A DNA stretch of 64,000 nucleotides. Origin: Candidatus Poribacteria bacterium. GTDB lineage: Bacteria > Poribacteria > WGA-4E > WGA-3G. Positions 1-64,000 of the stretch are shown here, piece by piece; the first letter of the stretch is position 1, and every line of letters starts with the position of its first letter. The notes below the pieces were generated by a model. That model had not been told where the DNA came from. It ran no database searches and saw nothing but the letters and a program-made list of their open reading frames with translations. The position numbers and the translations under genes are program-made. The DNA is taken from positions 8,828-72,827 of the forward strand of contig JAJDXV010000098.1 of assembly GCA_022823085.1 (NCBI GenBank), read 5' to 3'.

Positions 1-431
1 AGGGCATATTTACTGGAGAACCGATTTTGGAGACGCAGATTGAGTTTGGTATAGATACGGGGACTGTGAAGTTTCGTGCGTAGGTAGGGCGGGTAGGCAT
101 AGGTGCAGATGCCGTCTCGGATACGCGCCTCTGCTAAGAGACTGGCGACCCCCCATTCTTCGACTTTGTCTTTGTCAAGAAGGTTCCATTCCACCTCACA
201 GGAACGAAGCGACCGTAACATCTCTTTGAGATACTCTTGATTGCCATCGCCGAAACCGAGTTTCGCTGCGAGTTCGCCGACGCTGATGCTGTGGATCTCT
301 TTGTTAGGGAGTTCATTATAGGCGTTGGCGAGTAGGACGTTCCACGCCCGCCTTTGTAGGAGCGTCATTTTGCTCTGGACTTGAATCGCCGGACTGGCTT
401 TGATAACTTCGTTAATGTTCGCTAAATTCAT
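1..431 (-). CDS. Iteron-type plasmid replication initiator (Rep), N-terminal 143 codons only; the gene continues past the left window edge
   Basis: Minus-strand ATG at 431..429 sits behind GAGGTGG. The translation MNLANINEVIKASPAIQVQSKMTLLQRRAWNVLLANAYNELP... is a close paralogue of the N-terminus of the complete ORF 7338..8651. Iterons lie directly upstream. Confidence 0.8.
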   Translation of the reverse strand, partial: MNLANINEVIKASPAIQVQSKMTLLQRRAWNVLLANAYNELPNKEIHSISVGELAAKLGFGDGNQEYLKEMLRSLRSCEVEWNLLDKDKVEEWGVASLLAEARIRDGICTYAYPPYLRTKLHSPRIYTKLNLRLQNRFSSKYA

Positions 432-495
432 GAATCTTGCCACCTCTGGATTTTTGTTTATATTCTACCATAAAAGTATAAGTTTTTTCAAATTT

Positions 496-697
496 TCTAT
501 ACCTTTAGCGATATAAACCTATACCTTAAACCCCAAGAATCCGATCTATTGCCGCTGATGTGCCCGCCTATACGTAGGGGTTCAGAGGGTTCGATATAAA
601 CCTATGCCTTACCTATATAAACACTTACCTTTACGATATAAACCTATGCCTTTACGATATAAACCTATGCCTTTAGCGATATAAACCTATGCCTTAA
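496..697. repeat. Iteron array 1: ~21-bp direct repeats CGATATAAACCTATGCCTTTA (509-528, 592-611, degenerate 613-633, 634-654, 655-675, 677-697)
   Basis: Read directly. The last four copies are head-to-tail with a 21-22 bp period, immediately upstream of the rep start. Confidence 0.85.
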
Positions 698-735
698 AGT
701 CTGGAAACGTAGGTGTAGCGTGGGCTGGTGGCACC

Positions 736-780
736 CTTAAAACATTTAAAAGTATATATTAAAATAGTTAAACAACAATT
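736..780. promoter_or_regulatory. AT-rich stretch next to the iterons; putative DNA-unwinding element of a plasmid origin
   Basis: The sequence TTAAAACATTTAAAAGTATATATTAAAATAGTTAAACAACAATT is conserved in all three ori copies (also ~8874-8918, and in reverse orientation ~39008-39052). Confidence 0.4.
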
Positions 781-1070
781 GGGGGTTTCAGGTTTTTTGG
801 GAAAGGGCAGGACTCTCTTTAAATTGTTGTTCAACGATAAAAAAATAAAAAAGAAACTGCGCGGGCGTATCACTGGTGGGCGGTGGTTCTAATTTGTATA
901 CGTACTGTGGGTCTGTGTCAAAGTCTATGGAGATTTAAAAGTCTTCGGAGGTTTTACCACAGGGACGTGATTTCAAAGGCGTTGTAGAGCATTTGGCGCA
1001 CAGGCAGATATTTGTTTGCGACTCTCTGTAACCTGCCTGGATCTCTAACGTTTTATCTCAGTGATTGATT

Positions 1071-1150
1071 GCTGGCATGCTGGCACGCTGGCGTGATGGT
1101 ATACTGGTTTGCTGTCACGCGGGTATGCTGGTTTGCTGGCGTGATGGCAT
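1071..1150. repeat. Ten consecutive 8-bp units (GCTGGCAT GCTGGCAC GCTGGCGT GATGGTAT ACTGGTTT GCTGTCAC GCGGGTAT GCTGGTTT GCTGGCGT GATGGCAT); candidate par centromere/operator
   Basis: Strict 8-bp periodicity read directly. The array ends 18 bp before the parA start codon. Confidence 0.6.
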
Positions 1151-1168
1151 GTATACATGGAGGTTTTT

Positions 1169-1792
1169 ATGAAGACGTTAGCGATTCTCTCTCGGAAGGG
1201 TGGGAGTGGGAAAAGTACTTTTGCGGTGCACCTTGCGGTTGCCGCGGAGAAGGCGGGGCATACGGCTGCGTTGATTGATCTGGATCCGCAGGCGTCGGCG
1301 GTGAAGTGGAGTCGGCGGCGCGAAGGGGATTCACCGGTGGTTATCTCGGCGCACTCGACGCTATTGGCGCAGGTCTTGGAGACGGCTGAAGCGGGGGGTG
1401 TGTCTTTTTGTGTTTTGGATACGTCTCCGCATTCGGAGTCGGCGGCTTTGGATGCTGCGAGGGTTTCGGATCTGGCGGTGATTCCGTCGCGACCGGCGAT
1501 TTTTGATTTGGAGGCTGTCGGTGATACGATCCAGATTGCGAATATGGCGAAGGTGCCGATCCGGGTTGTTTTGAATGGTGTCAAGCCGTCGGGGAGTGTT
1601 GTTCTCAAGGCGAGAAAGGCGTTGGAAATGTATGATGTGCCGTGCGCACCGTGTACGCTGGGGGATCGTGTGGCGTTCTCGTATTCAGTTGTCGATGGTG
1701 TAACCGCTCAGGAATACGAACCGACGGGGAAGGCGAGTCGAGAGGTTGGGGCTTTATACAAATATTTATCGAGAGAATTGGAGGGTGTGTAG
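1169..1792 (+). CDS. parA: ParA-family partition ATPase
   Basis: Deviant Walker A motif in MKTLAILSRKGGSGKSTFAVHLA, followed by LIDLDPQASA. The start was moved to the ATG at 1169, which lies behind GGAGG. Confidence 0.85.
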   Translation: MKTLAILSRKGGSGKSTFAVHLAVAAEKAGHTAALIDLDPQASAVKWSRRREGDSPVVISAHSTLLAQVLETAEAGGVSFCVLDTSPHSESAALDAARVSDLAVIPSRPAIFDLEAVGDTIQIANMAKVPIRVVLNGVKPSGSVVLKARKALEMYDVPCAPCTLGDRVAFSYSVVDGVTAQEYEPTGKASREVGALYKYLSRELEGV

Positions 1793-1793
1793 T

Positions 1794-2072
1794 ATGTCGG
1801 GACCGAAAACGGATTTAAAAGATGCTTTACAGCGGAGCGGTGGTAAGTTGCCTGCCTCGGAACGGGAGGTTCAGGAAAATGGAGCGTCTCCTGGGCTGCG
1901 TCAACAGAGTGCGTCTCGGATGGGGAAAAAGCCTGTGACGGTGTATTATGAAAAGGCGGCGCATTTGCAGTTGAAAGTTTTGGCTGCGGAGCTGGAGACG
2001 ACGATTCAGGGGCTGCACGAGGAGGCTTTGAATGGGTTGTTTGAGAAGCACGGTAAGCCGCCGATTGCGTAA
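1794..2072 (+). CDS. Small ribbon-helix-helix-type partner of ParA (ParG/CopG-like), putative centromere-binding protein
   Basis: 92 aa, 2 nt after the parA stop. It has a disordered basic N-terminus, then KKPVTVYYEKAAHLQLKVLAAELETTIQGLHEEAL (beta-strand plus two helices, RHH pattern). Confidence 0.55.
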   Translation: MSGPKTDLKDALQRSGGKLPASEREVQENGASPGLRQQSASRMGKKPVTVYYEKAAHLQLKVLAAELETTIQGLHEEALNGLFEKHGKPPIA

Positions 2073-2192
2073 TAGCAGTTAGGGCGTTTCGCTGTGCTCC
2101 ACTCTCAGTAGTTAGGGCGTTTTGCTACGCTTCGTGCCTCTTGCTGTCGACTGCGGCGTGAATTTATGACACATGGGAAGCTTTGATAGACT

Positions 2193-2624
2193 ATGAAACA
2201 TCATCTTGCAATTCTAATACCCATTTGGATAGAATTGATTCTTGACGGGAGTAAGACAATCGGATGTTGGTTCACCAAAATTCGATGTGCGCCCTATGGC
2301 AAAGTCAATACAGGTGACGTCATTTATATGAAAGAGAGTGGCGGTCTTGTTAAGGGCATGTTTACGGTTTCCGAAGTGAAAACCCTGGATATCTATGCGA
2401 ATTATGGTCAGCAGATGTTTGGCATGCGTCATTTTTCTCAGGAGTGGGATGCGTTTTATAAATCGGGGTTGTTAGCTGAAGAGTTGAAGAAATGGGATGC
2501 TTCAAATTACGCAACATTCCTTCATATTGAAAACCCAATTGTTTTTTCCAAACCGTTTGCGTATCCGAAAAAAGACCCGCGGGCGTGGGTTGTTCTTGAT
2601 GCCCCGCTTCGGGTTTCTGAGTGA
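2193..2624 (+). CDS. ASCH/PUA-like domain protein
   Basis: 143 aa. The pattern ...ELILDGSKTIGCWFTK...GDVIYMKESGG.VKGMFTVSEV... resembles the ASCH fold signature. Confidence 0.4.
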   Translation: MKHHLAILIPIWIELILDGSKTIGCWFTKIRCAPYGKVNTGDVIYMKESGGLVKGMFTVSEVKTLDIYANYGQQMFGMRHFSQEWDAFYKSGLLAEELKKWDASNYATFLHIENPIVFSKPFAYPKKDPRAWVVLDAPLRVSE

Positions 2625-2697
2625 ATACATAGGAGAAGTCCCAGAAATACGTTCTGAGGGCATTCTCGCAAACTTTTTTCCAAGGAGAAGAAAGTAA

Positions 2698-3075
2698 GTG
2701 ATGAATAATACATTTACAAAAACCCTGTCTGACTTGCCTGAATATGAACAAGAGTTTGCAAAGGCTATCATTGATATTGTTGAGAGTAGACATAAAATGT
2801 ATGTTCGTGATCGTAATAACTTGGGAGAAGATATTCCGTTGGAAAACATACACTTCGGTGTAGAAAATTTCGAGAATAATATAGGCATACCTATATTGCA
2901 AGAGATAGCTAAAAGACGCGGGAACCATAGCGGGAAATTGGAGGGAACAGCCCGACACATGTTAGGCGTATACTGCCGGATCGGTGAAATAGAACCGGAT
3001 CAAGGATCTTATACACTTACTAAGCATGGGGAATTATACAAGCGTTTAGGAAAAAAATTAGCGAGTACACTATGA
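2698..3075 (+). CDS. Hypothetical protein, translationally coupled to the recombinase
   Basis: 125-aa ORF whose stop overlaps the next ATG (ATGA). No recognisable motifs. Confidence 0.4.
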   Translation: MMNNTFTKTLSDLPEYEQEFAKAIIDIVESRHKMYVRDRNNLGEDIPLENIHFGVENFENNIGIPILQEIAKRRGNHSGKLEGTARHMLGVYCRIGEIEPDQGSYTLTKHGELYKRLGKKLASTL

Positions 3076-3812
3076 AAGGTACAAGACCTCTTGATAATCA
3101 AGAAATCAGATTAGTCTCGGCGTGCTTTGACGGTAAGTTTGAGTCGCGCAATCGCGGGCTTTTCATGCTTGGGGTTTCCACCGGTGGTCGTATCAGCGAA
3201 TTGCTAAGCCTACAGATCGGGGATGTCTGGCAAAATAAGAGAGCCGTCGGCGACCTGCTTTTTGATAAATCCGTTGTCAAGGGTGGCGAGGTATCGAGAG
3301 CCGTGCCGGTGAATTCAGACGGCAGACGCGCCATAGCGGATATTATTGCTTGGCATCGTGCGGCATACAACACTACCCATAAAAGTCGTCCGCTGTTCCC
3401 ATCGCGTAACGGACAAGGCACGAAACGGATGTCTCGCCGTACCGCGCACAACGTTTTAAAAGCTGCTTTTGAGGCAGCTGGGCTGAACGGGCATCTTGCG
3501 ACACATTCCCTGCGGAAATCGTTTGCGCAACGTCTCTACGATCGCACCGGTGATATTTTCGCTGTCCAAGAGATGTTGGGGCATAAGAGTGTCGCGACAA
3601 CGCAGAAATACTTGGGTGTCAACTATGCGACTGTGCGTGAGGCGTTAGAGGAAATGTCCTTGGATTCTGAACTGCACGAAAGAGGTATTTTGGGCAGTTC
3701 GCTAAAAACAACCGCAGACGAAACGCTGTTCTTGGAGCTCGCACTGCGGGGTTACGACTTATCGCGGTTGCGTGATAACGATACAACTGGTGAGATTATC
3801 AAAATATCCTGA
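3072..3812 (+). CDS. Tyrosine recombinase/integrase (catalytic domain only)
   Basis: GGRISELLSL..., HSLRKSFAQRLY and LGHKSVATTQKYLG give the R..HxxR..Y pattern of phage-integrase-family enzymes. Confidence 0.8.
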   Translation: MKGTRPLDNQEIRLVSACFDGKFESRNRGLFMLGVSTGGRISELLSLQIGDVWQNKRAVGDLLFDKSVVKGGEVSRAVPVNSDGRRAIADIIAWHRAAYNTTHKSRPLFPSRNGQGTKRMSRRTAHNVLKAAFEAAGLNGHLATHSLRKSFAQRLYDRTGDIFAVQEMLGHKSVATTQKYLGVNYATVREALEEMSLDSELHERGILGSSLKTTADETLFLELALRGYDLSRLRDNDTTGEIIKIS

Positions 3813-3884
3813 CAAAAACGATGTGTTTTTTTGACTGCCCCATCTGTACGATAGTAATTGAAACATATTTTGGAGGTAAACATA

Positions 3885-4544
3885 ATGAGTACTCAAAACG
3901 AAGTAGATGAACAGTTGTGTAAGATTATCACTTTTAACGGACAAGGGTGTTCGGGGAAATCAACGCAATCAGAACTGCTTGCCAAATCAGATAAGGAAAA
4001 GTATAAACTCATTCATAGTTATGAACTTCGGAGGAACTTCAGAGATAATCTTTATAAAGAACTGGGGAGTATGAATACATGTATCAAATACTTAGATGAG
4101 AATAGGACTTGTAAGACGCTATACCAAGTGGAGGTTATCGGAATTCCAACGCTCGCTTGGTTGACGGCTTATTTTTACAAGGAAGTCAAACCGCGCATGT
4201 CAGAAGGTTCCATTGTTGTTTTAGATCACTATCTTGGAGATTATTATGTCGATATGTTAGCCGGTGTTGATATTGAAAAATTTCGATGCTTCGTTCGGGA
4301 ATATTTGGCTATACCTGACTTTGATCAAGGTATTCATTTCTATCTTGATATTGATTATGATACCTATCAAAATAGGTGGTACAAGCGCGAAGGAACAGAT
4401 CCTCCAGTGACTTCAGGTCTTTTTAAAGAACGTCGTAGACGCTATCTGGAACTTTATAAGAAAGGGTATCTGAAATGTATTAATGCTACTGGTACGAGTA
4501 AGGAGAGGGTTGCTGAGGAGATACGAAAAAAATTATCTCAGTGA
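3885..4544 (+). CDS. P-loop nucleotide/nucleoside kinase-like protein (dTMP-kinase-like)
   Basis: P-loop in ITFNGQGCSGKSTQSELLAK. ATG at 3885 lies behind GGAGG. Confidence 0.5.
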   Translation: MSTQNEVDEQLCKIITFNGQGCSGKSTQSELLAKSDKEKYKLIHSYELRRNFRDNLYKELGSMNTCIKYLDENRTCKTLYQVEVIGIPTLAWLTAYFYKEVKPRMSEGSIVVLDHYLGDYYVDMLAGVDIEKFRCFVREYLAIPDFDQGIHFYLDIDYDTYQNRWYKREGTDPPVTSGLFKERRRRYLELYKKGYLKCINATGTSKERVAEEIRKKLSQ

Positions 4545-4559
4545 ATACTATCTGGAGTT

Positions 4560-4817
4560 TCAAAGCTGCTTGTCAAAATGATTGAGTTGATTTTCTATTG
4601 GCGGGGCTGACGGCGATCTCCACGATTGAATTGAGGTGAGGTATTGCATCTCGGCTTCAATGATTTCCTTCCCTGTTCCCTCGCTTCCGGGTGCGCTGGA
4701 GTGCTTCCACTTCTCGATCAGCGTTTTCCATGCATCCGATTGGAGATACCGACGGTAGCGTTCCCTTGCTTCTTTTCCCCAATACTTTTGCGCCCAGCGC
4801 ATTTGATACCACTTCAT
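4560..4817 (-). CDS. Hypothetical small protein
   Basis: 85-aa ORF, Trp/Arg/Lys-rich, no recognisable motifs. Confidence 0.25.
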   Translation of the reverse strand: MKWYQMRWAQKYWGKEARERYRRYLQSDAWKTLIEKWKHSSAPGSEGTGKEIIEAEMQYLTSIQSWRSPSAPPIENQLNHFDKQL

Positions 4818-4861
4818 GAAATAAGTCCTTTTTGAATCCTAAACGCCGATTGCGCTCTGCT

Positions 4862-5995
4862 TCAGTATGATGGATTGAGTAGGGCTTCCCAATACCGCAA
4901 ATGTGTTTCTTTGATTTCTGCTTTCTGTTGAAAATCTAACTGAAGATTTTTCGAGTAACCTTCTAAAAAAAGTTGGGGACCACTTAACAATCGCAGATAA
5001 TATTTCAATGAAGGAAGAATACCGTTGACAATCACCTCGCACCCGTGCTGTTTGTGAATTTCACTTACTAAGTTGTTTACTGAATCTACATCTTCAACAT
5101 TTGGCTCTGCTGTGGTGAGGAGATAGTACCGAGAAACAGGGGTCTGTGCGAATTTTTGATAGGCATCTTCAACAAGTCCCAAGGAAATGGGGATGTTATG
5201 TTTGATTTCGACGCCCTCAAAAAAACTATTGTTGTGCATGACCTCGATATCTCCGATTGCGCGTATGCCATGAGATTTGGTATCTGCTGTGGTATGGCTC
5301 TTCAATGGCGAGAGTGTTTTCCCTTCATAGCGCTGAATCTCCATCAGCAGCTCATAAGCGGAATAAACAGCCAATACTGGTAGCCGTGAAGCACCCGCAA
5401 CGCCATAGTCGTGCGAAAAGTGGCGGCTGAGAAGATCTACTATTTTTTGAATCGTTACGGTCTCTGTGTGTTGTGTTTCTTTTAGAAAGTCGAAGCGTAT
5501 CTGTGATCCTTCCATCAAGGTAATTAGGGCAGAAAAAATCGCTCGGAGATATTTTTTCGGATCGGCTTTATTTTCTTCAATGTCGTTGAGAATTTGAAGA
5601 AAGGCATTTTTCACGGTTTTATTACGAATCTTACCCTCATAGTCTAATGTGTAAGGGTAAGGCTGCTCAAGAGAGCGGGTCAACCATCCACTTTCTGCCA
5701 TAGCAAACCGTCTAAATTTCTCTTTCATGAAGGGGGTTATATGATCTGTGTCTAAGCCTCTGCCTGAATAACCATTTGGGAGTTCTTTTTGATGATAGCG
5801 GACATCTTGGGTCGGGGTCTCAATTTTTTTGACGAGCGATGTAATCAGGACGGTCAGAACGGCTCTAAAGGATTCGGCTTTTTCGATGATGGTGTTAACC
5901 CAACGTTCCTGGCTTTGGGAGAGAGCAGAATAGGCAGTATCGCTTGATTCTGCGAGTTGATAGGTATCTTCTAAAATTGAACGGATTTGGTTCAT
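4862..5995 (-). CDS. Putative type II restriction endonuclease (by context)
   Basis: Lies 9 bp downstream of the methyltransferase gene on the same strand. Contains a PD-(D/E)xK-like string, IGDIEVMHNNSFFEGVEIKHN. Confidence 0.45.
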   Translation of the reverse strand: MNQIRSILEDTYQLAESSDTAYSALSQSQERWVNTIIEKAESFRAVLTVLITSLVKKIETPTQDVRYHQKELPNGYSGRGLDTDHITPFMKEKFRRFAMAESGWLTRSLEQPYPYTLDYEGKIRNKTVKNAFLQILNDIEENKADPKKYLRAIFSALITLMEGSQIRFDFLKETQHTETVTIQKIVDLLSRHFSHDYGVAGASRLPVLAVYSAYELLMEIQRYEGKTLSPLKSHTTADTKSHGIRAIGDIEVMHNNSFFEGVEIKHNIPISLGLVEDAYQKFAQTPVSRYYLLTTAEPNVEDVDSVNNLVSEIHKQHGCEVIVNGILPSLKYYLRLLSGPQLFLEGYSKNLQLDFQQKAEIKETHLRYWEALLNPSY

Positions 5996-6004
5996 GAATT
6001 CGCC

Positions 6005-7126
6005 TCAAATCTCAAAGAGGTGCTGCTGCGACACACCCGGCGTTTGTAGGACACGCTGTCGGGCATCTTCACAGTATTCGGCATTAATATCATAGCCGAT
6101 ATAATGCCTTCCGAGTTTTTTGCAAGCAACTGCGGTTGAGCCGGAACCTATAAATGGATCGAGGACCACTGCACCGGTGGGTGTGAGGAGATGTAAGAAT
6201 TCTTCTACGACTTCTACGGGATAGATGGCTGGGTGTTTATTCCCCTTAAGGGTCGCAACGGGTGTTTCAATCACATCGGATGTTTCGATCAGATCATCGG
6301 TTTTAATTACATCTCGTTTGAGTTTGTTGCCGTGAATCCGAATGATTGTAAACCCTTTATTTCTGAGCTGCGATGTGCGCCCGCCTTCTTGTCCACCGAA
6401 TGGCGCAGCGTGGATGCCGCGTATTTTCATCCGAAAACTATGGATTTTCCCGCTTTTTGCCTCTTGAATCACTTGTGTTAATTCTGTCCGTGCGAGGGTT
6501 TTTTCTGCGTCGGAGAGATCGGATTTATCGATCAGTTGAAAATATTTCTGCCCGACAGTGGTGCCATTTTTTTTCTTTCGGGGCTGCGGGGCATGGGTTT
6601 TTGCGAGGAAGGCTTTGGGGTTGTAGAAATAGCGGTCTGATTTGGCAAAATGGAAGAAGGGTTCTGTACTACTGACGAGGCGGCGACTGAACTGACGAGG
6701 CGTTGGATTCTTTTTGACCCATGTAATTTCATTTACGAGTCTAACTCCGCCTGTATCCATCGCTGCGAGCGCAAAACGATAGGGAACCAGAAGTAAATTG
6801 CTGTTCTGATATTTATCGCCGATATTGAACACGATATTGCCATCATCCGCCAGAACACGGACGCATTCTCGGAAAAGACAAAGTAGGATGTCGATGTACG
6901 CATTAACATTCTTTTCATTTCCCATACCGCTGCCGTAATTGCGTTGCTGAAAGTAAGGGGGTGAGGTAATAACCAATTGGATACTACGATCGGGTAATTG
7001 CTGAATAAGTTCGAGATTATCCCCACACAGGATTTGATCAATGGGTACGCCATTATCGGTAGCGCGCATACTTGAAACTCCTTTCCTGGCAGCGTCTGTA
7101 ACGGTAGCGTCTGCTATTTTTGTCAT
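6005..7126 (-). CDS. DNA methyltransferase, beta-class (N4-C or N6-A)
   Basis: Motif IV ITSPPYFQQRNYG precedes motif I LDPFIGSGSTAVACKKLGRHYIGYDIN. Confidence 0.85.
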   Translation of the reverse strand: MTKIADATVTDAARKGVSSMRATDNGVPIDQILCGDNLELIQQLPDRSIQLVITSPPYFQQRNYGSGMGNEKNVNAYIDILLCLFRECVRVLADDGNIVFNIGDKYQNSNLLLVPYRFALAAMDTGGVRLVNEITWVKKNPTPRQFSRRLVSSTEPFFHFAKSDRYFYNPKAFLAKTHAPQPRKKKNGTTVGQKYFQLIDKSDLSDAEKTLARTELTQVIQEAKSGKIHSFRMKIRGIHAAPFGGQEGGRTSQLRNKGFTIIRIHGNKLKRDVIKTDDLIETSDVIETPVATLKGNKHPAIYPVEVVEEFLHLLTPTGAVVLDPFIGSGSTAVACKKLGRHYIGYDINAEYCEDARQRVLQTPGVSQQHLFEI

Positions 7127-7337
7127 ATTGAATTCCAGTCCCAGTCTCTTTATCTCCTTGCTACAGGGGAGGGTGGCAGAGGCGGAATTGGGTTACCGCC
7201 TCGTAGCAATGCCACCCGAAACTGGTGATTAAATTATACCATAGATGCCTCGAGAACGCAACGTTTTTGTGCTGTTTCTCAGGGGATCGCGTTGGTTGGC
7301 GAAGTGGGGTATTCACAGAAAACAAGACCGGCGGAAT

Positions 7338-8651
7338 TCACAGGTACCTGGTGGATTCGGCGAGTATTTTTTCTTTTTCGTCCTCATAGGCTGTCTGTAC
7401 GGGTGCGATGAGGTCTTGGCAGAACTCTGCGGCGAGGATGGCGTTGATCTCTGCGGTGACCATGCCGCCTTTCTGGTAGGCCTCGATGGGGGATGAGTGT
7501 TCGATAAGACGTTGCCGGACGATGTAAGACTGGATCCGTTCTGCGGCAGCATCAACGAGTTCAGGGTTTGCATGGACGGCTTGCCTGAGGAGGTTTTTGC
7601 ACTTGACGTTGTATTCTTCTTCGAGTTCGGCAAGTTGCTTTTCTTTGGCTTTTTCGGCGCGCTGGGCGCGTGTTTTTTGGACTTCAGGGTCTTGATAGTT
7701 TTCTCGGATGGCTTCAACGATATAACCGGCACGATTTTTCACCGCGGCACCCGCCAGCGACATCTCAACCTTCTCGGCGATGTAGGTGAGAAAGTCGGGA
7801 TAGGTGCCGAGGGGTGGTAATTTTTCGGGGCGGATGAAGTCCCACTCGGCGGACGCGATTTTCAATGCGATTTTCCGGTCAATACCGGCTTGGAGGAGTT
7901 CAATAGCGACAAGCGGGAGGTTCTCTATATCGGGGAAGAGCGATTCCTGAACAGGGATATGTTTGACGCGCGTGATACGGAACTTGAGTTCGGCGATGCG
8001 CCGTCCGACCCGTTTTTGTTCCACCTCAACGTGGTAGTTGGTCAGGTCGTTGATCTCTTTGATGGCAGGTTTGATGACATTTCGGTTGAGTTCCTTAAAC
8101 AGTGGGTATTCATCTTTTTCGAGACCCATCAGCTCCTTAAAGATTTCAAGGGAAATGAAAGGTGTTTCGCCTTGGTCTCGGTCGGTATCGAAGTAGTCAA
8201 AACAAACTTCCCATAAAACGAGAGCGTATTTACTGGAGAACTGGTTTTGGAGCCGGAGGTTGAGTTTGGCGTAAATGCGGGGATTGTAGAGTTGTCGGCG
8301 GAGATGGGGTGCGAAGCCGTAGGTACAGATACCGTTTTCGATCTCGGCAGATGCCAAGAGCGAGGCAACGCCCCAGACCTGTTTTTTGTCTTTGTTAAGG
8401 AGATTCCATTCAACCTCACAGGAACGAAGCGACCGTAATACCTCCTTGAGGTACTCTTGATTTCCATCGCCGAAACCGAGTTTTGCGGAGAGTTCGACCA
8501 TACTGACACTATGGATGTCCTGATTTGGAAGTTCGTTGTAGGCGTTGGCGAGCAGCACGTTCCACGCTCGGCGTTGTAGGAGCGTCATTTTGCTCTGGAC
8601 TTGAATCGCCGGACTCGCTTTAATGACATCACTGATTTTTGCTAAGTTCAT
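7338..8651 (-). CDS. Iteron-type plasmid replication initiator (Rep), complete copy
   Basis: 437 aa from the ATG at 8651, which lies behind AAGGAG. It is paralogous to 1..431, with iterons directly upstream and a basic/acidic C-terminal tail. Confidence 0.75.
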   Translation of the reverse strand: MNLAKISDVIKASPAIQVQSKMTLLQRRAWNVLLANAYNELPNQDIHSVSMVELSAKLGFGDGNQEYLKEVLRSLRSCEVEWNLLNKDKKQVWGVASLLASAEIENGICTYGFAPHLRRQLYNPRIYAKLNLRLQNQFSSKYALVLWEVCFDYFDTDRDQGETPFISLEIFKELMGLEKDEYPLFKELNRNVIKPAIKEINDLTNYHVEVEQKRVGRRIAELKFRITRVKHIPVQESLFPDIENLPLVAIELLQAGIDRKIALKIASAEWDFIRPEKLPPLGTYPDFLTYIAEKVEMSLAGAAVKNRAGYIVEAIRENYQDPEVQKTRAQRAEKAKEKQLAELEEEYNVKCKNLLRQAVHANPELVDAAAERIQSYIVRQRLIEHSSPIEAYQKGGMVTAEINAILAAEFCQDLIAPVQTAYEDEKEKILAESTRYL

Positions 8652-8717
8652 GAACACGATCTCCTTGAGATATTTGCCTATATTCTAACATAAAGGCGTA
8701 TGGTCTTTCAATATAAT

Positions 8718-8833
8718 TTACACCTTTAGCGATATAAACCTACACCTTTACCACTGCTATCAGTTGGTTTCCAAAGGCTCTCTATAGACACGATATAAAC
8801 CTACACCTTTAGCGATATAAACCTACACCTTAA
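8718..8833. repeat. Iteron array 2: CGATATAAACCTACACCTTTA (8730-8750, 8791-8811, 8813-8833, plus a half-site at 8718-8729)
   Basis: Read directly. The core differs from array 1 (CCTACACC vs CCTATGCC). Confidence 0.85.
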
Positions 8834-9184
8834 AGTCTGGGAATGTAGGTGTGTCGTGGGTTGGTGGCACCCTTAAAACATTTAAAAGTATATATTAAAA
8901 TTGTTAAACAACAATTGGGGGTTTCAGGGTTCTTTGGAAAGGGTGAGCGTCTCTTTAAAGTGTTGTTTAATGATAAAGAAATAAAAAAGAAACCGCGCGG
9001 GCGTATAACTGGTAGGTGGTGTGAGGTTTGTGTCAAAGCCCATGGGGATTTAAAAATCTTCGGAGGTTTTACCACAGGGGGTTGATTTCAAAGGCGTTGT
9101 AGGGCATTTGGTGCACGGGGGATATTTGTTTGCGAATCTCTGTAACCTGCCTGGATATCTAACATTTTATCTCAGTGATTGATT

Positions 9185-9240
9185 GCTGGCATGCTGGCAC
9201 ACTGTCACGCTGGCGTGATGGCATGCTGGCATGCTGGCAT
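9185..9240. repeat. Seven consecutive 8-bp units (GCTGGCAT GCTGGCAC ACTGTCAC GCTGGCGT GATGGCAT GCTGGCAT GCTGGCAT)
   Basis: Second copy of the 8-bp periodic array. Here it is not followed by parA. Confidence 0.6.
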
Positions 9241-9644
9241 GTATACCCCGCTTGTAACTTTTTTCAGAAATTTCAGCCCCCGGCGCGTCAGAATTGTCCG
9301 TTTTGCCCGCAGAATACCACACCCAACAGACGGGAGAGAACCTGATCGAAAGGTAGTAGACACTGACACCACAAGCAGATAAGATGGCTTCTCGCGTCTT
9401 TGCTCCGTCGTCTGAGCCGACGCACCCTGATGCAGTTTCGATCGCAGAAAACGCCTTCAAAAAACGTATTAAACGTAATAATGAGAGAAAAAAACGCTAA
9501 AAACGCTAAAATAAACAGCGAAGGTGACAAAAGATGTTCTGTAACTTTCAGATAACACATTTTTACTTATCAGGTATCACGCGTGCATAATTCCCATTTC
9601 GTTATAAGTACGCTATATAGCGTTTTGGGAATTTTGCACGCGTG

Positions 9645-12605
9645 CTAAAACTTTCGGTTTTCCCCCCACCGTTTGACTGTCGTTCTGTGAATCGGTTCCG
9701 GTAAGCCTTCAGACAAACGCCGGGCAATCTCTGTCAAGCTCACTTTTTCATCATACCAGATAAACGCCTGTGTTTTCTGCGCGGATTTTGTGCGCGTACG
9801 TCTGCTTCGTGTCTTGCGATAAGCCGTGCTTTTTGATACCCCGGCGTCGACGAGTTCCGCAACGCTTGCATCTTCTCTTTTCTGTAGATTCTCAACAAAC
9901 GTCGCCCAATTGCCATCAAACCCGTTGCCGTCGGAAAGCGAAAACGCTACCGGTGTAACAGGAATATCGACAGGTTCCGCCGTCAGAAACACAATAATTT
10001 TCTTCTTGTGGATGTTCGGACGCAAGCGCATGGCAGCTTGCATCAGCCGTTGCCGGCATTCCCGGTTATAGACGGATTGAACCCTCGTGTCGATGTAAAC
10101 GTTCTTTTTCAAGGTTACACCGTTCACAGTGACCTTCTGTCTCTCTCTCGTGAAATCAAGGGGCTGCTGAACATTCCGATAGAGGCGTTTGGCAATGTTT
10201 TGTATCTCATGATGTTCCGGCTCGTGGTGGAAGACGAAAACAATATCGTGGTCCTGATAATCGTTGCGTCCCTCGGCGTGATGGTGATTGATGAGATCGC
10301 AGTCTAACGATCCGACGGTTTGAATCTCTTGAAACGCTTTCGGGGCGACAACCAGCACCTTTAATCCCGCCTCGATACTCGGTCCGATAAAGCGATCGAC
10401 CATCTCTTGGGCGCGGGGCTTCAGTACCAATGCCTCACCGTCGCGACGGATCAGCGAGTGCCGCGGCAGATAATTCCCGGTTGAGAGTTGAAAAACAAGC
10501 CGACTTTTCCAAATCGGTGGCGTTCCCGTATGCCGAGTGATCTCGATACCGCTACCCCGATAGGCTTCGCTTATCAGGTTATCGGGATCGCTGGCGGTGT
10601 TGAATATGACGCGCCTGTGGTTGAGCGTGGGGTTCAGGTGGTAGTCAAACTTCTGTTCCTCGGGGTCGAAGGTGAACGGCGCGGTCTTCGGGTTCGGGTT
10701 CTCGTCAAGGAAGGTTTGAAGCTCGGAGAGAAACGCATTAAACCGCCGCGGTGGAGCCTCGAAGTCAACAAGCCCGACCTTCAGAAGGACCGAGAGCGGG
10801 AAAAATGAGAGTTGCCATCTGTCTGTCTGAATCGGTGTGTCGTCTGAAATCTCAAGAACTTTCGTATGAATAGCGGTTTCATGGCTGACGACAGGAACGG
10901 TTACCTCTTTACCGCGGTAATGCATCGTGGCTTCAAACGCATAGTTCTTTTCTCGGGGCGCCGGGCGAAAGGCATACCCGACAGGATATTTCTGAATCTT
11001 ATCGTCGAACCCGTCCAGATCGTCAATTGCGTCTACCTGTGCTTTGAGTCCGTCGAAGAACGCTTTTTCATCTTCCGCAGTGCTGATCAAATTGAGGAAA
11101 CCCTTGAGCGTCTCAAACTCGCTAACGGTGTGAGGGTCTCTAAACCGTTCGGTTAAGTCGAAAAGCATTTCCCTTGTCAGCTTCCGGGATTGTGTCAGGT
11201 TCGCAGGGTTCACCTCGTCGAGAATCAGGATATCCTCTTTGGAGCAGATACGTTTGACGCGGTCTGAATGTTTTGAATCACACGCCACGACTTCGTCCCA
11301 TGAATAAACGACTTTCATAGCATTCTTTTCGCGGTGCTTTTGACTCAAATAGCCGTCTTTCTTACAATCGGAAAACAGCGGGCAGCGGTGGCAGACTTCG
11401 TGCGTTGGGTGGCCACGCGCAGCATAAGTGTCGCAGCGTTCTGGCGAGATACAGGGTCGATCGTTTTCGGTTAAGCCAAGGGGTAAGGTGTTCCAGTTCT
11501 CATGGTCACGATTGAACATTCGCGATCGATGCCGGTGAACATCATCTTCACGATCCCAGAGCGTCTGAAAAACTTGATCTGCCTCCTCAACAGTTTTCGA
11601 GATGTAAAGCAGCCGCGCCGCAGTTGTTATCGCGACGGTCGTTTTACCTGTCCCGGCAGCACTCCCCAGCACCAGCAGATGTTTCCCCTTTTTTTCTTGA
11701 GTCTTCTGAAGCCACTTCACCAGGACATTCTTATTTTCCGTGCGTTCGGTGTCGAGAGTGCTTGTCTCGTGCTGAAAATCGGCGTTGCGATGATACCGTT
11801 TGCGATCAAGGCGAAAAGGGTCACGTTTAATGCCTTTCTGCTCAAAGAACCAGCCCGACTTCTTATGGGTGCAATGTGAGTGCGAACAATGGTAGATCAG
11901 CCCATTCTCAGAAAGCCGTATAAAGCTATCGGTCTTACCTTGTAAACCCCCGGTATGTTCCGATCGGTTCAAGCATTCTACAAAGAACCCGCCCCGCTGT
12001 CGTGTCCCGAGGATTTTCACATCTTGAGACTTCAGAAATGCGCGAAGGCTGGTGGTGTCAGCATCGGTATGCGCATAATCCTCTAAATCGGAGGTATACA
12101 GGTAGACATCGTCGGCATCCCATTGAATAGGGATTACGTCTTGATTGACAATCGCGAGCGGATCATGCGCGAGATAACACAACCGATTGCAATCTGTGCC
12201 GCGGGGATCTATCTCAAAACCATATTCATCCGCCAACGCCTCAAAGAAATCAACGCAGGCATGCCACGCCGTTTTATGCTCGGCATCGTTTTTGGGTGTT
12301 GGCGATACAGGCACGACGACCTTAATCCCTTTGCCTGACGGTGAGATAAAGGAAAGTTTCACCTGTTGGAGTTGTGCGAGTTCAGAGAGAAGGACCGGCA
12401 TATCGAGTTCGCAGAGATGATCTATATCGAGGACGACAAGGGACGAGTGGACAGCAAGATGCGCGGCAAGCCGGCGGTTTTTCGGAAAGGTCCCAGCGAA
12501 GGTTACCGCTGGCAGTGCTTTTGCTTTATAATCTCGGTACGCCTCTTTATTTGTTGCGGCGAGCGTGTGACTGAAGTGCCACCGTTTATTCAGACCAAAA
12601 AATAG
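9645..12605 (-). CDS. Primase/helicase-like replication protein (BT4734/VirE-N-like N-terminal region plus P-loop NTPase plus C-terminal HTH); 5' end truncated by an IS3-derived element
   Basis: The frame stays open above the annotated Met: ...LFFGLNKRWHFSHTLAATNKEAYRDYKAKALPAVTFAGTFPKNRRLAAHLAVHSSLVVLDIDHL.... There is no start codon before it runs into IS sequence at ~12606. P-loop LGSAAGTGKTT. C-terminal VSLTEIARRLS... HTH. Confidence 0.6.
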   Translation of the reverse strand, partial: LFFGLNKRWHFSHTLAATNKEAYRDYKAKALPAVTFAGTFPKNRRLAAHLAVHSSLVVLDIDHLCELDMPVLLSELAQLQQVKLSFISPSGKGIKVVVPVSPTPKNDAEHKTAWHACVDFFEALADEYGFEIDPRGTDCNRLCYLAHDPLAIVNQDVIPIQWDADDVYLYTSDLEDYAHTDADTTSLRAFLKSQDVKILGTRQRGGFFVECLNRSEHTGGLQGKTDSFIRLSENGLIYHCSHSHCTHKKSGWFFEQKGIKRDPFRLDRKRYHRNADFQHETSTLDTERTENKNVLVKWLQKTQEKKGKHLLVLGSAAGTGKTTVAITTAARLLYISKTVEEADQVFQTLWDREDDVHRHRSRMFNRDHENWNTLPLGLTENDRPCISPERCDTYAARGHPTHEVCHRCPLFSDCKKDGYLSQKHREKNAMKVVYSWDEVVACDSKHSDRVKRICSKEDILILDEVNPANLTQSRKLTREMLFDLTERFRDPHTVSEFETLKGFLNLISTAEDEKAFFDGLKAQVDAIDDLDGFDDKIQKYPVGYAFRPAPREKNYAFEATMHYRGKEVTVPVVSHETAIHTKVLEISDDTPIQTDRWQLSFFPLSVLLKVGLVDFEAPPRRFNAFLSELQTFLDENPNPKTAPFTFDPEEQKFDYHLNPTLNHRRVIFNTASDPDNLISEAYRGSGIEITRHTGTPPIWKSRLVFQLSTGNYLPRHSLIRRDGEALVLKPRAQEMVDRFIGPSIEAGLKVLVVAPKAFQEIQTVGSLDCDLINHHHAEGRNDYQDHDIVFVFHHEPEHHEIQNIAKRLYRNVQQPLDFTRERQKVTVNGVTLKKNVYIDTRVQSVYNRECRQRLMQAAMRLRPNIHKKKIIVFLTAEPVDIPVTPVAFSLSDGNGFDGNWATFVENLQKREDASVAELVDAGVSKSTAYRKTRSRRTRTKSAQKTQAFIWYDEKVSLTEIARRLSEGLPEPIHRTTVKRWGENRKF

Positions 12606-12931
12606 TAAAGTTAAGACAAGTTTTTTTCAAATTCGATAGGGGTCAAATACCCTAACGCCGAGTGCAGACGTTTCTAATTATACACCTGTGTGATAAGCGG
12701 ATTCAAAGAGACCTGCCGCATTTTCAACGAGTTGTTGCTTCCGCTTCGAGAGTTGATTTTCGTTCAGATTGTATCGCCGACACAGTTCGGAGACCTGCTA
12801 ACTTTCACCGCGGGGGGCTCAAGGACAACTTCGGCTTTAAATGCAGCCGTGAATCTTCTTCGTTTCGCCATCGGATACTCCTTTCAGTTAGATCGTCATT
12901 GTAGCACGATCTTGGTTTAGAGAGTGGTCTA
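12606..12931 (-). mobile_element. Miniature internally deleted IS3-family derivative (OrfA 5' part joined to the IS right end)
   Basis: The minus strand reads ...CTAAACCAAGATCG...GAAAGGAGTATCCG ATG GCG AAA CGA AGA AGA TTC ACG (MAKRRRFTAAFKAEVVLE...) with a frameshift and a TAG. It then reads ...CACTCGGCGTTAGGGTATTTGACCCCTATCGAATTTGAAAAAAACTTGTCTTAACTTT, matching both ends of the IS3 copy at 58348-59521. Confidence 0.75.
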
Positions 12932-13086
12932 AAAAACCGATGACAATACACGTTCTATTTCGCGGTGGGTTTCAGTTTATATTTTGGGGTATGGTGTTTT
13001 GTGGTATTCGGCGGGAGAAGATTTGAGAGGATCCTTTTCTTGTCAGGATCCTCTTCTGAACGTATCACTGAGTGTTAAATGGATTG

Positions 13087-14520
13087 TCAAATATCAGAAC
13101 GGAAGAACTTCAGAAACGCCCCGGTTGTCAACGCCGCTAAAAAGAAACAGAGCAGAAGTACATCCACGAGAGAGTGACTCAACGTCTCAACTAACGAGGG
13201 AGTTTTTATGGCGGGGGGCTGCGTGATTGTAACAACATCGTCGGGTCTCATGATTCTTATAGAGACGTGATCTACGATTTTACTAAACAGCTCCGCATAA
13301 AGCATGCCATAATAATGCACGCTGGTGTCAAAGTAGTTGTTTCTTTTTACCTTTCCGGTCTGTGTTAAGTTCGTGACAAGATAAATAAGCGAAGAAGTTG
13401 GGGTGATGCGCGAGAGTGTCTCTCCGACCTGTTCTTGTCGCGCGATTTGACGTTTGTAATCCCGTTCAATTTTATCAGAGTGGTTTTGAAGTTTCGATCG
13501 ATATTCCTCTTCAAGAGGTTTGACACTTTCATCAATTTTTTTCAGTGCTTCCCCTGAGACTGCAGTAACACCTCTCTCATCGGGGGGGATCTCTCTGATA
13601 ATTTTCATTTTTTCCTTGTTGATTTGCTCATTGAAATCATCTCGCATGGCTGTTTTCTCCATGTAGATACTCTGCGCCGTTCGTGTGGGGACAATAAGTT
13701 TAGCTGTCAAAAATCCAACCCGGGGTGTAATTAACGCGGCGAACACCCAGACGGTAAAGGCAACGATGAGTGCTGTCTTGGAAGTGTCTAAGTAGGTAGA
13801 AATCACCGTGCCGATGGCGAAAAACACCGCGATGTAGAGCAGCGAGATAAGTGTCAGACTTAGGACTCGCGGGAAGATATCGGGTTCGCCGAGAGGAAAC
13901 CCCTGCCAGACGATTAACAGTAACCCGAACAGAAACGACACTAAGAAGGGCACCACAAACACAAGGTATCCGCCAATGAGTTTGCTCCATAAGAAGAGGT
14001 CCCGCGGGAGTGCGTTTGACAGGTTAATCCGCAACGTTCCGGCTTCTTTCTCCCCGGCAATAGCATCGAAGGTAAATAACAGTGCCAGTAGACTGAAGAC
14101 TGTGCCGACGACGAACAGAAAATCGAGATGCCCTAATAGATAGGAGACCGAGGAAGACAAGGCAGGTGGGCCTTGGGTGATTCCATTGCGAGTCATGCCG
14201 AGATAGCTCGGCAGCGTCTCACCTAATCCGTTTGCGAAGACACTCATGAGTGTGGGTTTGAGAAAAAGTTTGGAGACTTCGAGTTCGGGTTCCAAAGTGT
14301 CGTTGGGGTTCACGGTGGCTTCTTCGATATTTGCCAGTTTAACGGCTTCTTGGTAATCCACTAAGTTCTGGCGATAATTTTGGTAACTGATAGAAAGGGT
14401 CAGCGGGATGAGCAGGAGACACATCAAAAGGAGGGCGACGAACCTTGCACTCAGAATATGATGCATCATCTCTTTTTGAATCAATGTCATTAACATGGTA
14501 ACTTCTCCTCTATTTTTCAT
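13087..14520 (-). CDS. ABC-2-type transporter permease with a long cytoplasmic/coiled insertion
   Basis: Multiple hydrophobic spans (LLMCLLLIPLTL, FVVGTVFSLLALLF, GGYLVFVVPFLVSFLFGLLLIVW, ...) and a charged ~110-aa insert. Last gene of cassette 1. Confidence 0.45.
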   Translation of the reverse strand: MKNRGEVTMLMTLIQKEMMHHILSARFVALLLMCLLLIPLTLSISYQNYRQNLVDYQEAVKLANIEEATVNPNDTLEPELEVSKLFLKPTLMSVFANGLGETLPSYLGMTRNGITQGPPALSSSVSYLLGHLDFLFVVGTVFSLLALLFTFDAIAGEKEAGTLRINLSNALPRDLFLWSKLIGGYLVFVVPFLVSFLFGLLLIVWQGFPLGEPDIFPRVLSLTLISLLYIAVFFAIGTVISTYLDTSKTALIVAFTVWVFAALITPRVGFLTAKLIVPTRTAQSIYMEKTAMRDDFNEQINKEKMKIIREIPPDERGVTAVSGEALKKIDESVKPLEEEYRSKLQNHSDKIERDYKRQIARQEQVGETLSRITPTSSLIYLVTNLTQTGKVKRNNYFDTSVHYYGMLYAELFSKIVDHVSIRIMRPDDVVTITQPPAIKTPSLVETLSHSLVDVLLLCFFLAALTTGAFLKFFRSDI

Positions 14521-14583
14521 TGATGAACGGCTCTATCTTTCGCAGCAGCGGTTGTAGATTAGGATGTGTTGCGGAATAGAGCA

Positions 14584-16209
14584 TCAAGGGGACAACAACG
14601 CCGATAGCTTTGGTTCATGTTTTGCCGGTTGATCTGATAGTTCCACGGTGCGATAAGGGCGTTCTTTCATCCACTGTCTAGGGGTCCAAGTTTTTGTAAA
14701 ATCAACCTCCGTGAAATCAGCGGCATCAATAATTTTAATATACACTTGGTCTGTTCCAGCAAATATGGGACTCTCATTGAGTTGATAGCCGAGTCGGATC
14801 CAATGCTTGTTAAGATAAGCTTCAACTTGACTGTGTCCGACAATCGTAACTTGATTGGGAGCCGATGGTTTCTCGTAAGAAAAGCTGCCAGCGACTCTTT
14901 CATCATTCAGGTTTTTAACCAGTCGCTTCCATTCACCTGTGCCTTTGTAATAATATATCAGGGGGACTCCCATGGTTACACGGGCAGGAATGCCGACGGC
15001 TCTCAACATTGTAGCAAGGAGGCGTGCCCGAGAAATACAGGCACCATATTGTTTTCGCTTAAACATTGAGTCACCAAAGTAATTCACCGCTAAAGCCTCT
15101 GTGACCTCTGCTTGGGTTACCTCCCTGCCTATGCTCTCAAAGAACGACCAGTCGGTAACGAGTTCTCCGTGCTGTTTATAAGTGTAAATAAAAGGGGCGT
15201 AAAGAGGAAGGGTTAATTTCATTTGCCCAACTTCGTGCATGAGTTTAGCTAGGACGTCTAATGTATTCGTTGCAGTGGATAGCATTTGCTGAATCTCCAG
15301 CTGCATTTCTGGTGAGTAATTCAGATCATAAGCAGGTGCAACATACTTTCTGAAGGATCCAGAGGGGGACTGATACGGATATGGTTCTGGAAGTAGAACG
15401 GGGGAAGCATACGGATAAACAATAACCTCTACCTTCTGATAGTCGGACTGCGTACTTTCCATAAGTCGTGCGTCTTGGAAAAGATCGTTCATCGCATCAA
15501 TATTCCAGGGCGGTTTTATATCAAGAACTGCCCTGATATTATAGGTATACTCTCTTCTCTCATCCCAATCTGTGTCGGATATCCCATCTCTATCACTATC
15601 AGCTAAGGTTGGATCTGTTCGATATTTGCAATACTCTTGATAATCTGTCAATCCATCCGCATCTGTATCAGAGGTTGTGGAGAGCGTGCCGAGTTGGGCT
15701 TCGAGTTCATCATCTAAGCCATCTTTGTCTGTGTCGCGTAGGGTTCCTGCATTAAATTTCTCGATGCGACTTTGCATTGTATGCGAGGGGGCGGTCATAA
15801 ACGTCAAGACATATTCATTGAGAGGTCTGCCCCATTTCCCTTTCATCAAGCCAGGGTCGTGGGATGTATTGTTTAAGTCGTCGTTCAAGACAATGCCATA
15901 AAACGCTTCTGGTTTTAACGGTTCTGTGAGATTCAAGGCTAAAATTGTTCGGTGTTCATCCATCCATTTGGGTGTGCCTTTGATCCGCATTCCTCGAAAG
16001 GTAAGGTGTTTTTCTTTTCTCATGGACTGATTAAAGACAAACCTAATTTGCCGTGTCTCAATTGGGACATGAGTTGCTGACATCGTTGGCACGGTTTCGA
16101 TAACTTTAGGGGCTGGCAAGAAACGTTTCACCAGAGATGGCAATAATGCCACGCAAAAAATTAGGATAAAAATAGTAAGGAGAAGCCGTTCTATTTTGAT
16201 TTTAGGCAT
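14584..16209 (-). CDS. Secreted/anchored protein: N-terminal Ig-like region, thrombospondin-type-3-like Ca-binding repeats, C-terminal transglutaminase-like cysteine-protease fold
   Basis: N-terminal TM/signal. DTDKDGLDD, DTDADGLTD and DSDRDGISD repeats. GACISRARLLATMLRAVGIPARV ... GHSQVEAYLNKHWIRLG fits the Cys/His pattern of the transglutaminase core. Confidence 0.55.
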   Translation of the reverse strand: MPKIKIERLLLTIFILIFCVALLPSLVKRFLPAPKVIETVPTMSATHVPIETRQIRFVFNQSMRKEKHLTFRGMRIKGTPKWMDEHRTILALNLTEPLKPEAFYGIVLNDDLNNTSHDPGLMKGKWGRPLNEYVLTFMTAPSHTMQSRIEKFNAGTLRDTDKDGLDDELEAQLGTLSTTSDTDADGLTDYQEYCKYRTDPTLADSDRDGISDTDWDERREYTYNIRAVLDIKPPWNIDAMNDLFQDARLMESTQSDYQKVEVIVYPYASPVLLPEPYPYQSPSGSFRKYVAPAYDLNYSPEMQLEIQQMLSTATNTLDVLAKLMHEVGQMKLTLPLYAPFIYTYKQHGELVTDWSFFESIGREVTQAEVTEALAVNYFGDSMFKRKQYGACISRARLLATMLRAVGIPARVTMGVPLIYYYKGTGEWKRLVKNLNDERVAGSFSYEKPSAPNQVTIVGHSQVEAYLNKHWIRLGYQLNESPIFAGTDQVYIKIIDAADFTEVDFTKTWTPRQWMKERPYRTVELSDQPAKHEPKLSALLSP

Positions 16210-16241
16210 TTTCTTTGTCCTGTTTTCTCAAGAAATACGAA

Positions 16242-17906
16242 TTAAAGAGTGAGTGTAGACAGTAGCCTATCGGCTTTATCGGCATCTTGGAGCAGATACC
16301 TTAGGACTGTCCGAATTTCCTCCGAGGTATGATCTGTCAGGAGTGTTTGCGCGACTCCTTCCTCAACGCGCTGCTTAAAAAGTCCGTCAAGTTGCATCGC
16401 CCCTGTTTTCGTGACATTCTGTCCCTTTTCGTAGTATTGGGCGAAAGCAACATCGGGATATTTTGGTTTTGTGCTTTGGTTTCTTTTCCTGTTAAGTTGA
16501 GAAAATAATGTGACGAAACGTTGTGCTGTTCGATCCCAAGAGTAGTTCTTGACGACTTGTCGGGCCTGAGTTGACAAAGTTTCCCTTCTCTCCTGATCCA
16601 CGATTAATGTGTGAATCTGTTCTGAAATGGCGGTTGTTGGCATCATAAACTTACCGGTCATGTCCTCTCGAGTAAGTGGGACGGATATTAGACATGCCGC
16701 CAGGTCTTCAGGTAACTTCGTTGAATTGAGAGCGATCCCCGGTACCCCGCACGCAAGTGCCTCAAGCACTATGGAGAAGGACGTGCCAATAACTGTTGGA
16801 AAAATGATAAGTTTGCAAGCGTTGTAAATCCAAGGGAGGGCGACGATATCCTCTGGTTGCTGAAGATTAATATAAAAGACATTAGGGTAGCGTTGATATT
16901 TCTGATGTGCGAGGATGGGGTCAAGAACGATGAAAACAACATCCTTGTGTAGGTTTGCCAACTCCGCTATCAGTTCTACGCTATTTTGGGGTTGGAAGCC
17001 ATTGAGGATTCCAACCACTGGTGCCTCCAGAACGCTTTTCTCTCCAACAATTGAAGCGACTATCTCTCTGGCGTGTTGATGCTTTTTCGGGGAATAAACT
17101 TGCGTATCCACTCCATTAGGGATAGTGTGCAGTGCTTTGGGAGGAAATGATTGGATCGCGGCCAACTCATCTTCTATCCAAGGCGTGTCGGGACAAATTT
17201 GGTCGAAATCCCGCCGGAGTGCTTGATGGCTTAGCACCCTGTTAAGCGTTGCTTCGCGCAGATTTCTATCACTATAGATGCGAGAAACGACGGGTATAGT
17301 ATTGTGCCGAAAGTAGTTCAACTCTTCGTAAGGATGCGGGGAAAGTGCGAGAATTCCGTTGCAGTCCCTGACGATGAAACGATTCGAGGCATGCGTCACC
17401 TGATTCGTTGATTCAAAAATGTCGGAGACGAATTGAATGCCGAGTTCCATGAGTTGTTCTCGTTGTGCCAAGGCTTTCGAGTCGTTATCAATTTCTACAA
17501 ATACTTCGGCATACTTTGCGAGTGCCTTCAACAGATTATAAATCTCAACATTTGTATTTGGACTCAAAATTCCTTTATAGTTCATAAAACTGTGAGGAAC
17601 AAATATCCTTAATCTATCCTCGGCTGATGTTGGTGGGAAAATCGGCACCCTTTCAGGTTCAAACAGAAGGGTTTCTATGTCCCCGCTCAATGCATTCAGA
17701 CTTCCAAGAATTTGTCCTTCCGAATATTGGTTCCCGAGTTTTTCAAGGATACGTGCGTTATCAGATGTGCCGCAGAGTTCCAGAATTTCTGCGGCGATGG
17801 CATCGATTTGAAATATTTCTCCTGTTTGAAGATTCGTGACGTACCAAATTCCGTCCTTTTCAAATTTGTAGATGTGTTGTTGAAGTGTCCTTGGAAATCT
17901 AATCAT
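16242..17906 (-). CDS. GT4-family glycosyltransferase with an N-terminal PqqD/RRE-like peptide-binding domain and a conserved C-terminal helical tail
   Basis: N-terminus HIYKFEKDGIWYVTNLQTGEIFQIDAIAAEILELCGTSDNARILEKL... (HKF..dg.yv.dl....i.e.d pattern of SPASM-maturase RREs). GT core ...TSFSIVLEALACGVPGIALNS. Tail VEEGVAQTLLTDHTSEEIRTVLRYL. Confidence 0.65.
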   Translation of the reverse strand: MIRFPRTLQQHIYKFEKDGIWYVTNLQTGEIFQIDAIAAEILELCGTSDNARILEKLGNQYSEGQILGSLNALSGDIETLLFEPERVPIFPPTSAEDRLRIFVPHSFMNYKGILSPNTNVEIYNLLKALAKYAEVFVEIDNDSKALAQREQLMELGIQFVSDIFESTNQVTHASNRFIVRDCNGILALSPHPYEELNYFRHNTIPVVSRIYSDRNLREATLNRVLSHQALRRDFDQICPDTPWIEDELAAIQSFPPKALHTIPNGVDTQVYSPKKHQHAREIVASIVGEKSVLEAPVVGILNGFQPQNSVELIAELANLHKDVVFIVLDPILAHQKYQRYPNVFYINLQQPEDIVALPWIYNACKLIIFPTVIGTSFSIVLEALACGVPGIALNSTKLPEDLAACLISVPLTREDMTGKFMMPTTAISEQIHTLIVDQERRETLSTQARQVVKNYSWDRTAQRFVTLFSQLNRKRNQSTKPKYPDVAFAQYYEKGQNVTKTGAMQLDGLFKQRVEEGVAQTLLTDHTSEEIRTVLRYLLQDADKADRLLSTLTL

Positions 17907-18000
17907 TTGAAATTCCTACCCCTTTTTCTCTTCGGTTGGCTGCTGTCTATGAAGCTAAGGTTTCCCTAACGTTTAGGTTGTGGGTGCTATGACCGGTAAT

Positions 18001-19752
18001 CTATGCCAAGGTGTTAAGAAAATTCTGGACCCGCTCAACGACTTGGGCAGCCTTTGACGTATCGTCTAAGACGTGTGTTAAAACGGCTTCGACCTGTTTG
18101 GGTGTGTGTCGTTTCAGCAATGTCAGTGCTAGGCCCTCTTCCATCGTTTGAACGTATGCCCCTTTTTGCTGTAGCGGTGTCTCCAGAGATGGCGTCAAAT
18201 TGAGGAGGAGTGCTCGGTTTTCGACTTGATTCTGAAAAGCATCAAAATAGGGAACGAAAGCGACAGATAGATCAGGCGATGTTCTGTGATTTTGTTTGAT
18301 TCTATTCAAATTTTGAAAGAGTTGAATAAGATGTTTCACACACCGCTCCCAAGTAAAAGCCAATGCCCGGGATCGTGCCTTCTCACCAAGTTCATGGCGA
18401 AAATCATCTTCAAGCAGAGAAACAATACCTTTAGAAAGTTCTGCCGCTGACACAGCGGCGGCGAACCCCGCCATGTCTTCTGAAAACTCCTTCGCAGGGA
18501 CAACTATTCCCGTTTCCCCGACAACCTCCGGCAATCCATCAAATCTCGGAACAACAGGAGGCACACCACATGCCATCGCTTCCAAGAGTGTGAGTCCGAA
18601 AGTCTCTTCTGCCGCCATAGAGGGGAAACAGTAAATATCAAAAGCGTTGTAGAGAGTCGGTAACTGTTTTCTGGGTAAAAAACCGGCATAGATTAAGTTA
18701 TCTGGCAAGGGACCAAACGAAGGTCTTAGTAAAAAATTCCCGCCCACCAAGAAAAGCAGATCGGGATGCATTTCAGCCAATTGGATAAAGACATGTGCCC
18801 CTTTCTCTGGCTGAAACCGCGAGAGAAAACCAACTGTTAACTTCTCCTCAATTCGCGTATCTTCAAGAAGTGTGGCGATCTCTGTTTTTGCCTTGGATTT
18901 ATTTAGGGGTCTGAAGGTATTGGCATCTACTCCATTTTGAAGCGTGTGAAAATGAGATGTATCCCCAACAAATCTTGCGTAGTATCTGGCAACAGAGTCT
19001 GAAGGTGCTGTGAAGGCATCATAGGCACGCATTATGGAATGATAGAACAGTGTCGTGCTGATTGCTAACCCTGCGTGTCCCCTCGGTGCATGATTCTGTA
19101 GGATAATGGGTAGATCGACTTCTCGGAAGAAAGGAACGAGGTCATAACTTCCCCAGCTTTGATGTGCCAAGATGCCGTTGACGCCAAGCTGATTTAACCT
19201 TTGGTTGAATCTTCGGGGTGATTGCAGTATTTCCTCTGCGGGCAGTCCCACTGTATAGAGGCCTGGAGCGATTTCTCCTTCTGTTTCCCCGGATAGGTAG
19301 ATATCAGCAAACTTTGAGAGACTTCTCGACATGTGATATAAAGCAACGTTGGTGCCTGCTTCAACTGTTTCGGGGTTTAAAAACCATGAGTCTTTACTTT
19401 GCGGGACATATATCTTTAACCGCTCGCTGTCCGCTGCAGGAAGACCGCCCCATGAAGGGAGAGAAAAAATTAATCCGTTACTTTGAAAATCACCAAGTAA
19501 TTCTAAGGTTTCGAGAACCAAATTCCTATCGTAGGTTTGACTCAACTGATTAATTAATTCTTGTGTTTCCAATATAGGTGCCAATTCCAGGGCATCCCAA
19601 GCAATTTGATTAATTTCAACTATCATGAAGCGAGAAAGATCTGCAACATAGAATTTATCATCGTGCTTGAATTTGTGAATGTGACATGTCTGGGTTGGGC
19701 ATTGAAGCATGGAAAACCCTCTTATGGAAAATGTTGATGCTATTGTGTTCAA
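18001..19752 (-). CDS. GT4-family glycosyltransferase with an N-terminal PqqD/RRE-like domain
   Basis: HIHKFKHDDKFYVADLSRFMIVEINQIAWDALELAPILETQELINQLSQTY...LELLGDFQSNGLIF. GT core EETFGLTLLEAMACGVPPVVP. Tail MEEGLALTLLKRHTPKQVEAVLTHVL. Closest paralogue is 36521..38266. Confidence 0.7.
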   Translation of the reverse strand: MNTIASTFSIRGFSMLQCPTQTCHIHKFKHDDKFYVADLSRFMIVEINQIAWDALELAPILETQELINQLSQTYDRNLVLETLELLGDFQSNGLIFSLPSWGGLPAADSERLKIYVPQSKDSWFLNPETVEAGTNVALYHMSRSLSKFADIYLSGETEGEIAPGLYTVGLPAEEILQSPRRFNQRLNQLGVNGILAHQSWGSYDLVPFFREVDLPIILQNHAPRGHAGLAISTTLFYHSIMRAYDAFTAPSDSVARYYARFVGDTSHFHTLQNGVDANTFRPLNKSKAKTEIATLLEDTRIEEKLTVGFLSRFQPEKGAHVFIQLAEMHPDLLFLVGGNFLLRPSFGPLPDNLIYAGFLPRKQLPTLYNAFDIYCFPSMAAEETFGLTLLEAMACGVPPVVPRFDGLPEVVGETGIVVPAKEFSEDMAGFAAAVSAAELSKGIVSLLEDDFRHELGEKARSRALAFTWERCVKHLIQLFQNLNRIKQNHRTSPDLSVAFVPYFDAFQNQVENRALLLNLTPSLETPLQQKGAYVQTMEEGLALTLLKRHTPKQVEAVLTHVLDDTSKAAQVVERVQNFLNTLA

Positions 19753-19850
19753 ATTAACTTTTCTATTTTCGATACACTCGTTATTGAAATCACTTTGCTC
19801 TGAATATCAGTTTACGATAAACAGAAGCAAAGTAATTTCAGTTAGGAATG

Positions 19851-20069
19851 TTAGATTGCTGTAATTACAGTCCCATCAGGAAGGACTGTCGTGCTAGCTT
19901 GCGCGAGCGACTCGCTGAGTGTGAGTGCTGCTGCAAACGCTCCGATTGCGGCGGCGTTTTTGACACCGACACTACCAGTTTCAGAGCGGACGAATTCAGA
20001 AATGGTCTTTTTACTGACTGCTTTGATTCGGTTCAGTTCAGTTACTTTCACAGGTTTTTCTCCTTTCAT
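19851..20069 (-). CDS. Small Flp-prepilin-like peptide; candidate precursor/substrate of cassette 1
   Basis: MKGEKPVKVTELNRIKAVSKKTISEFVRSETGSVGVKNAAAIGAFAAALTLSESLAQASTTVLPDGTVITAI. A GTG 18 nt downstream has a better RBS (AAGGAG). It shares the F-x-x-SE-x-G-x-x-G-(V/I)-(K/R) plus hydrophobic stretch with 31197..31457. The promoter-like motif lies ~90 nt upstream. Confidence 0.55.
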   Translation of the reverse strand: MKGEKPVKVTELNRIKAVSKKTISEFVRSETGSVGVKNAAAIGAFAAALTLSESLAQASTTVLPDGTVITAI

Positions 20070-20153
20070 TTAGATTTTGAAAATCCCGTAGTCAAGGCAT
20101 CGCGAATGCGTTTGTTGACTTCGGGTTAATGTGGATTGAATCCACGTCCTTTC

Positions 20154-20191
20154 ATAATTAAGGACACAATTTTGCGGTGGAAAGGGTGCAG
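20154..20191 (-). promoter_or_regulatory. Conserved promoter-like motif, copy 1 (minus strand CTGCACCCTTTCCACCGCAAAATTGTGTCCTTAATTAT)
   Basis: One of 8 same-orientation copies; lies upstream of the small peptide gene. Confidence 0.5.
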
Positions 20192-20214
20192 AGTCGGAAG
20201 AAAAATCAAAAGGA

Positions 20215-21360
20215 TCAGAGGATTTGACTGATATCGACATCCCTGAGAAAAGAATGAACCATTCCCTTGGCGAGAAAGTTCACCAGTGCCCCTGCAACAA
20301 TCATGAAAGCAAAGGGGATCTTTTCTTGAATGAGCAAACTATTTCCAAACTTCAGAAAGCAGCCTTGCTCAGCAAGTCGCTGCAAGTCTGCTATTTGCGC
20401 CTGTGTCAATCCTTCGGAGGAAACATCGACGACAATATTATCTGCTGCTGGATTTGCAAAACCGACTGGGACCTTTACATGTATATCGGTTGCGTGTGGG
20501 CCTGGCATCCTGAGGATGCGTTCTGCGGGGATCATGTTAGGTTTAAGGGCTTTGATGGGTGTTGGCTTTGTAAACAAGGAACGGACGTAAGAACTGAATA
20601 TGAGTAGGCACAACGAAATTAGAAAAATATAGAAGATTAAACTCCCAAGGTCGATCAGCGATCGAATCAGTAAAAATATTGCCAGCGGGACAAAGAGCAT
20701 ATCAAATGCAAGTTGATACTTCTCTGGGATATGCCTTCTAACGCCCTTATTGAAGGCGAAGGCGATCATTACAAACAGGGCAAGTCGAAGGGCGAAGTCT
20801 AGCTCTATGCCGAGCCGTGATGGTATGTAAAAAGCCAATCCACCGACCGTTATATATGAAAACACTTCAAGGATGCGTCTCGGAAATTGTTTCAGTTGCA
20901 TCCGAAAACTTTCCGAAATTAATTGCTGCTGTAGCCGCAACGGCATTTTGTAAACTGCTTTCACAGTGACATAGATAAAAAACAGCAAAAAAATATTAGT
21001 CAGCAAAATCAACGGATAAAACTGCGTCTCTACAGTTTGGCTGAAGGCACTTGGGGGCATCAGTAAGATGATACCCCAAAACAATTTCGCATCTCCCGCT
21101 GCCCATATTCCTGTGTAAAACATCGCGAACGAGATCCCGAATCCGCCCAAAACGGTTGCGCAACTGTGAGCCCAGGTTATCTCACCTGCGGTTATGAAAA
21201 GTGCTTGACTGATACCGCCGAGAGCGATCAAAGTTAGGGTGTAGCTATTGGCAATTTTCCCATAGCGGAAATCGGTATAGCCTGTATAGAGCCCACAACT
21301 GAGGATCGCCAAGAATATTAGGTTTTCGTGTGTCAGAAGTTCAAAAATATTGATGTCCAT
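20215..21360 (-). CDS. Polytopic membrane protein with an A24 (prepilin/TadV-type) aspartic peptidase-like N-terminal half and an extra C-terminal domain
   Basis: ...YTGYTDFRYGKIANSYT... and ...GIWAAGDAKLFWGIILLMP... match the two Asp motifs of A24 peptidases. About 10 TM segments. The C-terminal ~110-aa soluble insert (MIPAERILRMPG...LTQAQIADLQRLAEQGCF) is shared with 33679..34815. Confidence 0.6.
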   Translation of the reverse strand: MDINIFELLTHENLIFLAILSCGLYTGYTDFRYGKIANSYTLTLIALGGISQALFITAGEITWAHSCATVLGGFGISFAMFYTGIWAAGDAKLFWGIILLMPPSAFSQTVETQFYPLILLTNIFLLFFIYVTVKAVYKMPLRLQQQLISESFRMQLKQFPRRILEVFSYITVGGLAFYIPSRLGIELDFALRLALFVMIAFAFNKGVRRHIPEKYQLAFDMLFVPLAIFLLIRSLIDLGSLIFYIFLISLCLLIFSSYVRSLFTKPTPIKALKPNMIPAERILRMPGPHATDIHVKVPVGFANPAADNIVVDVSSEGLTQAQIADLQRLAEQGCFLKFGNSLLIQEKIPFAFMIVAGALVNFLAKGMVHSFLRDVDISQIL

Positions 21361-21469
21361 ATCTGTGGGTATACTCCGTGATAATGAATGTTAAAAATTG
21401 TAAACATATTTTTAACTGTTTTGATTGAAGGTCGCTCCTACAAGGAGTGTTCTGGTTCGAGGTTCGTTC

Positions 21470-22861
21470 TTATTTAATCCATTGCATGGTTTCTCGGAGT
21501 TTTTCCTTGGCTTGTGCGTAATCTCGGCGTGTCTGATAGTAGACGCGTTGTGCCTCTGTAAATTGCGCCTGCGCTTGAAAGGCATCGTTGTAGGTCAGAC
21601 CTTGATAGCCGGGGATTTCGACGGTGACTTCATCCAGGACGCGCTCAATCGTCCGCAGCTGCTGCTCGAAAATTCTCACCCGCTTTTCTTCAATCTCCAT
21701 CCGTTCTCTCGCATTCGCCACCTCACGATAGTCACGTCGCACCTCTACGCGGATTGACTTCGTTTTCTCAATGTACTCCAACTGCATTCGCTCGAGTTCT
21801 GCGACTTCTCGGGAGCGAAGGTTCTTCGTCTTATTCCCATCGTATAACGGGATGTTGAACTTAAAACCCAGTTCCCATCCGTCTTGGGTGCGTGGATTTG
21901 TCTCAAAGAGACTCGCCCCATCTCGTTCACGGTCGAGTATCACCGGGTCATAGATGGCTTTTGCGTCCCACGTCTGGTTCCCTGCCTGTTGCTCCAGGAG
22001 TACACTGAGATCCTTATAGCGTGCTTCGGCAGTGAGTTCAGGGAAGCGACTCCAGAGGGTCTCTCCGGCGAGACGTTCTTGACGCAGCATATCGCCTTGT
22101 AAATCGCGTAGGTCAAGACTGTTTACGATTGCGAGTTCAACGGCAGCTTCGAGCGTCACATCGTCGTCTGGAAGCGGTCGTGAAAGCACAACTTGTGTGA
22201 GTGGGTCAAGTCCAGTGAGACTGATGAGTTCAGCGGTGTCTACGTCGAGTTGTCGTTGGAGTTCATTGAGTGCAAGTTGCTGTTCTGAGAGTTCCAATTC
22301 TGTATTGAGTTGGCGAAGGAAGGGGATCCGCCTTTGGGTCTGCTCAATTTTTGTGCCTTCCAGTTTTTTTTCGAGTTCCACTGCAATGGCACCGCGTTCT
22401 TTAATCTCTTCTTGTGTGAGGATAATATTATGCCAGAGATTCCGGGTAGCGTAGACGATCTCCTTCTTGGCGCGTTCGTATTCAATCTCGGCTTTGCGGA
22501 CCTCTTCCTGTGCGTCATCAAGACCTCGGGGGATCTCCCCGAATTGCGCAAAGAGCATGCTCATCTGTGCGCGCGTGAGATAGTCTCTATCATCAATGTC
22601 GCCATCTTTTTGGCGTTGATATTCACCAGTGAGTCCTACCTGTGGTAGGTAAACGGCTTTCGACACACGAAGGTTGGCTTTTGCGCGTTCAACGACTTTC
22701 TCTGCTTTTTTGACCGTCTCGTTGTTTTGCAAAGCGAGTTCTATTGCGCGTTTTGGCTGAAGCGAAACGAGTCGCTGTGCTGAAACGGTGCCCGAAAGGT
22801 ACAAACTTATAGTTTGTGCGACAAGCAGATACACCGCAAGTGGGGTCAACCTTTTGTTCAT
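21470..22861 (-). CDS. TolC-family outer-membrane efflux protein
   Basis: Signal peptide, then two long coiled/beta repeats typical of OEP family proteins (LQNNETVKKAEKVVERAKANLRVSKAVYLPQV...). Confidence 0.7.
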   Translation of the reverse strand: MNKRLTPLAVYLLVAQTISLYLSGTVSAQRLVSLQPKRAIELALQNNETVKKAEKVVERAKANLRVSKAVYLPQVGLTGEYQRQKDGDIDDRDYLTRAQMSMLFAQFGEIPRGLDDAQEEVRKAEIEYERAKKEIVYATRNLWHNIILTQEEIKERGAIAVELEKKLEGTKIEQTQRRIPFLRQLNTELELSEQQLALNELQRQLDVDTAELISLTGLDPLTQVVLSRPLPDDDVTLEAAVELAIVNSLDLRDLQGDMLRQERLAGETLWSRFPELTAEARYKDLSVLLEQQAGNQTWDAKAIYDPVILDRERDGASLFETNPRTQDGWELGFKFNIPLYDGNKTKNLRSREVAELERMQLEYIEKTKSIRVEVRRDYREVANARERMEIEEKRVRIFEQQLRTIERVLDEVTVEIPGYQGLTYNDAFQAQAQFTEAQRVYYQTRRDYAQAKEKLRETMQWIK

Positions 22862-23006
22862 TGTGATCTCCATTTTAATAGTTATCAGCAGTCAGGTTGC
22901 TGCGCTTTCAGCGATCAGTAGATTGTGTGGCGGCTGTGGACGTTTGTCCCTACCCGAAAATCTCTTTGCTGAAGGCTGGCAGACCACCGACAGCCGAGAG
23001 CCATCA

Positions 23007-25250
23007 CTACCGTCGACTGATGCGGATTGTGACGATGACAATTCCAACCATGAGAAGTATCAACGCACCAAATAGCAATGTCGTCACCGACATTTGGGTC
23101 TTTGATTCAACCTGCACAGTGATCGAGCGGTCGCGTGCCTCAAACTTCCGGTTATCCACAGTGACTTCGGCGTTCAACTTCGCCTGATATTCGCCAACGC
23201 CAATGTCCGTAGGTGGACTCAGCGTGAGTTGTATTTCTGTTTCCTCATTCCGCTCCAACGATTTGACAACTTCAGGGACAAAGGTGTATTTCCAATCGGT
23301 GTTGACATCAACGATCATACGGATGTTGACGAGGTCGCGGGTGCCGATGTTCTGTAGCGTTGCTGTCATGTTGACTTCTTCGCCTATCTTGATGGTCTGG
23401 AATGCATTCGGCACGAATACTTCAATCTCTGGAACACCTTTTGGAATCAGTTCAAACCGCTCGACACCGCCTTGTATGCCTGCAATCCTATCGGCAGGTA
23501 AATCCAAACGATTGTTGACGCCGCTGAGTTCGGTTGCCTCCGTCTCATCTAACACAGCGACATAGAACTCAAGCGTGCTGTCGAGGTAGGAGGCATCCAA
23601 TTCTTCGGGCAGATAGACAATCAGTGACAGATCCCGTTTCGACTGTTCTTGTGTGAACTTCACCTGTGACTGCCGAGACTTCGTTTCTGGGTCTTGGAAT
23701 TCAAAGGAGAGGCGGTTGAGTAGATTAATGACGCGGAGTTGGAATGTGTTCTCCGTCTCTGCCAACCGATCGAGTGTCAAATCGTAAGTGACACTGCTCC
23801 CTAAGTTTCCCTCTTGCGAAAAGCGGAGCGAACTGACGTTTACGACATCAAGGGCAGACTCTTTTTGTAGATAGATGAGGCGTGTATCGGGTTCGGCGAG
23901 TTCGGGGTAGTTCAGCGATACCTTCAGACTCTCGACATCTTTCTGGAGTTGGAACGTCAATTCCACGGTTTCGTTGTAGCCGAGGACTGGGATTTTCTCT
24001 TCGTAGGGTTTGACGATATTTGTGTCATCAGTGACATCGAGTAAGGAGACATAGATTCCTCGAATCTCGTTCGCTGCTGCGATCTCTTCCGGCGTGGCAT
24101 TGCTCGGCATCGCCTCTGTGGTGGAGGTGTTCTTGAATTGGAGCGTCACCATCATCTGGTTCTCAAGGCGAAACTTTTTTGCACTGAGGATAGAGATGTA
24201 GCGGGTATCCTCTTCAAGGTGTATGTTATAGGGGTGGTCGGTGTCAAGGTATCTGAGATTGACGATGAGACTATCAATATTGCGGCGAAGTTCAAAATCA
24301 AGGTTTTTTTCCTGTCCATCTTTGAGTGTTGGAATTCGGTATTCATAGGGGAAGCCGATGATGGCTTGTGTATCGTCTTTAATGGAGACATAGATGTTGT
24401 TGATTTCTTGTGCTGTGTTGGTTTCTACTTCTTCTTTACCGCCATTTAGTGCTCCGTATGTGACGACAAGTTCCAATCGTCGCCGATCCTCTTGCTTGTA
24501 CCGCCTTGCGGAGACAATGGAGATATGCGGATCTTCTTGTTTGAGGTGGATATTCTTTTCCTCAATACGGTCGGAGTATTTTAGTTCTACAACGACATCC
24601 CGGACATCCTCTTTTATGAGTTCAAACTCCAATGTAATAGATTCACTCTCTTTAAGGGTCTCAATACGTTGTTCATAAGGTTCGGCGATAATTGCCCCGC
24701 TTGTTCCAAAAGCTTCTTGTTCTTTAATCGAGACGAAAATATCGTCAATCTGTGCGCTGATGATTATGTCTCTCCCTAACACTTTGGAACTCTCGACGAG
24801 TTTGACGGGGAGGGAGCTGTTCCGCAAGGTGATTGAGAACAATCCCTTTCCATCGGGTGATTCATACAAGTTTGTGTTTTCAACGCTGATATGCCAAGCG
24901 TTTTGGAGCGAGTTAAGTTCGACCTCTTGTAGTTTTAGTTTTGCTTGTTCGTATTCGGAGACGGCAAATTCATAATCTTCCTCGGCTTCATTCACCTCAG
25001 AGACGGTGACGATATTGTTTTCCTCGCGCATCATTGCCTTGAGATTTTCAAGTTCAACCAACTTTTTTTTCATTAAGTTTTCTTTCAATTCCATGTTCAA
25101 ACGCTCGACCTCTATCATAATCTGGCGGCTCTGTTCATCCTTGGTTCTTGGATGGTCGGCATCGGCAAGTTGCGGATCTTCTGCAAACGCCATCGGTGTG
25201 AGAAGAGACAGGAGCATTTTAATGGCGATCATAAAAGCGATCATACGCAT
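23007..25250 (-). CDS. Secreted, C-terminally anchored repeat protein (coiled coil, three ~100-aa tandem repeats, CARDB/NEW3-like beta-sandwich, TM anchor)
   Basis: ATG at 25250 lies behind AAGGAG. Signal MRMIAFMIAIKMLLSLLTPMAFA. Repeats are marked by IFVSIKEQEA..PYEQRIETL, IYVSIKDDTQ..PYEYRIPTL and IYVSLLDVTD..PYEEKIPVL. C-terminal LLFGALILLMVGIVIVTIRISRR. Confidence 0.5.
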   Translation of the reverse strand: MRMIAFMIAIKMLLSLLTPMAFAEDPQLADADHPRTKDEQSRQIMIEVERLNMELKENLMKKKLVELENLKAMMREENNIVTVSEVNEAEEDYEFAVSEYEQAKLKLQEVELNSLQNAWHISVENTNLYESPDGKGLFSITLRNSSLPVKLVESSKVLGRDIIISAQIDDIFVSIKEQEAFGTSGAIIAEPYEQRIETLKESESITLEFELIKEDVRDVVVELKYSDRIEEKNIHLKQEDPHISIVSARRYKQEDRRRLELVVTYGALNGGKEEVETNTAQEINNIYVSIKDDTQAIIGFPYEYRIPTLKDGQEKNLDFELRRNIDSLIVNLRYLDTDHPYNIHLEEDTRYISILSAKKFRLENQMMVTLQFKNTSTTEAMPSNATPEEIAAANEIRGIYVSLLDVTDDTNIVKPYEEKIPVLGYNETVELTFQLQKDVESLKVSLNYPELAEPDTRLIYLQKESALDVVNVSSLRFSQEGNLGSSVTYDLTLDRLAETENTFQLRVINLLNRLSFEFQDPETKSRQSQVKFTQEQSKRDLSLIVYLPEELDASYLDSTLEFYVAVLDETEATELSGVNNRLDLPADRIAGIQGGVERFELIPKGVPEIEVFVPNAFQTIKIGEEVNMTATLQNIGTRDLVNIRMIVDVNTDWKYTFVPEVVKSLERNEETEIQLTLSPPTDIGVGEYQAKLNAEVTVDNRKFEARDRSITVQVESKTQMSVTTLLFGALILLMVGIVIVTIRISRR

Positions 25251-25315
25251 TTTGATAATCTCCTTGGGGGTCCGATGCGCCAATGCGCGGTTTGACGCAT
25301 CGGAGGTGATAGAGT

Positions 25316-26050
25316 TTATGCGGCGGTATCTGCTTTGGGTGTGTATCCGGCGACGTACTGGAGATACAACGCCTCAAGGTTTTCTTTCAGGATTTCCTCG
25401 CGTGTGAGTTCCAGTTCGAGATTGCCTTGGACGAGAATACCGATGGTGTCGGCGATCTCCTTGGCGCGGAAGATGTCGTGTGTGGACATGAAGATGGAGG
25501 TGCCTTCCTCTTTGAGCTCACGCAGCAGATTCAGGAAATCCGCACCGCCTTTGGGGTCTAAGCCGGAGGTCGGCTCATCAAGTAGGACGGCTTTTGCGTT
25601 CTTCATAATTGTAATGGCGATACCGAGGCGTTGACGCATCCCTTTGGAGAAGGTTTTGACGCGTCGCGTAAACGCGGCTTCAGGTAATCCGACGCGTCCG
25701 AGTGTAGCATCGAGTTCTGCATTTGATACACTTTTGCGTCCGCCGAGTTTGGCGAAGAAGGAGAGGTTCTGCCGCGCTGTGAAGTTGCGATAGAGTTCTA
25801 CGTTTTCTGAGACGTAAGCGAGGTGCTTCTTCGCCTCGAGCGGAAACTTCGGGATTTCGATATCGTTTACGAATGCAGTGCCGCTTGTCGGCTCAATGAA
25901 GTTCAGGAGCATGGACATGGTCGTGCTCTTTCCAGCCCCGTTGCCACCGAGAACGACATAGATTTCGCCGTCTTCTACTTTCAGGTTGAGTTTGTTGACG
26001 GCTAAAACGTTTTCGTTGTAAACTTTCGTGAGGTCACGGGTTTTTAACAT
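25316..26050 (-). CDS. ABC transporter ATP-binding protein
   Basis: Walker A GGNGAGKSTT, signature FSKGMRQRLG, Walker B VLLDEPTSGLD. Confidence 0.9.
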   Translation of the reverse strand: MLKTRDLTKVYNENVLAVNKLNLKVEDGEIYVVLGGNGAGKSTTMSMLLNFIEPTSGTAFVNDIEIPKFPLEAKKHLAYVSENVELYRNFTARQNLSFFAKLGGRKSVSNAELDATLGRVGLPEAAFTRRVKTFSKGMRQRLGIAITIMKNAKAVLLDEPTSGLDPKGGADFLNLLRELKEEGTSIFMSTHDIFRAKEIADTIGILVQGNLELELTREEILKENLEALYLQYVAGYTPKADTAA

Positions 26051-26137
26051 CGGGTTTCTCCTCGGTTTTGTTTTCTTTTCTGTAGAGGGTGAACGGAAAT
26101 TTTTAAATTTGAAACACTACGTCATATCTCGCCCTAC

Positions 26138-26175
26138 ATAATTAAAGACACAATTTTGCGGTGGAAAGGGTGCAG
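26138..26175 (-). promoter_or_regulatory. Conserved promoter-like motif, copy 2
   Basis: Minus strand CTGCACCCTTTCCACCGCAAAATTGTGTCTTTAATTAT, ~85 nt upstream of the ABC ATPase start. Confidence 0.5.
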
Positions 26176-26516
26176 AGCAAGTTTTGTTAATTTTTCTTCA
26201 AAAGGTATGTTTTGCTGAAAAGTTGCTATTTATGGATTTTAGAGTTACTTAGACATTCTTGCTTTATCCATCTCGGATTTAAGAGTTCGCTTGTAGTCGT
26301 GCGATTCATCGCCCGTTCGTGTTCAACAACGGGCAATAAGCGGTTTCTCTCCTACAAACCAAAGCAGATACCGATACTTTGAAAGTGAATAAAGTGCTAT
26401 GAGGGCGAGATTAGGAAACTTCGCCAACGGAAATGGAGCGTTTGTGACGACTAAAGGAAGGGTGTGTGGTAAGTGTTGCCCCTCAGTTTTGGATGGGGAA
26501 GTGCGCCAGAAGTTTC

Positions 26517-26996
26517 TCAACAGGGTATTTTGTTGTGTTTGGTGGGAGGAAGTTTGAGAGGCTCCTTAATACGTCTGGCTTCATCAGGCGGAAACGCTTT
26601 ATACATCGAAGCCGGTTTATGCGTATTGAGATTATCGCAAACGAGAATAATCTTTTCAGCCACCGGGAAATGAACATCTATTAAGTCTCGACAGATATGC
26701 GCAAAATCAACAGCCGTGCGTTTGTCAGTAACTTCGACATGCCGAAATCCCTGAAGGGGTGCGAAAATCATAAACAAATTGCTGACGCCATTGCGTCGAT
26801 ATTCCGAATCATATCGACGTGGCAGCCCTTCAACAATAGGGAGAGGCTGCCGGGTTTCTTGAAGCTGTTGTTTACTTGTTTCATCAACGCAGACGACAGG
26901 AGCCGTGGCATCTTCAGGACGTTGATAGATTTCTAAGACATCTTCCATTGCAGCAACAAACTCCGCTGAGGCTACGGATTGGTGTGGATGGGACAA
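26517..26996 (-). pseudogene. IS630-family transposase fragment (DDE domain, truncated at both ends)
   Basis: VVCVDETSKQQL...YRRNGVSNLF...ILVCDNLNTHK is the DDE_3 pattern. There is no HTH N-terminus, no proper ATG, and the C-terminus is missing. Confidence 0.6.
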
Positions 26997-27608
26997 TTAA
27001 TCTTGTTGGTCCTCACCGGCTTGGCGCAAATCTGAGGCGAGTTTCTCAAGTTCAGATGCGACTTTTTTTACGTCAACATCTACGCCTTGAAGGACGAGTT
27101 GATAACAGAGGTCTTCCCACTTTTGCCCTCGCGCCCAGGCTATTTTACAGATCGCCAGCCAAATATCAGCACCAAGGGGTAGCAGGAGTTCTTGGATTTT
27201 ATCAAAACGGACACCTGCCAGAATACGTAGGGTCTCTCTAAGTGACTGACCCTCTTTAAGAACGAGATTAACAACCTTGCGACATTCCTTTGCAGTGAGT
27301 GCCTTGGTCTCTGTAACAGCGATAGCTAATAACCATTGGTCTTCTTCCCGCTTAAGTCTGGCGATTTGATAGCCTTGTTCAATACTGATTTTCCCCTCAT
27401 CAATTTTCCACCGGATGCCGCCTGGCAGTCCGAAGATGCGATGTCGCACAATCCAGAACTTGTCGGATCTCCCTATTTCTTGTGTGATGGCTTGATAGGT
27501 GCCGAAAGCCTGATATAAGACATCAACAGCGTCTGCAATTTCAGAGGGTTTTCTCTTCCCAGGTACATCTATAATGTTTTTCGCGGTTTTTAAATCCATC
27601 TGTCTCAC
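26997..27608 (-). CDS. ParB-like HTH DNA-binding protein (no ParB N-terminal domain)
   Basis: ITQEIGRSDKFWIVRHRIFGLPGGIRWKIDEGKISIEQGYQIARLKREEDQWLLAIAV...LTAKECRKVV resembles the ParB/Spo0J HTH region. Confidence 0.35.
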   Translation of the reverse strand: MRQMDLKTAKNIIDVPGKRKPSEIADAVDVLYQAFGTYQAITQEIGRSDKFWIVRHRIFGLPGGIRWKIDEGKISIEQGYQIARLKREEDQWLLAIAVTETKALTAKECRKVVNLVLKEGQSLRETLRILAGVRFDKIQELLLPLGADIWLAICKIAWARGQKWEDLCYQLVLQGVDVDVKKVASELEKLASDLRQAGEDQQD

Positions 27609-27940
27609 CTGTGATACATACCAGCAACATCAGTTAACGGGAACATAATTGCTATCTAACTTAAGTTGCTACCTTTGTAGCATAATCTGTTAGATTGTGC
27701 ATCTTATAGTAAAATTTGAAAATAAGTTTACATTTTGGAAAACCCGCGCCCTGCTTCACAAACCCTGTAGGAGGGAACCCTGATTCCCGACGCTTCTCCG
27801 GGTGTATAAGTAATTACGGGCTCTACTATAAGCCCGCAGACTCACAGTCTACGCTACGAAATGCGTCTGAATCACGAACAGTCTTGAATGAAAAATAAGG
27901 TTCATTTATCTAAAATCCTATAAGTAGCAACTTGGGGCCC

Positions 27941-30865
27941 CTAATATACTGGCTCAAGGGATATATGGAACAGCCCGCGCCGCTGGGTAACACCATAGAG
28001 CTTATTGTTTAGGATAGCAAGAGATGTAACGTCCTCTGGAATGCCTTCTGAGGAAATCTGTTTCCATTGCCCATGAGTCTCCAAGCGATAAACGCCTGTC
28101 TCTCCGGCACCATAGACCGTGGCACCCTCCACAGCCAATTGGTTTATGACGGTCGGCTTATTGACTGTATCTGCTATCACTTGCCAATATTCACCGGTCG
28201 CCGAAATGAGGACACCCTTGTCTGTTGCGACGTAAACCGTGGATCCTGCAAAAACTATCTCTTTGAAGCGAGTAAAGCGGAGGGGTAGGGTAGGTGTGAC
28301 ATCTCTCCAACTGTTTCCGGCATCAATCGACTGGAAAAGTTTCCCATCGCGTTTTCCAACATAGACGGTTTCTCCTGAAACAGCTAATTCAAATCCTTTT
28401 CCCCAGCTGTCATCAGGCGCTTCACCAGCATCTAACAATCCTGTGTATGTCCATTGGGGATCTCCAAGTTTCCATTTGAAGAGCCCCCGCTTGTATTCCA
28501 CGTAGAAGACATCGCGACTGATTGTAAGCGTGTCTTCTCTCATTTGTGCTTCAGTATAGTGTGATAGAATTTCAGATAAGGGAGCGGATTGAGTTCCTTG
28601 ACTCCCTTTCTTTAACTCAGATGGTAATGCTCCACTATCCAGTGTCGGTATGTCTTGAATCCGGATAAACATGTTCCCGTCTGCAGATAATCCGAAAATT
28701 TGTGGATCACTTTTAGTATCAAAAGTAAAATAAAGTATGTCCCCTGCAACCAGCAGTTCCGCGCCAGTACTATTGGGAGCAATATGACCTAGCTTGCTCT
28801 CATATTTACTAATCTCATGATTACCCATCATCTGAATAGTTTTCCAAGACACACCCCCATCAACGGATTGAAAAACTTCATGGCCATTATATGCGTATAA
28901 TCTATTGTTGAAGGCAACCAAACTCCTTATCCGTGTTCCCAGAATCCCATTCATAAAGAGCTCCCACGACTTGCCGGCATCGGTTGTCCGATGGATGCCA
29001 AATCCGCCGACCTTGTAAAAGGTCTTTTCATCCACCGCCACAGATGGAATATAATGGTGCAAAAAAGCCATTGGGTCGACCCCAAGATTTGTCCAATTTT
29101 TCCCGCCATCTGTGGAATGAAAGTGGGTAGCCCCCAATGCTAAGAGCGTTTCACCGGCGGCCAAAACCGTTATACCTGCGGGTATCACCATTGGGTAAAG
29201 GTTGTTTTTAGGTGTTATATCGTTCCATGATGTGCCTAAGTCAGCGGAGTAGTAAAGTCTGGATATATGCTGTGGGTCCCGCCTGAATGTATGGTACTTA
29301 TTCAGTACGGGCGGGGACAAACGAAATAGGTCGGGTCCCATTCCAACATAGAGCCCCTTTTGAAACACCGTCAAGGAGTAGACAGCATCTGTGCCTACGG
29401 GCAATGGCTCCCATCTCCCTGAATCAAGACGGTAGAGTCCCTGGTTTGTGCCAGCAAACAGCGTGTCTTCAACGGCATCCAGTGCGGTCATCCTTTCACC
29501 GACAAGTCCATCGTTGAGAGGGTTCCATTGCATGCCGGCATCTGCAGATCGGAAAATCCCTTTATCTCTGAGAGCGAGATACATTGTCTGCGTGCGGTCT
29601 GCCTGTCGGGTCTGGGTAATGATGAATCCGACAGCGCGCCCTGTTGGCCGCGGGCAAAATGGGTGCCATGTCTCTCCATCATCGGTTGAAGCGAATATCT
29701 TGTCAGTGGATACGATATAAAGCGTACCGTGATGTTCTGCAGTCGGCATCAAGACATCGGTTGGAATAGCGGCGTTGAGGCGTGTCCATGCAGTGGCATC
29801 TGATGTGAGTTTATACATCCCTGTTAGAGACATAGCGTAGACATTGCCTTGAGATGTCGTAAAAATATCGCGGACCATCCCGCCTGGGGGGCCATATCCT
29901 TGCGTCCACTGCGCGTTAGAAAAATCGAGTTTATCTTCTTGTCCGTTGGCTCTTAGAGTTACCTCAGAAATCTGCGCGCCCGTGCCGCTGCTTTTGCCGG
30001 GGGCGGCGGCTCTTCCCAACTGCCTTCGGGTGCTTGGTTTTGATACAAAGTCAAGGACGATCGGTGCTTTAACGATCTCCACCTTCGGTTCAGAATGTGC
30101 CTCGAAACTATAAGGTCTCTGAAATCGGGCAAGATAGTGGTTCCCAACACCGAGCATCAAGACAATCACAGCAGTCGCAGCACCCAAAGCCGCCCATGGG
30201 ACCAATGGCTTTCCGTTTCCAGGAGGGGCTGTTGGGTTAATGTCGGCAACTTCCCGCATGACGCGCGCTGTCAAATCAGTGGAGAGTTGCACGCCACCGA
30301 GCATTTCACGAACTAAGGGTTCTGACTGTTGTAAACGCTCTCGTCCGCGGCGAAGTCGGCTTTTAATTGTGTTCACCGACACACCTAAGTACTTACCAAT
30401 TTCCTTTGCCGTCATTTCCCCGAGATAGTAGAGTGTTACGACGGTTCGCTCACTCTCTGGCAGGACTTCAAGAAGCTCTTTGACGACTTCAGAGCGGTTT
30501 TCAGCTGCTGCTGCTTGGCGTTTTTCGGTCATATAGTGTTTGTAAGAAGATTCCTCTATCTCTTCCACAGGTGTGTCCTCCAACGATTCCATCGTAGGTT
30601 TACGCCTTTGAATCCAATTCAGCGAGAGTCGACTCGCGATGACATACAACCACCCAGAGAAATGCTTCGGGTCTTTCAGTGTTGCGAGTTTTTTGTAAGC
30701 CTGGATGAAAGTATCTTGGGCAACCTCTTCGGCATGATGGAAATCCCCAATTTTCCGCCAGACAAGCGCATGGATCCCCTTTTGATGCCTTTCGACTAAG
30801 GTGGCGAATGCCGAGTCATCGCCCGACAAAACTCTCCGAATCAACTGAACGTCGTTTTCTAACAT
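27941..30865 (-). CDS. ECF sigma factor fused through one TM helix to a large BNR/Asp-box (sortilin/Ycf48-like) beta-propeller region
   Basis: Sigma regions 2 and 4 (HHAEEVAQDTFIQAYKKL..., YYLGEMTAKEIGKYLGVSVNTIKSRLRRGR). TM helix WAALGAATAVIVLMLGV. Repeated S/T-x-D-x-G-x-x-W boxes (STDDGETW, SADAGMQW, SADLGTSW, STDGGKNW, TTDAGKSW, SVDGGVSW, SIDAGNSW). ATG at 30865 lies behind GGAGGA. Confidence 0.75.
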   Translation of the reverse strand: MLENDVQLIRRVLSGDDSAFATLVERHQKGIHALVWRKIGDFHHAEEVAQDTFIQAYKKLATLKDPKHFSGWLYVIASRLSLNWIQRRKPTMESLEDTPVEEIEESSYKHYMTEKRQAAAAENRSEVVKELLEVLPESERTVVTLYYLGEMTAKEIGKYLGVSVNTIKSRLRRGRERLQQSEPLVREMLGGVQLSTDLTARVMREVADINPTAPPGNGKPLVPWAALGAATAVIVLMLGVGNHYLARFQRPYSFEAHSEPKVEIVKAPIVLDFVSKPSTRRQLGRAAAPGKSSGTGAQISEVTLRANGQEDKLDFSNAQWTQGYGPPGGMVRDIFTTSQGNVYAMSLTGMYKLTSDATAWTRLNAAIPTDVLMPTAEHHGTLYIVSTDKIFASTDDGETWHPFCPRPTGRAVGFIITQTRQADRTQTMYLALRDKGIFRSADAGMQWNPLNDGLVGERMTALDAVEDTLFAGTNQGLYRLDSGRWEPLPVGTDAVYSLTVFQKGLYVGMGPDLFRLSPPVLNKYHTFRRDPQHISRLYYSADLGTSWNDITPKNNLYPMVIPAGITVLAAGETLLALGATHFHSTDGGKNWTNLGVDPMAFLHHYIPSVAVDEKTFYKVGGFGIHRTTDAGKSWELFMNGILGTRIRSLVAFNNRLYAYNGHEVFQSVDGGVSWKTIQMMGNHEISKYESKLGHIAPNSTGAELLVAGDILYFTFDTKSDPQIFGLSADGNMFIRIQDIPTLDSGALPSELKKGSQGTQSAPLSEILSHYTEAQMREDTLTISRDVFYVEYKRGLFKWKLGDPQWTYTGLLDAGEAPDDSWGKGFELAVSGETVYVGKRDGKLFQSIDAGNSWRDVTPTLPLRFTRFKEIVFAGSTVYVATDKGVLISATGEYWQVIADTVNKPTVINQLAVEGATVYGAGETGVYRLETHGQWKQISSEGIPEDVTSLAILNNKLYGVTQRRGLFHISLEPVY

Positions 30866-31039
30866 TAGAGTCCTCCATAGTAAATAAATGGATCCGCGCA
30901 ACGGATCAAATATTAGATGAGCACGAATGCAAAATATGCAAGGTCTCCGAAAATGCCGCTGTCCGACAAGGAGTATACCAAATGTGCGGGATTATGAGGA
31001 ATGTTTTAAATTTAAAGCACTCTTCTGCAATCTTACTCT

Positions 31040-31077
31040 ATAATTAATGACACAATTTTGGCGTAGAAAGGGTGCAG
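31040..31077 (-). promoter_or_regulatory. Conserved promoter-like motif, copy 3
   Basis: Minus strand CTGCACCCTTTCTACGCCAAAATTGTGTCATTAATTAT, upstream of the sigma-fusion gene. Confidence 0.45.
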
Positions 31078-31196
31078 AATGAAAAAAAAACAGAAAAAAC
31101 GAATTTTAAGTTAAAAATTACGTGCGTTTGATAAAGGGAAAGAGGCGTTCCCACTGCAAAAAACAGTGGGAACCAGAACACAGGTTAACCCATAGG

Positions 31197-31457
31197 TTAG
31201 GAACATTCAGAACCCAATTCTCCGTCACATGTCCCGTCAGACCATCCTGTAGAACATGTGAGTTGGCACGTCTCGCCGTCTCCGCAGTCAGCATTACTAT
31301 GACACTCATAAGAGGCTTCGGCGATGGGTGTATGCATGACTTGTGATAACAAGAAGGCACTGCCTGCTACCCCCAAAACTAAGGGGGCTCTGATGCCTGC
31401 GCGTCCAACTTCGGATGTAAGGAATTGCTTGATTTTGTTATTAATGTTCTTCTTCAT
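31197..31457 (-). CDS. Small Flp-prepilin-like peptide with a Cys-rich C-terminus; candidate precursor/substrate of cassette 2
   Basis: From the ATG at 31457 (AAGGA RBS): MKKNINNKIKQFLTSEVGRAGIRAPLVLGVAGSAFLLSQVMHTPIAEASYECHSNADCGDGETCQLTCSTGWSDGTCDGELGSECS (6 Cys). The N-terminal half aligns with 19851..20069. Confidence 0.55.
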   Translation of the reverse strand: MKKNINNKIKQFLTSEVGRAGIRAPLVLGVAGSAFLLSQVMHTPIAEASYECHSNADCGDGETCQLTCSTGWSDGTCDGELGSECS

Positions 31458-31715
31458 TAGATTTTTATCCTTTCTGCTGGATGTCTCATCCAGCAAAGTT
31501 AGTTTCCCAAGACGTTTTGGGAAATCCATTTCCAGCACAAGTTAATTAAACAAACATATATACCATTGGATTGGGTGGATTCCCAAACCAAAGCCCCTAT
31601 AGGAGCGTCTCAGAGGAAATAAGTCTAAACCTTATTTCTTTGTCATGCGTGGGAGTAACATTCTCCCGCTGGAAATGCTTGAAAACGAAAACGTGTAATT
31701 GTTTTCAAGGTGTTC

Positions 31716-31744
31716 GGACCTGTTTTGCCTTAACAAACAGGTCC
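31716..31744 (-). terminator. 10-bp perfect stem hairpin (GGACCTGTTT...AAACAGGTCC) 29 nt after the stop of 31773..33644
   Basis: Read directly. There is no clear U-tract, so it may be a terminator or a processing/stability hairpin. Confidence 0.35.
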
Positions 31745-31772
31745 ATTAAATTCTTTGTTCATAAACGTCTGC

Positions 31773-33644
31773 TCATTGACAAGCTGTTCCGCTGGTTTGC
31801 TTTAGCAAGTGCGTAACTTGAAATCGGTGATTGTCTACCAAAAGGGTTGGTGAAGCCTTAATGTCCAGTGCCGCGGCACGCTGGATGTTTTCTCGGAAGC
31901 GATGCTCGGTTTCTGGCGTGGCAAACAACCGCTGAATCCTTTCAACATCGATACCGAGTTTCTCCGCGCAGTCTTCCCAGGTCTTGTCCAATTTTTTGCC
32001 GCGACATAAGATGTAGTCGAGATACCGGTGCGGGTATTCTTCCGCGATGAGGAGCTGCCGGATGTTTTCAGCGACTTCAGGGTAACCGTGTAGGCTCACA
32101 AATGGCGTTATATCCTGCGGCGAAGGGTTCTCCTTCTCAGCTGCGATAAACCGGAGCTTGAAGTCGATTTGGTCGCCAAACTTTTTCACGATTGGAATAA
32201 TCTGCTCTTCCGCCTGAACACCGAAAGGGCAGTAGCTCATTACAAATAGTTCCAAAGTGGGTTTGCCCATGCGTGCGATGCGAGACCTCAAGAGTGCCTC
32301 CAAATTCATCGGCGCGCCGCTGTGGTCTATATCCTTGGTATGGAGTGCTACGACCTCAGCAAACCCGGGTGAATGTTTTGTATCGTGGCATTCTAAACAG
32401 GCAGTCGTATCGGCACCGTTGCGGATGTTCGTTTTCTTAGGATTGCCGATATGGTGTTTACCGGGCCCGTGGCAGGTTTCACATTGCACACCTTTGAGGG
32501 TTAGGTCGGGGTCACCTATCTGAAAGCCGGTTGGGTAACCAAACCCCGTGGTGTGGCAGGAGACACACCCTGCATCGAAGTGGCGTTGCTTTTTCAGAAG
32601 CGTTTGAAAGGCGAAGGCATGTCGCGTTGTGGACCACTGGCGATATTCTTGTTGGTGACACTTCCGACACGCTGTCGCTGAGACGTATCCGTTTTGCCCA
32701 TCTTCTTCCAAGTGTTGCCCAGCGAAAAGCCGGGGCAGCGGAGCTGGCTGCCCGACAACTTGATAGAAATCGGTGAGGAGTTGACGCACGGATTCAGATT
32801 CGGGGACATCCCCGGTGAGGGCGACTTGTGTGGCATAATGGTGGTCGAGTCCTCCGTTTGGGTGTATCCAGAGTGCTAAGACTCCGAGTGTTTTACCTTC
32901 CGGCTGGCAGCCGACAGAAAGTGTCCCGTTCTTAGTTCTCACGGTGTGGATGTTCTCTGGCTGAATGAGAATATCAATGTACTTGGAGACCTCAGCGTTG
33001 CCGATCCCGACGATAATATCGGCTTGGGCTCTAATGTGTTGGGTTGCCTCTCCGGCGACCAAAGCAACACTATGTGGTCCGACTTGCTGAATAAGGAAGG
33101 GTTGAGTGAAATCGTTTGCCGTGGCAGCCAAGAATGGAAATGCCGCGGCAGCGTGTTGCTGCTTCAGATAGCCATCGTCATAGGAAAGATCGGTTTCACT
33201 CAAGGCGAGGGCGGTGTATTGCATCATCGCCATTGCTTTGAGGTTAACACTGCACCGCTGCGCATCCATCTTTTCTGTGCCATCAAAAATGTTTCCTGCG
33301 TCTACCAAGAGTGTCGGGAATCCGTGGTGTCGAATTTGCTCGACGATGTGGGCGCGCCTGGGCAGTCCGCCCGATTGTTCTTGATAACACCCGCAGGGCT
33401 CGAGATGGCTTTTAGTGCCCCCGGTATGCAAGATGAGGAGAGAAGGCGGTTTGTCGTTTCTGAGTGCTGAGAGAATATCCTCTAAGCGTTCTCCTAAAAC
33501 GGGGCGCGCTTGTTGCTTGACCCGTTCTATCTGGCGGCGTCTTTGAGATTCCGACCACTGCGTGTAGAGGGGTGGTAATGTTACACTTACGGTTAAAAAC
33601 ACTAAAACAAAGATCGCACGTTTCATAAAAACGGACCGAATCAA
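31773..33644 (-). CDS. Exported three-part fusion: metallophosphatase/5'-nucleotidase-like N-domain, tetrahaem c-type cytochrome region, thioredoxin-fold (DsbA-like) C-domain
   Basis: Signal MKRAIFVLVFLTVSV. LILHTGGTKSHLEPCGC...GGLPRRA. Four CxxCH motifs (CRKCH, CVSCH, CETCH, CLECH). LELFVMSYCPFGVQAEEQIIPIVKKFG...SPTLLVDN. Confidence 0.6.
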   Translation of the reverse strand: MIRSVFMKRAIFVLVFLTVSVTLPPLYTQWSESQRRRQIERVKQQARPVLGERLEDILSALRNDKPPSLLILHTGGTKSHLEPCGCYQEQSGGLPRRAHIVEQIRHHGFPTLLVDAGNIFDGTEKMDAQRCSVNLKAMAMMQYTALALSETDLSYDDGYLKQQHAAAAFPFLAATANDFTQPFLIQQVGPHSVALVAGEATQHIRAQADIIVGIGNAEVSKYIDILIQPENIHTVRTKNGTLSVGCQPEGKTLGVLALWIHPNGGLDHHYATQVALTGDVPESESVRQLLTDFYQVVGQPAPLPRLFAGQHLEEDGQNGYVSATACRKCHQQEYRQWSTTRHAFAFQTLLKKQRHFDAGCVSCHTTGFGYPTGFQIGDPDLTLKGVQCETCHGPGKHHIGNPKKTNIRNGADTTACLECHDTKHSPGFAEVVALHTKDIDHSGAPMNLEALLRSRIARMGKPTLELFVMSYCPFGVQAEEQIIPIVKKFGDQIDFKLRFIAAEKENPSPQDITPFVSLHGYPEVAENIRQLLIAEEYPHRYLDYILCRGKKLDKTWEDCAEKLGIDVERIQRLFATPETEHRFRENIQRAAALDIKASPTLLVDNHRFQVTHLLKQTSGTACQ

Positions 33645-33678
33645 GACGTGTTGATTTGGTTTCCTTTCAGGCGTAAAG

Positions 33679-34815
33679 TTAGAAGAGTTGCGTCAATTTG
33701 AGATAAAACGGACCTTGGCAGAAAATCGTCAGGAGCACACCCAGAGAAATAACGGGTGCGAAGCGAATTGCAGGTTGAATTTTTATTTCATTGTTAAATT
33801 CCGTAAATGCACCCTGTTTTGCGAGATGTTGTAATTGGGCTATCTTCTCAGGTGTGAGTCCTTCGGGATCGGGTGAAATAACGATATCATCGCCCTGACG
33901 ACTTGAGAACTCGACGTGCTTTTTTTCGTAACGGGTACTGCCATTGTCCTGTGGAATCTCGACAATTTGCTCAGCAGGTATCATGCCGACTTGGAGACGG
34001 TTGACATCAACGGTGTTCTCCAATGCCAAACTCACTAAACTCAGAACGAATTGTTTCGCAGCAACGAAAATAAGGAAGGACAGCCCAAAGAAAAAGGTGA
34101 AACCTGAGAGCAAGGTCATTACGGACGGCGTTGCTTGTATTATTAAGCAGACACATAGGAAACTCACAAGTCCATAATAGACCGGGGTTTTCGGCAAAAT
34201 CGATAACAATTTCTGGACCAATGTGAAGCAGACTAAAATTACAGCGAGCCGCAGAAAGGGATCGGTATGCCATCTGGCGACCGCTAACAAGGACGTCAAC
34301 GCCGATCCGACACCAATAAACACGAGTAGACTGAAGAATCTTTCGAGGACTGCTGCTTTTTGAAAGTTGCATCTCAGGAGATACCGCAGAAAATCGCGTT
34401 TATTTTCCATTGATACAAATTTGAAGAGGAGATAACCTAAGATACCTATCGCGTAAGGAATGATGATATTCAGTGCGAGTATCAAGGGGGGAAACCCCAA
34501 AACTCCGCGAAGGCTTTCAAAAAGCGATAGTGGGAATATTAAGCAGAGTCCCCAGAAAAGTTTGGCATCTCCGGGCGAGAAGATCCCGAACCAGTACAAG
34601 GCAAATGCCATAATTCCGCTCCCGAGGAAAAGCCCTAAAATATAGAGTGGTGTCGCTGTGCCAAGATACCACGCCATCAACTGGCTGAGTGTTCCTACAT
34701 AAAGAAGTCCGAGAGAGCAGAAGTTGCGAATCTTCTGTGTCTTCAAGTCGGTATAACTTGCATAGGCACAGAAGGCAGGTGCTAAAAAAATCAGAAAGTA
34801 TTCATAGTGTGACAT
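33679..34815 (-). CDS. A24 peptidase-like polytopic membrane protein, paralogue of 20215..21360
   Basis: ASYTDLKTQKIRN and FSPGDAKLFWGLCLIFP Asp motifs. Same C-terminal insert (MIPAEQIVEIPQ...LTPEKIAQLQHLAKQGAF). Confidence 0.6.
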   Translation of the reverse strand: MSHYEYFLIFLAPAFCAYASYTDLKTQKIRNFCSLGLLYVGTLSQLMAWYLGTATPLYILGLFLGSGIMAFALYWFGIFSPGDAKLFWGLCLIFPLSLFESLRGVLGFPPLILALNIIIPYAIGILGYLLFKFVSMENKRDFLRYLLRCNFQKAAVLERFFSLLVFIGVGSALTSLLAVARWHTDPFLRLAVILVCFTLVQKLLSILPKTPVYYGLVSFLCVCLIIQATPSVMTLLSGFTFFFGLSFLIFVAAKQFVLSLVSLALENTVDVNRLQVGMIPAEQIVEIPQDNGSTRYEKKHVEFSSRQGDDIVISPDPEGLTPEKIAQLQHLAKQGAFTEFNNEIKIQPAIRFAPVISLGVLLTIFCQGPFYLKLTQLF

Positions 34816-34845
34816 TGGCTCAAAAGGTCCTTAATGCTTAGCAGG

Positions 34846-36505
34846 TTAATATCTCTGCTTTGGGAGAGGGGAGCCCGCTTTAAAATGTTTGAAAATTGAC
34901 TCAATTTCCGTGGTTTTGTGCTGTTCGACGAGCGTCTCTGCCAAAGCTTTTTCAAGATGTTCATATCGGTTGATCCCTAACCGATATGCATCAGATGTCG
35001 TTTGACGTGTCTGCGGATTATACCGGCGGCAGAAGATCGGTGGGAACAAATTCTGAGGTGTTTGATAACTTTCCGTTTCCGAGCATTGGCTTTTCTTAAA
35101 GTGTTGAATAATCTCTGTGGCTGTCTTTTGCCAGGTATATTTTTTTTGTCAAACTTTTTGCGACGCTTTGTGCTGCAGCACGCATATTAGAAGGTACCAA
35201 CCATTGATTTATTGTTGCTGAGAGCTGATGCATCGGTACATGAAAATTGCCAAAATTATCCCATTGGGATTTGATGCTAACGCCGGCACCCGAAACTTCT
35301 GGAGGTAGACCGTATTTGGTCATAGCGATACACGGTGTCCCATAAGCCATTGCCTCTAGAACCACTGAAAGGGATGTTCCCGGAATCGCGGGAAAACAGA
35401 CCAGGTCGAGTGCTTGAAAGAAAATCGGTAGGATCGTAGCCATGTCTTCATCCGCTGCACTGAAAATTACGACGTTGTCTGGAACATTGCTATAATGCTG
35501 TGCTAACACGGCATCATAGACAAAAATGGCGAGGTCTGGGTTGGCTTCAGCGAACTCGGATATCCACGCTGCTCCCTGATTGGGTTCAAATCCGGAAATC
35601 AGTCCGACAACGGGGCGTTGGGCAAACATTGGTTTGTCAAAGAGAGTCGCGGTATGTTGTTTTGCTAAGGCTTTATCAATAGGTTCAACGGCGTTGATGC
35701 CATCTGGGATCACACATAGGTTTTTCTCGGGGATATCAAACTCGTTGAGCCAGGCTTTCATCCACGATGCTTTAACAACTAAGGTATCGTTTGCTTTCTG
35801 ACAGGCCTGGAGATGCAGGAGGGTTTCAAGCAGAGAGTGCTGTAGTTTCTGGGTGTTTTCTATGCAGTGAACGATTGGTACATCGGGGACCTGATAGTAC
35901 AAGAGGTTATCTGTCAAAAATGGCGATAAGAGCAAAATACCATCGTATCCTTTCCTTGCATACCATGCGGGTGTGAAGGTATTGCCTTGATCAACTTTTA
36001 TCTGTCGCATGCGAAGTTTCCCGAAATTTTTGGTATGCTCGGATCGTTGGACGTTTCCTGTTTTGACTTTTGAAAAACTGAGTGTTTCTAACTCGGCGGC
36101 TTGTGTGAGCGTCGTCAAGAGTTGATACCGATTCAGATTCGTGATGTAGTCGAGGGCTGACTTCTCTTTGGTAAAATCAAAGGGAACTAACACCTTGAGT
36201 TTGCGGTCGATGTGTTGTGAAACATCAGATTTCCTGCCGGTGTTAGGTATTTGTGTTAAAAGTTGCCCGTGCTTACTCAGGCGTTGTAACCGCGCGATAC
36301 CCTCAAAGACAGTTGTTGATTTATACTTTCCTTTCAAAGCTTCAACGATTTGATATGCTGTCTGAGTCGCATATCGACCAAGAATGTCCCATTCGACATC
36401 ATTGACTTCAATGATGTCGTTGGTTTCAAGGTCGGCAACATATTTGCGTCCATCTTGTTGAAATTTATGATGCCGGTTCAATCGGTAATCGGTGTAAGAT
36501 GTCAT
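34846..36505 (-). pseudogene. RRE-GT4 glycosyltransferase split by a +1 frameshift in an A8 run (T8 on the plus strand, 35140-35147)
   Basis: ORF 35096..36505 (N-terminus HHKFQQDGRKYVADLETNDIIEVNDVEWDILGRY...) ends ...SLTKKIYLAKDSHRDYSTL*. Removing one A gives ...TKKYTWQKTATEIIQHFKK...NLFPPIFCRRYNP... and joins ORF 34846..35049. That ORF carries the family tail LEKALAETLVEQHKTTEIESIFKHF. Confidence 0.7.
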
Positions 36506-36520
36506 AGCTGCGTCCTTCTT

Positions 36521-38266
36521 TCAGGCGGTTGCCTGGATTAAGCCACAAACCCTTTTGAGGATTGCCTTTGCCTCGGTTTCGTCCTCGACCACGGCGGTAA
36601 GGAGTGCTTCGGCTTCCCTTGCTGTGTGATTTTTCAAAATGCTCAGTACAAGCCCATCTTCAACACGTAGGGGATATGCTGCATCCCGGATCAGACAACG
36701 CTCATAATGCTCATTCATTCCTAATACAAGAGACTTATACCCGATTTTCTGTTTTCCTTGATGGGTTGGTTCGATACCGTGTAAACCGTGGACTGCCTCC
36801 GGGGGTGTGGGTGCGAACACATTGAGGAGTCTATTTGGACTGACGAGTTGTCTTTTCTGATGAAGCCCTTCAAATAATTGGATAATCCGATGTGCGGTTT
36901 TCTCCCAGGTAAAGGAGCGTGCCCGTTCTCTGGCTTTTTTGGAAAGGGATTGCCGGAGTTGATCATTGGTGAACAGCAAGTTAATTTTCTCCGAAAAATC
37001 GAGGGGCGAAGGGTAACTGACAAACGTTGCGATATCCTGGTGAAAGTTCTCGGCATCGGCGATCAAGCCCGCCTCGCCGACGACTGATGGCACGCCATCA
37101 AAATTGGGAACGACAGGCGGCACACCACACGCCATGGCTTCAAGGACAGTGAGACCGAAGGTCTCTTCCCCTGACATTGACAGGAAACAATACACATCAA
37201 AGGCGTTGTAGACCCGCGGCAATGCTTCACGGGGATGGAAACCGGCGTAGACGAGATTGTTGGGGAGATCTCTTGAAGCATATCTTCCGAGACTGGGCCC
37301 TGCGATTAAAAATAAGAGGTGTGGATTCAATTCAGCGAGTTTCAAGTAGACCGAGGCACCTTTTTCAGACTCTACTCGAGAAAGGTAGCCAACGGTTGGG
37401 GTTGTTAGGATGCGATCGTCTCCAAGGTGTTCAGCGAGTGCTTGTTTGGCTTTTTGTTTCTCCATTGGGCGGAACAAAGCCGAGTCTACACCGTTGGGGA
37501 GGGTGTTGAAGAAACTGGTGTCCCAGACATAATCGGCATAGAACTCACGGACATAATCAGAGGGGGCGGTGAAAGCATCGAAATCCCGCATTGCAGCATA
37601 ATGCCGGAGCATGGAATTGATTGCATCGCCACCATGTCCACGGGGTGCATGACACTGAACAAGGATCGGTGGGAGCTCAACATGCTGATACAGCGGTAAG
37701 AGCCATGTCTCATGGTCGCGATGTAAGGTGAGGATGCCGAAATAGGTGGCGTTGAGACGCCGGCTGAGTCGTCCAAAGTCAGCCACACTGATATCTACTT
37801 CATAGACATTATCGGCTAACTTTCGATTTCGGGTGCCAGCAAAATGCAGGTCTACATATTTGGTGAGATGTTCAAACATGTAAGAAAGTGCCATGTTGGT
37901 GCCGGCGGATAACGTTTCAATATCAAAGAAGGAATCTACAGGGATGCCGGGGATCACAACAAGTAACTTGCGCCGCTCGTTTTCCAAGGCGCGGGTTTTT
38001 GTGAGATTCTCACCGCGATTGAATAGCAAGCCTTCTTTTTCGAGTGCTTCAAAGCTTTGAAACGCTTCAAAAATATCGTCCGCTGTATAAGAAGTTTTCA
38101 GTGTTTGGAGGATCCACTCACGCGTGTGGGTTTCGGCGAGTTTTAAGATGTCGACCATCACAGCGGAAAGTTCAATGACACTGGCTTTCTCAAGGTCTGC
38201 GGCATAAAACGCAGCATCTTCTTCAAACAAGTAATGCTTATGTAAAGTTCTGGGAAAATCAAACAA
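36521..38266 (-). CDS. GT4-family glycosyltransferase with an N-terminal PqqD/RRE-like domain
   Basis: LHKHYLFEEDAAFYAADLEKASVIELSAVMVDILKLAETHTREWILQTL...ALEKEGLLF. EETFGLTVLEAMACGVPPVVP. Tail VEDGLVLSILKNHTAREAEALLTAVV. Confidence 0.7.
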   Translation of the reverse strand: MFDFPRTLHKHYLFEEDAAFYAADLEKASVIELSAVMVDILKLAETHTREWILQTLKTSYTADDIFEAFQSFEALEKEGLLFNRGENLTKTRALENERRKLLVVIPGIPVDSFFDIETLSAGTNMALSYMFEHLTKYVDLHFAGTRNRKLADNVYEVDISVADFGRLSRRLNATYFGILTLHRDHETWLLPLYQHVELPPILVQCHAPRGHGGDAINSMLRHYAAMRDFDAFTAPSDYVREFYADYVWDTSFFNTLPNGVDSALFRPMEKQKAKQALAEHLGDDRILTTPTVGYLSRVESEKGASVYLKLAELNPHLLFLIAGPSLGRYASRDLPNNLVYAGFHPREALPRVYNAFDVYCFLSMSGEETFGLTVLEAMACGVPPVVPNFDGVPSVVGEAGLIADAENFHQDIATFVSYPSPLDFSEKINLLFTNDQLRQSLSKKARERARSFTWEKTAHRIIQLFEGLHQKRQLVSPNRLLNVFAPTPPEAVHGLHGIEPTHQGKQKIGYKSLVLGMNEHYERCLIRDAAYPLRVEDGLVLSILKNHTAREAEALLTAVVEDETEAKAILKRVCGLIQATA

Positions 38267-38307
38267 GGTTTTTTCTCACCTTTCTATTGTTCACTAAGAG
38301 TGCTTTC

Positions 38308-38345
38308 AAAATTAAGGACACAATTTTCGGGGCAAAAAGGTGCAT
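38308..38345 (-). promoter_or_regulatory. Conserved promoter-like motif, copy 4
   Basis: Minus strand ATGCACCTTTTTGCCCCGAAAATTGTGTCCTTAATTTT, ~45 nt upstream of the GT start at 38266. Confidence 0.5.
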
Positions 38346-38396
38346 GATTTGAAAAAAATATGCGAACAGAATAGATCTAAAATGCATCCAGCCTTC

Positions 38397-38434
38397 AAAA
38401 TTAAGGACACAATTTTCGGGGCAAAAAGGTGCAT
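38397..38434 (-). promoter_or_regulatory. Conserved promoter-like motif, copy 5 (89-bp tandem duplicate of copy 4)
   Basis: Identical to copy 4 and part of a direct duplication of ~38304-38362. Confidence 0.45.
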
Positions 38435-39165
38435 GATTTGAAAAAAATATGCTGCTACCTTCGGCTAAAATATGGCTCAAATCCCTGAAATAGCAGGATT
38501 ATAGACGGACTTTATCTTTAAAAATTACATGATTTGAAAAAAATATGCGAACGTAGGATGGGACAATCGGATTGAAATTGTTATGTTTTTGATATTCAAA
38601 AACACATATTTATGCTGAAAAATTTGGATATAATATGCGAACTTGACACACCTCGAATCCCGGTAGCGGTCGTGGAATGTATTACTGACAAACACTTACA
38701 AGGAGCTCCCGCCTGCCCGAGTTTGTCCAACAAGCCGACATCACAGCCGTCCAGGAATCTCTGATTTCCCTCATTTTTTTTACGATACCCTCAAATCCTT
38801 TCACCAAAGCCCCTATAACGTCCGCAGAAGGACATCGCAGTGGAGATTCGCCGATTGTTATCTGTCCTTCCTGTAGCCCACAGATGCATAGATAGGGGTA
38901 TTCTCTAAAGGATCCCTCCTCTTTTTTCTGTTCTTCTTGTTAAACAGCAAAAATCAGTGGCTTTTCTGCCTTAAGAAGGGCCCCGTTTGCCTGCCTGTTT
39001 TTTAACAATTTTAATATATACTTTTAAATGTTTTAAGGGTGCTACCAACCCACGCCACATCTGACTTCCCAGACTTTAAGATGAGTATTTATGGTATGAA
39101 AGGTGAGTATTAATATTGGCAAAACTTTCCTTTATGATAGAATTTACTTAAGGAGGGTATCTCTC

Positions 39166-39285
39166 ATGAATTTAGCGAAAATTAATGAAGTTGTTAAGGC
39201 GAGCCCTGCTATCCAGATTCAGAGTAAGATTTCCCTTTTCCAGCGGCGTGCTTGGAATGTGTTGCTGGCGAATGCCTATAAAATC
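39166..39285 (+). pseudogene. Rep gene remnant (first ~39 codons) with an adjacent ori-like AT-rich remnant
   Basis: MNLAKINEVVKASPAIQIQSKISLFQRRAWNVLLANAYK, after which similarity to Rep is lost. The upstream 38990-39060 is the reverse-oriented copy of the conserved GGTGGCACCCTTAAAACATTTAAAAGTATATATTAAAAT segment. Confidence 0.75.
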
Positions 39286-39503
39286 AAAACTATGCGCTTA
39301 TCAAGGAAGCCACAAGTTAGAAAAAAAGACGCTAAAAGCAGCGATATTGCTTCACACGACGAATCAGTTCAATATAGATTAATGAGTTTGCGATGCTGTC
39401 CTGACATATATCAGGGGCTGCCAATCGCGAGAAGAGTTATAGAAAAATGGACTCATAATCCATACACTAAGGCACTGAATGCATTTGATGATTGATGCCT
39501 TTC

Positions 39504-39542
39504 ATAATATAAGGACACAATTTTTTGACGGAAAGGGTGCAA
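39504..39542 (-). promoter_or_regulatory. Conserved promoter-like motif, copy 6
   Basis: Minus strand CTTGCACCCTTTCCGTCAAAAAATTGTGTCCTTATATTAT. It lies downstream of the lasso-cluster operon end and faces the rep remnant. Confidence 0.35.
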
Positions 39543-39814
39543 GATGGGCAAAAATGAAAAGGTCTGATTTTTCGTCTAAAAATTGGCAGTGCTGTTGGGA
39601 AATTGTCAGACACGCTTTTTAGGTTGAAGTGCGGTAGGTAAAAAATGACAGATTTTATTATCCCTGCACCGGCAGAAAACCTTCGCTGGAACGAACGCAT
39701 GCATTCGGGGGTCTATCACCAGGTAGAACTACAGTAGAAACGGTGGATGCTTGGGTCAAATTAGGGGCAGTTTTGACGACTCCTGAAATTCTTGGCAGGT
39801 ATCAGCAAATCGTT

Positions 39815-41296
39815 TTATTTCTCTCGCAGTCCCTCTTCCCAGCGGAACTGCGTCTCTCGCCTTGCGCCGAGACTCTGAAGTTTTTCAGTTATCCGCATTG
39901 TTTGTTCAATGAGAAGGGCCTCGCATCCGATCGTTTCAACGTTGAGTCGTAACAAGGGTTCGGTGTTCGACTCTCGGAGATTGAACCGCCAACGGGTGGG
40001 TTTCAAACCCTTATGAACACATGAGTGGAAATCTGGGAGAAATCTGACAGATAGACCGTCAACTGGTGTTTCAAGACAGGGGCGGTTCCCCCAAGCGTCT
40101 ATTGTTTTTTGGACGACATCCATAGCATCTCGCATCTGAGAGCGGGTTTCAAAGGAAAAGTTAATCTCACCGGAAACGGGGTATGCTGCTCGGAAGGGGT
40201 CTACAGCTTCAGCGAGGGACTTTCCACTTTCGTTGAGGTATTCAAGGACGAGTAGAAACGGGATCATGCCATTATCGGTATGGAAATTATCTTTGAAGTA
40301 ATAGTGTCCGCTCGCCTCTCCTGCGAACAAGGCCCCGGTTTTTTGCATACGGGTTTTGATAAACGAATGCCCACATCGGTTGAGAATCGGTGTCCCATTT
40401 GCGGTGACAACGGCGTTTTCTACCGCCCATACGGCTCTTGGATCAAAGATGACAGCACCCTTTTCTTGTTCCCGGAGGCATTTTTCAGCGAGCAGTGCCG
40501 TAATATAGCAGCCCTCAACGAACATTCCATTTTCATCGAAGAAAAAACATCTGTCGGCATCAGCATCCCATGCCACTGCTAAATCTGCACCCTTCCGCTT
40601 AACTGCCGCCGTGGTTAATTTACGATTCTCCGGTCTGAGTGGGTCGGGTCTGCCTGCCGGGATCTGGGAGAATGTTCCATCGGGTTGCGTAAATAACCGT
40701 TCACAGATTTCGATGGGTGTCTCGGCTAACAAGCGGTTAGCGACCTGTCCAGCAAGTCCGTTATTGGCGTTGATGACAATGCGCCTGTTAGATAACTCCT
40801 CGGCGTTTACAAACGAGCGAAGGTGTTCCAAATAGACATCTAAAAACGAAACAGATTCAAGGGTGCCGCTACGGTGGGTATTTCCGTTTAGAGATAAAGT
40901 TTTCCTTTCAAGGATATCGCGAAGATCGAGAAGCCCTGTATTCGCGGATAGCGGTGCGGCATGCTGACGGACGAGTTTCATGCCGTTATATGCCGCTGGA
41001 TTGTGAGATGCCGAGATGATAATACCTCCGTCTGTCTGGTAGTGGACTACAGCGAAATAGAGCATATCCGTAGAGATCCGACCGAGATTGAGAACATCAA
41101 CACCAGCGTCAAGGAGTCCCTCGGCGACTTGCTGGTAGAGCTGGAAAGAACTCTCGCGGACATCGTGTCCCAAGGCGACGGTTTTAGGTTGAAAGCGCGC
41201 TGCATACGCACGGGCGATTTGATAGAAATCCTCGGGTTGGAAATCGACACCAAAAATACCCCGAATATCATACGCCTGGAAGATGTCACGGTTCAT
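39815..41296 (-). CDS. Phosphomannomutase/phosphoglucomutase
   Basis: MNRDIFQAYDIRGIFG..., active-site ISASHNPAAYNGMK, ...GEASGHYYF. The start is set at the ATG overlapping the upstream stop (TAATG) rather than the longer ORF. Confidence 0.85.
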   Translation of the reverse strand: MNRDIFQAYDIRGIFGVDFQPEDFYQIARAYAARFQPKTVALGHDVRESSFQLYQQVAEGLLDAGVDVLNLGRISTDMLYFAVVHYQTDGGIIISASHNPAAYNGMKLVRQHAAPLSANTGLLDLRDILERKTLSLNGNTHRSGTLESVSFLDVYLEHLRSFVNAEELSNRRIVINANNGLAGQVANRLLAETPIEICERLFTQPDGTFSQIPAGRPDPLRPENRKLTTAAVKRKGADLAVAWDADADRCFFFDENGMFVEGCYITALLAEKCLREQEKGAVIFDPRAVWAVENAVVTANGTPILNRCGHSFIKTRMQKTGALFAGEASGHYYFKDNFHTDNGMIPFLLVLEYLNESGKSLAEAVDPFRAAYPVSGEINFSFETRSQMRDAMDVVQKTIDAWGNRPCLETPVDGLSVRFLPDFHSCVHKGLKPTRWRFNLRESNTEPLLRLNVETIGCEALLIEQTMRITEKLQSLGARRETQFRWEEGLREK

Positions 41297-41991
41297 TAGA
41301 AAACTCCATTTTGGAAGTGTTGTTGGGCATACGCCAGCCGCGCCGGGACACCAATGTCGATCCAATCCGCATGGGCTTGTAAAGTATAAAGACCCCGAAC
41401 ATTGGGGAAAACATCGCGCTCAATTGAGAAGCTCTCCTGATCTTTCGGAAACGCGTCAGCAATCGTCTTGCTGAAGATGTATACACCACTGTTGATGTAA
41501 CCCGGGCGACAGACGGATTGTTTCTCGCGGAAGGCTTTGACTTTTCCATCGCCATCGGAGACGATCTCGCCGTAGGCGTGAATATCGTCAACACGCACAC
41601 TCAGTAGCACACCTAACATGTCTTGCTGAAACTTCTGTAACATCTCGCGCAGCGAAAAGTTAGCGAGGAGTACGTCGCCGTTGAGAACGAAAAAAGGCGA
41701 TGTGCTGATATGTCTCATGGCATTCTGAATAGCACCACCCGTGCCGAGTCTCTTCTCCTCTTTGGCGTATCGAACACGCACACCGGCGTAGGAAGTACCG
41801 ACGCGTTCATAAATCACATCATGGAGGTGTCCCGATGCGAGGATAACTTCGTCAACATTGGTCTCTTTTAGCAGTTGGATCTGCCAGTCCAACACCGTTT
41901 TACCTGCAATTTGAAGCAGAATTTTGGGGACTGTCTTTGTCAGGTTCCCTAACCGTGTCGCTAGCCCGCCACATAAAATGATCGCTTGCAT
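41296..41991 (-). CDS. Sugar-1-phosphate nucleotidyltransferase (NTP_transferase family)
   Basis: MQAIILCGGLATRLGNLTKTVPKILLQIAGK..., ...GTGGAIQNA.... Confidence 0.8.
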   Translation of the reverse strand: MQAIILCGGLATRLGNLTKTVPKILLQIAGKTVLDWQIQLLKETNVDEVILASGHLHDVIYERVGTSYAGVRVRYAKEEKRLGTGGAIQNAMRHISTSPFFVLNGDVLLANFSLREMLQKFQQDMLGVLLSVRVDDIHAYGEIVSDGDGKVKAFREKQSVCRPGYINSGVYIFSKTIADAFPKDQESFSIERDVFPNVRGLYTLQAHADWIDIGVPARLAYAQQHFQNGVF

Positions 41992-42007
41992 CTGTATTGC
42001 CCCTCTG

Positions 42008-42054
42008 CGGACGGTCGAGGTTTCTTCGACTCTTGAAAAGAACTCGACCGTCCG
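42008..42054 (-). terminator. Strong hairpin (12-bp perfect arms CGGACGGTCGAG/CTCGACCGTCCG) between the MacB-like permease gene and the nucleotidyltransferase gene
   Basis: Read directly. The loop is partly self-complementary and there is no U-tract. Confidence 0.3.
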
Positions 42055-42131
42055 AAAATCAGTGTTACCTATCTGCTAACCTACAACGCAGGCAGTTTTT
42101 AGCCTGATACGCGCGAAACCTCAAAACAACT

Positions 42132-43433
42132 TCACTCTTTCTGGAGTGCTTCAACCGGTGAAAGCGTCGCGGCTTTTATTGCGGGATACATCCCGAACGA
42201 AATGCCGATGATCGCAGAAAATGAGACGGAGATGAGGATCCACTGCCAAGAGATAACTGCAGGCCACTCGGGAACAATTTTGACAATTTTCACGGCAAGC
42301 ATCGCCATCCCTTCACCGGCAAGGCTACCTAATCCAATACCGATGGCACCGCCTACACCACATATTAGCACCGCTTCTATGAGAAACTGAAGTAGAATAT
42401 CCCAACGTTTTGCGCCGACAGCTTTCCGCAGCCCGATTTCGCGCGTTCGCTCACTTACAGCGACGAGCATCATATTCATAATGCCGATTCCCCCAACGAA
42501 AAGTGAAAACCCGGCAATGCTGCCTAAGGTTACTTTTATGATTTTACTGATTTTTTCGAGTTGTGCCATTCCTTTTCGCATCTCAAAGATTCCGATGAAG
42601 TCGTCTTGGTTTCTATGTCTTTTTCTGACAACTGTTTTTACCTCTTCAATTGCCTTGGGAACATCCTCAACCGTCCGTGCATAGACCGAAATATACTCAA
42701 TGTAGTCGTTGCCAGTGAAACGTTTTTGGACGGTTGATATAGGAATAAAGGCAAGGTTGTCGAAACTCCATCCGAACCGAAGACTTCTACCCCTCGGCAT
42801 CAACGTTCCAACGACTCTGAAACGCTCTGTGAATCGTATCCCTTTTTTCGGATGTCGCCGGTTATAAGAGTTGCTGTGCCGTGCGATTTTAATTTCTGCG
42901 CTTAAGGGAGATTTATCACCGAATAAGGCAGTGGCGACCTCGTCTCCCAGTACGCAGATTTTCGTTGCGTTTTCCACATCTTCATCCGTGATAAAACGTC
43001 CTTCCTTAAGGTTCCAATCCATTGCGGTTGTATAATTGGCATCTACACCGTTCCAGCCTGCCCGGGTTTCAGTACCCCCTGGCCCTTGGATGAGTACCCC
43101 TCCCGAACTCCAGACTTGCGGCGTGATAGCCTTCAGAGACAGGCACTCTGCCTCCATTGCCAAGACATCTTCGTATTTCAGGTATTCACTACTACGGTTG
43201 CGGACCCAGCGGTTGTTTACGCGTTTGTACCACATCCGGTACATGATGAACTGATTCGCACCCCCTAGTTTCTGTGCGTCTTGTACCACAATTTCCTTAG
43301 CCCCATCCCCAATAGCGATCATTGCTAATACGGCGGCGACACCAATGATAATGCCAAGCATGGTGAGCAGGGAACGCATTTTGTTTGAGCGCATTGCAGC
43401 GATACCAATTGTGGTGGTTTCAACGATATGCAT
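42132..43433 (-). CDS. MacB/FtsX-type ABC transporter permease (periplasmic MacB_PCD-like domain plus FtsX C-terminal TM bundle)
   Basis: MRSLLTMLGIIIGVAAVLAMIAIGDGA...; C-terminal SERTREIGLRKAVGAKRWDILLQFLIEAV.... Confidence 0.8.
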   Translation of the reverse strand: MHIVETTTIGIAAMRSNKMRSLLTMLGIIIGVAAVLAMIAIGDGAKEIVVQDAQKLGGANQFIMYRMWYKRVNNRWVRNRSSEYLKYEDVLAMEAECLSLKAITPQVWSSGGVLIQGPGGTETRAGWNGVDANYTTAMDWNLKEGRFITDEDVENATKICVLGDEVATALFGDKSPLSAEIKIARHSNSYNRRHPKKGIRFTERFRVVGTLMPRGRSLRFGWSFDNLAFIPISTVQKRFTGNDYIEYISVYARTVEDVPKAIEEVKTVVRKRHRNQDDFIGIFEMRKGMAQLEKISKIIKVTLGSIAGFSLFVGGIGIMNMMLVAVSERTREIGLRKAVGAKRWDILLQFLIEAVLICGVGGAIGIGLGSLAGEGMAMLAVKIVKIVPEWPAVISWQWILISVSFSAIIGISFGMYPAIKAATLSPVEALQKE

Positions 43434-43451
43434 TTCATGCCTCCCAAGATT

Positions 43452-45281
43452 TCAGCTAAAATTTTTTCCGTATTTTTCCGATTGCATTCGATATAATGTT
43501 GCATACCGCCCACCTTTGTTCATCAGTTGATCGTGTGTACCTTCCTCAAGAACTTGCCCTTGGTCAATGACGAGAATTCTGTCTGCCATGCGGACGGTCG
43601 AAAAACGGTGAGAGATTAACAAGGTTGACACACCTTCCGTAAGAATTTTGAAGCGTTGAAAGAGGCCGTATTCAGATTCTGCATCGAGTGCGGCTGTCGG
43701 TTCATCAAGGATAAGGATTTGTGCATCTCTCATAAATGCGCGCGAGATGGCGATTTTCTGCCACTCTCCACCAGATAAATCGACACCGCCTTCAAATTGT
43801 CGACCCAGCTGTGTCTGGTAGCCTTCAGACATCTTTGAAACCACGGCATCCGCTTGGCCTTGCTCGGCAGCCTGAATCACCGCGGTATCGTTGTTAACTT
43901 GTGCTACATTCCCAATACCGATGTTTTCGCCTGCGGTCAAGAAAAAGCGCGAGAAATCCTGAAAGACGGGGGCGATTTTCTGGCGTAAACTATCAAGGCG
44001 ATACCGGTCTAGTGGAACATCGTCAATGAATATCTCACCTTGTGTTGGGTCATAGAAACGACAGAGTAGTTTTACAAGCGTCGTTTTGCCAACACCGTTT
44101 TCTCCAACGATAGCGAGTGTCTCTCCGGCGTTTATTGAAAAGGAGATGTTGTTAAACACGGATTGCTTACGCCCTGGATAAGAGAAAGAGACATTCCTAA
44201 ACTCGACAGATCGGCTAATGTGAGAAAACTCCTGGGGTGCCTCAACTGTTTTAAGTGCAGGCACCAAATCAAAGAAGGACCAGAAAGAACGAAGACCCGC
44301 CGTCGAACCGATAAGTTGTCCCGCCATCAAGGTCAGCATCCAGAAACTCTGTTGCATCGAGGCAACGATGGAAAAATACATTGCCAAGTCCCCTACAGTA
44401 ATTTTCCCCTGGACCGAAATCAGCACGACGTAGGCGTATAAGAGTGTAAGTCCAATCCCATGCAAGAGTGAAAAAAGTACTGTGCTTCTCGTATGCGAAA
44501 TTTTCACGGAACGAACGCGTTTGAAAACCGTGTCAAAAAGTTCGCGGTACTGGTTGATAAAGTAACCACCGAGGTTAAAGAGTTTTATCTCTTTTGCACT
44601 TTTTGTATCAACAAGGAGTCGGTTGTAGTATGCCAATTGCCGCGATTCGGGCATCTGGTCCCAAGTAACGTCAAAGGCATATCTGTAATGGTGATATTCA
44701 ACCCACAGGTGAGGCAGAGCAACCAAGAGCATTGCAACAGGGATGAACGGACTGATTGTGGTCGTTAAGATCAATAGGGAGATTAAGGTAATCCCGTTGC
44801 TAAGCGTAGACGACATAAGCCATAATGTGCTTTCAGGGAGTGTTGTGTTCTCTTGGATAAATCGGAGTTGATTGTAAAATTGACTCTCATCAAAATGCAC
44901 CATCCCTGGTAGTTTCGATGCCTTTTTCATAACCTTTTTATCTATGTCAGCGATAAGCAGATCCGAAAGCGTACTACGGATTGCCTCTGATGCTGGCATC
45001 AGAATGAAGGGAAGGACTTGACAGACGAGGTAGCTAATACCCCAAAACACTGTTATGTTTTCTAATGAACTTCCCGCCTTCAGGAGTGTCACCACGTCAT
45101 TGACAAGTCGGTTGAGCAACGCAGCAGAAATCGCAGGGAGGCCGCTCGAAACAACCAGCAATAGCAGCAGTAAAGTGGTTAGTTTCGCTGAGCTGCGCCA
45201 GGCGACAGGAAGCATTCTCAGGCTTAATTTTGCCGCATCCACAACTTGTGTTGTCCAAGAACGTAATTTTTTAAACATCAT
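43452..45281 (-). CDS. ABC exporter, fused TMD-NBD half-transporter
   Basis: Six-TM N-half. Walker A GENGVGKTT, signature LSGGEWQKIAISRA, Walker B ILILDEPTAALD. Overlaps the upstream paralogue by 11 nt. Confidence 0.85.
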   Translation of the reverse strand: MMFKKLRSWTTQVVDAAKLSLRMLPVAWRSSAKLTTLLLLLLVVSSGLPAISAALLNRLVNDVVTLLKAGSSLENITVFWGISYLVCQVLPFILMPASEAIRSTLSDLLIADIDKKVMKKASKLPGMVHFDESQFYNQLRFIQENTTLPESTLWLMSSTLSNGITLISLLILTTTISPFIPVAMLLVALPHLWVEYHHYRYAFDVTWDQMPESRQLAYYNRLLVDTKSAKEIKLFNLGGYFINQYRELFDTVFKRVRSVKISHTRSTVLFSLLHGIGLTLLYAYVVLISVQGKITVGDLAMYFSIVASMQQSFWMLTLMAGQLIGSTAGLRSFWSFFDLVPALKTVEAPQEFSHISRSVEFRNVSFSYPGRKQSVFNNISFSINAGETLAIVGENGVGKTTLVKLLCRFYDPTQGEIFIDDVPLDRYRLDSLRQKIAPVFQDFSRFFLTAGENIGIGNVAQVNNDTAVIQAAEQGQADAVVSKMSEGYQTQLGRQFEGGVDLSGGEWQKIAISRAFMRDAQILILDEPTAALDAESEYGLFQRFKILTEGVSTLLISHRFSTVRMADRILVIDQGQVLEEGTHDQLMNKGGRYATLYRMQSEKYGKNFS

Positions 45282-47121
45282 AGTGCTCCGCTTGTAGGTT
45301 GTATAGTCTGGCGTATAGGCCCTTACGCTTCATCAGTTCGTCATGTGCGCCTTCCTCGATGAGTTTTCCGCCATCAAGCACGAGAATCCTGTCTGCCATG
45401 CGTACAGTTGACATGCGATGCGAAATCAATATGGTTGTTTTATCTTTCGTTAGTTCTTGAAAACGTGCGTAGATTTCGTATTCGCTTCGCACATCCAAGG
45501 CAGCTGTTGGTTCATCAAGGATAAGGATTTGTGCGTTTCGGATAAGGGCACGGGCGATCGCGATTTTTTGCCATTGTCCACCTGAGAGTTCTGTGCCATC
45601 TTCAAACTGACGAGAGAGTATCGTTTCATATCCATTTGGAAGTTGGTCGATGAAATCTGCACCTGCGTCTTTAGCAGCGGCTTTTATGAATCCCATTTGG
45701 GAAAGTTGCGCGACATTGCCGAGACCAATGTTTTCTTGGACGCTGAGTTGATATTTGAGAAAGTCTTGGTCAACAACGCCCATTTGGTGCCGTAAATTGT
45801 CGAGGTTAAAATAGTGGATAGGGGCATCCTCGAGCCTAATTTCACCATCAGTTGGGTCATACATTCGGGTAATCAATTTAACTAGAGTTGTTTTCCCTTC
45901 TCCATTTTTGCCGACGATTGCCACGGTCTCCTTAGGGTGAATATGGAAGGAAACACCATCCAAAATCTTCCGCTCCGTGTTAGGGTATTGAAAGTGGACC
46001 TCTTTGAAGGCAATACCTTTCTCAAGGGATCGTGGGACACGTTTGGCGAATGCTTTCGGGACCATTTTAATCGCTGGCTTCCTTTTCAGAAAATCGTAAA
46101 GATGCGTCAAAAAGCCGCCGATCTGATGCATGAAAGCAAAATTAGCGAGAGATGTGTTCAGCGTCGTCCACGCGAGAATCGTAGCACCACCATAAGCGGT
46201 AAGTTCACCAACACTTACCTCACCACCGATTGTCTGTCGAAAGAGATAGACATAAAGAGCACACAAGCCCACACCACCTAACAGGGCATACAGTGAAAGC
46301 GAACGAAATTCACGCCATCGGACTGACCACAGCACGCTAAGAATGCGTTTAAAAGTACGCACATATTGTCCTAAAAAGAAATCGTGAAGCCCAAAAATAC
46401 GCACATCTTTGGCTGTTTCGTTAAAAAGAAACTGGTTCCTGAAATAGTCGAGTTTTCTGGCTTCTGGTGCCTGAAATTGAATCGCGATTCCAGCAAGATT
46501 GGCGTAACGATATTGCATCAAGGCGTAGGGTAACGCGCATAAAATTAAAAGAATTGGTGCTAACGGGTGAAACAACGAAAGAAACAGAGCAGTTGACAAT
46601 AATTCCCAACAATCTCGACCGGCTTGAAAAGCGTAGATAACTAAGTCAGCACTACTTCGCTCAATATGCCGGACCTGTTGGAGTTGGTCATGGAGTTTTG
46701 GATCTTCAATGTGGGCAAGGTCGGGATGTCGATTCGAAGCTTCCATAACAAGAAGTGTCAAATGACGGCGCATTCTGTCGCCAAGGATGCTTTTAACCGC
46801 AAGGAAAATCGGTCCTGTTGTTTGCAAGACGACGGTGGCAAGTGCTAACACCATCAAGACCGGAGCTACCTCACCGAAGTCCCCCTCGTTTGAACCAGAG
46901 ATAGCGATGACCATGTCAATCACATCTCGGCTCAAGTAGAGAATCAGCACGGGTAGCAAACCTTGGATGAACATTAAGAAAAAAATAAGTAGGGTCTCAA
47001 ATTTTCCGGCGGCCCATATCATTCCGAAAGACCGGAAAATCGCTTTGTAAACCGGACCCCATTCTTTTACAGGTGGATTCCACTGTTCAAGTTTGATATC
47101 AGATGCTTTGTGTTGTTTCAT
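45271..47121 (-). CDS. ABC exporter, fused TMD-NBD half-transporter (likely heterodimer partner)
   Basis: Walker A GKNGEGKTT, signature LSGGQWQKIAIARA, Walker B ILILDEPTAALD. Confidence 0.85.
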   Translation of the reverse strand: MKQHKASDIKLEQWNPPVKEWGPVYKAIFRSFGMIWAAGKFETLLIFFLMFIQGLLPVLILYLSRDVIDMVIAISGSNEGDFGEVAPVLMVLALATVVLQTTGPIFLAVKSILGDRMRRHLTLLVMEASNRHPDLAHIEDPKLHDQLQQVRHIERSSADLVIYAFQAGRDCWELLSTALFLSLFHPLAPILLILCALPYALMQYRYANLAGIAIQFQAPEARKLDYFRNQFLFNETAKDVRIFGLHDFFLGQYVRTFKRILSVLWSVRWREFRSLSLYALLGGVGLCALYVYLFRQTIGGEVSVGELTAYGGATILAWTTLNTSLANFAFMHQIGGFLTHLYDFLKRKPAIKMVPKAFAKRVPRSLEKGIAFKEVHFQYPNTERKILDGVSFHIHPKETVAIVGKNGEGKTTLVKLITRMYDPTDGEIRLEDAPIHYFNLDNLRHQMGVVDQDFLKYQLSVQENIGLGNVAQLSQMGFIKAAAKDAGADFIDQLPNGYETILSRQFEDGTELSGGQWQKIAIARALIRNAQILILDEPTAALDVRSEYEIYARFQELTKDKTTILISHRMSTVRMADRILVLDGGKLIEEGAHDELMKRKGLYARLYNLQAEHYDV

Positions 47122-47139
47122 TTTTCTACAACCTCGCGT

Positions 47140-48132
47140 TCAGATGGCATCCTGTTGGTTGATTTCAAGGGCTCGCTGTAATTCGCCACCCCACTGTTGT
47201 AGTGTAGAGTGCACGTAACGCCGTCTCTTAGTATTCCAGCTGGGATGAATATCAACTGTCCATTTCCAGACACAATTTAGAGTCGCAGGAAACGAGCGAA
47301 TCTGGAGATCTATTAAATCTCCTGCTCTAACAGTACAAGGTTTAAGGATTGGGAAAAAAATATTATCCCAACTTAGAACTGGGGATGGCGGTTCGTTGGT
47401 TAACCACGTGTTTTCCGAGAGTTGAGCATTAAACCAGCCACAGAAACCGTGTAACACCCCGTCGTTCTCAATTTGAAAAGTGACTCGTTCGTTCAACATA
47501 GAGTGTTCTGGCATGTTTGCGAAATCAATTGTGTGTAATTGCGCCGGTGCAGATAAGAAGTTGGTTTTATTAAACCGGTTGCTATACACTTCGTTGAGAG
47601 CCGTTTCTCGTGCCAAAGAAAAATCAAGATTATAGAAATCTGAAGACCAGACATCAATGGTGTTGTAAAAATCTGCGTCTTGGATTGGAACAATCGTCAT
47701 TTCCAGCCAAGAGGGCAAGGATTTCCCACCGGGTTTCAGGAATCGTCGCTGGGCATCAGAGATGACATCGACTAAATTTTGACCTACACCAAACTTAGAA
47801 ATCAACTCTGAGATAATTACATCTGCCTTCGTTGGCAGTTCGATCTTCCGAGAATCCTGATTAATAAAAACTACTTGATCCACGAGCCCGTTGGCTTCGG
47901 CGATGGCTTTGGCAATCTCGATAATTTTAGTTCTTTCAATCGCGTAGACCCGCTTTGCTCCGGCTTGACAAGCGAAAAAGGAGAGGACTCCGCTTCCGGC
48001 ACCGATATCTACTACAGTATCCCCTTTTTTTACTGTTTCAAAGATACTCTGACGGTAGCGTTCATTTCGGAGCGTGTCAGCGACTAAGACCCCGTGAAAT
48101 TCTGTGCTATCAAAATCAAAAGACAAAATCAC
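47140..48132 (-). CDS. PRMT-like (protein arginine N-methyltransferase-like) class I SAM-dependent methyltransferase
   Basis: HGVLVADTLRNERYRQSI (PRMT H..ML.D..R...Y), motif I VVDIGAGSGVLSFFACQAGAKRVYAIE, KADVIISELISKFGVGQN (double-E-loop position), then a ~150-aa beta-barrel-sized C-terminal half. Confidence 0.6.
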   Translation of the reverse strand: MILSFDFDSTEFHGVLVADTLRNERYRQSIFETVKKGDTVVDIGAGSGVLSFFACQAGAKRVYAIERTKIIEIAKAIAEANGLVDQVVFINQDSRKIELPTKADVIISELISKFGVGQNLVDVISDAQRRFLKPGGKSLPSWLEMTIVPIQDADFYNTIDVWSSDFYNLDFSLARETALNEVYSNRFNKTNFLSAPAQLHTIDFANMPEHSMLNERVTFQIENDGVLHGFCGWFNAQLSENTWLTNEPPSPVLSWDNIFFPILKPCTVRAGDLIDLQIRSFPATLNCVWKWTVDIHPSWNTKRRRYVHSTLQQWGGELQRALEINQQDAI

Positions 48133-48138
48133 TTCCTC

Positions 48139-49215
48139 CTAATTGAGATGTGATAAAATAATATCAGCTGCAGTTTGAGAGGCATTGTCGTATTGGTAGA
48201 CGGATGCTGCCTCTGCCATCTCTTGCTGCTTTTGCGGTGAACTGAGAATTGATTCAACCAACGCAGCTAACCTGTTTCCAGTAATCTCATCAAAGTCCAC
48301 AGGGGCCGTGATGCCTAATCGTTTCAAATTCATTACATGAAAAGTGTCGACGGCATTACCACCATCTATTATTGAAATCGACGGAACCCCAAATCGTGCG
48401 AGTTCGCAGAGCGTCCCAAACGATCCACGCGTAATAGCGAGCGTACTCACCGCCTGCAAGCGCAGAATGTTCCAATCCCATGACTTGACTACAGCGTACG
48501 GATAGTCTGTTAACTTTTGGCGATAATAATCCGCATCCTCTCCAGCAATTAGGATAAGTCCATATTGCTTTGGGTCAAGTTTCATGTACGTATCGACAGC
48601 AGATGCTAACATCTCTTTGCGTCGGGACTGGCTATTTCCGCCCATACTCACAAAAATTAGCGGTAAATCCGCTGGCACGCCTAATTCTTGCCTTACTGAG
48701 AGTCCCCCATCTTCGAGCGGTTCAGCTGTTCGTAAGATGGGTCCGATAAAAGAGACCGGAACTTTTAGTGTCGGCGGAACAGTATGCCCTGATTCTATAT
48801 CCCGTATTACAATTTCCGTAGCGCAATTGAAAAAACGCGCCAATAAGCCGGTAAATGCTGTCATATCGCCCAACTCCTCAAAAAACCAGTGTGTAATAAG
48901 GACGCTGGGGATATTATATTTTTTTGCTACAGGTAAAGCATAAAAAACTTCATGTGTAACAATAATATCCGGTTCGACTGAAGGGATAATGCTCTGAAGT
49001 GCGCTCAATTCTTTCTGCGTGTACTCATCGTCGAGTTCCATCTCAAGATCCAAGGCACTTCGCCCATTAGACGAGATAGCCTTAAGTCCATCAGCATAAG
49101 AACCGAGGATGATATTTACATCCGGTCGCATGGATTCCAAACGATCTACGACCATTAGATCGGGGATTGCGTGTCCAAAGCCTCGCCCACGTGAAAAATA
49201 GAGAATTTTTGGCAT
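48139..49215 (-). CDS. GT1/GT28-like (MGT/UDP-glycosyltransferase-type) glycosyltransferase
   Basis: From ATG 49215: MPKILYFSRGRGFGHAIPDLMV... and C-terminal ...TRGSFGTLCELARFGVPSISI.... Confidence 0.6.
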   Translation of the reverse strand: MPKILYFSRGRGFGHAIPDLMVVDRLESMRPDVNIILGSYADGLKAISSNGRSALDLEMELDDEYTQKELSALQSIIPSVEPDIIVTHEVFYALPVAKKYNIPSVLITHWFFEELGDMTAFTGLLARFFNCATEIVIRDIESGHTVPPTLKVPVSFIGPILRTAEPLEDGGLSVRQELGVPADLPLIFVSMGGNSQSRRKEMLASAVDTYMKLDPKQYGLILIAGEDADYYRQKLTDYPYAVVKSWDWNILRLQAVSTLAITRGSFGTLCELARFGVPSISIIDGGNAVDTFHVMNLKRLGITAPVDFDEITGNRLAALVESILSSPQKQQEMAEAASVYQYDNASQTAADIILSHLN

Positions 49216-49346
49216 AGCAAATGTCCTTTTATAGTGAATTCCAAAAATAAGTTTACATTTTAAAGTTCCCAAATTCCCCCCTGATAAGGGGGGTTAGGGG
49301 GTTCTTTTGTTTGGCAGTGTGCAATTAATTATGAGATCCACTATAA

Positions 49347-50003
49347 TTAAATTCTGCCGAGTCGTCGCTGCTCAATGATGTGTTTTACGCCAACATCAAG
49401 CAGTGCTGTCGGTCCGTTATGTTTCAGACCTTCAATGTACATTTCAACAGGCGCAATTCCCGGATAGATCCGTTCCGCTGTAAAAAGCGCAACAGGGTGC
49501 CCCTTCGCTCTGTCAACTTCGGCTTTCAAGATGGCAACGACCGTTTCCCGTAACAGTGCGGTATTCGTCCAATTCGCTTTAAACACAACTTGACCGTTTC
49601 GGTCAACGATGAAACTCATGTTAGGACCGTACCCATATCGTTTGTGAGCATATTCATCCCATCCATCAACCCATACAGGGCGAGAAATACAATTTTTCGC
49701 CCTGAAGTCAGAGGCACGTTCCATTTTTTCTTCAAAAGAGAAAAGTTCAGGATAATTCTCACCCGGGTGTGCCTCTTTGGTATAGACGAATAACACTTCG
49801 ACCCCTCGATGTTGATAATCCTTATACAGTCGATCCATTGACGGAGACTCCGCCACACAATACGGTCACGTCATACTTCCAAACTCAAGGACAACTAACT
49901 TTCCTCTAAGATCCGACAATTTCACGAATTTATTGTCAGTGTCAGTTGCTTCAAAGGGAGGGGCAGGTCCCAATACATTAATTCTTCTTCTCGGTATGCT
50001 CAT
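49347..50003 (-). CDS. Thioredoxin-fold (AhpC/TSA/redoxin-like) protein with an in-frame TGA at the first position of the redox motif (T-U-P-Y-C); candidate selenoprotein
   Basis: ATG at 50003..50001 opens MSIPRRRINVLGPAPPFEATDTDNKFVKLSDLRGKLVVLEFGSMT-TGA(49868..49866)-PYCVAESPSMDRLYKDYQHRGVEVLFVY.... It is in frame with track ORF 49347..49856, which only starts at a GTG 4 codons after the TGA. Confidence 0.55.
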
Positions 50004-50094
50004 TGTAGGATTGTCCTTTTTTAGAATTGCGTCAGTCCCCCGGATTGTATCTATCTAAAGTAACAAATAGAATCCCTTTCCGAATTGACCAAGT

Positions 50095-52038
50095 TCACTT
50101 GGTTGTGTATCGCCTCAACCAGAGCTCAAGCGATAATGTATTAACCACATTCCCAATTTTTTCCCAGTCCCCGAGCATCCATCGAGAAAGGATCCCTCGC
50201 AAGCGCTCCCGGTTGACGTATCCTCTTTTAACCACCTCAACCGCATCTTGGTCTAACTGCGTTATCAGTTCGGGTAATGCAAGCTTTAACCCCTTCATGG
50301 CATGTCTTCCCAGATTCGGTTGGCTAAGGCGGTTTCGGATCATATCGGGTAGAATACCTTTCATTCCGTTGCGGATGAGGAGTTTCCTTACGATTCTTCC
50401 TTTTGCGTCGACAGTGATTCTATGGTGCATTGGGACACCCATAACATATTCGACAAGCCGTTGGTCAAAGAAAGGCTGACGGATTTCGATATTCAGTGGG
50501 CAGTAGACGACTTGAACCGCCTGACATGAGTTACTTTCACGTAGATACCGATATTCAAGCCGCAGCGATTTTTTATGACAATCTCTATCAGGAATTAAAC
50601 GTCGTATACGCTGGGTAACAGCTTGTTCCCGAGCAAAGCGTTCGTCGAGCCATTCAGGAATCATTGGACCCGTATCTTCTACACCGATATGATTCCAGAA
50701 TTCCAGCGGCTTTCGGATAATTGCGCCCACGAAGGGTTGCATGAAATATGGGATGTGCGGTTTAATCCCAAACTCTGATAATGCATACAGATAAGACATG
50801 TTAGGTGCACGTGCCCATTTCGACAATTCGCCTCTGAGTTTTCTGAACTTTCCATCGCGGAGCAAATCTGCGATATTTAGCGCACTTCCTTGCATAATCT
50901 CGTCGCCCCCGATTCCAGAAAACAGAACAGTTGCTCCAAAATCGTTGGCGGCTTCAGGGGTTAGGTAGTGTTCATGACAAGCGAGATAAACGCCGTAGGG
51001 TTCATCGGGACACGGGTAAGATTCCGTACTTTGCATGAAAAGCCGATCATCCGTCGGGATCCTCCGATTGATGAGATTATACTTCTGTATAACTGATTGC
51101 TGATAGCTTGCTTCGTCTGCTTCTCTAAAGACGTCAAACCCTTTTGATAGCGTAAGCAATTCATTGTTCGGCATCTCGCCGCTTTGATAGATGTCAGCCG
51201 CCATTGAAACAATAGACGAGGAATCTAATCCGCCGCTCAATTCAGAAGCGATGGGTGCTTTATTACGCATCCTGCATTTTACAGCTTCACGAAATGCTTC
51301 CCTGAAGCCGTCAGCATAATCGTCTGGATCGGAATACTGTATTTCTTTTATCCCTGCCGTGGACCAGTATTCAACTGGTTCGGAAATGCCACGCTGATCT
51401 ACCCAAATATAGCAGGCAGGAGGTAGACGCTTAACACCCTTAATTGCTGTGTTTGGCGAATTCAGCGATCCAGTCACCGGATTTAATAGAAAATCTGCCA
51501 TATATTCATTATTGAGTTCCCTTGATATTCGCGGATGCTCATAAAATTGCGCGATTGTCGAGCCAAATATAAGGGTCCGATCAACAAGCGTATAATATAA
51601 AGGTCTCATACCTGCATAATCCCGGGCACAAAACAGGCGTTGTTGTTTTTTGTCCCAGATTGCAAAAGCATAGTCACCGATAATACGTTTTACACAGTCA
51701 GCACCCCACCGTTTATAGGCAGCAAGGATTAACTCAACATCCGTGACAATACGTTCTTTCGCATTAATACCGCAATGCTTGATTAACGCTTCTCGATTAT
51801 CAACGCGTCCGTCAGAAACGATACATAAGGAACCGGATTCGTCTGAAAAGGGCTGATGCTCCCATTGCGATTCCTCTGTTGTATGGAATTGACACTGTCC
51901 CATGCCTATTTGCCTGTCAACGAAATTACTTATTTTCTTGCCGCCTCGCCGAACGCGCGTGACAACCATCATCTTTTGTAATAATTCTTGGTTAACAGGC
52001 GAAGCATCTAAATTAAATAGTCCTGCAAAACCACCCAT
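50095..52038 (-). CDS. Lasso peptide cyclase (asparagine synthetase B-like, C protein)
   Basis: MGGFAGLF... N-terminus without the Cys2 nucleophile. PP-loop SELSGGLDSSSIV. 647 aa, directly downstream of B1/B2. Confidence 0.85.
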   Translation of the reverse strand: MGGFAGLFNLDASPVNQELLQKMMVVTRVRRGGKKISNFVDRQIGMGQCQFHTTEESQWEHQPFSDESGSLCIVSDGRVDNREALIKHCGINAKERIVTDVELILAAYKRWGADCVKRIIGDYAFAIWDKKQQRLFCARDYAGMRPLYYTLVDRTLIFGSTIAQFYEHPRISRELNNEYMADFLLNPVTGSLNSPNTAIKGVKRLPPACYIWVDQRGISEPVEYWSTAGIKEIQYSDPDDYADGFREAFREAVKCRMRNKAPIASELSGGLDSSSIVSMAADIYQSGEMPNNELLTLSKGFDVFREADEASYQQSVIQKYNLINRRIPTDDRLFMQSTESYPCPDEPYGVYLACHEHYLTPEAANDFGATVLFSGIGGDEIMQGSALNIADLLRDGKFRKLRGELSKWARAPNMSYLYALSEFGIKPHIPYFMQPFVGAIIRKPLEFWNHIGVEDTGPMIPEWLDERFAREQAVTQRIRRLIPDRDCHKKSLRLEYRYLRESNSCQAVQVVYCPLNIEIRQPFFDQRLVEYVMGVPMHHRITVDAKGRIVRKLLIRNGMKGILPDMIRNRLSQPNLGRHAMKGLKLALPELITQLDQDAVEVVKRGYVNRERLRGILSRWMLGDWEKIGNVVNTLSLELWLRRYTTK

Positions 52039-52058
52039 ACTTTTAACCCTCCTCGAAC

Positions 52059-52472
52059 CTATTTCACAGAAACCTTCACATATCTTTCTTTAACAATATC
52101 TCCGTCGTTGACAACTCGCCCGTTACATTCAACCCAGGCATGAAAAGTAAGTGGTGGATACTTGCTACATCCCAAACAGAGCTGAGCAGGTATACCTTCG
52201 CGCCGCAGGAGAGAATAGACAACCAGTGATCTTTCCAGACATTCAATTCGACGTCTGATATACAGACGAAATGATTTTTTTGCAATTTTGACGGTTTTGG
52301 AAATCTTTTCCCAATCAACCTCCGCTTCCTGACTTCCCGTTGATTTTTGCCATTTGAGTATGGTTCTGACAACTTGATGAAACCCAAAAGACCACAAACC
52401 AAAGTCAATCAAAAATATCAGGACGTATGCACGAAGAAATGTTGAGCTGTCTCTTATAATCTGTTTAGCCAT
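52059..52472 (-). CDS. Lasso peptide leader peptidase (B2, transglutaminase-like Cys protease)
   Basis: CLERSLVVYSLLRREGIPAQLCLG ... FHAWVECNGRVVND (Cys/His/Asp triad pattern). Confidence 0.85.
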   Translation of the reverse strand: MAKQIIRDSSTFLRAYVLIFLIDFGLWSFGFHQVVRTILKWQKSTGSQEAEVDWEKISKTVKIAKKSFRLYIRRRIECLERSLVVYSLLRREGIPAQLCLGCSKYPPLTFHAWVECNGRVVNDGDIVKERYVKVSVK

Positions 52473-52746
52473 CGGTTATCTCCAGTAAGTTGTTCTCCTG
52501 AAGCGCATTAAACAACGCTATCAAATCCTCTCGGAGCGTTTCCTCAGGGACATCATACTCTGTCTTGAGTTGCTCAAGAATCGGGCCAAGTTTATTTTCT
52601 TCTTCAAGCAAGGAAAAAACGTCTGTTCCGACACTACCGACGCCATAAAAATCGCCCGTTTCAAAATTGAGCAACACCAGATCGTCATCTACGATCGCTT
52701 TTTCAACGTGTTCTGGTATTGTGAAAATCGATGTATCTGTAATCAT
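52465..52746 (-). CDS. Lasso peptide B1 protein (stand-alone PqqD-family RRE)
   Basis: 93 aa, ...AIVDDDLVLLNFETGDFYGVGSVGTDVFSLLEEENKLGPILEQLKTEYDVPEETLREDLIALFNALQENNLL. Overlaps both neighbouring genes. Confidence 0.85.
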   Translation of the reverse strand: MITDTSIFTIPEHVEKAIVDDDLVLLNFETGDFYGVGSVGTDVFSLLEEENKLGPILEQLKTEYDVPEETLREDLIALFNALQENNLLEITDG

Positions 52747-54371
52747 TGTATTACCTCTATATTGTTTGGGATTGGTTTAGTCAACCGAGAAGAACTTTGC
52801 ACAACAATTCCTTCTCGCAGCAGGTTCCGAAGTGATGCCTTTATTTCCGCTTCAGATCCAACGTCGGCTAACGCCGAGATAAGCGTTTGCGTTTTGATAG
52901 CATCAGAAGCATCCAAATACTGAATAATCGCTTTTTCAGCGTCGTCAATTTCGTAAGTCCGTGCCCACACAGGATCTTGCATCTCTATTGCATGAGCCTT
53001 TACATGATAAAAAAGCGTCCCGAGGGACAAGATATTTTCCGCGCAAAGTTCTTCGGTAACGTATCCTGAACTATAGGGGAGAATTATTTTTGAGTAAAAC
53101 TCATAGTTTTGCTTGGTGTATCGAGGTCTCCTCGTGATCAGAGAAGTAATAGCACCTTCATTTTCTCGGTCGTATTGTGCGTTCATGAGGGCGTATTTCA
53201 AACCAAATCGGCTCATCTGGTTTCCATCCGTCGAATGCTTTGAGGTCTTCAAACAACCATCAACAATAGCGCACAATTTCTGTTCAAAGCGACGACGACT
53301 AAATTTTGACAGGACAGTCCGACGTGCTGCATCTCCTATCTCTTCTCTCTCTTCTCTTGACGCAATGAGTCTCGCAGAGTAATGAAGCACCGAGTGTAAA
53401 TCCACGCGGATACCCCAGTCGGTTACAAAGGTATCGACCTGAAATCCAGTTTTTCCGTGCTCAATGGTATCCTTCAAACCACCCCAACTTGTACCTATGA
53501 CAGGCGTGCCACAACTCATTGCTTCAACTTGGGTTAAACCAAAGTTCTCATCGTGATGTATCGTCAGATTCATGAATACATCGGCAATATTGTAAAGAAT
53601 CGGAAGCGCCTCTTGGTCGATATATGGAAGCATTCTGACCCGTTCTTTTACGTCACGGTTCTCGTCCAATAATTTGGAAAAGAGTACATCCAACGCATTG
53701 GGACCCGATTCAAATTCCTCAAATTTAACATCATCAATAGGTCCGACGATTAGCAGTCGGACATTCGGATACAGCTTTACTAATTTTTTGAAGACGGACA
53801 AGATGGAATGGACATTTTTTTCAGAAGTTATACGACCCACATACAAAAACACGACATCATCAGGATCAAAGCCGAAGTGTTTACGATATTCTTCCTGCTG
53901 CTCGGTAGAGAGAGGGCTAAGCATCTGCTCATCAGCAAAGAAGGGTAACATCGTTTCCGTCGCCGCACATTGGTCCGACATGAGGTGATAAATTTCCCGA
54001 TCCGCCGCACATGAAAACGCAATAGCATCGCCGGGCTGAAAATGAAAGAACGTACGTCTAAAATTGTAGGCACCCCGAGGGAACTCACCTAGCGGGAGGT
54101 ACACGACAGGTTGATCCAACGCAAGTTCCTCGCGGAAAACAAAAAATTCCGGCAGATCCCGATTGACGATGAGATCGCATTCCTTTAAAAAGGCTTTTCC
54201 GATCTCCTCACGCTGTTTAACATCCAGAAATGGATAATATACAGGCAAACGTCTCACCGTGTAATGTTTACTGAGGATCTTCTCAATTTCCGAGAAGACG
54301 ACTCTTAGACTTGAACCTGGAGATTCAGTTATCGTGTGGCGTGTTAGTCCAATTATTGGTTTAGTATCCAT
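52743..54371 (-). CDS. GT4-family glycosyltransferase with a C-terminal RRE/wHTH-like extension
   Basis: ENFGLTQVEAMSCGTPVIGTSWGGLKDTIEHGKTGF. The C-terminal ~90 aa, ...WARTYEIDDAEKAIIQYLDASDAIKTQTLISALADVGSEAEIKASLRNLLREGIVV, has the beta-beta-helix pattern of PqqD-like domains. ATG at 54371 lies behind GAAGGAAG. Confidence 0.65.
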   Translation of the reverse strand: MDTKPIIGLTRHTITESPGSSLRVVFSEIEKILSKHYTVRRLPVYYPFLDVKQREEIGKAFLKECDLIVNRDLPEFFVFREELALDQPVVYLPLGEFPRGAYNFRRTFFHFQPGDAIAFSCAADREIYHLMSDQCAATETMLPFFADEQMLSPLSTEQQEEYRKHFGFDPDDVVFLYVGRITSEKNVHSILSVFKKLVKLYPNVRLLIVGPIDDVKFEEFESGPNALDVLFSKLLDENRDVKERVRMLPYIDQEALPILYNIADVFMNLTIHHDENFGLTQVEAMSCGTPVIGTSWGGLKDTIEHGKTGFQVDTFVTDWGIRVDLHSVLHYSARLIASREEREEIGDAARRTVLSKFSRRRFEQKLCAIVDGCLKTSKHSTDGNQMSRFGLKYALMNAQYDRENEGAITSLITRRPRYTKQNYEFYSKIILPYSSGYVTEELCAENILSLGTLFYHVKAHAIEMQDPVWARTYEIDDAEKAIIQYLDASDAIKTQTLISALADVGSEAEIKASLRNLLREGIVVQSSSRLTKPIPNNIEVIQ

Positions 54372-54523
54372 CTTGTCTTCCTTCAAGTGTATAAACAGTA
54401 GTCGGGCAGCCTACGGCTTTCCCAATATCCAATAAAATTTGGATTGCTTGATGTCCGAGTTTTCAATGATAGAACTCTATCGGACATTCGTAAAAAAAAC
54501 GTGGGTGTATCGAAATAGCCTTT

Positions 54524-54670
54524 CTAACAATTGGTGTTTGCATGGGTTCGCCCACCACTGGAATCATATACAGTAGGAGTAGAACCTTTAACAAGGGTTC
54601 TGGCATTGCCATACTTGACAACCCGTGGTGCCGTGTAGGCTTTCTTCTTGGATTTCAACACCTTACGCAT
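54524..54670 (-). CDS. Lasso precursor peptide A
   Basis: GGAGG RBS. MRKVLKSKKKAYTAPRVVKYGNARTLVK/GSTPTVYDSSGGRTHANTNC. The leader fits YxxPxLxxxG; the predicted core has Gly1 and Asp8. Confidence 0.8.
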   Translation of the reverse strand: MRKVLKSKKKAYTAPRVVKYGNARTLVKGSTPTVYDSSGGRTHANTNC

Positions 54671-54812
54671 TGTTGTTATACCTCCTGGAATATATCAATT
54701 CAAATTAACGCTCACTTGACTTAAGCACTTAGCACATAAGTATCACTTTCAGAAACTGATTTGCCCTTCTGATTGTTCTTAGGCAAACACGGAACTACAA
54801 AATTTACTACAA

Positions 54813-55028
54813 TCAAGCCAAAATGTCGTGGACAACATGAACTTGAACACCAGTAAGACGGAAGTCCCGACCTTGGAAACGGTAGGTTAGCTTCTCGTAG
54901 TCAATGGAAAATAAATGCAACATTTTGGCGTGTAAATCGTGGACATACACAATATCTTCCACGGCGTTATATCCAAGTTCATCAGTTTTGCCGTGACTCA
55001 CACCGCCTTTGATGCCCCCGCCGGCTAA
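54813..55028 (-). pseudogene. 3' fragment of a DUF1501-type (sulfatase-like) gene
   Basis: [61 protein letters not shown]... is the characteristic C-terminal ~70 aa of DUF1501 proteins. It is preceded by a stop and has no N-terminal part. Confidence 0.6.
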
Positions 55029-55151
55029 CTATATTGAGAATCCACGGATGTCTTGTTTCTCATCAAATCAAATATTTAAGCGACGCTCCGGGCACAATGT
55101 TGGAGTGCCTTTTCTGTTTGACAACAATCAAACAGAAAAGGCATCTCTTAT

Positions 55152-55298
55152 GTTAACAGTTCGGTGGGCAATACTTTCTACCGCCACCTGTCTCATACTG
55201 ACAAGTGCTACTCCCTTTAACTAGAATAGTGGCATTGCCATATCTAACTAACCGGGGTGCTTCGTAGGTTTTCTTTTCAGGCTTCAGCATCTTACGCA
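55152..55298 (-). CDS. Lasso precursor peptide B
   Basis: AAAGGAGGTG RBS. MRKMLKPEKKTYEAPRLVRYGNATILVK/GSSTCQYETGGGRKYCPPNC. Confidence 0.8.
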
Positions 55299-55370
55299 TC
55301 GTTTTCACCTCCTTTCATATATTAATTTAGACACTCGACTGAAAAGTCGCATTCCACTCGTTACTGAGTG

Positions 55371-55511
55371 TTAACAGTTATGGTTTCTACGAGTACATGA
55401 GCCATCATAGAGTGGGCTTCCACCACTTTTTACGAGCACCGTGGCGTTGCCGTAACTGACTAACCGGGGTGCTTCGTAGGTTTTCTTTTCAGGCTTCAGC
55501 ATCTTACGCAT
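55371..55511 (-). CDS. Lasso precursor peptide C
   Basis: Identical RBS and leader DNA to B. MRKMLKPEKKTYEAPRLVSYGNATVLVK/SGGSPLYDGSCTRRNHNC. Confidence 0.75.
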   Translation of the reverse strand: MRKMLKPEKKTYEAPRLVSYGNATVLVKSGGSPLYDGSCTRRNHNC

Positions 55512-55581
55512 CGTTTTCACCTCCTTTCATATATTAATTTAGATATGCGACGAAAAGGTCGCAAACCACTTATTAGAAACA

Positions 55582-55709
55582 TTAGGTGTTATTCCGAGCA
55601 CTTGATTCATACTGAACAATGCCAGAGCCTTTGATTAACGCGGTAGCATTGCCGTAGCTAACTGAGATACTTGATAGTCTTTCTTTGTTGACTTTAACAT
55701 CTTACGCAT
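55582..55709 (-). pseudogene. Decayed lasso precursor copy D
   Basis: No RBS. MRKMLKSTKKDYQVSQL, then a 4-nt deletion relative to its siblings. The shifted frame still reads YGNATALIK/GSGIVQYESSARNNT*. Confidence 0.65.
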
Positions 55710-55776
55710 TTTTTCTTTTTTCAAACTTTAATTTGCAAACATGACTGAAAAATCGAAAAACACTCGCTACCGAGTA

Positions 55777-55917
55777 TTAGTAATTAGAGTTTTTGCGAGT
55801 ACCTCCGCAATCAAGATTTTTGGTTCCACCATTTTTTATGAGCACCATGGCATTGCCGTAGCTGACCAACTGAGGTGTTTCGTAGGTTTTCTTTCCAGAT
55901 ATGAACATCTTACGCAT
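55777..55917 (-). CDS. Lasso precursor peptide E
   Basis: AAAGGA RBS. MRKMFISGKKTYETPQLVSYGNAMVLIK/NGGTKNLDCGGTRKNSNY. Confidence 0.7.
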   Translation of the reverse strand: MRKMFISGKKTYETPQLVSYGNAMVLIKNGGTKNLDCGGTRKNSNY

Positions 55918-56015
55918 TGTTTCTCACATCCTTTCATATCTAATTTAAAACTTGTTTGCGGTGTTAGGATCTGCGATCTACCTATTACAAACATTACTGA
56001 CACGGCTTGCTTTCT

Positions 56016-56053
56016 ATACTTAAGGACACAATTTCAGATTGAAAAGGATGCAG
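56016..56053 (-). promoter_or_regulatory. Conserved promoter-like motif, copy 7
   Basis: Minus strand CTGCATCCTTTTCAATCTGAAATTGTGTCCTTAAGTAT, ~100 nt upstream of precursor E. Confidence 0.5.
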
Positions 56054-56090
56054 AAGCAGATACCACCTACAACCCAAAGACCTTTTATTC

Positions 56091-56798
56091 CTATACGCTC
56101 CTCAAAGCTTCAAAATCGGCGTTAAAGAAGTTGCTGGATTCATAGGAGAGTGGGTGCCCAACGGATTTCACTTCTTGAATCTGTATTTCTATACCATAAT
56201 CTATCATCCGCTGGAGGGCATTTGTGAGCTGATATTTTCCATTTCGGAGGTGTCCTGCCTGAATCAACTCATCCAGACACGCAAAGAGCAATTTGCTTTC
56301 TCGAATGAAATAACATCCTGCAATCACTAAGTCTGTCCGTCTCGGTTTATGAATTAAGCATCCAACGATGCCATCTCTGAGTTCGACTAAACCGTAAGGT
56401 TTCTCATCAACGATACGCCGGACAGCAATTGTTGAGCACTGACTTTGCGTAAACGCTGTCCAGTTCAGATTTACGCCTGCTTCCGCCTCGACGATGAGCA
56501 GCGGTTCCTCAGAGATATGATTACTGGCTAACGAAATCGAGTGCCCTAATCCTTTTTCTTCCGTCTGTTCAATGAAAGAAGCCGTCATCTCACTATAGTT
56601 AGCCTCCATATAGGCTTGAATCGGGTTGGTTGGATAATCGGTGATAAATATAAACTCAGACACCGGCAGTTTGCACAAGGGTTGAATCAAATGTGTAAGA
56701 GTCGGGCGCCCCTTGTATTGAGGTAGCGGGTCAGAGATCCGATCTGTATGTGGTACGAACGGCGATGTGTTTTCTGTAAATGGAAAGATTACTTTCAT
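56091..56798 (-). CDS. Sugar-phosphate nucleotidyltransferase-like protein
   Basis: ...KGRPTLTHLIQPL...EKGLGHSISLA...EKPYGLVEL.DG.V..LIHKP...VIAGCYF...GKYQLTNALQRMIDYG... (NTP_transferase pattern). Confidence 0.55.
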   Translation of the reverse strand: MKVIFPFTENTSPFVPHTDRISDPLPQYKGRPTLTHLIQPLCKLPVSEFIFITDYPTNPIQAYMEANYSEMTASFIEQTEEKGLGHSISLASNHISEEPLLIVEAEAGVNLNWTAFTQSQCSTIAVRRIVDEKPYGLVELRDGIVGCLIHKPRRTDLVIAGCYFIRESKLLFACLDELIQAGHLRNGKYQLTNALQRMIDYGIEIQIQEVKSVGHPLSYESSNFFNADFEALRSV

Positions 56799-56821
56799 AG
56801 TTCACCTCATCTAGGTGCGGC

Positions 56822-57451
56822 TTACGCGCCTCCACGACACTTAAGAGTTTCATACTGAAGATAAGGTTGCAGCTTATCGCGGAGTTTCCGGTGTGCTTGA
56901 TATAAGTGGGTTTTAATGGTTCCTTCGGCCTTGCTCAAGCGCGAGGCAATCTCTTTTATCTTGAGTCCATCTTGGTAGCGGAGATTAAAAACGCGACGTT
57001 GGATGGGGGATAATCGACGCACGGCCACGCTCAAGAGGTGGTTGAATTCCTCCTTTTCAAGGATTTCATCGGGCGATGCGTGCGTCCCATCAATTTGAAG
57101 CCCATCCGCTACGGTCTCGGGTAACTCTGCGACTCCAAAAACGATTTCTCGCTTTTGTCTGCGGAGGAAATCAAGGCTACAATTGATAGCAATTCGGTGG
57201 AGCCAACTGTAAAATGCGGCACCTCTTCTAAAATTCGGTAGTGCCTGCCAGGCCTTAAGGAATACTTCTTGACAGAGATCTTCTGCTGTTTCAGAGTGGC
57301 GAACCCGCTTGTAAATCAAATTATAGATTCTTTGTTGGTATCTACACACAATTGGATTAAACGCCTGTGTATCGCCATTCTGGGTCCGCTGAATGAGCTC
57401 GGTGTCACTTAGAGCGTTGAACGAGTCACGCGTCGTTAATACCTCTTTCAT
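56822..57451 (-). CDS. ECF-type sigma-70 family factor
   Basis: From ATG 57451 (AAGGAG RBS): ...FNPIVCRYQQRIYNLIYKRVRHSETAEDLCQEVFLKAWQAL... (region 2) and ...LRYQDGLKIKEIASRLSKAEGTIKTHLYQAHRKLR (region 4). Confidence 0.85.
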   Translation of the reverse strand: MKEVLTTRDSFNALSDTELIQRTQNGDTQAFNPIVCRYQQRIYNLIYKRVRHSETAEDLCQEVFLKAWQALPNFRRGAAFYSWLHRIAINCSLDFLRRQKREIVFGVAELPETVADGLQIDGTHASPDEILEKEEFNHLLSVAVRRLSPIQRRVFNLRYQDGLKIKEIASRLSKAEGTIKTHLYQAHRKLRDKLQPYLQYETLKCRGGA

Positions 57452-57487
57452 GTTTTGCTCCTTAGATGATGCTATTCTTATCCTTTT

Positions 57488-57525
57488 ATAATTAATGACA
57501 CAATCTTGAAGGGAAAAGGGTGCAT
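57488..57525 (-). promoter_or_regulatory. Conserved promoter-like motif, copy 8
   Basis: Minus strand ATGCACCCTTTTCCCTTCAAGATTGTGTCATTAATTAT, ~40 nt upstream of the ECF sigma start. Confidence 0.5.
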
Positions 57526-57799
57526 GCGGTGGAAAATGGATGCGATGTGCTCGGATCCACGGGTGGGCTTGCGGAGTAGATGGGGTTCCTAAAGGACGGG
57601 GTTTCCACACCGAAGAATTTGATAGATAAAAGGGTGGTATCTGATACACCGGGGATATAATAGCAATGCAAGTCAAGCGCGAGAAGCTGCGATCAAGCGG
57701 ATCTTGGTCGAGGTCGGCATCTGTTAGCACTGACAGAGCAGGGGTCGCGAACGGGCATAAGAGTATTGAGGGTAAATCAGATTTGACCTATTTCAATTC

Positions 57800-57985
57800 C
57801 TTTCTGCCTTTTCGTCCTCATAAGCGGCGTTGATGGGTACGAGGATGTCTTGGCAGAACTCTTCAGCGAGGATGGCGTTGATTTCTGCGGTGACCTACCA
57901 CCTTTTTTGATACACTGCGAGGGAGGCGTGTTCAAGGAATCGTTATAGGACGATGTAGGATTGTATTCTTTCTATGGATGTGATT
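57800..57985 (-). pseudogene. Rep gene remnant (3' end), interrupted by IS3 sequence
   Basis: DNA is alignable with 7360-7540. The translation ...RIQSYIVL*..VTAEINAILAEEFCQDILVPINAAYEDEKAE compares with Rep ...RIQSYIVRQRL...MVTAEINAILAAEFCQDLIAPVQTAYEDEKEK. Confidence 0.7.
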
Positions 57986-58341
57986 CCGCTTGTCGATAGA
58001 TAGGCCTTTGAAAGATACTGTACACCTTGATCGGAATGATGTATCTCAGGGACGCTTCGGTGTAATGCTGCTTCCAGGGGTTTCAACGTCAGCGGTTGCA
58101 TCAGATGTTGACTGAGCTGCCACGCTCTAATCATCCGAGTGAAGACATCCATGAGTAGAAAAACATAGACGAAGCGTCCCTTGAGACGCACATAGGTAAT
58201 ATCAGACACCCAGACCTGATCCTGATGAGAGACATTAAGGGTTTCAAGACGGTTACGCCAAGGCTTCTCTCCCTGAAGCGATGTTGTTGTTTGACAGGCA
58301 CGCTTGACGGCGACCAACAGATTATGGGTTTGTACTGCCAT
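57986..58341 (-). pseudogene. IS3-family OrfB (rve/DDE integrase core) fragment, 5'-truncated
   Basis: ...DQVWVSDITYVRLKGRFVYVFLLMDVFTRMIRAWQLS...VPEIHHSDQGVQYLSKAYL. Its 5' end abuts the left end of the oppositely oriented IS3 copy. Confidence 0.7.
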
Positions 58342-58405
58342 CGGAAATTAGGGCCACCCCCTAAACCAAGATTGTATAATACAATCTCACTGAAAGGAGC
58401 ATCCG

Positions 58406-58690
58406 ATGGCGAAACGAAAACGAAGAAACTTCACCCCCGAGTTTAAAGCGGCGGTCGTTCTGGAGGCCCTCCGCGGTGAAAGTTCCCAAGCAGAACTGTG
58501 TCGTCGACACAACCTCAGCGATGACCAACTCTCGAAGTGGAAGCAGCAGTTTCTTGAAAATGCAGCGTCTCTCTTTGCATCGAACGATAAGGCATCTGAA
58601 GATGCTGCGGAACGCATCGCGCACCTTGAGCAGCTCGTTGGGCGGTTGACTGTGGCCCTGGACATCGAAAAAAAGCCTCAACCTGGTTGA
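58406..58690 (+). CDS. IS3-family transposase OrfA (HTH)
   Basis: 94 aa, classic IS3/IS911 OrfA N-terminus. Confidence 0.8.
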   Translation: MAKRKRRNFTPEFKAAVVLEALRGESSQAELCRRHNLSDDQLSKWKQQFLENAASLFASNDKASEDAAERIAHLEQLVGRLTVALDIEKKPQPG

Positions 58691-59438
58691 ACTGACCTCG
58701 GCTGAGAAGCGAAACCTCGTAGAGGCGTTGCGGGACGATTATTCAGTTCGAGAGATTTGCGAGACACTCGGTTTCCACCGGAGCCTTCTCTATTATCCCC
58801 GAAAAGCGACCCTTCTCAAAAGGTGCTTGAAGCGGAAATAGAGCAGTTATGTGCGCGGTATCCGACATAGGGGTATAGGCGTATCACCCACTTGCTGGTA
58901 AATGCGGGATACACGGTTGGGTATCGCCGTGTTGCCCGATTGCTGAAAGAAAAGCATCTCTGGGTTTCCGGTAAACGGGGTGCCTGTCAAACCACGAGAT
59001 CGCTTGAAGGGGCAAGGTTTCCGTGGGTCAATCGACTTGAAGCTCTTGACATCTGCAGACGCGATCAGGTCTGGGTTGGCGATATTACCTACGTCCGTCT
59101 GAAAAGACGCTTCGTCTGTGTTTTCTACTCATGGATGTCTTCAGTCGCATGATAAAAGAGTGGAAACTCAGTCAACATTGAAACCGCTCCAAGAAGCGTT
59201 GTGCCAAAGCGTCCCGGAGATCCACCATTCCGATCAAGGCGCGCAGTATCTTTCAAGTGCTTATATTTCCACCCTCACGCGTCATGGGATTGAGATTTCA
59301 TTAGCACAGAGAGGCTGCCCTTGGGAGAACGGATATGCTGAACGCCTCATCCGCACGCTCAAGGAAAAAGAAGTTTACCTCAATGCATATGAGGACATTC
59401 ACGAAGTGAGAGTCCGCATTGGTCGTTTTATCACATAG
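58690..59438 (+). pseudogene. IS3-family transposase OrfB, broken by stops/frameshifts
   Basis: The reading frame must be switched at least twice (a TAG after ...CARYPT, and a shift near 59120-59150). Confidence 0.7.
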
Positions 59439-59722
59439 GTGTATCATTAGAAACGCCACACTCGGCGTTAGGGTATTTGACACCTGTCGAGTTTCAGCAA
59501 AAAACCTTGTCTTAACTTTGCGAAATTGTGGTATAAATAAACGTATGCACTACAGAACCTATTTTCTGGCGACATCGCGCGTTGCAGGCATGCAATATTT
59601 CCTGTGAGTTTCACTGGTGTGTGAAATACACAGAAAAGTGAATGGTTTCCCATAAGGACGCAACCTGCACGCGACACGATCCGTCCAAACTTTAGTATAA
59701 GATATACACAGAGGAAAACGGT

Positions 59723-61507
59723 ATGAACATCCGCGTCGGTAACTTATCTTATAAAGCCACGGAAAAAGAACTTGAAGAACTTTTTAGTAAATACGGAAGA
59801 GTGGTCGAGGTTACAATTAATCGTCATCAAAGCGGTCGCTACAAAGGTCAATCGAACGGGACAGGTTTTGTGAGGATGGAGAACCAAGAAGAAAGTAAGC
59901 AAGCAATAAAAGCGTTGGATGGGCACATGCTGAGGAAACGGCCGCTAGCGTGTCAGGACGAGAAAGAGCATTTCTTCCACAATCCGTACACCTTTGTTCC
60001 GACCCCTCCGCGTCCGTTAAGTTGTATGTGTGCTGGTGATTTCGCTGGCGACTTCAACCCATTAAAGCATCCATGCGGGGAAGAACACAATCTATGCCAT
60101 GCATCTCTCAAGAAGCATCTCTGGACAGGACATATCCCGATTAAACTGACCGCTGTCACACCCATCGTCTTACTTAAGAATGATGGCACGGAACGGGATT
60201 CAAAGGAACACCAGGTTTATGATGTACACGACCACATTCCAGCACCCTCGTTACGTGGTATATTGCGTAGTGCCTACGAAGTGGTGACAAACTCGCGCTA
60301 CGGGTGTTTTGATACAGATCAATCGAAACAATTGCGCTCCCTTGACGAATCGCTGAGACCAGCAGAAAATATGGATCAACTGTCACCTGCGGATCGCTTG
60401 TTCGGGTGGACCCCACAAGGACAACAAGTTCATGGTGGTTATAAGGGCCGGATACGCGTTATCTGCGAAGAGGTGGTTTCTGCGAACGCTGCTCGTAAAG
60501 ACGAGGAGAAACCAGAAATCATCAAACGCTTTGAAGGCGGAGACCTCCCTCTGACAATCCTAAGTGCCCCGAAACCCTCCTATGCCCGTTTTTATGTCGC
60601 TAAAGATAAGCAAGGAACACCACAGTATGATGGGATTCCAAAAAAAGAAATTGCCTATGAGGGTTTACGAGGTCGAAAGCAATATTGGCATCATAGAGGT
60701 TTGGAAATAGACCCATCCAAAAGCGAACACGATCAGGAACAGGCGACAGCATATTGGCATCCATCTGTTGAAGATCGCACGCAGATTAAGCATAACGATC
60801 GGTATCAAGAATACCGCCGACCTGATGGGCATCGTAAAGGTCAAAATCCAAGTAGGGAAGATCAGAATCCAAGTGGTTGGCAGCAAAAGAACAAAGACAA
60901 CCGCTCTATTAAAGGGTGGATTCCGCCTGGTACTGTGTTTAAAGCGAGTTTGTACGTGCAAAATCTGGAATCTACAGAGGTTGGGGCTCTGCTTTGGCTC
61001 CTATCACTTAACGAGAAAAAATGTAAGGCAGATGACAAGCATTACTTTCGGATTGGGTACGGCAAGCCTTTAGGTTTCGGCAGTGTAACGATGGAAATTG
61101 ATGAAGATCGATGCCTAGATGGGTATCTGCCACTCAGCACCGGCAAAGATTTGGAAAATTACTACGCGTCCTTTGACGCGGATATGTCTTCATTGGCAAA
61201 GTTAGATCAGAACCAACGGAGTTGTTGTATTCAGAAATTTAAGACCAGTATGGAGCAAACCTACCCTGATAGAGGATCTTTTGACAAGCTTCTGTTCATT
61301 GAGAGATTTCTACAGGTTCTACGCGGTCCGAAAACAGATCTCTCGATTCACTATCCGCGGCTAACTTGTAAACCAAGTACGGCGGGTCAGAACTTTGACT
61401 GGTTTAATGTGAATGACGATAAAAACAAAGAAAAGGAAGGTCTAAAACTTTCACTACCATATGTAACCGAGAAAAAAGGACTGCCCTATAATCCACACAA
61501 AAAGTGA
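59723..61507 (+). CDS. RRM-domain fusion to a large RAMP-superfamily (Cas7/TIGR03986-like) protein
   Basis: Residues 1-~80 are an RRM (RNP2 IRVGNL, RNP1 NGTGFVRM, AIKALDGHMLRKRPL). Then come FFHNPYTFVP, IPAPSLRGILRSAYEVV, ADRLFGW, YKGRIRV and a C-terminal Gly-loop IGYGKPLGFGSV. Confidence 0.7.
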   Translation: MNIRVGNLSYKATEKELEELFSKYGRVVEVTINRHQSGRYKGQSNGTGFVRMENQEESKQAIKALDGHMLRKRPLACQDEKEHFFHNPYTFVPTPPRPLSCMCAGDFAGDFNPLKHPCGEEHNLCHASLKKHLWTGHIPIKLTAVTPIVLLKNDGTERDSKEHQVYDVHDHIPAPSLRGILRSAYEVVTNSRYGCFDTDQSKQLRSLDESLRPAENMDQLSPADRLFGWTPQGQQVHGGYKGRIRVICEEVVSANAARKDEEKPEIIKRFEGGDLPLTILSAPKPSYARFYVAKDKQGTPQYDGIPKKEIAYEGLRGRKQYWHHRGLEIDPSKSEHDQEQATAYWHPSVEDRTQIKHNDRYQEYRRPDGHRKGQNPSREDQNPSGWQQKNKDNRSIKGWIPPGTVFKASLYVQNLESTEVGALLWLLSLNEKKCKADDKHYFRIGYGKPLGFGSVTMEIDEDRCLDGYLPLSTGKDLENYYASFDADMSSLAKLDQNQRSCCIQKFKTSMEQTYPDRGSFDKLLFIERFLQVLRGPKTDLSIHYPRLTCKPSTAGQNFDWFNVNDDKNKEKEGLKLSLPYVTEKKGLPYNPHKK

Positions 61508-61574
61508 AGCGCAGATGTTTGCTACCCACGTAAGCAATATGAAGAGAATCTTCATGTCTAAAAGGAGGAACAAG

Positions 61575-63023
61575 ATGCAGATTGACGTTAGTAATATCCC
61601 CTTTAAAGCCACGGAAGAAGAGTTGAAAACGCACCTTGAGTGCCATGGTGAGGTTACCTCTGTGGAAATTGTCCTCGCAAAAAAAGGTAAATTCAAAGGT
61701 AAATCTACAGGAAAGGCAATCGTCAAGACGGCAACCACAGAAGATGGGTTTGCCATCATTGAAGCCCTGAATGATGTTGAGTTTCAGGAACGCTGTCTAA
61801 CGATCAAACCCAGAAGCGGGACACAAGTCATTTTCACAGTTGGGGCCAACGCTTTGCCTATTTGGGTGGCTTGGAAACACTTGGTAGATTTTAAGGTTCT
61901 GGAGGAAGAAATTTGTGTGCCGCCACCGATTCAGGTACGCCTCGTGTATACAGAAAACACGAGTTTACAGAAAGATCGTATCGTGTCTTCATGTTCACTT
62001 CCAGCAACGCCAGGGTATGTCTCTGAAAAGAGGGATACTGTGAGCAGGGACATCCTAACGTCGCCGGGGGCACCAGAAATCATCCGCAAAGACATCCAAC
62101 GATATATTTTTGGTAGTAATGACGATGGTTTACCAGATAACATTGATCATCTTCACGTCCACTACACCGGTGGTACCCAGGCGATGGGTGTCGAAACAGT
62201 GGCAACCATTGAATCGAAAGTAAGTAGTAATCAAAAGATTAACAATAAGGAAATCGGATTCAGTACCACCTACTTGAATGCCCGTGACGATAGCGACGTG
62301 CCAAAAATTATGGGACCGCATGGGGAACTTGTGGGCGACGCTCGCGTAGGTATTGATCTCGATCTTGAATTTATTGCTAAACTCAACGGCATTAAGATCA
62401 AGGAACCTAAGTCGACCTTGGATCACGAACGGCGAGAAAAGGCGTTGGAAGTTGTTAAAAATTGGGATACTGAGAGGAAGAACACCATTGTGTCTGGTGA
62501 TCTCAAGGGTCAACCTTCTTTTATGGAATTGTTGGATAGTTCTGAATCCAAGATGTTTTGTAAAAAGGGCGACCCATTGGAGTACGCAGCGTATGCGACT
62601 TTTGATTCAGTTCTCCAAGAGATCCAGTCTCAAAACTCTGATCGTAAGTATAAGCTCTACCATGATGTAAAGCGTGACCGGGGATCTGCCCCCGATTTTC
62701 AACTGGATGTGGTGGCAGTATTAGGATATCAGATTATCCTTATTTCTTGTGGGGTTTCCGGTAAGAGAACTGAGATCAAATGCAAAGCCATGGAGGCCTA
62801 TCATCGGACAAAACAACTCGGCGGTGATGAGGCACGAGCTGTGATGTTGTGCGGTCTCACTGGAGACAAGGCAGAGGACCTCCAAGAAGATTTAAAGGAT
62901 GATATTGGGACTGACCACGCGCACCTCCAAGTATGGGGAAAGGATAAGTGGCCTACAAACACCGCACCTAATGAGTTGGTTGAAGCAGTTAGAAAATACT
63001 TAAACAAACTGGGTTGGCAGTGA
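61575..63023 (+). CDS. RRM-domain fusion to a CARF-like Rossmann region and a PD-(D/E)xK-nuclease-like C-terminal region
   Basis: ATG at 61575 lies behind AAAGGAGGA. RRM: IDVSNIPFKATEEELKTHL...GKAIVKT...ALNDVEFQERCLTIKPR. CARF-like: VIFTVGANALPIWVA...HVHYTGGTQAMG. Nuclease-like: LEYAAY...FQLDVVAVLGYQIILISCGVSGK...QLGGDEARAVMLC. Confidence 0.55.
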   Translation: MQIDVSNIPFKATEEELKTHLECHGEVTSVEIVLAKKGKFKGKSTGKAIVKTATTEDGFAIIEALNDVEFQERCLTIKPRSGTQVIFTVGANALPIWVAWKHLVDFKVLEEEICVPPPIQVRLVYTENTSLQKDRIVSSCSLPATPGYVSEKRDTVSRDILTSPGAPEIIRKDIQRYIFGSNDDGLPDNIDHLHVHYTGGTQAMGVETVATIESKVSSNQKINNKEIGFSTTYLNARDDSDVPKIMGPHGELVGDARVGIDLDLEFIAKLNGIKIKEPKSTLDHERREKALEVVKNWDTERKNTIVSGDLKGQPSFMELLDSSESKMFCKKGDPLEYAAYATFDSVLQEIQSQNSDRKYKLYHDVKRDRGSAPDFQLDVVAVLGYQIILISCGVSGKRTEIKCKAMEAYHRTKQLGGDEARAVMLCGLTGDKAEDLQEDLKDDIGTDHAHLQVWGKDKWPTNTAPNELVEAVRKYLNKLGWQ

Positions 63024-63042
63024 ACTGCTAAGGATACACCAT

Positions 63043-64000
63043 ATGTCAGTTTCTATTCACAAAGGTAAATGTATCGTACTCTTCGGGGCAGCGAGTCGTC
63101 AAAAATATATTTTTCAGAGCAACCGTTTGAAAGAAAACGTTGGCGCGTCGCATCTCGTTAAATGCGCTTTTGAAAAAGACCTGATCGATGCAATAGAACA
63201 AAAAACACCGTACTCTGTTAATACAGATGGATGGGATAAATATACGAAAGCGACTTGGGATAGTAATAGTGTGAATATCCCAGGACCTCAACCTATGCCC
63301 GGAAGTTGTGAGAAGGAGTTCGTTGAGGTCATCTACATCGGCGGTGGACAAGCTACACTACTCTGTGGAAGCCGAGATATTGCCAATGAAGTTGTCAAAG
63401 TGTGGAGTTGCAGACTCCTGAAAAAGGCACCCGGGTTCCGAGTTACTGTTGGTTACGGTGAGGTTGACGATGCCTATCCGACACTTGCCAAGGCGTATCG
63501 TCGAGCAGTGGATGACTTAATCCTTTGTGAGGAGGCGCTACCGTTCGGCACTACCTTTCACGGTTTGCCACCGGTTCGTACTTGCATCAGTACGGGGTTC
63601 CCCGCAAGTGAGCTTAGCACGGAACCAGAAGAGCCAGGCCAATGGATATCACGAGTTGCTCATCGGAAACGAGAGGTTTCAAAAGATGCTGTCACGGACG
63701 AGTTAGAATCGATTCTGGAAGAGGGCCAGGAATTTGTCATTCATTTTGATCAGTTAGGCGGTAGTGAAGGGCACTCCTATATTGCTGTGGTACATGCCGA
63801 TGGCGATAGAATGGGTAAATGGCTTGACAAAGTTATAGACGCGCCCGAAAAGGATGACGAAAAATTTATTCATAACCTTCGTGCATTTTCTGCTTCCGTA
63901 TCTTATCAGTCTCTGCGTGCTTTAAAGGCGACACTGAACTTCCTGAAAACCGAATTGGAACGTTTGAAAGATATTTTATCGGTCGATACTAAAAAACTTT
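63043..64000 (+). CDS. Cas10/Csm1-like polymerase-cyclase (Palm) protein without an N-terminal HD domain; partial, continues past the right edge
   Basis: Open frame with no stop from ATG 63043 (AAGGA RBS) to the window end. MSVSIHKGKCIVLFGAASRQKYIFQSNRLKENVGASHLVK..., EVIYIGGGQATLLCG..., SYIAVVHADGDRMGKWL.... This gene is not in the ORF track because it has no stop. Confidence 0.6.
   Translation, partial: MSVSIHKGKCIVLFGAASRQKYIFQSNRLKENVGASHLVKCAFEKDLIDAIEQKTPYSVNTDGWDKYTKATWDSNSVNIPGPQPMPGSCEKEFVEVIYIGGGQATLLCGSRDIANEVVKVWSCRLLKKAPGFRVTVGYGEVDDAYPTLAKAYRRAVDDLILCEEALPFGTTFHGLPPVRTCISTGFPASELSTEPEEPGQWISRVAHRKREVSKDAVTDELESILEEGQEFVIHFDQLGGSEGHSYIAVVHADGDRMGKWLDKVIDAPEKDDEKFIHNLRAFSASVSYQSLRALKATLNFLKTELERLKDILSVDTKKL

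Follow-up and report, generated by a model that had tools for sequence, protein, structure and literature searches.

The window analyzed here is a 64,000-nucleotide stretch of DNA from a Candidatus Poribacteria bacterium. An earlier note had described two paralogous cassettes in it, and we recovered both (type 1 and type 2), with every ORF it had named in place on the minus strand. Cassette 1 probably extends upstream to a promoter-like motif at 26147-26173. The features considered below are as follows (GT, glycosyltransferase).

13087..14520, minus: ABC-2 family permease (Pfam ABC2_membrane_2, 105 bits)
14584..16209, minus: transglutaminase-like (Cys-protease fold) envelope protein with Big_5 and Ca-binding-type repeats (Pfam Transglut_core, 32.5 bits)
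16242..17906, minus: GT-B, RRE, degenerate GT4 and tail
18001..19710, minus: GT-A, RRE, catalytically intact GT4 and helical tail, 569 aa
19774..19851, minus: strong RNA hairpin directly past the pep1 stop (dG -33 kcal/mol, z -7.5)
19851..20051, minus: precursor peptide 1 (pep1, P0193), 66 aa
20163..20189, minus: promoter-like motif 5' of pep1
20215..21360, minus: A24-1, type 1 A24-like GxGD aspartyl membrane peptidase with a C-terminal beta-rich soluble domain
21470..22873, minus: TolC-like outer-membrane efflux protein (Pfam OEP, 120 bits)
23007..25283, minus: 758-aa envelope protein, NEW3/NPCBM-associated domain (Pfam PF10633) and C-terminal TM
25316..26050, minus: ABC transporter ATPase (Pfam ABC_tran, 101 bits)
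26147..26173, minus: promoter-like composite motif 5' of the ABC ATPase
27941..30901, minus: ECF sigma factor-TM-BNR/sortilin-type beta-propeller fusion (Pfam Sigma70_r2/r4, BNR)
31049..31075, minus: promoter-like motif 5' of the ECF sigma/BNR gene
31147..31174, minus: 11-bp GC-rich hairpin past the pep2 stop, followed by T-rich tracts
31197..31457, minus: precursor peptide 2 (pep2, P0124), 86 aa
31773..33644, minus: signal-anchored fusion of UshA-like (PCGC), multihaem cytochrome c554 and DsbA-like thioredoxin domains
33679..34815, minus: A24-2, type 2 A24-like peptidase
34846..36505, minus: GT-D, RRE, degenerate GT4 and tail, frame broken by an extra A
36521..38266, minus: GT-C, RRE, intact GT4 and tail, 581 aa
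38302..38650, minus: 3-4 tandem units of ~90 nt 5' of GT-C, each with the promoter-like motif
39815..41365, minus: phosphoglucomutase/phosphomannomutase (Pfam PGM_PMM I-III)
41296..41991, minus: sugar-1-phosphate nucleotidyltransferase (Pfam NTP_transferase, 101 bits)

The shared DNA motif seen earlier is borne out, since GCACCYTTT-N6-7-AAAATTGTGTC occurs in six copies, exclusively on the minus strand, where none is expected. The motif also precedes unrelated units, lasso precursors among them.

The N-terminal motif and C-terminal helical tail that the earlier note had recognized are common to all four GTs and to approximately 100 homologues, and its assignment of the N-terminal domains as RREs is supported by both sequence profile and fold. 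A profile of 46 N-terminal domains, compared to the PDB, matched the RRE of CteB (5wgg residues 5-84) with an E-value of 1.7e-14, the second-best match being at 0.016, and 26 of the 46 domains match Pfam PqqD. A structure model of the domain (pLDDT 88) has the topology b1b2b3-a1a2a3, and its top 16 Foldseek matches are all RREs, several of them solved with leader peptide bound; these matches include CteB (rmsd 1.5 Å), TbiB1, lasso B1, ThcOx, PbtF, TigE, and McbB. The closest non-GT relatives of the cassette RRE are rSAM/SPASM peptide maturases. The cassettes thus share an N-terminal RRE subfamily with the rSAM/SPASM enzymes of sactipeptide/SCIFF maturation, CteB among them, which likewise act on small, Cys-rich, ribosomally made peptides whose leader is conserved, but the cassettes use a GT4 catalytic domain in place of radical-SAM, and no rSAM gene lies in them.

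The GT cores belong to GT4, as had been proposed, and not to the GT2 class of glycocin enzymes. GT-A (87.6 bits) and GT-C (84.8 bits) exceed the Pfam Glycos_transf_1 (PF00534) cutoff of 26.4 bits, while GT-B (21.2 bits) and the GT-D ORF at 35096-36505 (25.4 bits) fall slightly under it. The start of GT-A, whose ORF had been drawn as 18001-19752, was corrected to ATG 19710. The frameshift reported in GT-D is one surplus A in an A8 run at 35140-35147, and deleting it brings back the conserved (Y/F)(T/S)W-x-(K/R)T motif together with the tail encoded in ORF 34846-35049 (HMM match, E 2e-18). Pairing of the enzymes holds throughout, but catalysis by both partners does not, as only one GT per pair can be catalytic. 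GT-A keeps the R/K/EX7E residues, whereas GT-B lacks the donor-binding R/K and has lost the first Glu of EX7E in a two-residue deletion; judged by such residues, GT-B and GT-D are catalytically degenerate. R/K/EX7E is retained in 52 GTs and missing from 51, and the gene order is active followed by degenerate in 46/46 adjacent pairs (median gap 24 nt); a fused GT-GT protein (P0361) also exists. An active enzyme with a non-catalytic paralogue resembles GtfA/GtfB of accessory Sec systems, in which a cytoplasmic GT-B-fold enzyme and a substrate-handling, non-catalytic paralogue of the same fold glycosylate before export, an order that we also propose for the cassettes. GtfA/GtfB are not known to carry an RRE, and they act on large serine-rich adhesins that SecA2/Y2 exports; the cassette GTs match TIGR02918 only weakly (HMM, E 0.0019).

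Both A24-like membrane proteins score above the Pfam Peptidase_A24 (PF01478) cutoff of 26.5 bits (A24-1, 31.4; A24-2, 28.0) and retain both catalytic Asp residues, in agreement with their earlier assignment. In A24-2 these lie in YTDLKTQKIRN and SPGDAKLFWG; in A24-1 they are D30 and D90, conserved in 74/75 and 75/75 homologues, respectively. Both proteins have weak Arc_PepC matches (A24-2, E 0.0012), and FlaK (3s0x) is the highest-probability Foldseek match of the A24-1 model (pLDDT 78.7), although neither sequence nor fold comparison with FlaK is significant. The likeness to archaeal FlaK/PibD consists of a GxGD membrane protease joined to a beta-rich soluble domain; the cassettes differ in that the basic residues of their peptides lie past the Gly and not ahead of it, and in that their hosts are mostly bacteria. 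PibD also processes secreted proteins other than pilins.

The two small ORFs are genuine, conserved genes that carry the Flp-like leader motif F-x-x-S-E-x-G, which in the window is found in the pep1 and pep2 ORFs only. Across 78 loci, nearly all poribacterial A24-like genes are accompanied by a same-strand RRE-GT4 pair, and there are 152 peptide ORFs, all on the strand of the A24-like gene; the family comprises at least 150 genes. Each peptide has a pro-segment of 18-26 residues ending in F-x-x-S-E-x-G, followed by a Sec-like signal made up of K/R-V-G-V-K, ~18 moderately hydrophobic residues, and A-x-A ~31 residues past the Gly. The cores are hypervariable and mostly Cys-rich: those of type 2 (~37 aa) contain 4 or 6 Cys, those of type 1 (~14 aa) none, and Cys numbers per peptide are mostly even. 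In pep1, a leader ending in FVRSETG is followed by SVGVKNAAAIGAFAAALTLSESLAQA and the Cys-free 14-aa core STTVLPDGTVITAI; its ORF reaches 20069, but the start is most likely GTG 20051, which agrees with orthologues (L001 and L003-L005) and public gene calls. In pep2, MKKNINNKIKQFLTSEVG precedes RAGIRAPLVLGVAGSAFLLSQVMHTPIAEA and a core with 6 Cys. Leaders are 65% identical (pN/pS 0.35), compared to 23% for cores, and the 5'UTR and Shine-Dalgarno of the peptide genes are conserved. The cores are rich in G[ST]C (53/102, with 5.5 expected), which may be no more than a folding motif, its Ser/Thr being at best a candidate sugar acceptor.

Among the companion genes, the transglutaminase-like protein and the ABC-2 permease are restricted to the type-1 cassette, the former conserved in 10 type-1 loci and the latter in 10 loci; the ABC ATPase, a possible partner of the permease at 13087, is conserved in L001, L003, and L043, where orthologues of the 758-aa envelope protein are 83-84% identical. 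The cytochrome/DsbA fusion (Pfam Cytochrome_C554, 61 bits; DSBA, 27.5 bits; NF041198, 190 bits) is present in 38 type-2 loci and, in L079 and the GT-less locus L062, lies beside the A24-like gene. It accompanies Cys-rich cargo, is missing from the Cys-free type-1 cassette, and is a conserved core member tied to Cys-rich cargo; we propose that it is a disulfide oxidase for Cys-rich cores. Because of its presence, the Cys residues are probably in disulfides and not thioethers, unlike in SCIFF. The nucleotidyltransferase, which adjoins type-2 cassettes (20 loci), and the phosphoglucomutase/phosphomannomutase (30 loci) probably furnish the donor sugar, and the ECF sigma/beta-propeller fusion (29 loci) is a candidate regulator.

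The earlier note had suggested a new glycosylated ribosomal peptide; the anatomy behind that suggestion stands, and the function is, by inference, also our best explanation. We give about an even chance to the reading that each cassette encodes a RiPP-like pathway by which small ribosomal peptides are matured under leader guidance and exported. A cytoplasmic heterodimer of an active RRE-GT4 and its catalytically dead RRE-GT4 paralogue would dock on the leader via the RREs, and the active GT would transfer a sugar from a nucleotide donor supplied by the adjacent PMM and nucleotidyltransferase genes. An inner-membrane A24-family GxGD aspartyl protease would then cut off the pro-segment at the invariant Gly, and the remaining signal peptide would drive export before its own removal at A-x-A. 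The periplasmic cytochrome c554/DsbA fusion would form the disulfides of Cys-rich cargo; type-1 cargo would instead be served by the transglutaminase-like protein and by ABC-2/TolC export components. The units are probably under joint control of the ECF sigma/beta-propeller fusion and the promoter-like motif that they share. The sequence data establish domain identities, conservation, synteny, and the co-variation of leader class with peptidase clade; we infer the peptide as GT acceptor, the sugar and its site, Gly cleavage, the succession of steps, and a biological role, perhaps in antagonism or in interaction with the sponge host. Several points count against it. A signal peptidase I cut would seem to leave a prior A24 cut without explanation, the high conservation of the hydrophobic segment would fit a retained pilin-like helix, the A24/peptide module functions without nearby GTs, the one GT-A24 fusion comes from a single assembly, and the A24-like proteins are not significantly matched to FlaK.

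An unlikely alternative takes the peptides, with a class-III-type signal, for mini-pilins or surface-anchored proteins, in which A24 cuts past the Gly and the helix stays, either anchoring a Cys-rich head at the surface, like archaeal PibD substrates, or polymerizing into a fiber whose subunits the GT pair glycosylates, as known for pilins and flagellins. The hydrophobic segment is indeed conserved above the level of ordinary signal peptides, the F-x-x-S-E-x-G leader resembles Flp leaders, and the dedicated A24 peptidase has an archaeal-type C-terminal domain. In Flp/Tad systems (TadV/CpaA/FppA), too, a small peptide has a leader end (D/S)E-x-G directly ahead of a hydrophobic stretch and is served by its own A24 aspartyl peptidase, in which two Asp are essential. 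Moreover, A24-like clades pair one to one with leader classes around the invariant Gly, also between one genome's paralogous cassettes. However, Flp pilins are defined by E/D at +5 and Y at +6 (PMC3244431), and the cassette peptides have K and S/A at these positions; the earlier description as Flp-prepilin-like therefore holds for the leader and fails for pilin identity. No family member matches Pfam Flp_Fap even at E 10, there are no pilus genes, tadA/tadB/rcpA included, in the window, and a TadA/PilB-type Walker A signature is missing from the window and from all 78 loci with their 10-kb flanks, which upholds the earlier remark that pilus machinery is absent nearby. With a mean KD of 1.54, the hydrophobic stretch is no more than moderately so, and A-x-A stands at a constant distance from the Gly, immediately ahead of the first Cys in the Cys-rich C-terminal domain.

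We consider it improbable that the unit is an A24-like peptidase with peptides and Dsb fusion for secreted Cys-rich peptides, the GT pair acting on a lipid, cell-wall component, or exopolysaccharide, or the N-terminal domain being regulatory or oligomerizing, with synteny reflecting a shared envelope regulon. The A24-peptide(-Dsb) module does occur without nearby GTs in Latescibacterota, Anaerolineales, and locus L062. Hence, the GTs are accessory, a mainly poribacterial add-on to a broader A24/peptide(/Dsb) module, and the leader F, E, and G are more likely peptidase than RRE determinants. The nearest curated GT4 families (MshA, BshA, GlcN-PG synthase, all far under their own cutoffs) are small-molecule/lipid glycosyltransferases, and the occurrence of the promoter-like motif ahead of unrelated units would also fit a shared regulon. 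Against this, the RRE subfamily elsewhere sits on rSAM/SPASM peptide maturases and is retained by both members of every pair, even with a degenerate or truncated GT half. GTs and peptide genes are tightly linked on the same strand in more than 45 loci, each paralogous cassette has its own GT pair and its own leader class, and a fused RRE-GT4-A24 ORF is known (P0372/L079). It is more doubtful still that leader cleavage is not the task of the A24-like protein and that this is a signal-peptide peptidase clearing abundant cleaved leader/signal fragments (signal-peptide peptidases being among the GxGD proteases) or an immunity/export part, with another protease or signal peptidase I alone maturing the peptide: A-x-A already offers a maturation site and the protein (~380 aa) is far larger than TadV-type peptidases, with additional TM helices and a C-terminal soluble domain, but an invariant Gly in Flp-like context just ahead of the hydrophobic stretch is prepilin peptidase geometry (PMC3244431), and the residues around it co-vary with peptidase clade.

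If the glycosylation is real, the nearest known products to those of the proposed RiPP-like pathway are glycocins (sublancin/SunS, glycocin F, thurandacin), which are likewise ribosomal, disulfide-containing, glycosylated peptides. Glycocin systems use GT2 S-/O-glycosyltransferases and double-glycine leaders removed by C39 peptidase-ABC exporters (PMC8068269), whereas the cassettes have an RRE-fused GT4 pair, a putative A24-family peptidase, a Sec-like signal, and a Gram-negative-type symbiont host. RRE-Finder flagged uncharacterized RRE-glycosyltransferase fusions as a possible new RiPP architecture (PMC7470986; PMC12710340), the fusion being named as PF00535 (GT2) in 2025 (PMC12710340); these are passing mentions without the GT4 pair, A24 peptidase, precursor family, or poribacterial distribution, and we found no description of the combined GT4-pair/A24/peptide system in the literature. 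In sponge-symbiont bacteria, the gene set is present in many copies and appears to produce small, highly variable, Cys-rich secreted peptides by means of a peptide-docking GT pair and a pilin-type membrane protease; as a way to ribosomal natural products, this would be new.

The paired cassettes on the minus strand of the window are best read as encoding a RiPP-type, leader-guided maturation system with an unprecedented enzyme set and an unusual precursor design. Their precursor peptides combine a conserved leader with a variable core and lie beside a protease and a putative modifying enzyme that bears a RiPP recognition element (RRE, PqqD-like), which is the general hallmark of RiPP loci. The gene order proposed in the earlier note was recovered for both cassettes and reads as follows, 5' to 3' within each.

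Minus-strand genes of the two cassettes and their upstream neighbors
13087 to 38434, minus: extent of the finding
5' of cassette 1: ABC ATPase, 758-aa NEW3-domain protein, TolC-like protein
Cassette 1, 21360 to 20215, minus: A24-1, A24-like membrane protein
Cassette 1, minus: pep1, precursor peptide
Cassette 1, start ATG 19710, minus: GT-A, glycosyltransferase, 569 aa
Cassette 1, minus: GT-B, glycosyltransferase homolog, 554 aa
Cassette 1, minus: transglutaminase-like envelope protein
Cassette 1, minus: ABC-2 permease
Directly 5' of cassette 2: PGM/PMM and sugar-1-phosphate nucleotidyltransferase genes
Cassette 2, minus: GT-C, glycosyltransferase, 581 aa
Cassette 2, minus: GT-D, glycosyltransferase homolog
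Cassette 2, minus: A24-2, A24-like membrane protein
Cassette 2, minus: UshA-like/cytochrome c554/DsbA fusion (Dsb fusion), 623 aa
Cassette 2, minus: pep2, precursor peptide, 86 aa
Cassette 2, minus: ECF-sigma/BNR-propeller fusion

The ABC ATPase, NEW3-domain and TolC-like genes probably belong to the same unit as cassette 1, because a promoter-like motif lies at 26147-26173. In public gene calls, pep1 starts at GTG 20051 and is 66 aa long, in agreement with its orthologs, and searches by regular expression, HMM and tblastn revealed no peptide gene or pseudogene in the window besides pep1 and pep2. The frameshift previously noticed in GT-D is real in the assembly: a single surplus A within an A8 run (35140-35147) breaks the frame; once this A is deleted, the C-terminal tail and the conserved motif YTWQKT reappear. 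We set aside the reading of this frameshift as the sign of a dead cassette; a homopolymer error is likelier because the downstream frame is intact and conserved. Between the cassettes (26517-27608) lie a DDE_3 transposase fragment (159 aa) and a gene for a 203-aa DUF7119-like protein, the latter also kept beside cassettes in five other loci. In the Dsb fusion (31773-33644), the N-terminal half resembles the NCBIfam "UshA-like (seleno)protein" model NF041198 (190 bits, below cutoff) and carries PCGC at the site where selenoprotein relatives have PCGU.

The N-terminal domains of the GTs are RREs, as the earlier note had suggested, and profile and structure comparisons agree on this point. A profile built from 46 such domains (window and related loci) has residues 5-84 of CteB (5wgg) as its top PDB match, with an E-value of 1.7e-14 against 0.016 for the runner-up, and 26 of the 46 match Pfam PqqD at E < 1 (best 2.3e-4). 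Within the window, one GT matches PqqD, while all four weakly match the N-terminus of the SPASM maturase models NF040492/TIGR03974. The AlphaFold model (pLDDT 88) has the winged-helix-like RRE fold of a three-stranded sheet followed by three helices (E11-16, E19-24, E29-33, H35-43, H49-56, H62-77; b1-b2-b3-a1-a2-a3). Foldseek returned RREs for all of the top 16 PDB matches, among them CteB (rmsd 1.5 A), the leader-bound structures of TbiB1 and lasso B1, and ThcOx, PbtF, TigE and McbB. Searched against 1.84 billion representative proteins, the RRE profile identified 581 proteins (108 at E up to 1e-10), the majority of which are GT fusions of 530-580 aa; the other matches sampled comprise rSAM/SPASM enzymes, one methyltransferase fusion, one GT-GT fusion and one RRE-GT4-A24 fusion. 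A putative role of these RREs is to bind the leader of the co-encoded precursor, to judge from synteny and from the occurrence of one GT pair per leader class.

The note's description of paired GT4 enzymes stands as regards homology in all four proteins but probably not as regards catalysis in GT-B and GT-D. GT-A and GT-C, which are 42% identical, score 87.6 and 84.8 bits against Pfam Glycos_transf_1 (cutoff 26.4) and retain both the donor-binding R/K (SRFQPEKG) and EX7E (EETFGLTLLEAMA). GT-B and GT-D fall below the same cutoff (21.2 and 25.4 bits); in both, the Arg is replaced by Gly, the Lys is lost, and a two-residue deletion takes out the first Glu of EX7E, so that they are predicted to be inactive GT4 homologs. 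This division recurs throughout the family: among 103 full-length GT homologs, 52 keep R/K and EX7E and 51 are degenerate, with the first EX7E Glu deleted in 51/51, and the order is active-then-degenerate in all 46 adjacent pairs, at a median gap of 24 nt. Judged by these residues, each pair consists of one enzyme and one pseudo-enzyme. The RRE is always kept in both members, as is the shared helical tail that had been noted earlier. In a clade of three related loci, the partner is cut down to the RRE and the N-terminal half of the GT fold, about 400 aa (L024 5445-6620; L032 4930-6147; L045 6198-7424), which suggests that what matters most in the partner is its RRE. Two fusions, each natural or assembly-derived, were also observed. 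Protein P0372 (locus L079, 5983-8358) joins a truncated active-type RRE-GT4 in frame with a full A24-like peptidase, and the same locus holds a cytochrome/DsbA fusion, a second A24-like gene and a GT4-methyltransferase fusion; protein P0361 is a 1024-aa fusion of an active and a degenerate GT.

By sequence, the membrane proteins are members of the A24 family, as had been proposed. Both exceed the Pfam PF01478 cutoff of 26.5 bits (31.4 and 28.0 bits) and weakly match Arc_PepC, and their homologs appear in public records as "A24 family peptidase" or "prepilin peptidase". The catalytic motifs are YTD...KI.N and, of the GxGD type, (A/S/P)-x-G-D-A-K-L-F-W, with the Asp residues conserved in 74/75 (D30) and 75/75 (D90) homologs. 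The A24-1 model comprises roughly nine helices, a soluble domain rich in beta structure and a last helix; its top Foldseek match by probability (0.82) is FlaK (3s0x), at a non-significant E of 0.25 and a TM(target) of 0.45. Profiles of 2 and 18 A24-like sequences yielded no sequence match to FlaK or another relevant PDB entry, and NCBIfam has no model for either these proteins or the peptides.

An HMM identified 152 peptide ORFs in the related loci, all on the strand of the A24 gene and up to seven per 20 kb. Their consensus is MKxNLRGKIREF(L/V)xSEEG (K/R)VGVK(S/A)PLTLGVAxGSxLLAQAxVxxPxAxA, followed by a variable core, and the F, E and G of F-x-x-S-E-x-G are invariant across phyla. Heuristic position counts suggest a Sec-like n-h-c layout after this Gly: K/R-V-G-V-K (+1 K/R, +2 V, +5 K in 99/136, +6 S/A, +7 P, +8 L), a hydrophobic stretch of about 18 residues (+7 to +24, mean KD 1.54), and an A-x-A that ends 30-32 residues past the Gly in 95/136 peptides, with the first Cys at a median of +33. 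Cores have a median length of 37 aa, most commonly contain six (43 peptides) or four (37) Cys residues, and follow a loose framework, C-x4-DC-x2-G-x2-C...G(T/S)C. Paralogs within one locus are 65% identical in the leader (pN/pS 0.35) and 23% in the core. A24 clades, clustered at 50% identity, match leader classes around the invariant Gly one to one, for example SEEG|(K/R)VGVK(S/A)PL, SETG|SVGVKNAA, (Q/K)EDG|NVGRKNAL, E(E/D)G|GTGK, STSG|HVEPRQGL and SESG|EVSAKQGF, and several classes coexist within one genome. The genes have a conserved 5'UTR and Shine-Dalgarno sequence, near-universal in type-2 loci as CCGGCAGAAAGGAG; stable hairpins lie 3' of pep1 and pep2; and about 20 type-2 peptide genes carry a conserved element, GGGAGGGCTTCACTCCCGTAGCGA, possibly a hairpin, at a fixed distance of about -114 from the start codon. 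Publicly, the peptides are annotated as "hypothetical protein" without a Pfam domain, and our scans gave only sub-threshold DUF4342 matches on the leader/h-region and, on the cores, scattered noise resembling knottins, defensins and NCR peptides. G[ST]C was considered as a sequon; it is enriched in cores but has no discriminating value, since it also occurs in GT-less loci.

The main alternative is that the product is pilin-like or surface-anchored, and the leader motif F-x-x-S-E-x-G is indeed Flp-like, as the earlier note had observed. The residues after the Gly differ: Flp prepilins are defined by E/D at +5, Y at +6 and a Flp motif following their cleavage Gly [PMC3244431], whereas the peptides have K and S/A at +5 and +6 and carry A-x-A at a fixed spacing from the invariant Gly. 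None of 34 family members matches Pfam Flp_Fap at E up to 10, and Pfam/NCBIfam scans yielded no Flp or class III family match. No assembly genes were seen in the regions covered either, in line with the earlier exclusion of Tad pili: the window contains no tad locus (tadA ATPase, tadB/C, rcpA) and the ATPase signature GxTGSGK[ST]T is absent from all 78 loci with 10-kb flanks. Glycocins, also excluded before, differ in using a GT2 SunS-type GT, a double-glycine leader and a C39-ABC exporter, whereas here the GTs are GT4, there is no GG in the leader and the cassettes showed no C39 domain.

The 78 related loci were obtained by a genome scan with the A24-like alignment. The bulk belong to Candidatus Poribacteria MAGs, up to four from some genomes, and the remainder to Latescibacterota, Anaerolineales, Gemmatimonadota, unclassified bacteria, two archaeal bins and one Clostridia bin. 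The GT pair, the A24-like gene and F-x-x-S-E-x-G peptides co-occur in Poribacteria, a point that the earlier note had proposed to check, and nearly all poribacterial A24-like genes are accompanied, on their own strand and at most 10 kb away, by an RRE-GT4 pair. Two main cassette types were found, along with several rarer ones that are ~30-40% identical to both. Type 1 (11 loci) comprises A24-1, GT-A/B, the transglutaminase-like protein and the ABC-2 permease, with Cys-free peptides and without the Dsb fusion; type 2 (at least 35 loci) comprises A24-2, GT-C/D and Cys-rich peptides, with the cytochrome/DsbA fusion (38 loci), ECF-BNR (29), PMM (30) and NTP-transferase (20) as partners. The cytochrome/thiol-oxidoreductase fusion tracks Cys-rich cargo and adjoins the A24-like gene in L079 and in the GT-less locus L062. 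In Latescibacterota and Anaerolineales, the A24/peptide pair is found without GTs within 10 kb; therefore, the conserved core is the peptidase plus peptides (plus Dsb), to which the GT pair has been added mainly in Poribacteria. In a Clostridia bin from human gut, a small ORF beside an A24-like gene (L078 9026-9478) has a similar leader, DFLYEEEG|NISRGK with an h-region and VFA, followed by a Ser/His/Gly-rich low-complexity tail rather than a Cys-rich core, which suggests that other kinds of cargo are also linked to the leader/peptidase module.

The window contains six copies (0 expected) of a composite motif, GCACCYTTT-N6-7-AAAATTGTGTC(C/A)TTAATT, which is always on the minus strand and may be an ECF-type promoter. 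Its copies precede the ABC ATPase gene, pep1, the ECF-BNR gene, GT-C (twice, in ~90-nt tandem units) and an apparently non-coding stretch. The exact promoter-like 15-mer recurs in only 2/78 other loci, which points to a strain-level element rather than a family-wide one. Tandem ~90-nt units, each with the promoter-like motif, occupy 38302-38650. An orphan copy at 39514-39540 (within 39499-39560) faces about 850 nt without a convincing ORF; this downstream stretch (38650-39500) encodes nothing recognizable, and a non-coding RNA or the remains of a gene could lie there. A motif half-site also lies 5' of the precursors of a neighboring lasso-peptide cluster. Other neighbors are listed with it.

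Neighboring features of the window
1-12401, adjoining cassette 1: plasmid- or integrative-element-like block with ParA, tyrosine integrase, DNA methylase, Rep3 initiator and a 918-aa primase-like protein
42132-56100, minus: lasso-peptide gene cluster
54524-54670, 55153-55308, 55371-55520, 55777-55917, fragment 55635-55724: four or five lasso precursor ORFs, MRKMLKPEKKTYEAPRLVxYGNA...
52059-52472: lasso B2 protein (NF033537, 78 bits, cutoff 33)
50095-52038: lasso cyclase
Also in the lasso cluster: GT4, GT28/MGT-like GT, PRMT-like methyltransferase, two ABC exporters, MacB permease
59723-63023, plus: two neighboring proteins, each with RRM_1 (RNA-recognition motif) at the N-terminus; in one, a RAMP-superfamily domain is fused to it, an unusual CRISPR-related architecture

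The best-supported model, in which the chemical steps are inferred, combines leader-guided glycosylation, an A24 cut, export and disulfide formation. The RRE-GT4/pseudo-GT pair would glycosylate the peptide in the cytoplasm, guided by the leader; the A24 protease would next cut off the Flp-like pro-segment at Gly, so that a canonical signal peptide (K-V-G-V-K, h-region, A-x-A) would remain. The peptide would then be exported, cleaved by signal peptidase and given its disulfides by the cytochrome/DsbA fusion. RRE-GT fusions are mentioned only in passing in two reports [PMC7470986; PMC12710340, which names GT2], and a literature search on Poribacteria, RiPP, RRE, GT4, A24 and prepilin peptidase returned no account of such a system. 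We tentatively propose, at somewhat short of an even chance, a new RiPP class of secreted disulfide-rich (or short beta-hairpin-like) glycopeptides, whose leader is read by an RRE-GT4/pseudo-GT4 heterodimer and whose pro-segment is cleaved off by an aspartyl protease of the A24 GxGD intramembrane type; this would be the first case of a prepilin-peptidase homolog serving as a RiPP leader peptidase. The cut would serve as a "pro-signal peptide" checkpoint tying modification to Sec export, and dozens of hypervariable cores per genome would form an arsenal for competition or host interaction in sponge symbionts, namely Poribacteria and, in GT-less form, Latescibacterota and Anaerolineales.

If correct, this proposal would add to RiPP enzyme logic an RRE-guided GT4 partnered by a dead paralog and a leader peptidase that is an A24 aspartyl protease, and would tie RiPP maturation to a two-step signal peptide. 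The A24/peptide/Dsb module, present across several phyla, may represent a so far unrecognized protein-sorting or processing system, and the leader/enzyme pair would lend itself to peptide glyco-engineering. For the uncultivated sponge symbionts themselves, it would mean a large, fast-diversifying family of Cys-rich peptides, of which one genome may encode up to dozens of precursors in addition to several cassettes, and a testable handle on how Poribacteria deal with competitors or with the sponge.

Follow-up and report, generated by a model that had tools for sequence, protein, structure and literature searches.

Two small peptide genes and their surroundings

The 64-kb stretch of Candidatus Poribacteria DNA analysed here (the window) carries two modules of minus-strand genes, each containing a small peptide gene, a peptidase of family A24 and a pair of glycosyltransferases (GTs) (Table 1). 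The peptides, P1 and P2, had first been noticed in a reading of the letters without database searches (the sequence-only reading), and both ORFs are confirmed as real. P1 most likely comprises 66 aa, since its orthologues begin at the position matching an in-frame GTG at 20051; an AAAGGAG motif ends 7 nt before this codon. These P1-type orthologues occupy the same place in four other loci (L002, L004, L005 and L006), flanked by the peptidase on one side and GTa1 on the other. The P1 core is a hairpin-like peptide.

All three elements over which the two peptides had been aligned, F-x-x-S-E-x-G-x-x-G-[VI]-[KR], a hydrophobic region and the A-x-A, are present in both. The pattern [ST]E.G..G[VIL][KR] has exactly two matches in a six-frame translation of the whole 64 kb, P1 and P2, and the similarity between them is significant (BLASTP of P1 against P2, E = 1e-4 across the leader).

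Table 1. Coordinates of the two modules, their peptides and accessory genes (all positions refer to the window)
Feature	Position	Strand	Remarks
ABC-2 permease	13087-14520	minus	P1-module accessory; same order in L002, L004-L006
Transglutaminase-like protein	14584-16209	minus	P1-module accessory; same order in L002, L004-L006
GTb1, RRE + GT4-like	16242-17906	minus	second GT of P1 module; E-x7-E absent
GTa1, RRE + GT4	18001-19752	minus	probable start ATG of MLQCPTQ, 19710; E-x7-E intact
P1 precursor peptide	ORF 19851-20069	minus	66 aa from GTG 20051; ATG 20069 = upstream end of ORF
P1 N-extension, M1-G26	20051-19974	minus	SETG at end
P1 Sec-like segment, S27-A52	19973-19896	minus	AQA at end
P1 core, S53-I66	19895-19854	minus	STTVLPDGTVITAI; 14 aa, Cys-free
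PEP1, A24-family aspartyl peptidase	20215-21360	minus	381 aa, immediately upstream of P1; PF01478 31.4 bits
TolC-like outer-membrane factor	21470-22873	minus	P1 module; same order in L002, L004
CARDB/NPCBM_assoc protein	23007-25283	minus	exported, 758 aa; P1 module; same order in L002, L004
ABC ATPase	25316-26050	minus	P1-module upstream gene; same order in L002, L004
ECF sigma factor + membrane segment + BNR/Sortilin-type propeller fusion	27941-30901	minus	directly downstream of P2; 41 loci
P2 precursor peptide	31197-31457	minus	86 aa; begins MKKNINNKIKQF, as family consensus
P2 N-extension, M1-G18	31457-31404	minus	SEVG at end
P2 Sec-like segment, R19-A48	31403-31314	minus	AEA at end
P2 core, S49-S86	31313-31200	minus	38 aa, 6 Cys
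Structured 5' UTR of P2-type genes	31458-31537	minus	two conserved hairpins, then Shine-Dalgarno GAAAGGA
Cytochrome c554-like (multihaem) + DsbA/GILT-like thioredoxin-fold fusion (Cyt/DsbA)	31773-33644	minus	exported; between PEP2 and P2
PEP2, A24 peptidase of P2 module	33679-34815	minus	378 aa, PEP1 paralogue; PF01478 28.0 bits
GTb2, RRE + degenerate GT4	35096-36505	minus	P2 module; E-x7-E absent
GTa2, RRE + GT4	36521-38266	minus	P2 module; E-x7-E intact
Phosphogluco/phosphomannomutase	39815-41365	minus	sugar-nucleotide supply; recurs in cassettes of other genomes
NTP transferase	41296-41991	minus	sugar-nucleotide supply; recurs in cassettes of other genomes

A large family with a composite leader

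P1 and P2 belong to an extensive family. A profile search recovered homologues forming at least 905 clusters at 90% identity (186 at 50% identity), mainly from Candidatus Poribacteria, and all members are annotated as 'hypothetical'. Nearly all clusters measure 31-144 aa and are matched at the N-terminus. Homologous small ORFs are also found in homologous loci, where a leader HMM finds 167 of them among the fetched sequences; every one of the 165 that lie outside the window is encoded on the strand of the neighbouring peptidase.

When leader columns are anchored on the Gly of the motif, the near-invariant positions are F-6, S-3, E-2, V+2, G+3, K/R+5, P+7, G+11 and LL+18/19. The Gly itself is invariant in two independent MAFFT alignments (A2 and A7). 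The Glu-Tyr pair reported missing from P1 and P2 is absent from the family at large: of 115 leaders, 104 have Lys and 9 have Arg at +5, and no Tyr stands at +6. The segment that follows the Gly was judged by inspection and column statistics: Lys or Arg stands at +1 and +5, hydrophobic residues extend from +7 to about +24, and a small-x-small motif comes next. By these features the segment is a canonical Sec-type n-h-c signal with a terminal A-x-A, so that the variable core is bounded by the A-x-A and not by the Gly. This Sec-type signal had been missed in the first reading.

The leader/core layout suggested from the two peptides holds across the family, with column entropy at or below 2.9 bits up to the A-x-A and at 3.3-4 bits thereafter. 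Of 141 peptides, 110 have A-x-A as the chosen site, with a jump in entropy beyond it. The divergence of the C-termini is likewise general: identity is 56% in the leader versus 27% in the core for random pairs, and 68% versus 31% for paralogues of one locus. Cores are hypervariable and mostly Cys-rich, with an even number of Cys in 84% of unique cores, and peptide genes occur in tandem arrays. These comparisons establish the peptide family and its leader/core boundary. Searches of the leader and peptidase profiles against solved structures returned nothing significant.

The N-extension is limited to the peptides, with no other cassette protein having a class III-like N-terminus. PD40 propellers were considered as further bearers of the peptide leader and rejected, since they have ordinary short Sec signals.

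Dedicated peptidases of family A24

Profile matches assign the peptidases encoded beside the peptides to family A24, with both PEP1 and PEP2 above the PF01478 gathering cut-off of 26.5 bits. The two share 30% identity across 365 aa, and PEP2 retains 37% and 25% full-length identity to peptidases of two distant loci (L105 and L101, respectively). Two aspartates, D30 in a T-D motif and D90 in [AP]-G-D-[AS]-K (GDAK in PEP1), are invariant among 43 homologues, several of which are also recorded as PF06819 (Arc_PepC). PEP1 has a long C-terminal extension with a beta-rich soluble domain. When an AF2 model of PEP1 (pLDDT 76, pTM 0.70) was compared by Foldseek with a view to the GxGD membrane-protease fold, FlaK (3S0X) alone exceeded a probability of 0.5, with 0.80, a TM-score of 0.46 on the target and E = 0.36.

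The sequence-only reading had likened the motif to one cut by A24 peptidases. The presence of a dedicated A24 gene beside each window peptide much strengthens that idea, and the predicted cut would fall after the Gly. The association of peptide and peptidase is reciprocal and evolutionarily deep, being kept across distant subfamilies. Among loci fetched via the peptides, the peptidase is present in 10 of the 11 that are at least 11 kb long. Subtypes are also paired: PEP1-type peptidases accompany P1-type peptides, and PEP2-type peptidases accompany the P2 type. In six PEP1-type loci (L007-L012), a GT pair accompanies the peptidase, and neither the HMM nor loose regular expressions detected a peptide within 10 kb.

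In archaea, the A24 peptidase PibD serves solute-binding proteins. A comparable role of the window peptidases towards adjacent solute-binding proteins was considered and rejected, since the signals of these proteins are of the lipoprotein type.

RRE-bearing glycosyltransferases

All four GTs of the window are GT4 enzymes by PF00534/PF13692, and all four carry an N-terminal domain of about 85 aa. The profile of this domain matches residues 4-82 of the sactisynthase CteB (PDB 5WGG/5WHY) with E = 8e-14, a region which we take to be the RRE of CteB. Pfam PqqD is matched by 15 of the 28 members of the domain set, and the GT N-termini also match SCIFF/ScfB-type maturase models. Profile comparison thus identifies these domains as homologues of RiPP recognition elements (RREs). 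The leader/core organisation read from the two peptides is supported by the RREs of the putative modifying enzymes next door. Within each pair, the retained E-x7-E makes GTa the probable catalytic partner, and GTb probably has a non-catalytic or substrate-holding role.

A recurrent cassette

The set of GTa, GTb, peptide(s), A24 peptidase, Cyt/DsbA, peptide(s), NTP transferase, phosphogluco/phosphomannomutase and ECF-BNR fusion recurs co-directionally in about 50 of the 78 loci that were fetched with the peptidase as query. The Cyt/DsbA gene is found in 55 loci with Cys-rich cores and is absent from the Cys-poor P1-type loci. The thioredoxin-fold domain of its product has C-P-[FY]-[GA] and no CxxC.

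P2-type genes are preceded by a structured 5' UTR. Its two hairpins, TTTCCCAA...TTGGGAAA and GCTGG...CCAGC upstream of P2, are supported by compensatory changes in explicit pair counts, and RNAalifold recovers only 3 pairs from the 5' UTR alignment. No Rfam family matches this element. Scans for promoters and terminators near P1 and P2 were uninformative, with nothing of note flanking P1. An intergenic repeat of 46-62 nt upstream of P1 was tried as a peptide-specific promoter and rejected: only 2 of 190 peptide genes have it within 650 nt upstream of their stop, and it is found elsewhere in the window too.

A proposed route of maturation

The reading that we favour, with a probability of about 0.6, is that P1 and P2 are RiPP-like precursors in which a composite leader directs tailoring by RRE-bearing GTs, processing by the A24 peptidase and signal peptidase, and export of the core. 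In the cytoplasm, the N-extension of about 18-26 residues, basic and then F-x-x-[ST]-E-x-G, would be the handle for the RREs of the two GT4 proteins. The GT pair would glycosylate Ser, Thr or Cys of the core, using sugar nucleotides supplied by the mutase and nucleotidyltransferase of the cassette. The Sec-type signal (Lys/Arg, about 15 hydrophobic residues and A-x-A) would then put the precursor into the membrane with its N-terminus in and C-terminus out.

Prepilin peptidases cut after Gly at the cytoplasmic face of the membrane. In the same way, the dedicated A24 peptidase is predicted to cut after the invariant Gly on that face, which would remove the recognition handle, and signal peptidase I would cut after the A-x-A to release the core outside. 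The six-Cys core of P2 would be oxidised with the help of the co-encoded cytochrome/DsbA-like protein, and the core of P1 may pass outward via the ABC and TolC-like genes of its module.

Several points weigh on this scheme. The additional A24 cut has no explained role, since the A-x-A alone would suffice for release. We also know of no established precedent for a glycosylated peptide passing through Sec. Precedents do exist for Sec-signal-bearing RiPP precursors and for RRE-glycosyltransferase fusions (PMC12710340), and for an HxsA with a signal peptide that undergoes cytoplasmic maturation before export (PMC13128918). Against the scheme, F...SE.G could be an RRE recognition sequence alone, with no protease site in it. 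The six PEP1-type loci in which no peptide was detected within 10 kb, the lack of CxxC in the thioredoxin-fold domain, the absence of a notable promoter or terminator signal beside P1 and the dissimilarity of the GT RRE profile to the HxsB-like N-terminus (see below) likewise count against it.

The leader with its hypervariable tail, the A24 peptidase and the peptide-recognising GTs together form a combination that has not been described before. Literature on Poribacteria prepilin peptidase, on RiPP with A24, on RRE with GT4 and on Hxs with A24 yielded no description of such a peptide/A24/RRE-GT system.

Distant relatives and exchangeable tailoring enzymes

In distant subfamilies the leader type and the peptidase subfamily are kept while the tailoring enzymes are exchanged. 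Chloroflexota-type loci and one archaeal-looking locus encode an HxsB-like radical SAM/SPASM enzyme (333 bits against a cut-off of 370) together with HxsD, and other distant loci combine an RRE-GT pair with a thiol oxidoreductase. An RRE common to the GTs and the HxsB-like enzyme is unsupported, since hhalign of the GT RRE profile against the HxsB-like N-terminus gave a probability of 0.7% in a low-power comparison with a single sequence.

A broader claim can be put forward tentatively, at somewhat below even odds: that a prepilin-type A24 enzyme was co-opted specifically for leader removal in a RiPP-like family whose tailoring modules are interchangeable, which would constitute a new RiPP class. 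One leader type would then be served in Poribacteria by RRE-GT4 pairs, and in Chloroflexota and archaea by radical SAM enzymes of the Hxs type. Diversification in sponge symbionts would have produced hundreds of exported peptides that are hypervariable, disulfide-rich and probably glycosylated.

Alternative explanations

Among the alternatives, the one that survives best, unlikely as we consider it, is a Poribacteria-specific offshoot of HXS-like envelope defence. The peptides would be periplasmic, paired elsewhere with PD40 propellers, and would block phage entry, with hypervariability reflecting an arms race; the hypervariable cores and tandem arrays speak for this idea. HXS itself has been shown experimentally to be a periplasmic anti-phage system (Li et al., 2026; PMC13128918). 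The NCBIfam model NF038309 (HxsA3) is weakly matched by 23 of 32 leaders (best E = 3.6e-4), which align to about the first 50 positions of the profile, and profile similarity thus relates the leader to that of HxsA3-type precursors. The best score, from a Chloroflexota relative, is 31 bits and Poribacterial leaders reach at most 24 bits, against a cut-off of 65 bits; P1 and P2 do not match the profile at E ≤ 1. The adjoining HxsB-like and HxsD genes of distant relatives point in the same direction, and His-Xaa-Ser repeats occur in two remote relatives (P0218 and P0326).

P1 and P2, however, have neither His-Xaa-Ser repeats nor a peptidoglycan-binding domain, and the window cassettes contain no radical SAM, HxsB/HxsC or HxsD gene. 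PADLOC has no model that matches the ten cassette proteins. As published, HXS is 99.7% Pseudomonadota; its effector is a peptidoglycan-binding protein of 214 aa and no A24 peptidase belongs to it (PMC13128918), whereas the Poribacterial cassettes encode one. In HXS, HxsA carries a signal peptide and is matured in the cytoplasm before export (PMC13128918). The resemblance in logic would lie in an export-type leader at the N-terminus of a small precursor, RiPP-type cytoplasmic maturation and periplasmic action; the tailoring enzymes differ, being radical SAM in Hxs and RRE-GT4 pairs in the window. Defence of this kind concerns biological role, and it is compatible with the proposed maturation mechanism.

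Ranked behind this, and also improbable, is the view that the peptides are ordinary Sec-secreted small proteins, mostly disulfide-rich, with an ESPR-like extended signal peptide, and that the A24 peptidase and GTs are mere neighbours with other substrates such as envelope glycans. The textbook n-h-c signal and A-x-A after the Gly would need nothing more, the variable part begins exactly there, and a GT4 with a mutase and a nucleotidyltransferase would suit polysaccharide synthesis too. The peptidase loci in which no peptide was detected also sit easily with it. This view leaves aside that every GT bears an RRE, which is a peptide-binding domain, and that the class III-like N-terminus occurs in no other cassette protein. 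The reciprocal co-occurrence of peptide and peptidase, which survives the exchange of GTs for radical SAM/HxsD in other phyla, argues against it further.

Far less probable is that P1 and P2 are genuine pilin-like subunits of the Flp/Tad or another type IV kind. The A24 peptidase would then cut after the Gly, the hydrophobic segment would drive assembly into a fibre, the A-x-A would stay uncut and the variable Cys-rich tails would form the fibre tips. The Flp-type motif of the sequence-only reading stands in part. The leader F-x-x-[DS]-E-x-Gly is in register with the F-L-K-D-E-S-G of Flp, is followed by a hydrophobic segment and a predicted cut after Gly at the cytoplasmic face, and lies near an A24 peptidase without a methyltransferase domain, as with TadV/CpaA; cleavage after the Gly would leave a mature product of 40-68 aa. 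Membership in the Flp family did not stand. PF04964 (Flp_Fap), which gave 55-80 bits for four Flp sequences that served as positive controls, matches neither P1 nor P2, nor any of 32 leaders at E ≤ 10. Comparison of the leader profile with Flp pilins by hhalign found the expected register with a probability of 8.8% (P = 0.0038, 19 columns). The assignment as Flp pilins was rejected on these two results. Position +5 is also Lys or Arg and not Glu. No Tad genes (T2SSE/TadA/CpaF ATPase, TadB/C platform or RcpA secretin) were found in the Pfam scan of window genes at 7.3-49.3 kb or in the Pfam-annotated neighbourhoods of 17 places. Unlike in Flp, the hydrophobic segment ends at an A-x-A signal-peptidase site with hypervariable sequence beyond, and the position of this small-x-small site exactly at the conservation boundary speaks for signal-peptidase cleavage. 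Unlike TadV/CpaA, the peptidase here has about 380 aa, extra helices and a soluble beta-rich domain.

Chance ORFs with a coincidental motif, an idea to which the small size of the ORFs and the lack of any library family above threshold might lend itself, are refuted by the hundreds of homologues with conserved start, Shine-Dalgarno, strand and position, by a protein-level conservation pattern with an invariant Gly, and by the structured 5' UTR with compensatory changes before P2-type genes.

Relation to known systems and wider meaning

Parts of the proposed RiPP-like scheme have counterparts in known systems. Glycocins such as sublancin and glycocin F are disulfide peptides glycosylated on Ser, Thr or Cys by a dedicated glycosyltransferase, and the sun operon holds thiol-disulfide oxidoreductase genes. 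The window cassettes would resemble them in combining ribosomal disulfide peptides, a dedicated and here putative peptide glycosyltransferase, and an oxidoreductase in one cluster. They differ in having RRE-GT4 pairs, a class III-like/Sec leader and an A24 peptidase in place of a GT2 SunS-type enzyme, a double-glycine leader and a C39-peptidase ABC exporter; the window genes that were scanned contain no Peptidase_C39 domain.

Another parallel is provided by DUF2282 precursors with DUF2063-associated RREs, which combine a Sec signal peptide with RRE-assisted cytoplasmic modification before export (PMC12710340), as would be the case here. Their chemistry and enzymes are different, and they are described without an N-terminal extension or A24 peptidase.

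If the scheme is true, A24 peptidases would process the leaders of modified peptides as well as pilins and archaella, which would be their third job and, in bacteria, a new function outside pilin processing. The composite leader would couple cytoplasmic tailoring to Sec export, and the Hxs anti-phage system would be tied to a far wider, taxonomically scattered family with exchangeable chemistry. Poribacteria are dominant, uncultured symbionts of marine sponges. The clusters counted above would represent a large unannotated repertoire of hypervariable small exported peptides in these bacteria, and its members may act in host or phage interaction, in signalling to the linked ECF-sigma sensor or as antimicrobials.

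The GT pairs also invite comparison, by architecture only, with accessory-Sec GtfA/GtfB, a GT4-type pair of one catalytic and one degenerate protein that glycosylates, in the cytoplasm, a substrate with an unusually long signal peptide. The substrates of GtfA/GtfB are huge adhesins, whereas those proposed here are peptides of 66-90 aa; GtfA/GtfB have no RRE, and no SecA2/SecY2 is present here. GTa2 weakly matches the GtfA model TIGR02918.

A peptide family with a conserved leader and a variable core

The two small precursor peptides of the window, P1 and P2, form a real pair. The motif [ST]E.G..G[VIL][KR] occurs only twice in the six-frame translation of the window, once in each peptide, and BLASTP aligns them across the leader with E = 1e-4. 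This confirms, far beyond chance, the claim of the sequence-only reading that two small peptides share a common motif. The true product of P1 is probably 66 aa long and starts at an in-frame GTG at 20051, because this codon follows an AAAGGAG that ends 7 nt before it and stands where orthologues have their Met (MKA[VM]ELNRIK).

Features of the window discussed in the text
Feature	Position	Strand	Remarks
P1 ORF	19851-20069	minus	72 aa as open frame
P2 ORF	31197-31457	minus	86 aa, inside a longer open frame
Structured 5' UTR of P2	31458-31537	minus	two hairpins, then Shine-Dalgarno GAAAGGAG
PEP1	20215-21360		A24 peptidase of Module 1
PEP2	33679-34815		A24 peptidase of Module 2
GTa1	18001-19752		E-x7-E kept (ETFGLTLLE)
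GTb1	16242-17906		E-x7-E missing
GTa2	36521-38266		E-x7-E kept (ETFGLTVLE)
GTb2	35096-36505		E-x7-E missing
Cytochrome c554/DsbA-like fusion	31773-33644		four CxxCH haem motifs
ABC ATPase	25316-26050		first gene of Module 1
Intergenic repeat	20148-20209, 26132-26177, 31034-31095, 38302-38363, 38391-38452, 39499-39560, near 56035, near 57507	minus	46-62 nt; core AAAATTGTGTCCTTAAT
Mobile-element-like genes	7338-12401, 26517-27608		flank Module 1
Gene group upstream of Module 2	42132-49272

Genome loci carrying the peptidase (78) were fetched, and peptides were sought in them with phmmer and then with a leader HMM. The window and fetched loci together hold 167 small ORFs with the leader, at most eight per locus, and all 165 that lie outside the window share the strand of the peptidase. 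The family consensus reads MKxNLRGKIREF[LVI]xSEEG, then [KR]VG[VI]K[SA]PLxLGVAxGSxLLAQAxVxTPxAxA, then the core. In Gly-anchored leaders the most conserved positions are F-6, S-3, E-2, V+2, G+3, K/R+5, P+7, L+8, G+11, LL+18/19 and Q+21, and column entropy stays at or below 2.9 bits to about +31, rising to 3.3-4.0 bits beyond. Anchoring fixes the Gly column by construction; the invariance of this Gly is taken from two MAFFT alignments (A2 and A7).

Of 141 peptides, 110 have A-x-A as the boundary site. The median core is 35 aa long; cores contain 14.6% Cys, with an even Cys count in 84%. The leader/core organisation proposed earlier is borne out by the sharp entropy step at A-x-A and by the identity of random pairs, 56% in the leader versus 27% in the core (68% versus 31% for peptides of one locus). 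The core start had been misplaced, as the variable part begins after A-x-A. Cores of the P1-type sub-family (window, L002 and L004-L006) are Cys-poor and 12-15 aa long, with a central [DN]G/PG/HG turn and a hydrophobic I-A-[TI]-like end. A database-wide profile search returned 905 clusters at the 90% identity level, each of them 'hypothetical' and lacking Pfam domains. At the 50% level the profile finds 186 clusters, of which almost all are 31-144 aa long with an N-terminal match. In three loci a short ORF immediately ahead of the peptidase gene encodes just the N-extension of the leader (MQRHISPIAKQRISDFFTQEDGNVGRLLNFRLFC) before a stop (L013 689-820, L017 9855-9974, L076 2080-2205). Truncated pseudogenes and leader-only peptides are two possible explanations.

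A conserved cassette with probably peptide-directed glycosyltransferases

Modules 1 and 2 are paralogous. Along the minus strand, Module 1 comprises an ABC ATPase, a 758-aa exported protein, a TolC-like factor, PEP1, P1, GTa1, GTb1, a transglutaminase-like protein and an ABC-2 permease. Module 2 runs from an NTP transferase and a phosphomutase through GTa2, GTb2, PEP2, the cytochrome c554/DsbA-like (Cyt/DsbA) fusion and P2 to an ECF-sigma/BNR fusion. In tblastn searches of the 78 loci with the window proteins, the GT pair was found in 50, the Cyt/DsbA fusion in 55, ECF-sigma/BNR in 41 and the phosphomutase in 34. All of these cassette genes point in one direction and follow the order GTa-GTb-(peptide)n-A24-Cyt/DsbA-(peptide)n-NTP transferase-PGM-ECF/BNR. 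In the reverse test, with loci fetched by their peptides, the peptidase was present in 10 of 11 loci of at least 11 kb, and the sole locus lacking it ends 1.5 kb past the peptides.

All four window glycosyltransferases and their homologues carry an N-terminal domain of ~85 aa (hKF..dg..YvaDL....ivevn.v.wdiL.l....t.eeiv..L...Y....i.eal..L..Le..GLLf). A profile built from 28 of these domains matches residues 4-82 of the sactisynthase CteB (PDB 5WGG/5WHY) with E = 8e-14, a region which we take to be the RiPP recognition element (RRE) of CteB. Pfam PqqD matches 15 of the 28, and single GT sequences match the N-termini of SCIFF/ScfB-type maturase models. The cassette glycosyltransferases thus appear to be peptide-directed. 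The GT4 signature E-x7-E is found in GTa and not in GTb, which suggests one catalytic and one degenerate partner; GtfA/GtfB is likewise a catalytic and non-catalytic pair. The most economical reading is leader-guided glycosylation of the cores, because the RRE-bearing pair is accompanied by a mutase and a nucleotidyltransferase that the cassette itself encodes. Each ingredient taken singly has a precedent, since an RRE survey records RRE-GT2 fusions and Sec-signal-bearing precursors (PMC12710340).

Cys-rich cores go with the Cyt/DsbA gene, which is missing from P1-type loci, and this correlation supports an extracytoplasmic fate of the peptides. The fusion has four CxxCH haem motifs. Its DsbA/GILT-like domain reads C-P-[FY]-[GA], with just one Cys where CxxC would be usual, in all 63 BLASTP alignments to homologues from the fetched loci.

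Other genomes add further genes that the window lacks. In many, a PD40 beta-propeller gene (~330 aa) follows each peptide gene. Tandem peptide-propeller pairs, with PD40/Tricorn-type propellers bearing an ordinary Sec signal, occur in L022 (834-9066 and 13842-14843) and L080-L087, and in L055 (16583-17731) a leader is apparently fused to such a propeller. A UbiE-like methyltransferase often precedes the peptidase; it is a class I SAM enzyme immediately upstream of the A24 gene in L022 (9056-9982), L080 (11586-12482) and L083-L087. This arrangement is reminiscent of PilD-type prepilin peptidases, to which an N-methyltransferase activity is fused.

Relation to Flp prepilins, A24 peptidases and Hxs systems

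The sequence-only reading had likened the motif to that of Flp prepilins. In hhalign, NKIKQFLTSEVG followed by RAGIR aligns with KFVTRFLKDESG followed by ATAIEY in the expected register, with a probability of only 8.8% (P = 0.004, 19 columns). No leader matches PF04964 even at E <= 10, against 55-80 bits for Flp sequences used as positive controls; position +5 after Gly is Lys/Arg; and no Tad ATPase, platform or secretin is found among scanned or pre-annotated neighbours. Flp family membership was therefore rejected, and the resemblance appears to be functional and motif-level. After Gly, the [KR]VGVK, hydrophobic run and A-x-A constitute a canonical Sec signal. The N-extension seems to be a speciality of the small peptides, since the signals of the PD40 propellers and solute-binding proteins in these cassettes are short and ordinary, of Sec or lipoprotein type.

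PEP1 and PEP2 both exceed the Pfam A24 threshold and share 30% identity from end to end, a C-terminal extension of ~250 aa included. Asp30 and Asp90 (in [AP]GD[AS]K) do not vary among 43 homologues. An AF2 model (pLDDT 76, pTM 0.70) predicts, besides the A24 helices, further transmembrane helices and a beta-rich soluble domain (residues 264-345) that precedes a last helix. The GxGD protease FlaK (3S0X) is the sole Foldseek match in the PDB with a probability above 0.5 (0.80), a weak one at E = 0.36, and no NCBIfam model matches the peptidase. The window is DNA of Candidatus Poribacteria. The peptidase neighbouring the peptides there has a counterpart with 100% identity on a 94-kb contig, and its named homologues are poribacterial.

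Remote relatives connect the family to Hxs systems. NCBIfam NF038309 ('His-Xaa-Ser repeat protein HxsA3') weakly matches 23 of 32 leaders (best E = 3.6e-4). A Chloroflexota peptide with HxS-like repeats, just upstream of a family peptidase (L015), scores 31 bits against a cut-off of 65. Its relatives read MNVPKKVTDFIVLDEG, NIGRK, A-x-A and then Cys/His-rich sequence, in loci ordered ECF sigma, HxsB-like radical SAM/SPASM (333 bits; cut-off 370), peptide, lipoprotein SBP, A24+Arc_PepC peptidase and HxsD. P0326, an even more distant peptide, has clear HxS repeats and is encoded in an archaeal-looking locus (A24, HxsD, HxsD-like, radical SAM, peptide, radical SAM); the peptidase of this locus can be aligned with PEP2 from end to end (25% identity, E = 2e-13). 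Other remote subfamilies combine GTa-GTb-A24 with a thiol oxidoreductase. Leader type and A24 subfamily thus appear to be a constant pair with exchangeable tailoring enzymes, since radical SAM/HxsD or the GT pair alternate beside them. The probable link to an A24 peptidase proposed earlier survives its Flp-family framing.

This constant pairing is the strongest argument, albeit an indirect one, for the peptidase acting on the leader; the leader motif could instead be solely an RRE recognition sequence. In the proposed pathway, the GTa/GTb RREs would bind the N-extension and GTa would glycosylate the core. The Sec-like segment would insert the precursor into the membrane N-in/C-out, the A24 peptidase would cut after the invariant Gly and signal peptidase I after A-x-A, and the Cyt/DsbA-like protein may aid oxidation of Cys-rich cores. 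Counting against this pathway are the thioredoxin-fold motif C-P-[FY]-[GA] instead of CxxC, the unexplained need for two cuts, and six PEP1-type loci (L007-L012; GTa1-GTb1-transglutaminase-ABC2-NTP transferase-PGM-peptidase) with no precursor peptide detectable within 10 kb. Copies of the intergenic repeat occupy the region after the peptidase in these six loci.

The sole experimental study of an Hxs system describes a signal-peptide-bearing effector matured in the cytoplasm, in a system without A24 peptidase that is 99.7% Pseudomonadota (PMC13128918). No paper was found in the literature linking Hxs, RiPPs or Poribacteria with A24 peptidases. The present system is probably best filed as RRE-dependent, Hxs-related peptide maturation in which an A24 peptidase is the conserved partner. 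The peptides may serve in envelope defence, may signal to the linked ECF-sigma sensor, or may have antimicrobial or host-directed activity.

Upstream structures and flanking genes

The two hairpins and Shine-Dalgarno upstream of P2 recur before P2-type genes in ~60 loci (alignment A8); no Rfam family matches this 5' UTR. Across 60 sequences, 87% of cells pair versus 25-56% with partners slid, 11 of 13 pairs show both-side (compensatory) changes, and 0 of 500 shuffles reach the observed covariation score, in a test that leans towards structure as the structure was derived from the same sequences. Despite this bias, the pairing and covariation point to the peptide genes as conserved units that each have a 5' leader of their own.

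The eight window copies of the intergenic repeat share one orientation and lie mostly ahead of gene starts; the repeat is found in 22 of 101 fetched loci. Its placement is not peptide-specific, which rejects it as an element specific to the upstream of peptide genes, and it could be a promoter or REP-like element. The mobile-element-like genes flanking Module 1 encode a Rep3-type replication initiator, a protein of 918 aa whose N-terminal domain is BT4734-like, a DDE_3 transposase fragment and a ParB-HTH/DUF7119 protein; five loci also have the last of these beside their ECF-BNR gene. The gene group upstream of Module 2 encodes a MacB-type permease, two ABC exporter proteins, a PRMT-like arginine methyltransferase and a GT28-type glycosyltransferase.

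Follow-up and report, generated by a model that had tools for sequence, protein, structure and literature searches.

The question raised by this locus is what a short motif, repeated eight times among peptide, export and regulatory genes, does and which protein would read it. The window, meaning the whole stretch of DNA that was analysed, comprises 64,000 nt of a Candidatus Poribacteria MAG. The original prediction described eight ~38-nt minus-strand copies, to be read either as an ECF-type promoter autoregulated by one of two ECF sigma factors encoded here or as a housekeeping-type promoter. A search with the pattern ATAATTAAKGACACAATYT allowing up to two mismatches returns seven matches (20154, 26138, 31040, 38308, 38397, 56016 and 57488) compared with none in 100 shuffles of the DNA, placing the copies far beyond chance. 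These matches are read on the plus strand, which puts the motif on the minus strand. The eighth copy (39504), in which TTAATTAT is replaced by TTATATTAT, is recovered with a relaxed pattern and by a matrix scan, so that all eight copies are confirmed by pattern and matrix search. The copies and the features tied to them are as follows.

20154–20191, minus strand: copy 1, ahead of a small precursor peptide gene (19851–20069) and a GT4 gene (18001–19752); matrix score 57.7
26138–26175, minus strand: copy 2, ahead of genes for an ABC ATPase (25316–26050) and a 758-aa protein, an OEP/TolC-like gene and an A24-like gene
27941–30865 (from ATG), minus strand: sigma-TM-propeller gene (986-aa ORF), the proposed cognate sigma
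30972–30986, minus strand: candidate second promoter of the sigma gene, CACATTTGGTATACT, kept in several orthologues
31040–31077, minus strand: copy 3, ahead of the sigma-TM-propeller gene; score 59.5, the highest of the genome's sites
38308–38345, minus strand: copy 4, predicted proximal promoter of GT-581 (36521–38266)
38397–38434, minus strand: copy 5, duplicated in tandem with copy 4 at a distance of 89 nt (98% identity over 62 nt)
38520–38642, minus strand: two decayed ~90-nt repeat units of the copy 4/5 promoter array, from a repeat search
39504–39542, minus strand: copy 6, weakened (TTATATTAT); matrix score 37.4
56016–56053, minus strand: copy 7 (TGCATC), ahead of the lasso precursor genes (the first at 55777–55917)
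56822–57451, minus strand: stand-alone 209-aa ECF sigma, ~27% identical to the fusion family
57488–57525, minus strand: copy 8, ahead of the 209-aa ECF sigma gene and a nucleotidyltransferase gene (56091–56798)

Seven copies stand ahead of minus-strand gene starts, both ECF sigma genes included, at distances of 37–175 nt, as had been predicted. The 3' end of copy 1 lies 85 or 103 nt from the small peptide start codon and that of copy 2 lies 88 nt from the ABC ATPase; these two copies are near-identical over 45 nt, spacer included. Copy 3 ends 139 nt (TTG) or 175 nt (ATG at 30865) from the sigma fusion start and is probably the autoregulatory promoter of that gene. Copies 4 and 5 end 42 and 131 nt from the GT-581 start codon. 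Copy 7 ends 99 nt from the first lasso precursor start and is followed by a co-directional run down to 39815 that contains GT4, B1, B2, cyclase, GT28, methyltransferase, ABC exporter, MacB and sugar-nucleotide genes. Copy 8 ends 37 nt from the start codon of the 209-aa ECF sigma gene. The minus orientation common to all copies is real and has no special meaning, since the genes of the island run that way.

The copies at 38308 and 38397, previously counted as separate, belong to one array of four ~90-nt units, two intact and two decayed, in which the -35 part of the third unit reads TGTAATTTTT. Tandem Repeats Finder returned nothing for 38200–38700, and the array is shown by another repeat finder. 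Copy 6 has no coding gene downstream for ~1 kb and lies antisense to a short plus-strand ORF (39103–39495) with no Pfam match. With no obvious gene to drive, it may be an orphan promoter or provide read-through into the GT array.

Read on the minus strand, all eight copies follow TGCA(C/T)C-(C/T)TTT...AA(A/G)ATTGTGTC-n-TTA..., with TGCA starting at 20190, 26174, 31076, 38344, 38433, 39541, 56052 and 57524 and GTC located 25 nt downstream of that start. Over the genome sites (matrix scan and paralogue upstream regions) the offset from TGCA to GTC is fixed at 24–25 nt. The conservation profile of 79 different sites gives 94–100% for TGCA, 87–96% for the T-tract, 77–92% for the A-tract, 100% for TC and 87–97% for TTAA. 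The G of GTC is conserved in 64% of these sites, with A in 31%, and the invariant core is TC-n-TTAA; both cores are fixed and the spacer is variable. Sigma region 4 would recognize (aATTA)TGCA(C/A)C and the T-tract after it as the -35 element. Sigma region 2 would recognize the second block, AAAAT-(T)G(T/C)(G/A)TC-n-TTAAT, as the -10 element together with the melting and start region, and transcription would probably start at the purine-rich bases directly after TTAATTAT. TGCA(A/C)C and (C/T)GTC are separated by N18, ~1–2 nt more than the N16–17 of the SigW/SigX/SigM class, a figure that shifts with the limits set for the cores, and this longer spacer makes the -35/-10 assignment inexact.

The other reading in the original prediction is a housekeeping-type promoter, TTTCCA-N17-TAATTA, preceded by a further element. 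Sigma-A would then be the reader, and the element would be TGCAC, bound by an activator or the alpha subunit. This reading would explain the A/T-rich TAATTAT at a possible -10 hexamer position and the T-rich stretch upstream of many copies, but it is very unlikely. None of the eight copies reaches 9/12 matches to TTGACA/TATAAT at a spacing of 16–18 nt in a sigma-70 consensus scan of 18001–58000, and the presumed -35 positions are unconserved, compared with 94–100% for TGCA and TC. The probable sigma-A promoters of this genome differ from the motif in carrying TGGTATAAT, of the extended -10 type, or TGGTATACT, and each lies apart from the motif, farther downstream, as a second promoter. One of these is the CACATTTGGTATACT candidate at 30972–30986, whose match to the TGnTATAAT consensus makes it a probable sigma-A-type promoter with an extended -10 for the sigma gene. 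It is also the sigma family, and no activator gene, that accompanies the motif. Two further promoter classes were rejected: for a sigma-54 reading of TGCAC...TGC, inspection by eye finds the -24 GG missing and TGC absent from most copies, and the Bacteroidetes-type promoter (TTTG / TAnnTTTG) does not match, and the organism is a Poribacterium.

The conserved ~45 nt exceeds a minimal promoter, and some copies show a weak inverted symmetry (CCTTTC...GAAAGG), both of which would suit the operator of a DNA-binding repressor or activator that coordinates the sigma paralogues and their neighbours rather than a sigma site. This is highly improbable, as the symmetry is missing from most sites in this and other genomes, and the fixed 24–25 nt offset of two invariant cores is typical of a -35/-10 pair. 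Apart from the sigmas, no conserved regulator gene was found with the sites in the neighbourhoods scanned.

The motif is not restricted to the island. Matrix scanning of the 5.2-Mb MAG identifies 38 sites, ~30 of them outside the island, and 37 are intergenic and oriented toward downstream genes in a genome where ORFs of 150 aa or longer cover 83% of bases; the sole remaining site is within an artefactually extended ORF. The many copies, the near-identical pair of copies 1 and 2 and the tandem arrays could be taken for a dispersed REP/MITE-like or other mobile repeat with no promoter role. Such an origin is barely credible given the single orientation relative to downstream genes, the intergenic placement, a spacer that varies between two fixed cores and the retention of the motif at orthologous positions in other species; a generic REP-type repeat is thus not borne out. 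The copies also have no hairpin potential (folding z-scores of -1.8 to +0.9). An RNA element or attenuator was rejected, as none of the eight copies folds.

The 986-aa protein encoded behind copy 3 contains an ECF sigma (sigma2 and sigma4), one transmembrane helix and a ~700-aa BNR/Sortilin-type double propeller region. The helix spans aa ~222–240 counted from the ATG at 30865, or ~234–252 of the 986-aa ORF, and only ~25–40 residues separate it from sigma4. Pfam matches are Sigma70_r2, r4_2 and Sigma70_ECF, and the TIGR02937 score of 100.4 bits (cut-off 42.9) identifies the sigma domain as a true ECF. SigW is its closest solved and named relative (E = 5e-26), and the protein misses the NCBIfam SigW equivalog cut-offs (119.5 vs 209 bits and 109.3 vs 243.1 bits). 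No FecR-like, zinc-finger or other anti-sigma domain was found in the fusion by Pfam, including the stretch between sigma4 and the helix. This genome encodes 33 paralogues of the fusion, 25 of which have a single hydrophobic helix at aa ~220–240, and copy number ranges from 19 to 79 per genome in this genus. The family, greatly expanded in these uncultivated sponge symbionts and proposed to be Poribacteria-specific, has no earlier description in the literature searched on Poribacteria and ECF or sigma factors.

The motif is associated with this family. About 27 of the 33 paralogues have an upstream aATTATGCA(A/C)C-N18-(C/T)GTC, mostly 28–120 nt from the start codon. The 11 closest homologues of the window's sigma, which are presumed orthologues (69–74% identical in the compared region, from 8 other genomes), all carry it 100–234 nt upstream, where alignment shows it as a conserved block amid otherwise diverged DNA. 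In other Poribacteria MAGs, whose loci were located with a sigma-domain alignment, ~45/75 family loci score above all but 1 of 150 control stretches. Downstream genes show the same retention: a GTGTC-type site lies 50–150 nt upstream of GT-581 (copy 4) in 7/7 orthologues (77–82% identical, from 5 other genomes), and the small ECF gene in a syntenic island of another genome keeps its motif.

The variants of the motif also follow the sigma phylogeny. The window's variant, TGCACCCTTT-N9-AAAATTGTGTCnTTAAT, is characteristic of a 12-member clade holding the window's sigma (support 98/99), in which all 7 members that bear a promoter have GTCnTTAA; GTCACTATA or GTCACTTAAGT occurs in other clades. Four of the remaining five members have readable upstream DNA and no promoter of their own: C90_1961, C126 and C15_12876 closely follow first genes driven by the motif, and C90_6091 follows one at ~1 kb. 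The fifth, C176, starts 263 nt from the end of its contig, which truncates the upstream region. Mapped on the tree of 74 family members, the -10 pentamer requires 24 changes, compared with 44.7 for shuffled labels, and 0/200 shuffles are as low. GTGTC is found in 5/5 members of the orthogroup of the window's sigma. This clustering could reflect joint inheritance of gene and promoter rather than specificity.

The 209-aa ECF sigma (56822–57451) could instead be the factor that reads the motif, autoregulating from copy 8 with the fusion sigmas as mere targets. Copy 8 is only 37 nt upstream of its gene, and the motif also lies upstream in ~6/17 paralogue or orthologue loci of this sigma and on contig C159 of this genome. 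This alternative is quite unlikely, as the motif is tied far more regularly to the fusion family (~60% of loci in other MAGs, in addition to the paralogues and orthologues above) and its variants follow the phylogeny of the fusion sigmas, to which the 209-aa protein is only ~27% identical. Most of its close relatives have no motif and show sigma-A-like signals in that place. The 209-aa sigma is probably a second-tier target rather than an autoregulated sigma. As for the prediction that one of the two ECF sigmas autoregulates, the fusion is the most likely candidate and the 209-aa sigma looks like a target.

The preferred reading, to which a probability of roughly 0.8 is given, is that the motif is an autoregulated promoter dependent on ECF (group 4) sigmas and read by the Poribacteria fusion-sigma family, with the circuit proposed below. 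It agrees with the ECF-type reading of the original prediction and is supported by the motif's presence ahead of paralogues, of homologues and, compared with 1/150 controls, of loci in other MAGs. The cognate factors would be one-polypeptide sensors in which the ECF sigma is joined through one membrane helix to an outside propeller. The GTGTC-n-TTAAT variant is assigned to one clade of the family, and we infer that its most likely reader in the window is the 986-aa protein (27941–30865). The TTAA class is common to twelve paralogues, and GTGTC promoters also stand ahead of at least three others in this genome, so that the eight copies are not assignable to one sigma by sequence alone. The proposed single island-specific regulon therefore holds only in part: the copies do head the cassettes, export genes and lasso genes, but ~30 sites lie elsewhere and the motif class is common to paralogous sigmas.

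In the proposed circuit, activation would presumably occur by proteolytic release of the sigma domain, or the sigma may act from the membrane. The activated sigma would then transcribe its own gene, giving positive feedback above the basal sigma-A promoter. Further targets would be the two peptide/glycosyltransferase/A24-peptidase cassettes, the ABC/TolC-like export operon, the lasso-peptide operon and the second, stand-alone ECF sigma gene. Three peptide natural-product gene sets and their exporters are probably co-induced with a membrane sensor.

A broader and more tentative view, possible though doubtful, is that the dozens of membrane-tethered sigma sensors per Poribacteria genome form a receptor repertoire. 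Its channels would be insulated by -10 differences (GTGTC, GTATC, TCGTC or GCGTC; TTAAT vs ACTATA), and the window would be one complete sensor-to-natural-product channel. In that channel an outside propeller, perhaps glycan-binding, would directly switch on a second-tier sigma as well as a lasso peptide, glycosylated ribosomal peptides and the exporters of these peptides. If true, this would be a sensor-to-natural-product circuit of a sponge symbiont that is readable from sequence alone. For this uncultivated phylum of sponge symbionts, the motif offers a way into gene regulation that needs only sequence, and it marks operons belonging to sigma-sensor circuits. The compact promoter/sigma-domain pairs could switch silent clusters on in a heterologous host, and may find use as orthogonal genetic switches.

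Self-activation of an ECF sigma through a shared promoter is a textbook principle; the family in which it would operate here is undescribed in the literature searched. Promoters of the SigW/RpoE type have AAC and a T-tract followed by CGT/TC and an A/T-rich stretch, as in tGAAAC-nTTT ... CGTA/CGTC for Bacillus subtilis SigW/SigM/SigX and GGAACTT-N16-TCAAA for E. coli RpoE. The motif resembles these in being bipartite, with a -35 ending in A(A/C)C and a T-tract and a -10 of (C)GTC/TC with an A/T-rich stretch, and in standing ahead of the sigma's own gene and envelope or export genes. It differs in a spacer ~2 nt longer (N18), in a -35 of TGCA(C/A)C instead of TGAAAC and in the long conserved TTAAT(T/A)AT after the -10, and the proposed sigma carries its membrane anchor and sensor in the same polypeptide, with no separate anti-sigma.

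Sigmas with fused membrane-spanning extensions include IutY of Pseudomonas putida (ECF243), SCO4117 (ECF52) and planctomycetal ECF57 with WD40-like extensions, and the accepted model for IutY is release by regulated proteolysis (PMC8999054). The fusion likewise joins an ECF sigma, in one polypeptide and with no separate anti-sigma gene, to a TM segment and a C-terminal domain that is extracytoplasmic or rich in repeats, and the ECF243 layout of a sigma domain joined via a TM helix to an extracytoplasmic region is present. Unlike the IutY type, it has no FecR-like or zinc-finger anti-sigma domain by Pfam and no TonB-dependent receptor among the neighbour genes scanned, and outside the membrane it has a BNR/Sortilin-type double propeller. 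Another parallel is the microbisporicin (lantibiotic) cluster, where MibX, a cluster-situated ECF sigma, recognizes GAACC-N15-GCTAC promoters that head its own gene and most operons, creating a feed-forward switch (PMC4973701). MibX comes from Actinobacteria, where the separate anti-sigma MibW holds it, and the precursor operon is under another regulator (PMC4973701). In both systems a known or proposed ECF promoter heads the sigma gene and operons of a ribosomal-peptide natural-product cluster, whereas the Poribacteria motif has a different sequence, stands directly ahead of precursor genes and is used elsewhere in the genome as well.

A pattern search of the window with the invariant right-hand block of the motif, allowing ≤2 mismatches, recovered seven copies at exactly the coordinates given in the original prediction, and the same search of 100 dinucleotide-preserving shuffles returned no match. 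The eighth proposed copy, copy 6 (39504), carries a two-base change (TTATATTAT) and was recovered using a relaxed pattern and a matrix scan. All eight copies are on the minus strand, as had been described. This is the orientation of essentially all genes from 18 kb to 57.5 kb, and the common orientation of the motif therefore merely reflects that of the island. In the minus-strand direction each copy is composed of TGCA(C/T)C, a T-tract, approximately 9 variable bases, then an A-tract and TTGTGTC and, after a single unconstrained base, TTAAT(T)AT, with 25 nt from the T of TGCA to the G of GTC. The proposal that seven copies precede minus-strand gene starts also holds, as a minus-strand start codon with a good Shine-Dalgarno sequence lies 37–175 nt downstream of 7/8 copies.

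Motif copies and neighbouring features of the window
20154 (−): copy 1, heading a small peptide and another GT4
26138 (−): copy 2, heading an ABC ATPase, a 758-aa protein, an OEP/TolC-like protein and a second A24-like protein
26517–27608 (−): transposase remnant (DDE_3 ORF with upstream HTH ORF) in the gap separating the sigma gene from the export operon
31040 (−): copy 3, heading a 986-aa protein that carries sigma-70 regions 2 and 4, a single hydrophobic helix and a propeller region of BNR/Sortilin type
31773–33644 (−): 623-aa protein with multihaem cytochrome c554/c3-type motifs and a DsbA-like thioredoxin domain
38308 and 38397 (−): copies 4 and 5, heading the glycosyltransferase GT-581, GT-469, an A24-like membrane protein and the multihaem cytochrome/DsbA protein
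39103–39495 (+): 130-aa ORF, strong Shine-Dalgarno sequence, no Pfam hit
39504 (−): copy 6, with no gene downstream for ~1 kb
55759–55778 (−): terminator-like hairpin immediately 3' of the first lasso precursor gene
56016 (−): copy 7, heading the lasso precursors, then GT4, PqqD-like B1, transglutaminase-like B2 and an Asn-synthetase-like cyclase, followed by GT28, a PRMT-like methyltransferase, two ABC exporters, MacB/FtsX and sugar-nucleotide enzymes
57488 (−): copy 8, heading a 209-aa ECF sigma and a nucleotidyltransferase
57943–58341 (−): rve integrase-core fragment, likewise a transposase remnant, just upstream of copy 8
59723–61507 (+): 594-aa protein pairing, unusually, an N-terminal RRM_1 with a RAMP-superfamily domain, just outside the island

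Transcription from copy 6 would run antisense to the plus-strand ORF at 39103–39495, previously termed a rep remnant. Copies 4 and 5 are part of a four-unit array upstream of GT-581 (38302–38642, minus strand; unit length ~90 nt), in which two units are intact and two decayed. Tandem duplicates of the promoter with a period of 82–96 nt are present at several loci, with independent pairs at C149:301/385, upstream of a GT paralogue on another contig of this genome, and at loci L003, L004 and L006, where they precede sigma orthologues of three other genomes; this repeated duplication might tune expression. The hairpin behind the first lasso precursor gene is a possible attenuator, which would set the precursor:enzyme transcript ratio. 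The cytochrome/DsbA gene closes the GT-581 cassette and is an odd partner for a peptide-glycosylation operon. Mobile-element debris both flanks and interrupts the island.

A two-block matrix scan of the assembly (5.2 Mb, 181 contigs; the window is C61:8828-72827) identified 38 sites, and the motif is thus not restricted to the island. Although ORFs of at least 150 aa cover 83% of the genome, 37 of the 38 sites are intergenic, and the single exception falls where the 209-aa sigma ORF has been artefactually extended upstream. The usual form outside the window is aATTATGCACC(C/T)TTT...AAAAT.G.(G/A)TC.TTAAT.AT. Nine of the ORFs downstream encode paralogues of the sigma fusion headed by copy 3; the sites also precede genes for GT-581 paralogues, secreted propeller proteins (WD40 and PD40), MacB/FtsX, an ABC-2 permease and a MoxR ATPase. 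At two loci (C159:3300-3430 and C151, upstream of the sigma at 5070) an element of ~110 nt bounded by the inverted repeats GGACTTACGCAT...ATGCGTAAGTCC lies between the motif and the downstream gene, and resembles a small MITE inserted into 5' leaders. A second repeat class has GTGTC-n-(A/C)TTAATTAT in common with the motif, lacks TGCAC and continues to ...CCACTATAA; a GC-rich palindrome (GGGGCGAGG..CCTCGCCCC) precedes 4/6 copies.

Sites of the second repeat class
C140:30654
C63:62879
C74:22653
C8:8852
C64:15856
C57:14727

A tblastn search of this genome with the first 318 residues of the sigma fusion identified 33 paralogues (45–63% identity), 25 of which have a single membrane helix at residues ~220–240. 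Approximately 27 of the 33 are preceded within 330 nt, mostly 28–120 nt from the start codon, by a site of the form aATTATGCA(A/C)C-N18-(C/T)GTC, and the remaining paralogues are located inside operons. Downstream of GTC the sequence is of the class nTTAAT (that of the window), ACTATA or ACTTAAGT. In a maximum-likelihood tree of the sigma domains, the sigma fusion falls in a clade of 12 (support 98/99) whose seven promoter-bearing members are all of the TTAAT class, and other clades bear the other classes. Three of the five members without their own promoter lie close behind motif-driven first genes (ABC-2 permease or PD40 protein), C90_6091 lies ~1 kb behind one, and the member on C176 starts 263 nt from the contig end, which cuts off its upstream region.

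The species collection contains more than 580 stretches coding for relatives of the sigma domain, and the best 80 all come from Poribacteria or sponge-type MAGs. Genomes of the same genus carry 19–79 copies of the family, versus 0–10 in the order's other families. The motif is present 100–234 nt upstream of each of the 11 closest homologues of the sigma fusion (69–74% identity over the compared region; eight other genomes). Alignment of these upstream regions shows the motif as the conserved block with flanks diverged beyond recognition, and a second, weaker block, CATATTTGGTATACT, ~70 nt downstream; the latter looks like an extended -10 sigma-A promoter and would give basal expression. At ~45/75 loci from other MAGs a site outscores every control stretch but one (of 150). 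A GTGTC-type site is retained 50 or 150 nt upstream of the 7/7 closest GT-581 homologues (77–82% identical, five genomes), and a site of this type is also retained at the small ECF gene of a syntenic island in another genome. Since sites are kept upstream of sigma, GT-581 and small ECF homologues, promoter and targets are both conserved.

The recurrence of the site upstream of the sigma paralogues and of the 11 closest homologues supports the ECF-type promoter reading of the original prediction, to which a probability of roughly 0.8 is assigned. The other reading offered there, a housekeeping sigma-70 promoter, is not supported, as a sigma-70 consensus scan called 0/8 copies. An RNA element and a mobile repeat were discarded; the motif has no RNA folding signal and shows none of the features of a mobile repeat.

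Among 79 different sites, conservation is 94–100% for TGCA, 87–96% for the T-tract (+7 to +9), 77–92% for the A-tract before the -10, 100% for TC and 87–97% for TTAA; the G of GTC is conserved in 64%, with A in 31%. On a sigma tree of 74 members, the pentamer ending in TC (GTGTC, GTATC, TCGTC, GCGTC) shows strong clustering and requires 24 changes versus 44.7 with shuffled labels (0/200 shuffles as low). GTGTC is found in 5/5 of the orthogroup of the sigma fusion, in 8/8 window copies and in 7/7 GT-581 orthologue sites, and its sharing by the window copies and GT-581 sites is consistent with a cognate sigma/promoter pair, but joint inheritance of gene and promoter would yield the same clustering. 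The 986-aa sigma fusion is slightly favoured as the reader of the window copies. The 209-aa sigma headed by copy 8 is a less likely reader: the motif is missing from most relatives of this sigma, and variants of the motif track the fusion family. Sigma dependence, start sites, the paralogue that reads the motif and the mechanism of activation are what we infer here.

No description of Poribacteria ECF sigmas was found in the literature searched. The kind of regulatory system is already well known, and what makes it of interest is the setting: in uncultivated symbionts, an expanded sensor family is apparently in control of natural-product clusters. Against the ECF superfamily model, the sigma domain of the 986-aa protein scores as a member; SigW is nearest, with scores below the equivalog cut-offs. 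The motif has the same layout as SigW/RpoE-type ECF promoters, with a spacer ~2 nt longer. In design the protein is similar to the fused sigma factors IutY, ECF52 and ECF57 (PMC8999054), but it has no recognisable anti-sigma domain. The use of one ECF promoter ahead of most operons in a ribosomal-peptide cluster is paralleled by MibX of the microbisporicin cluster (PMC4973701).
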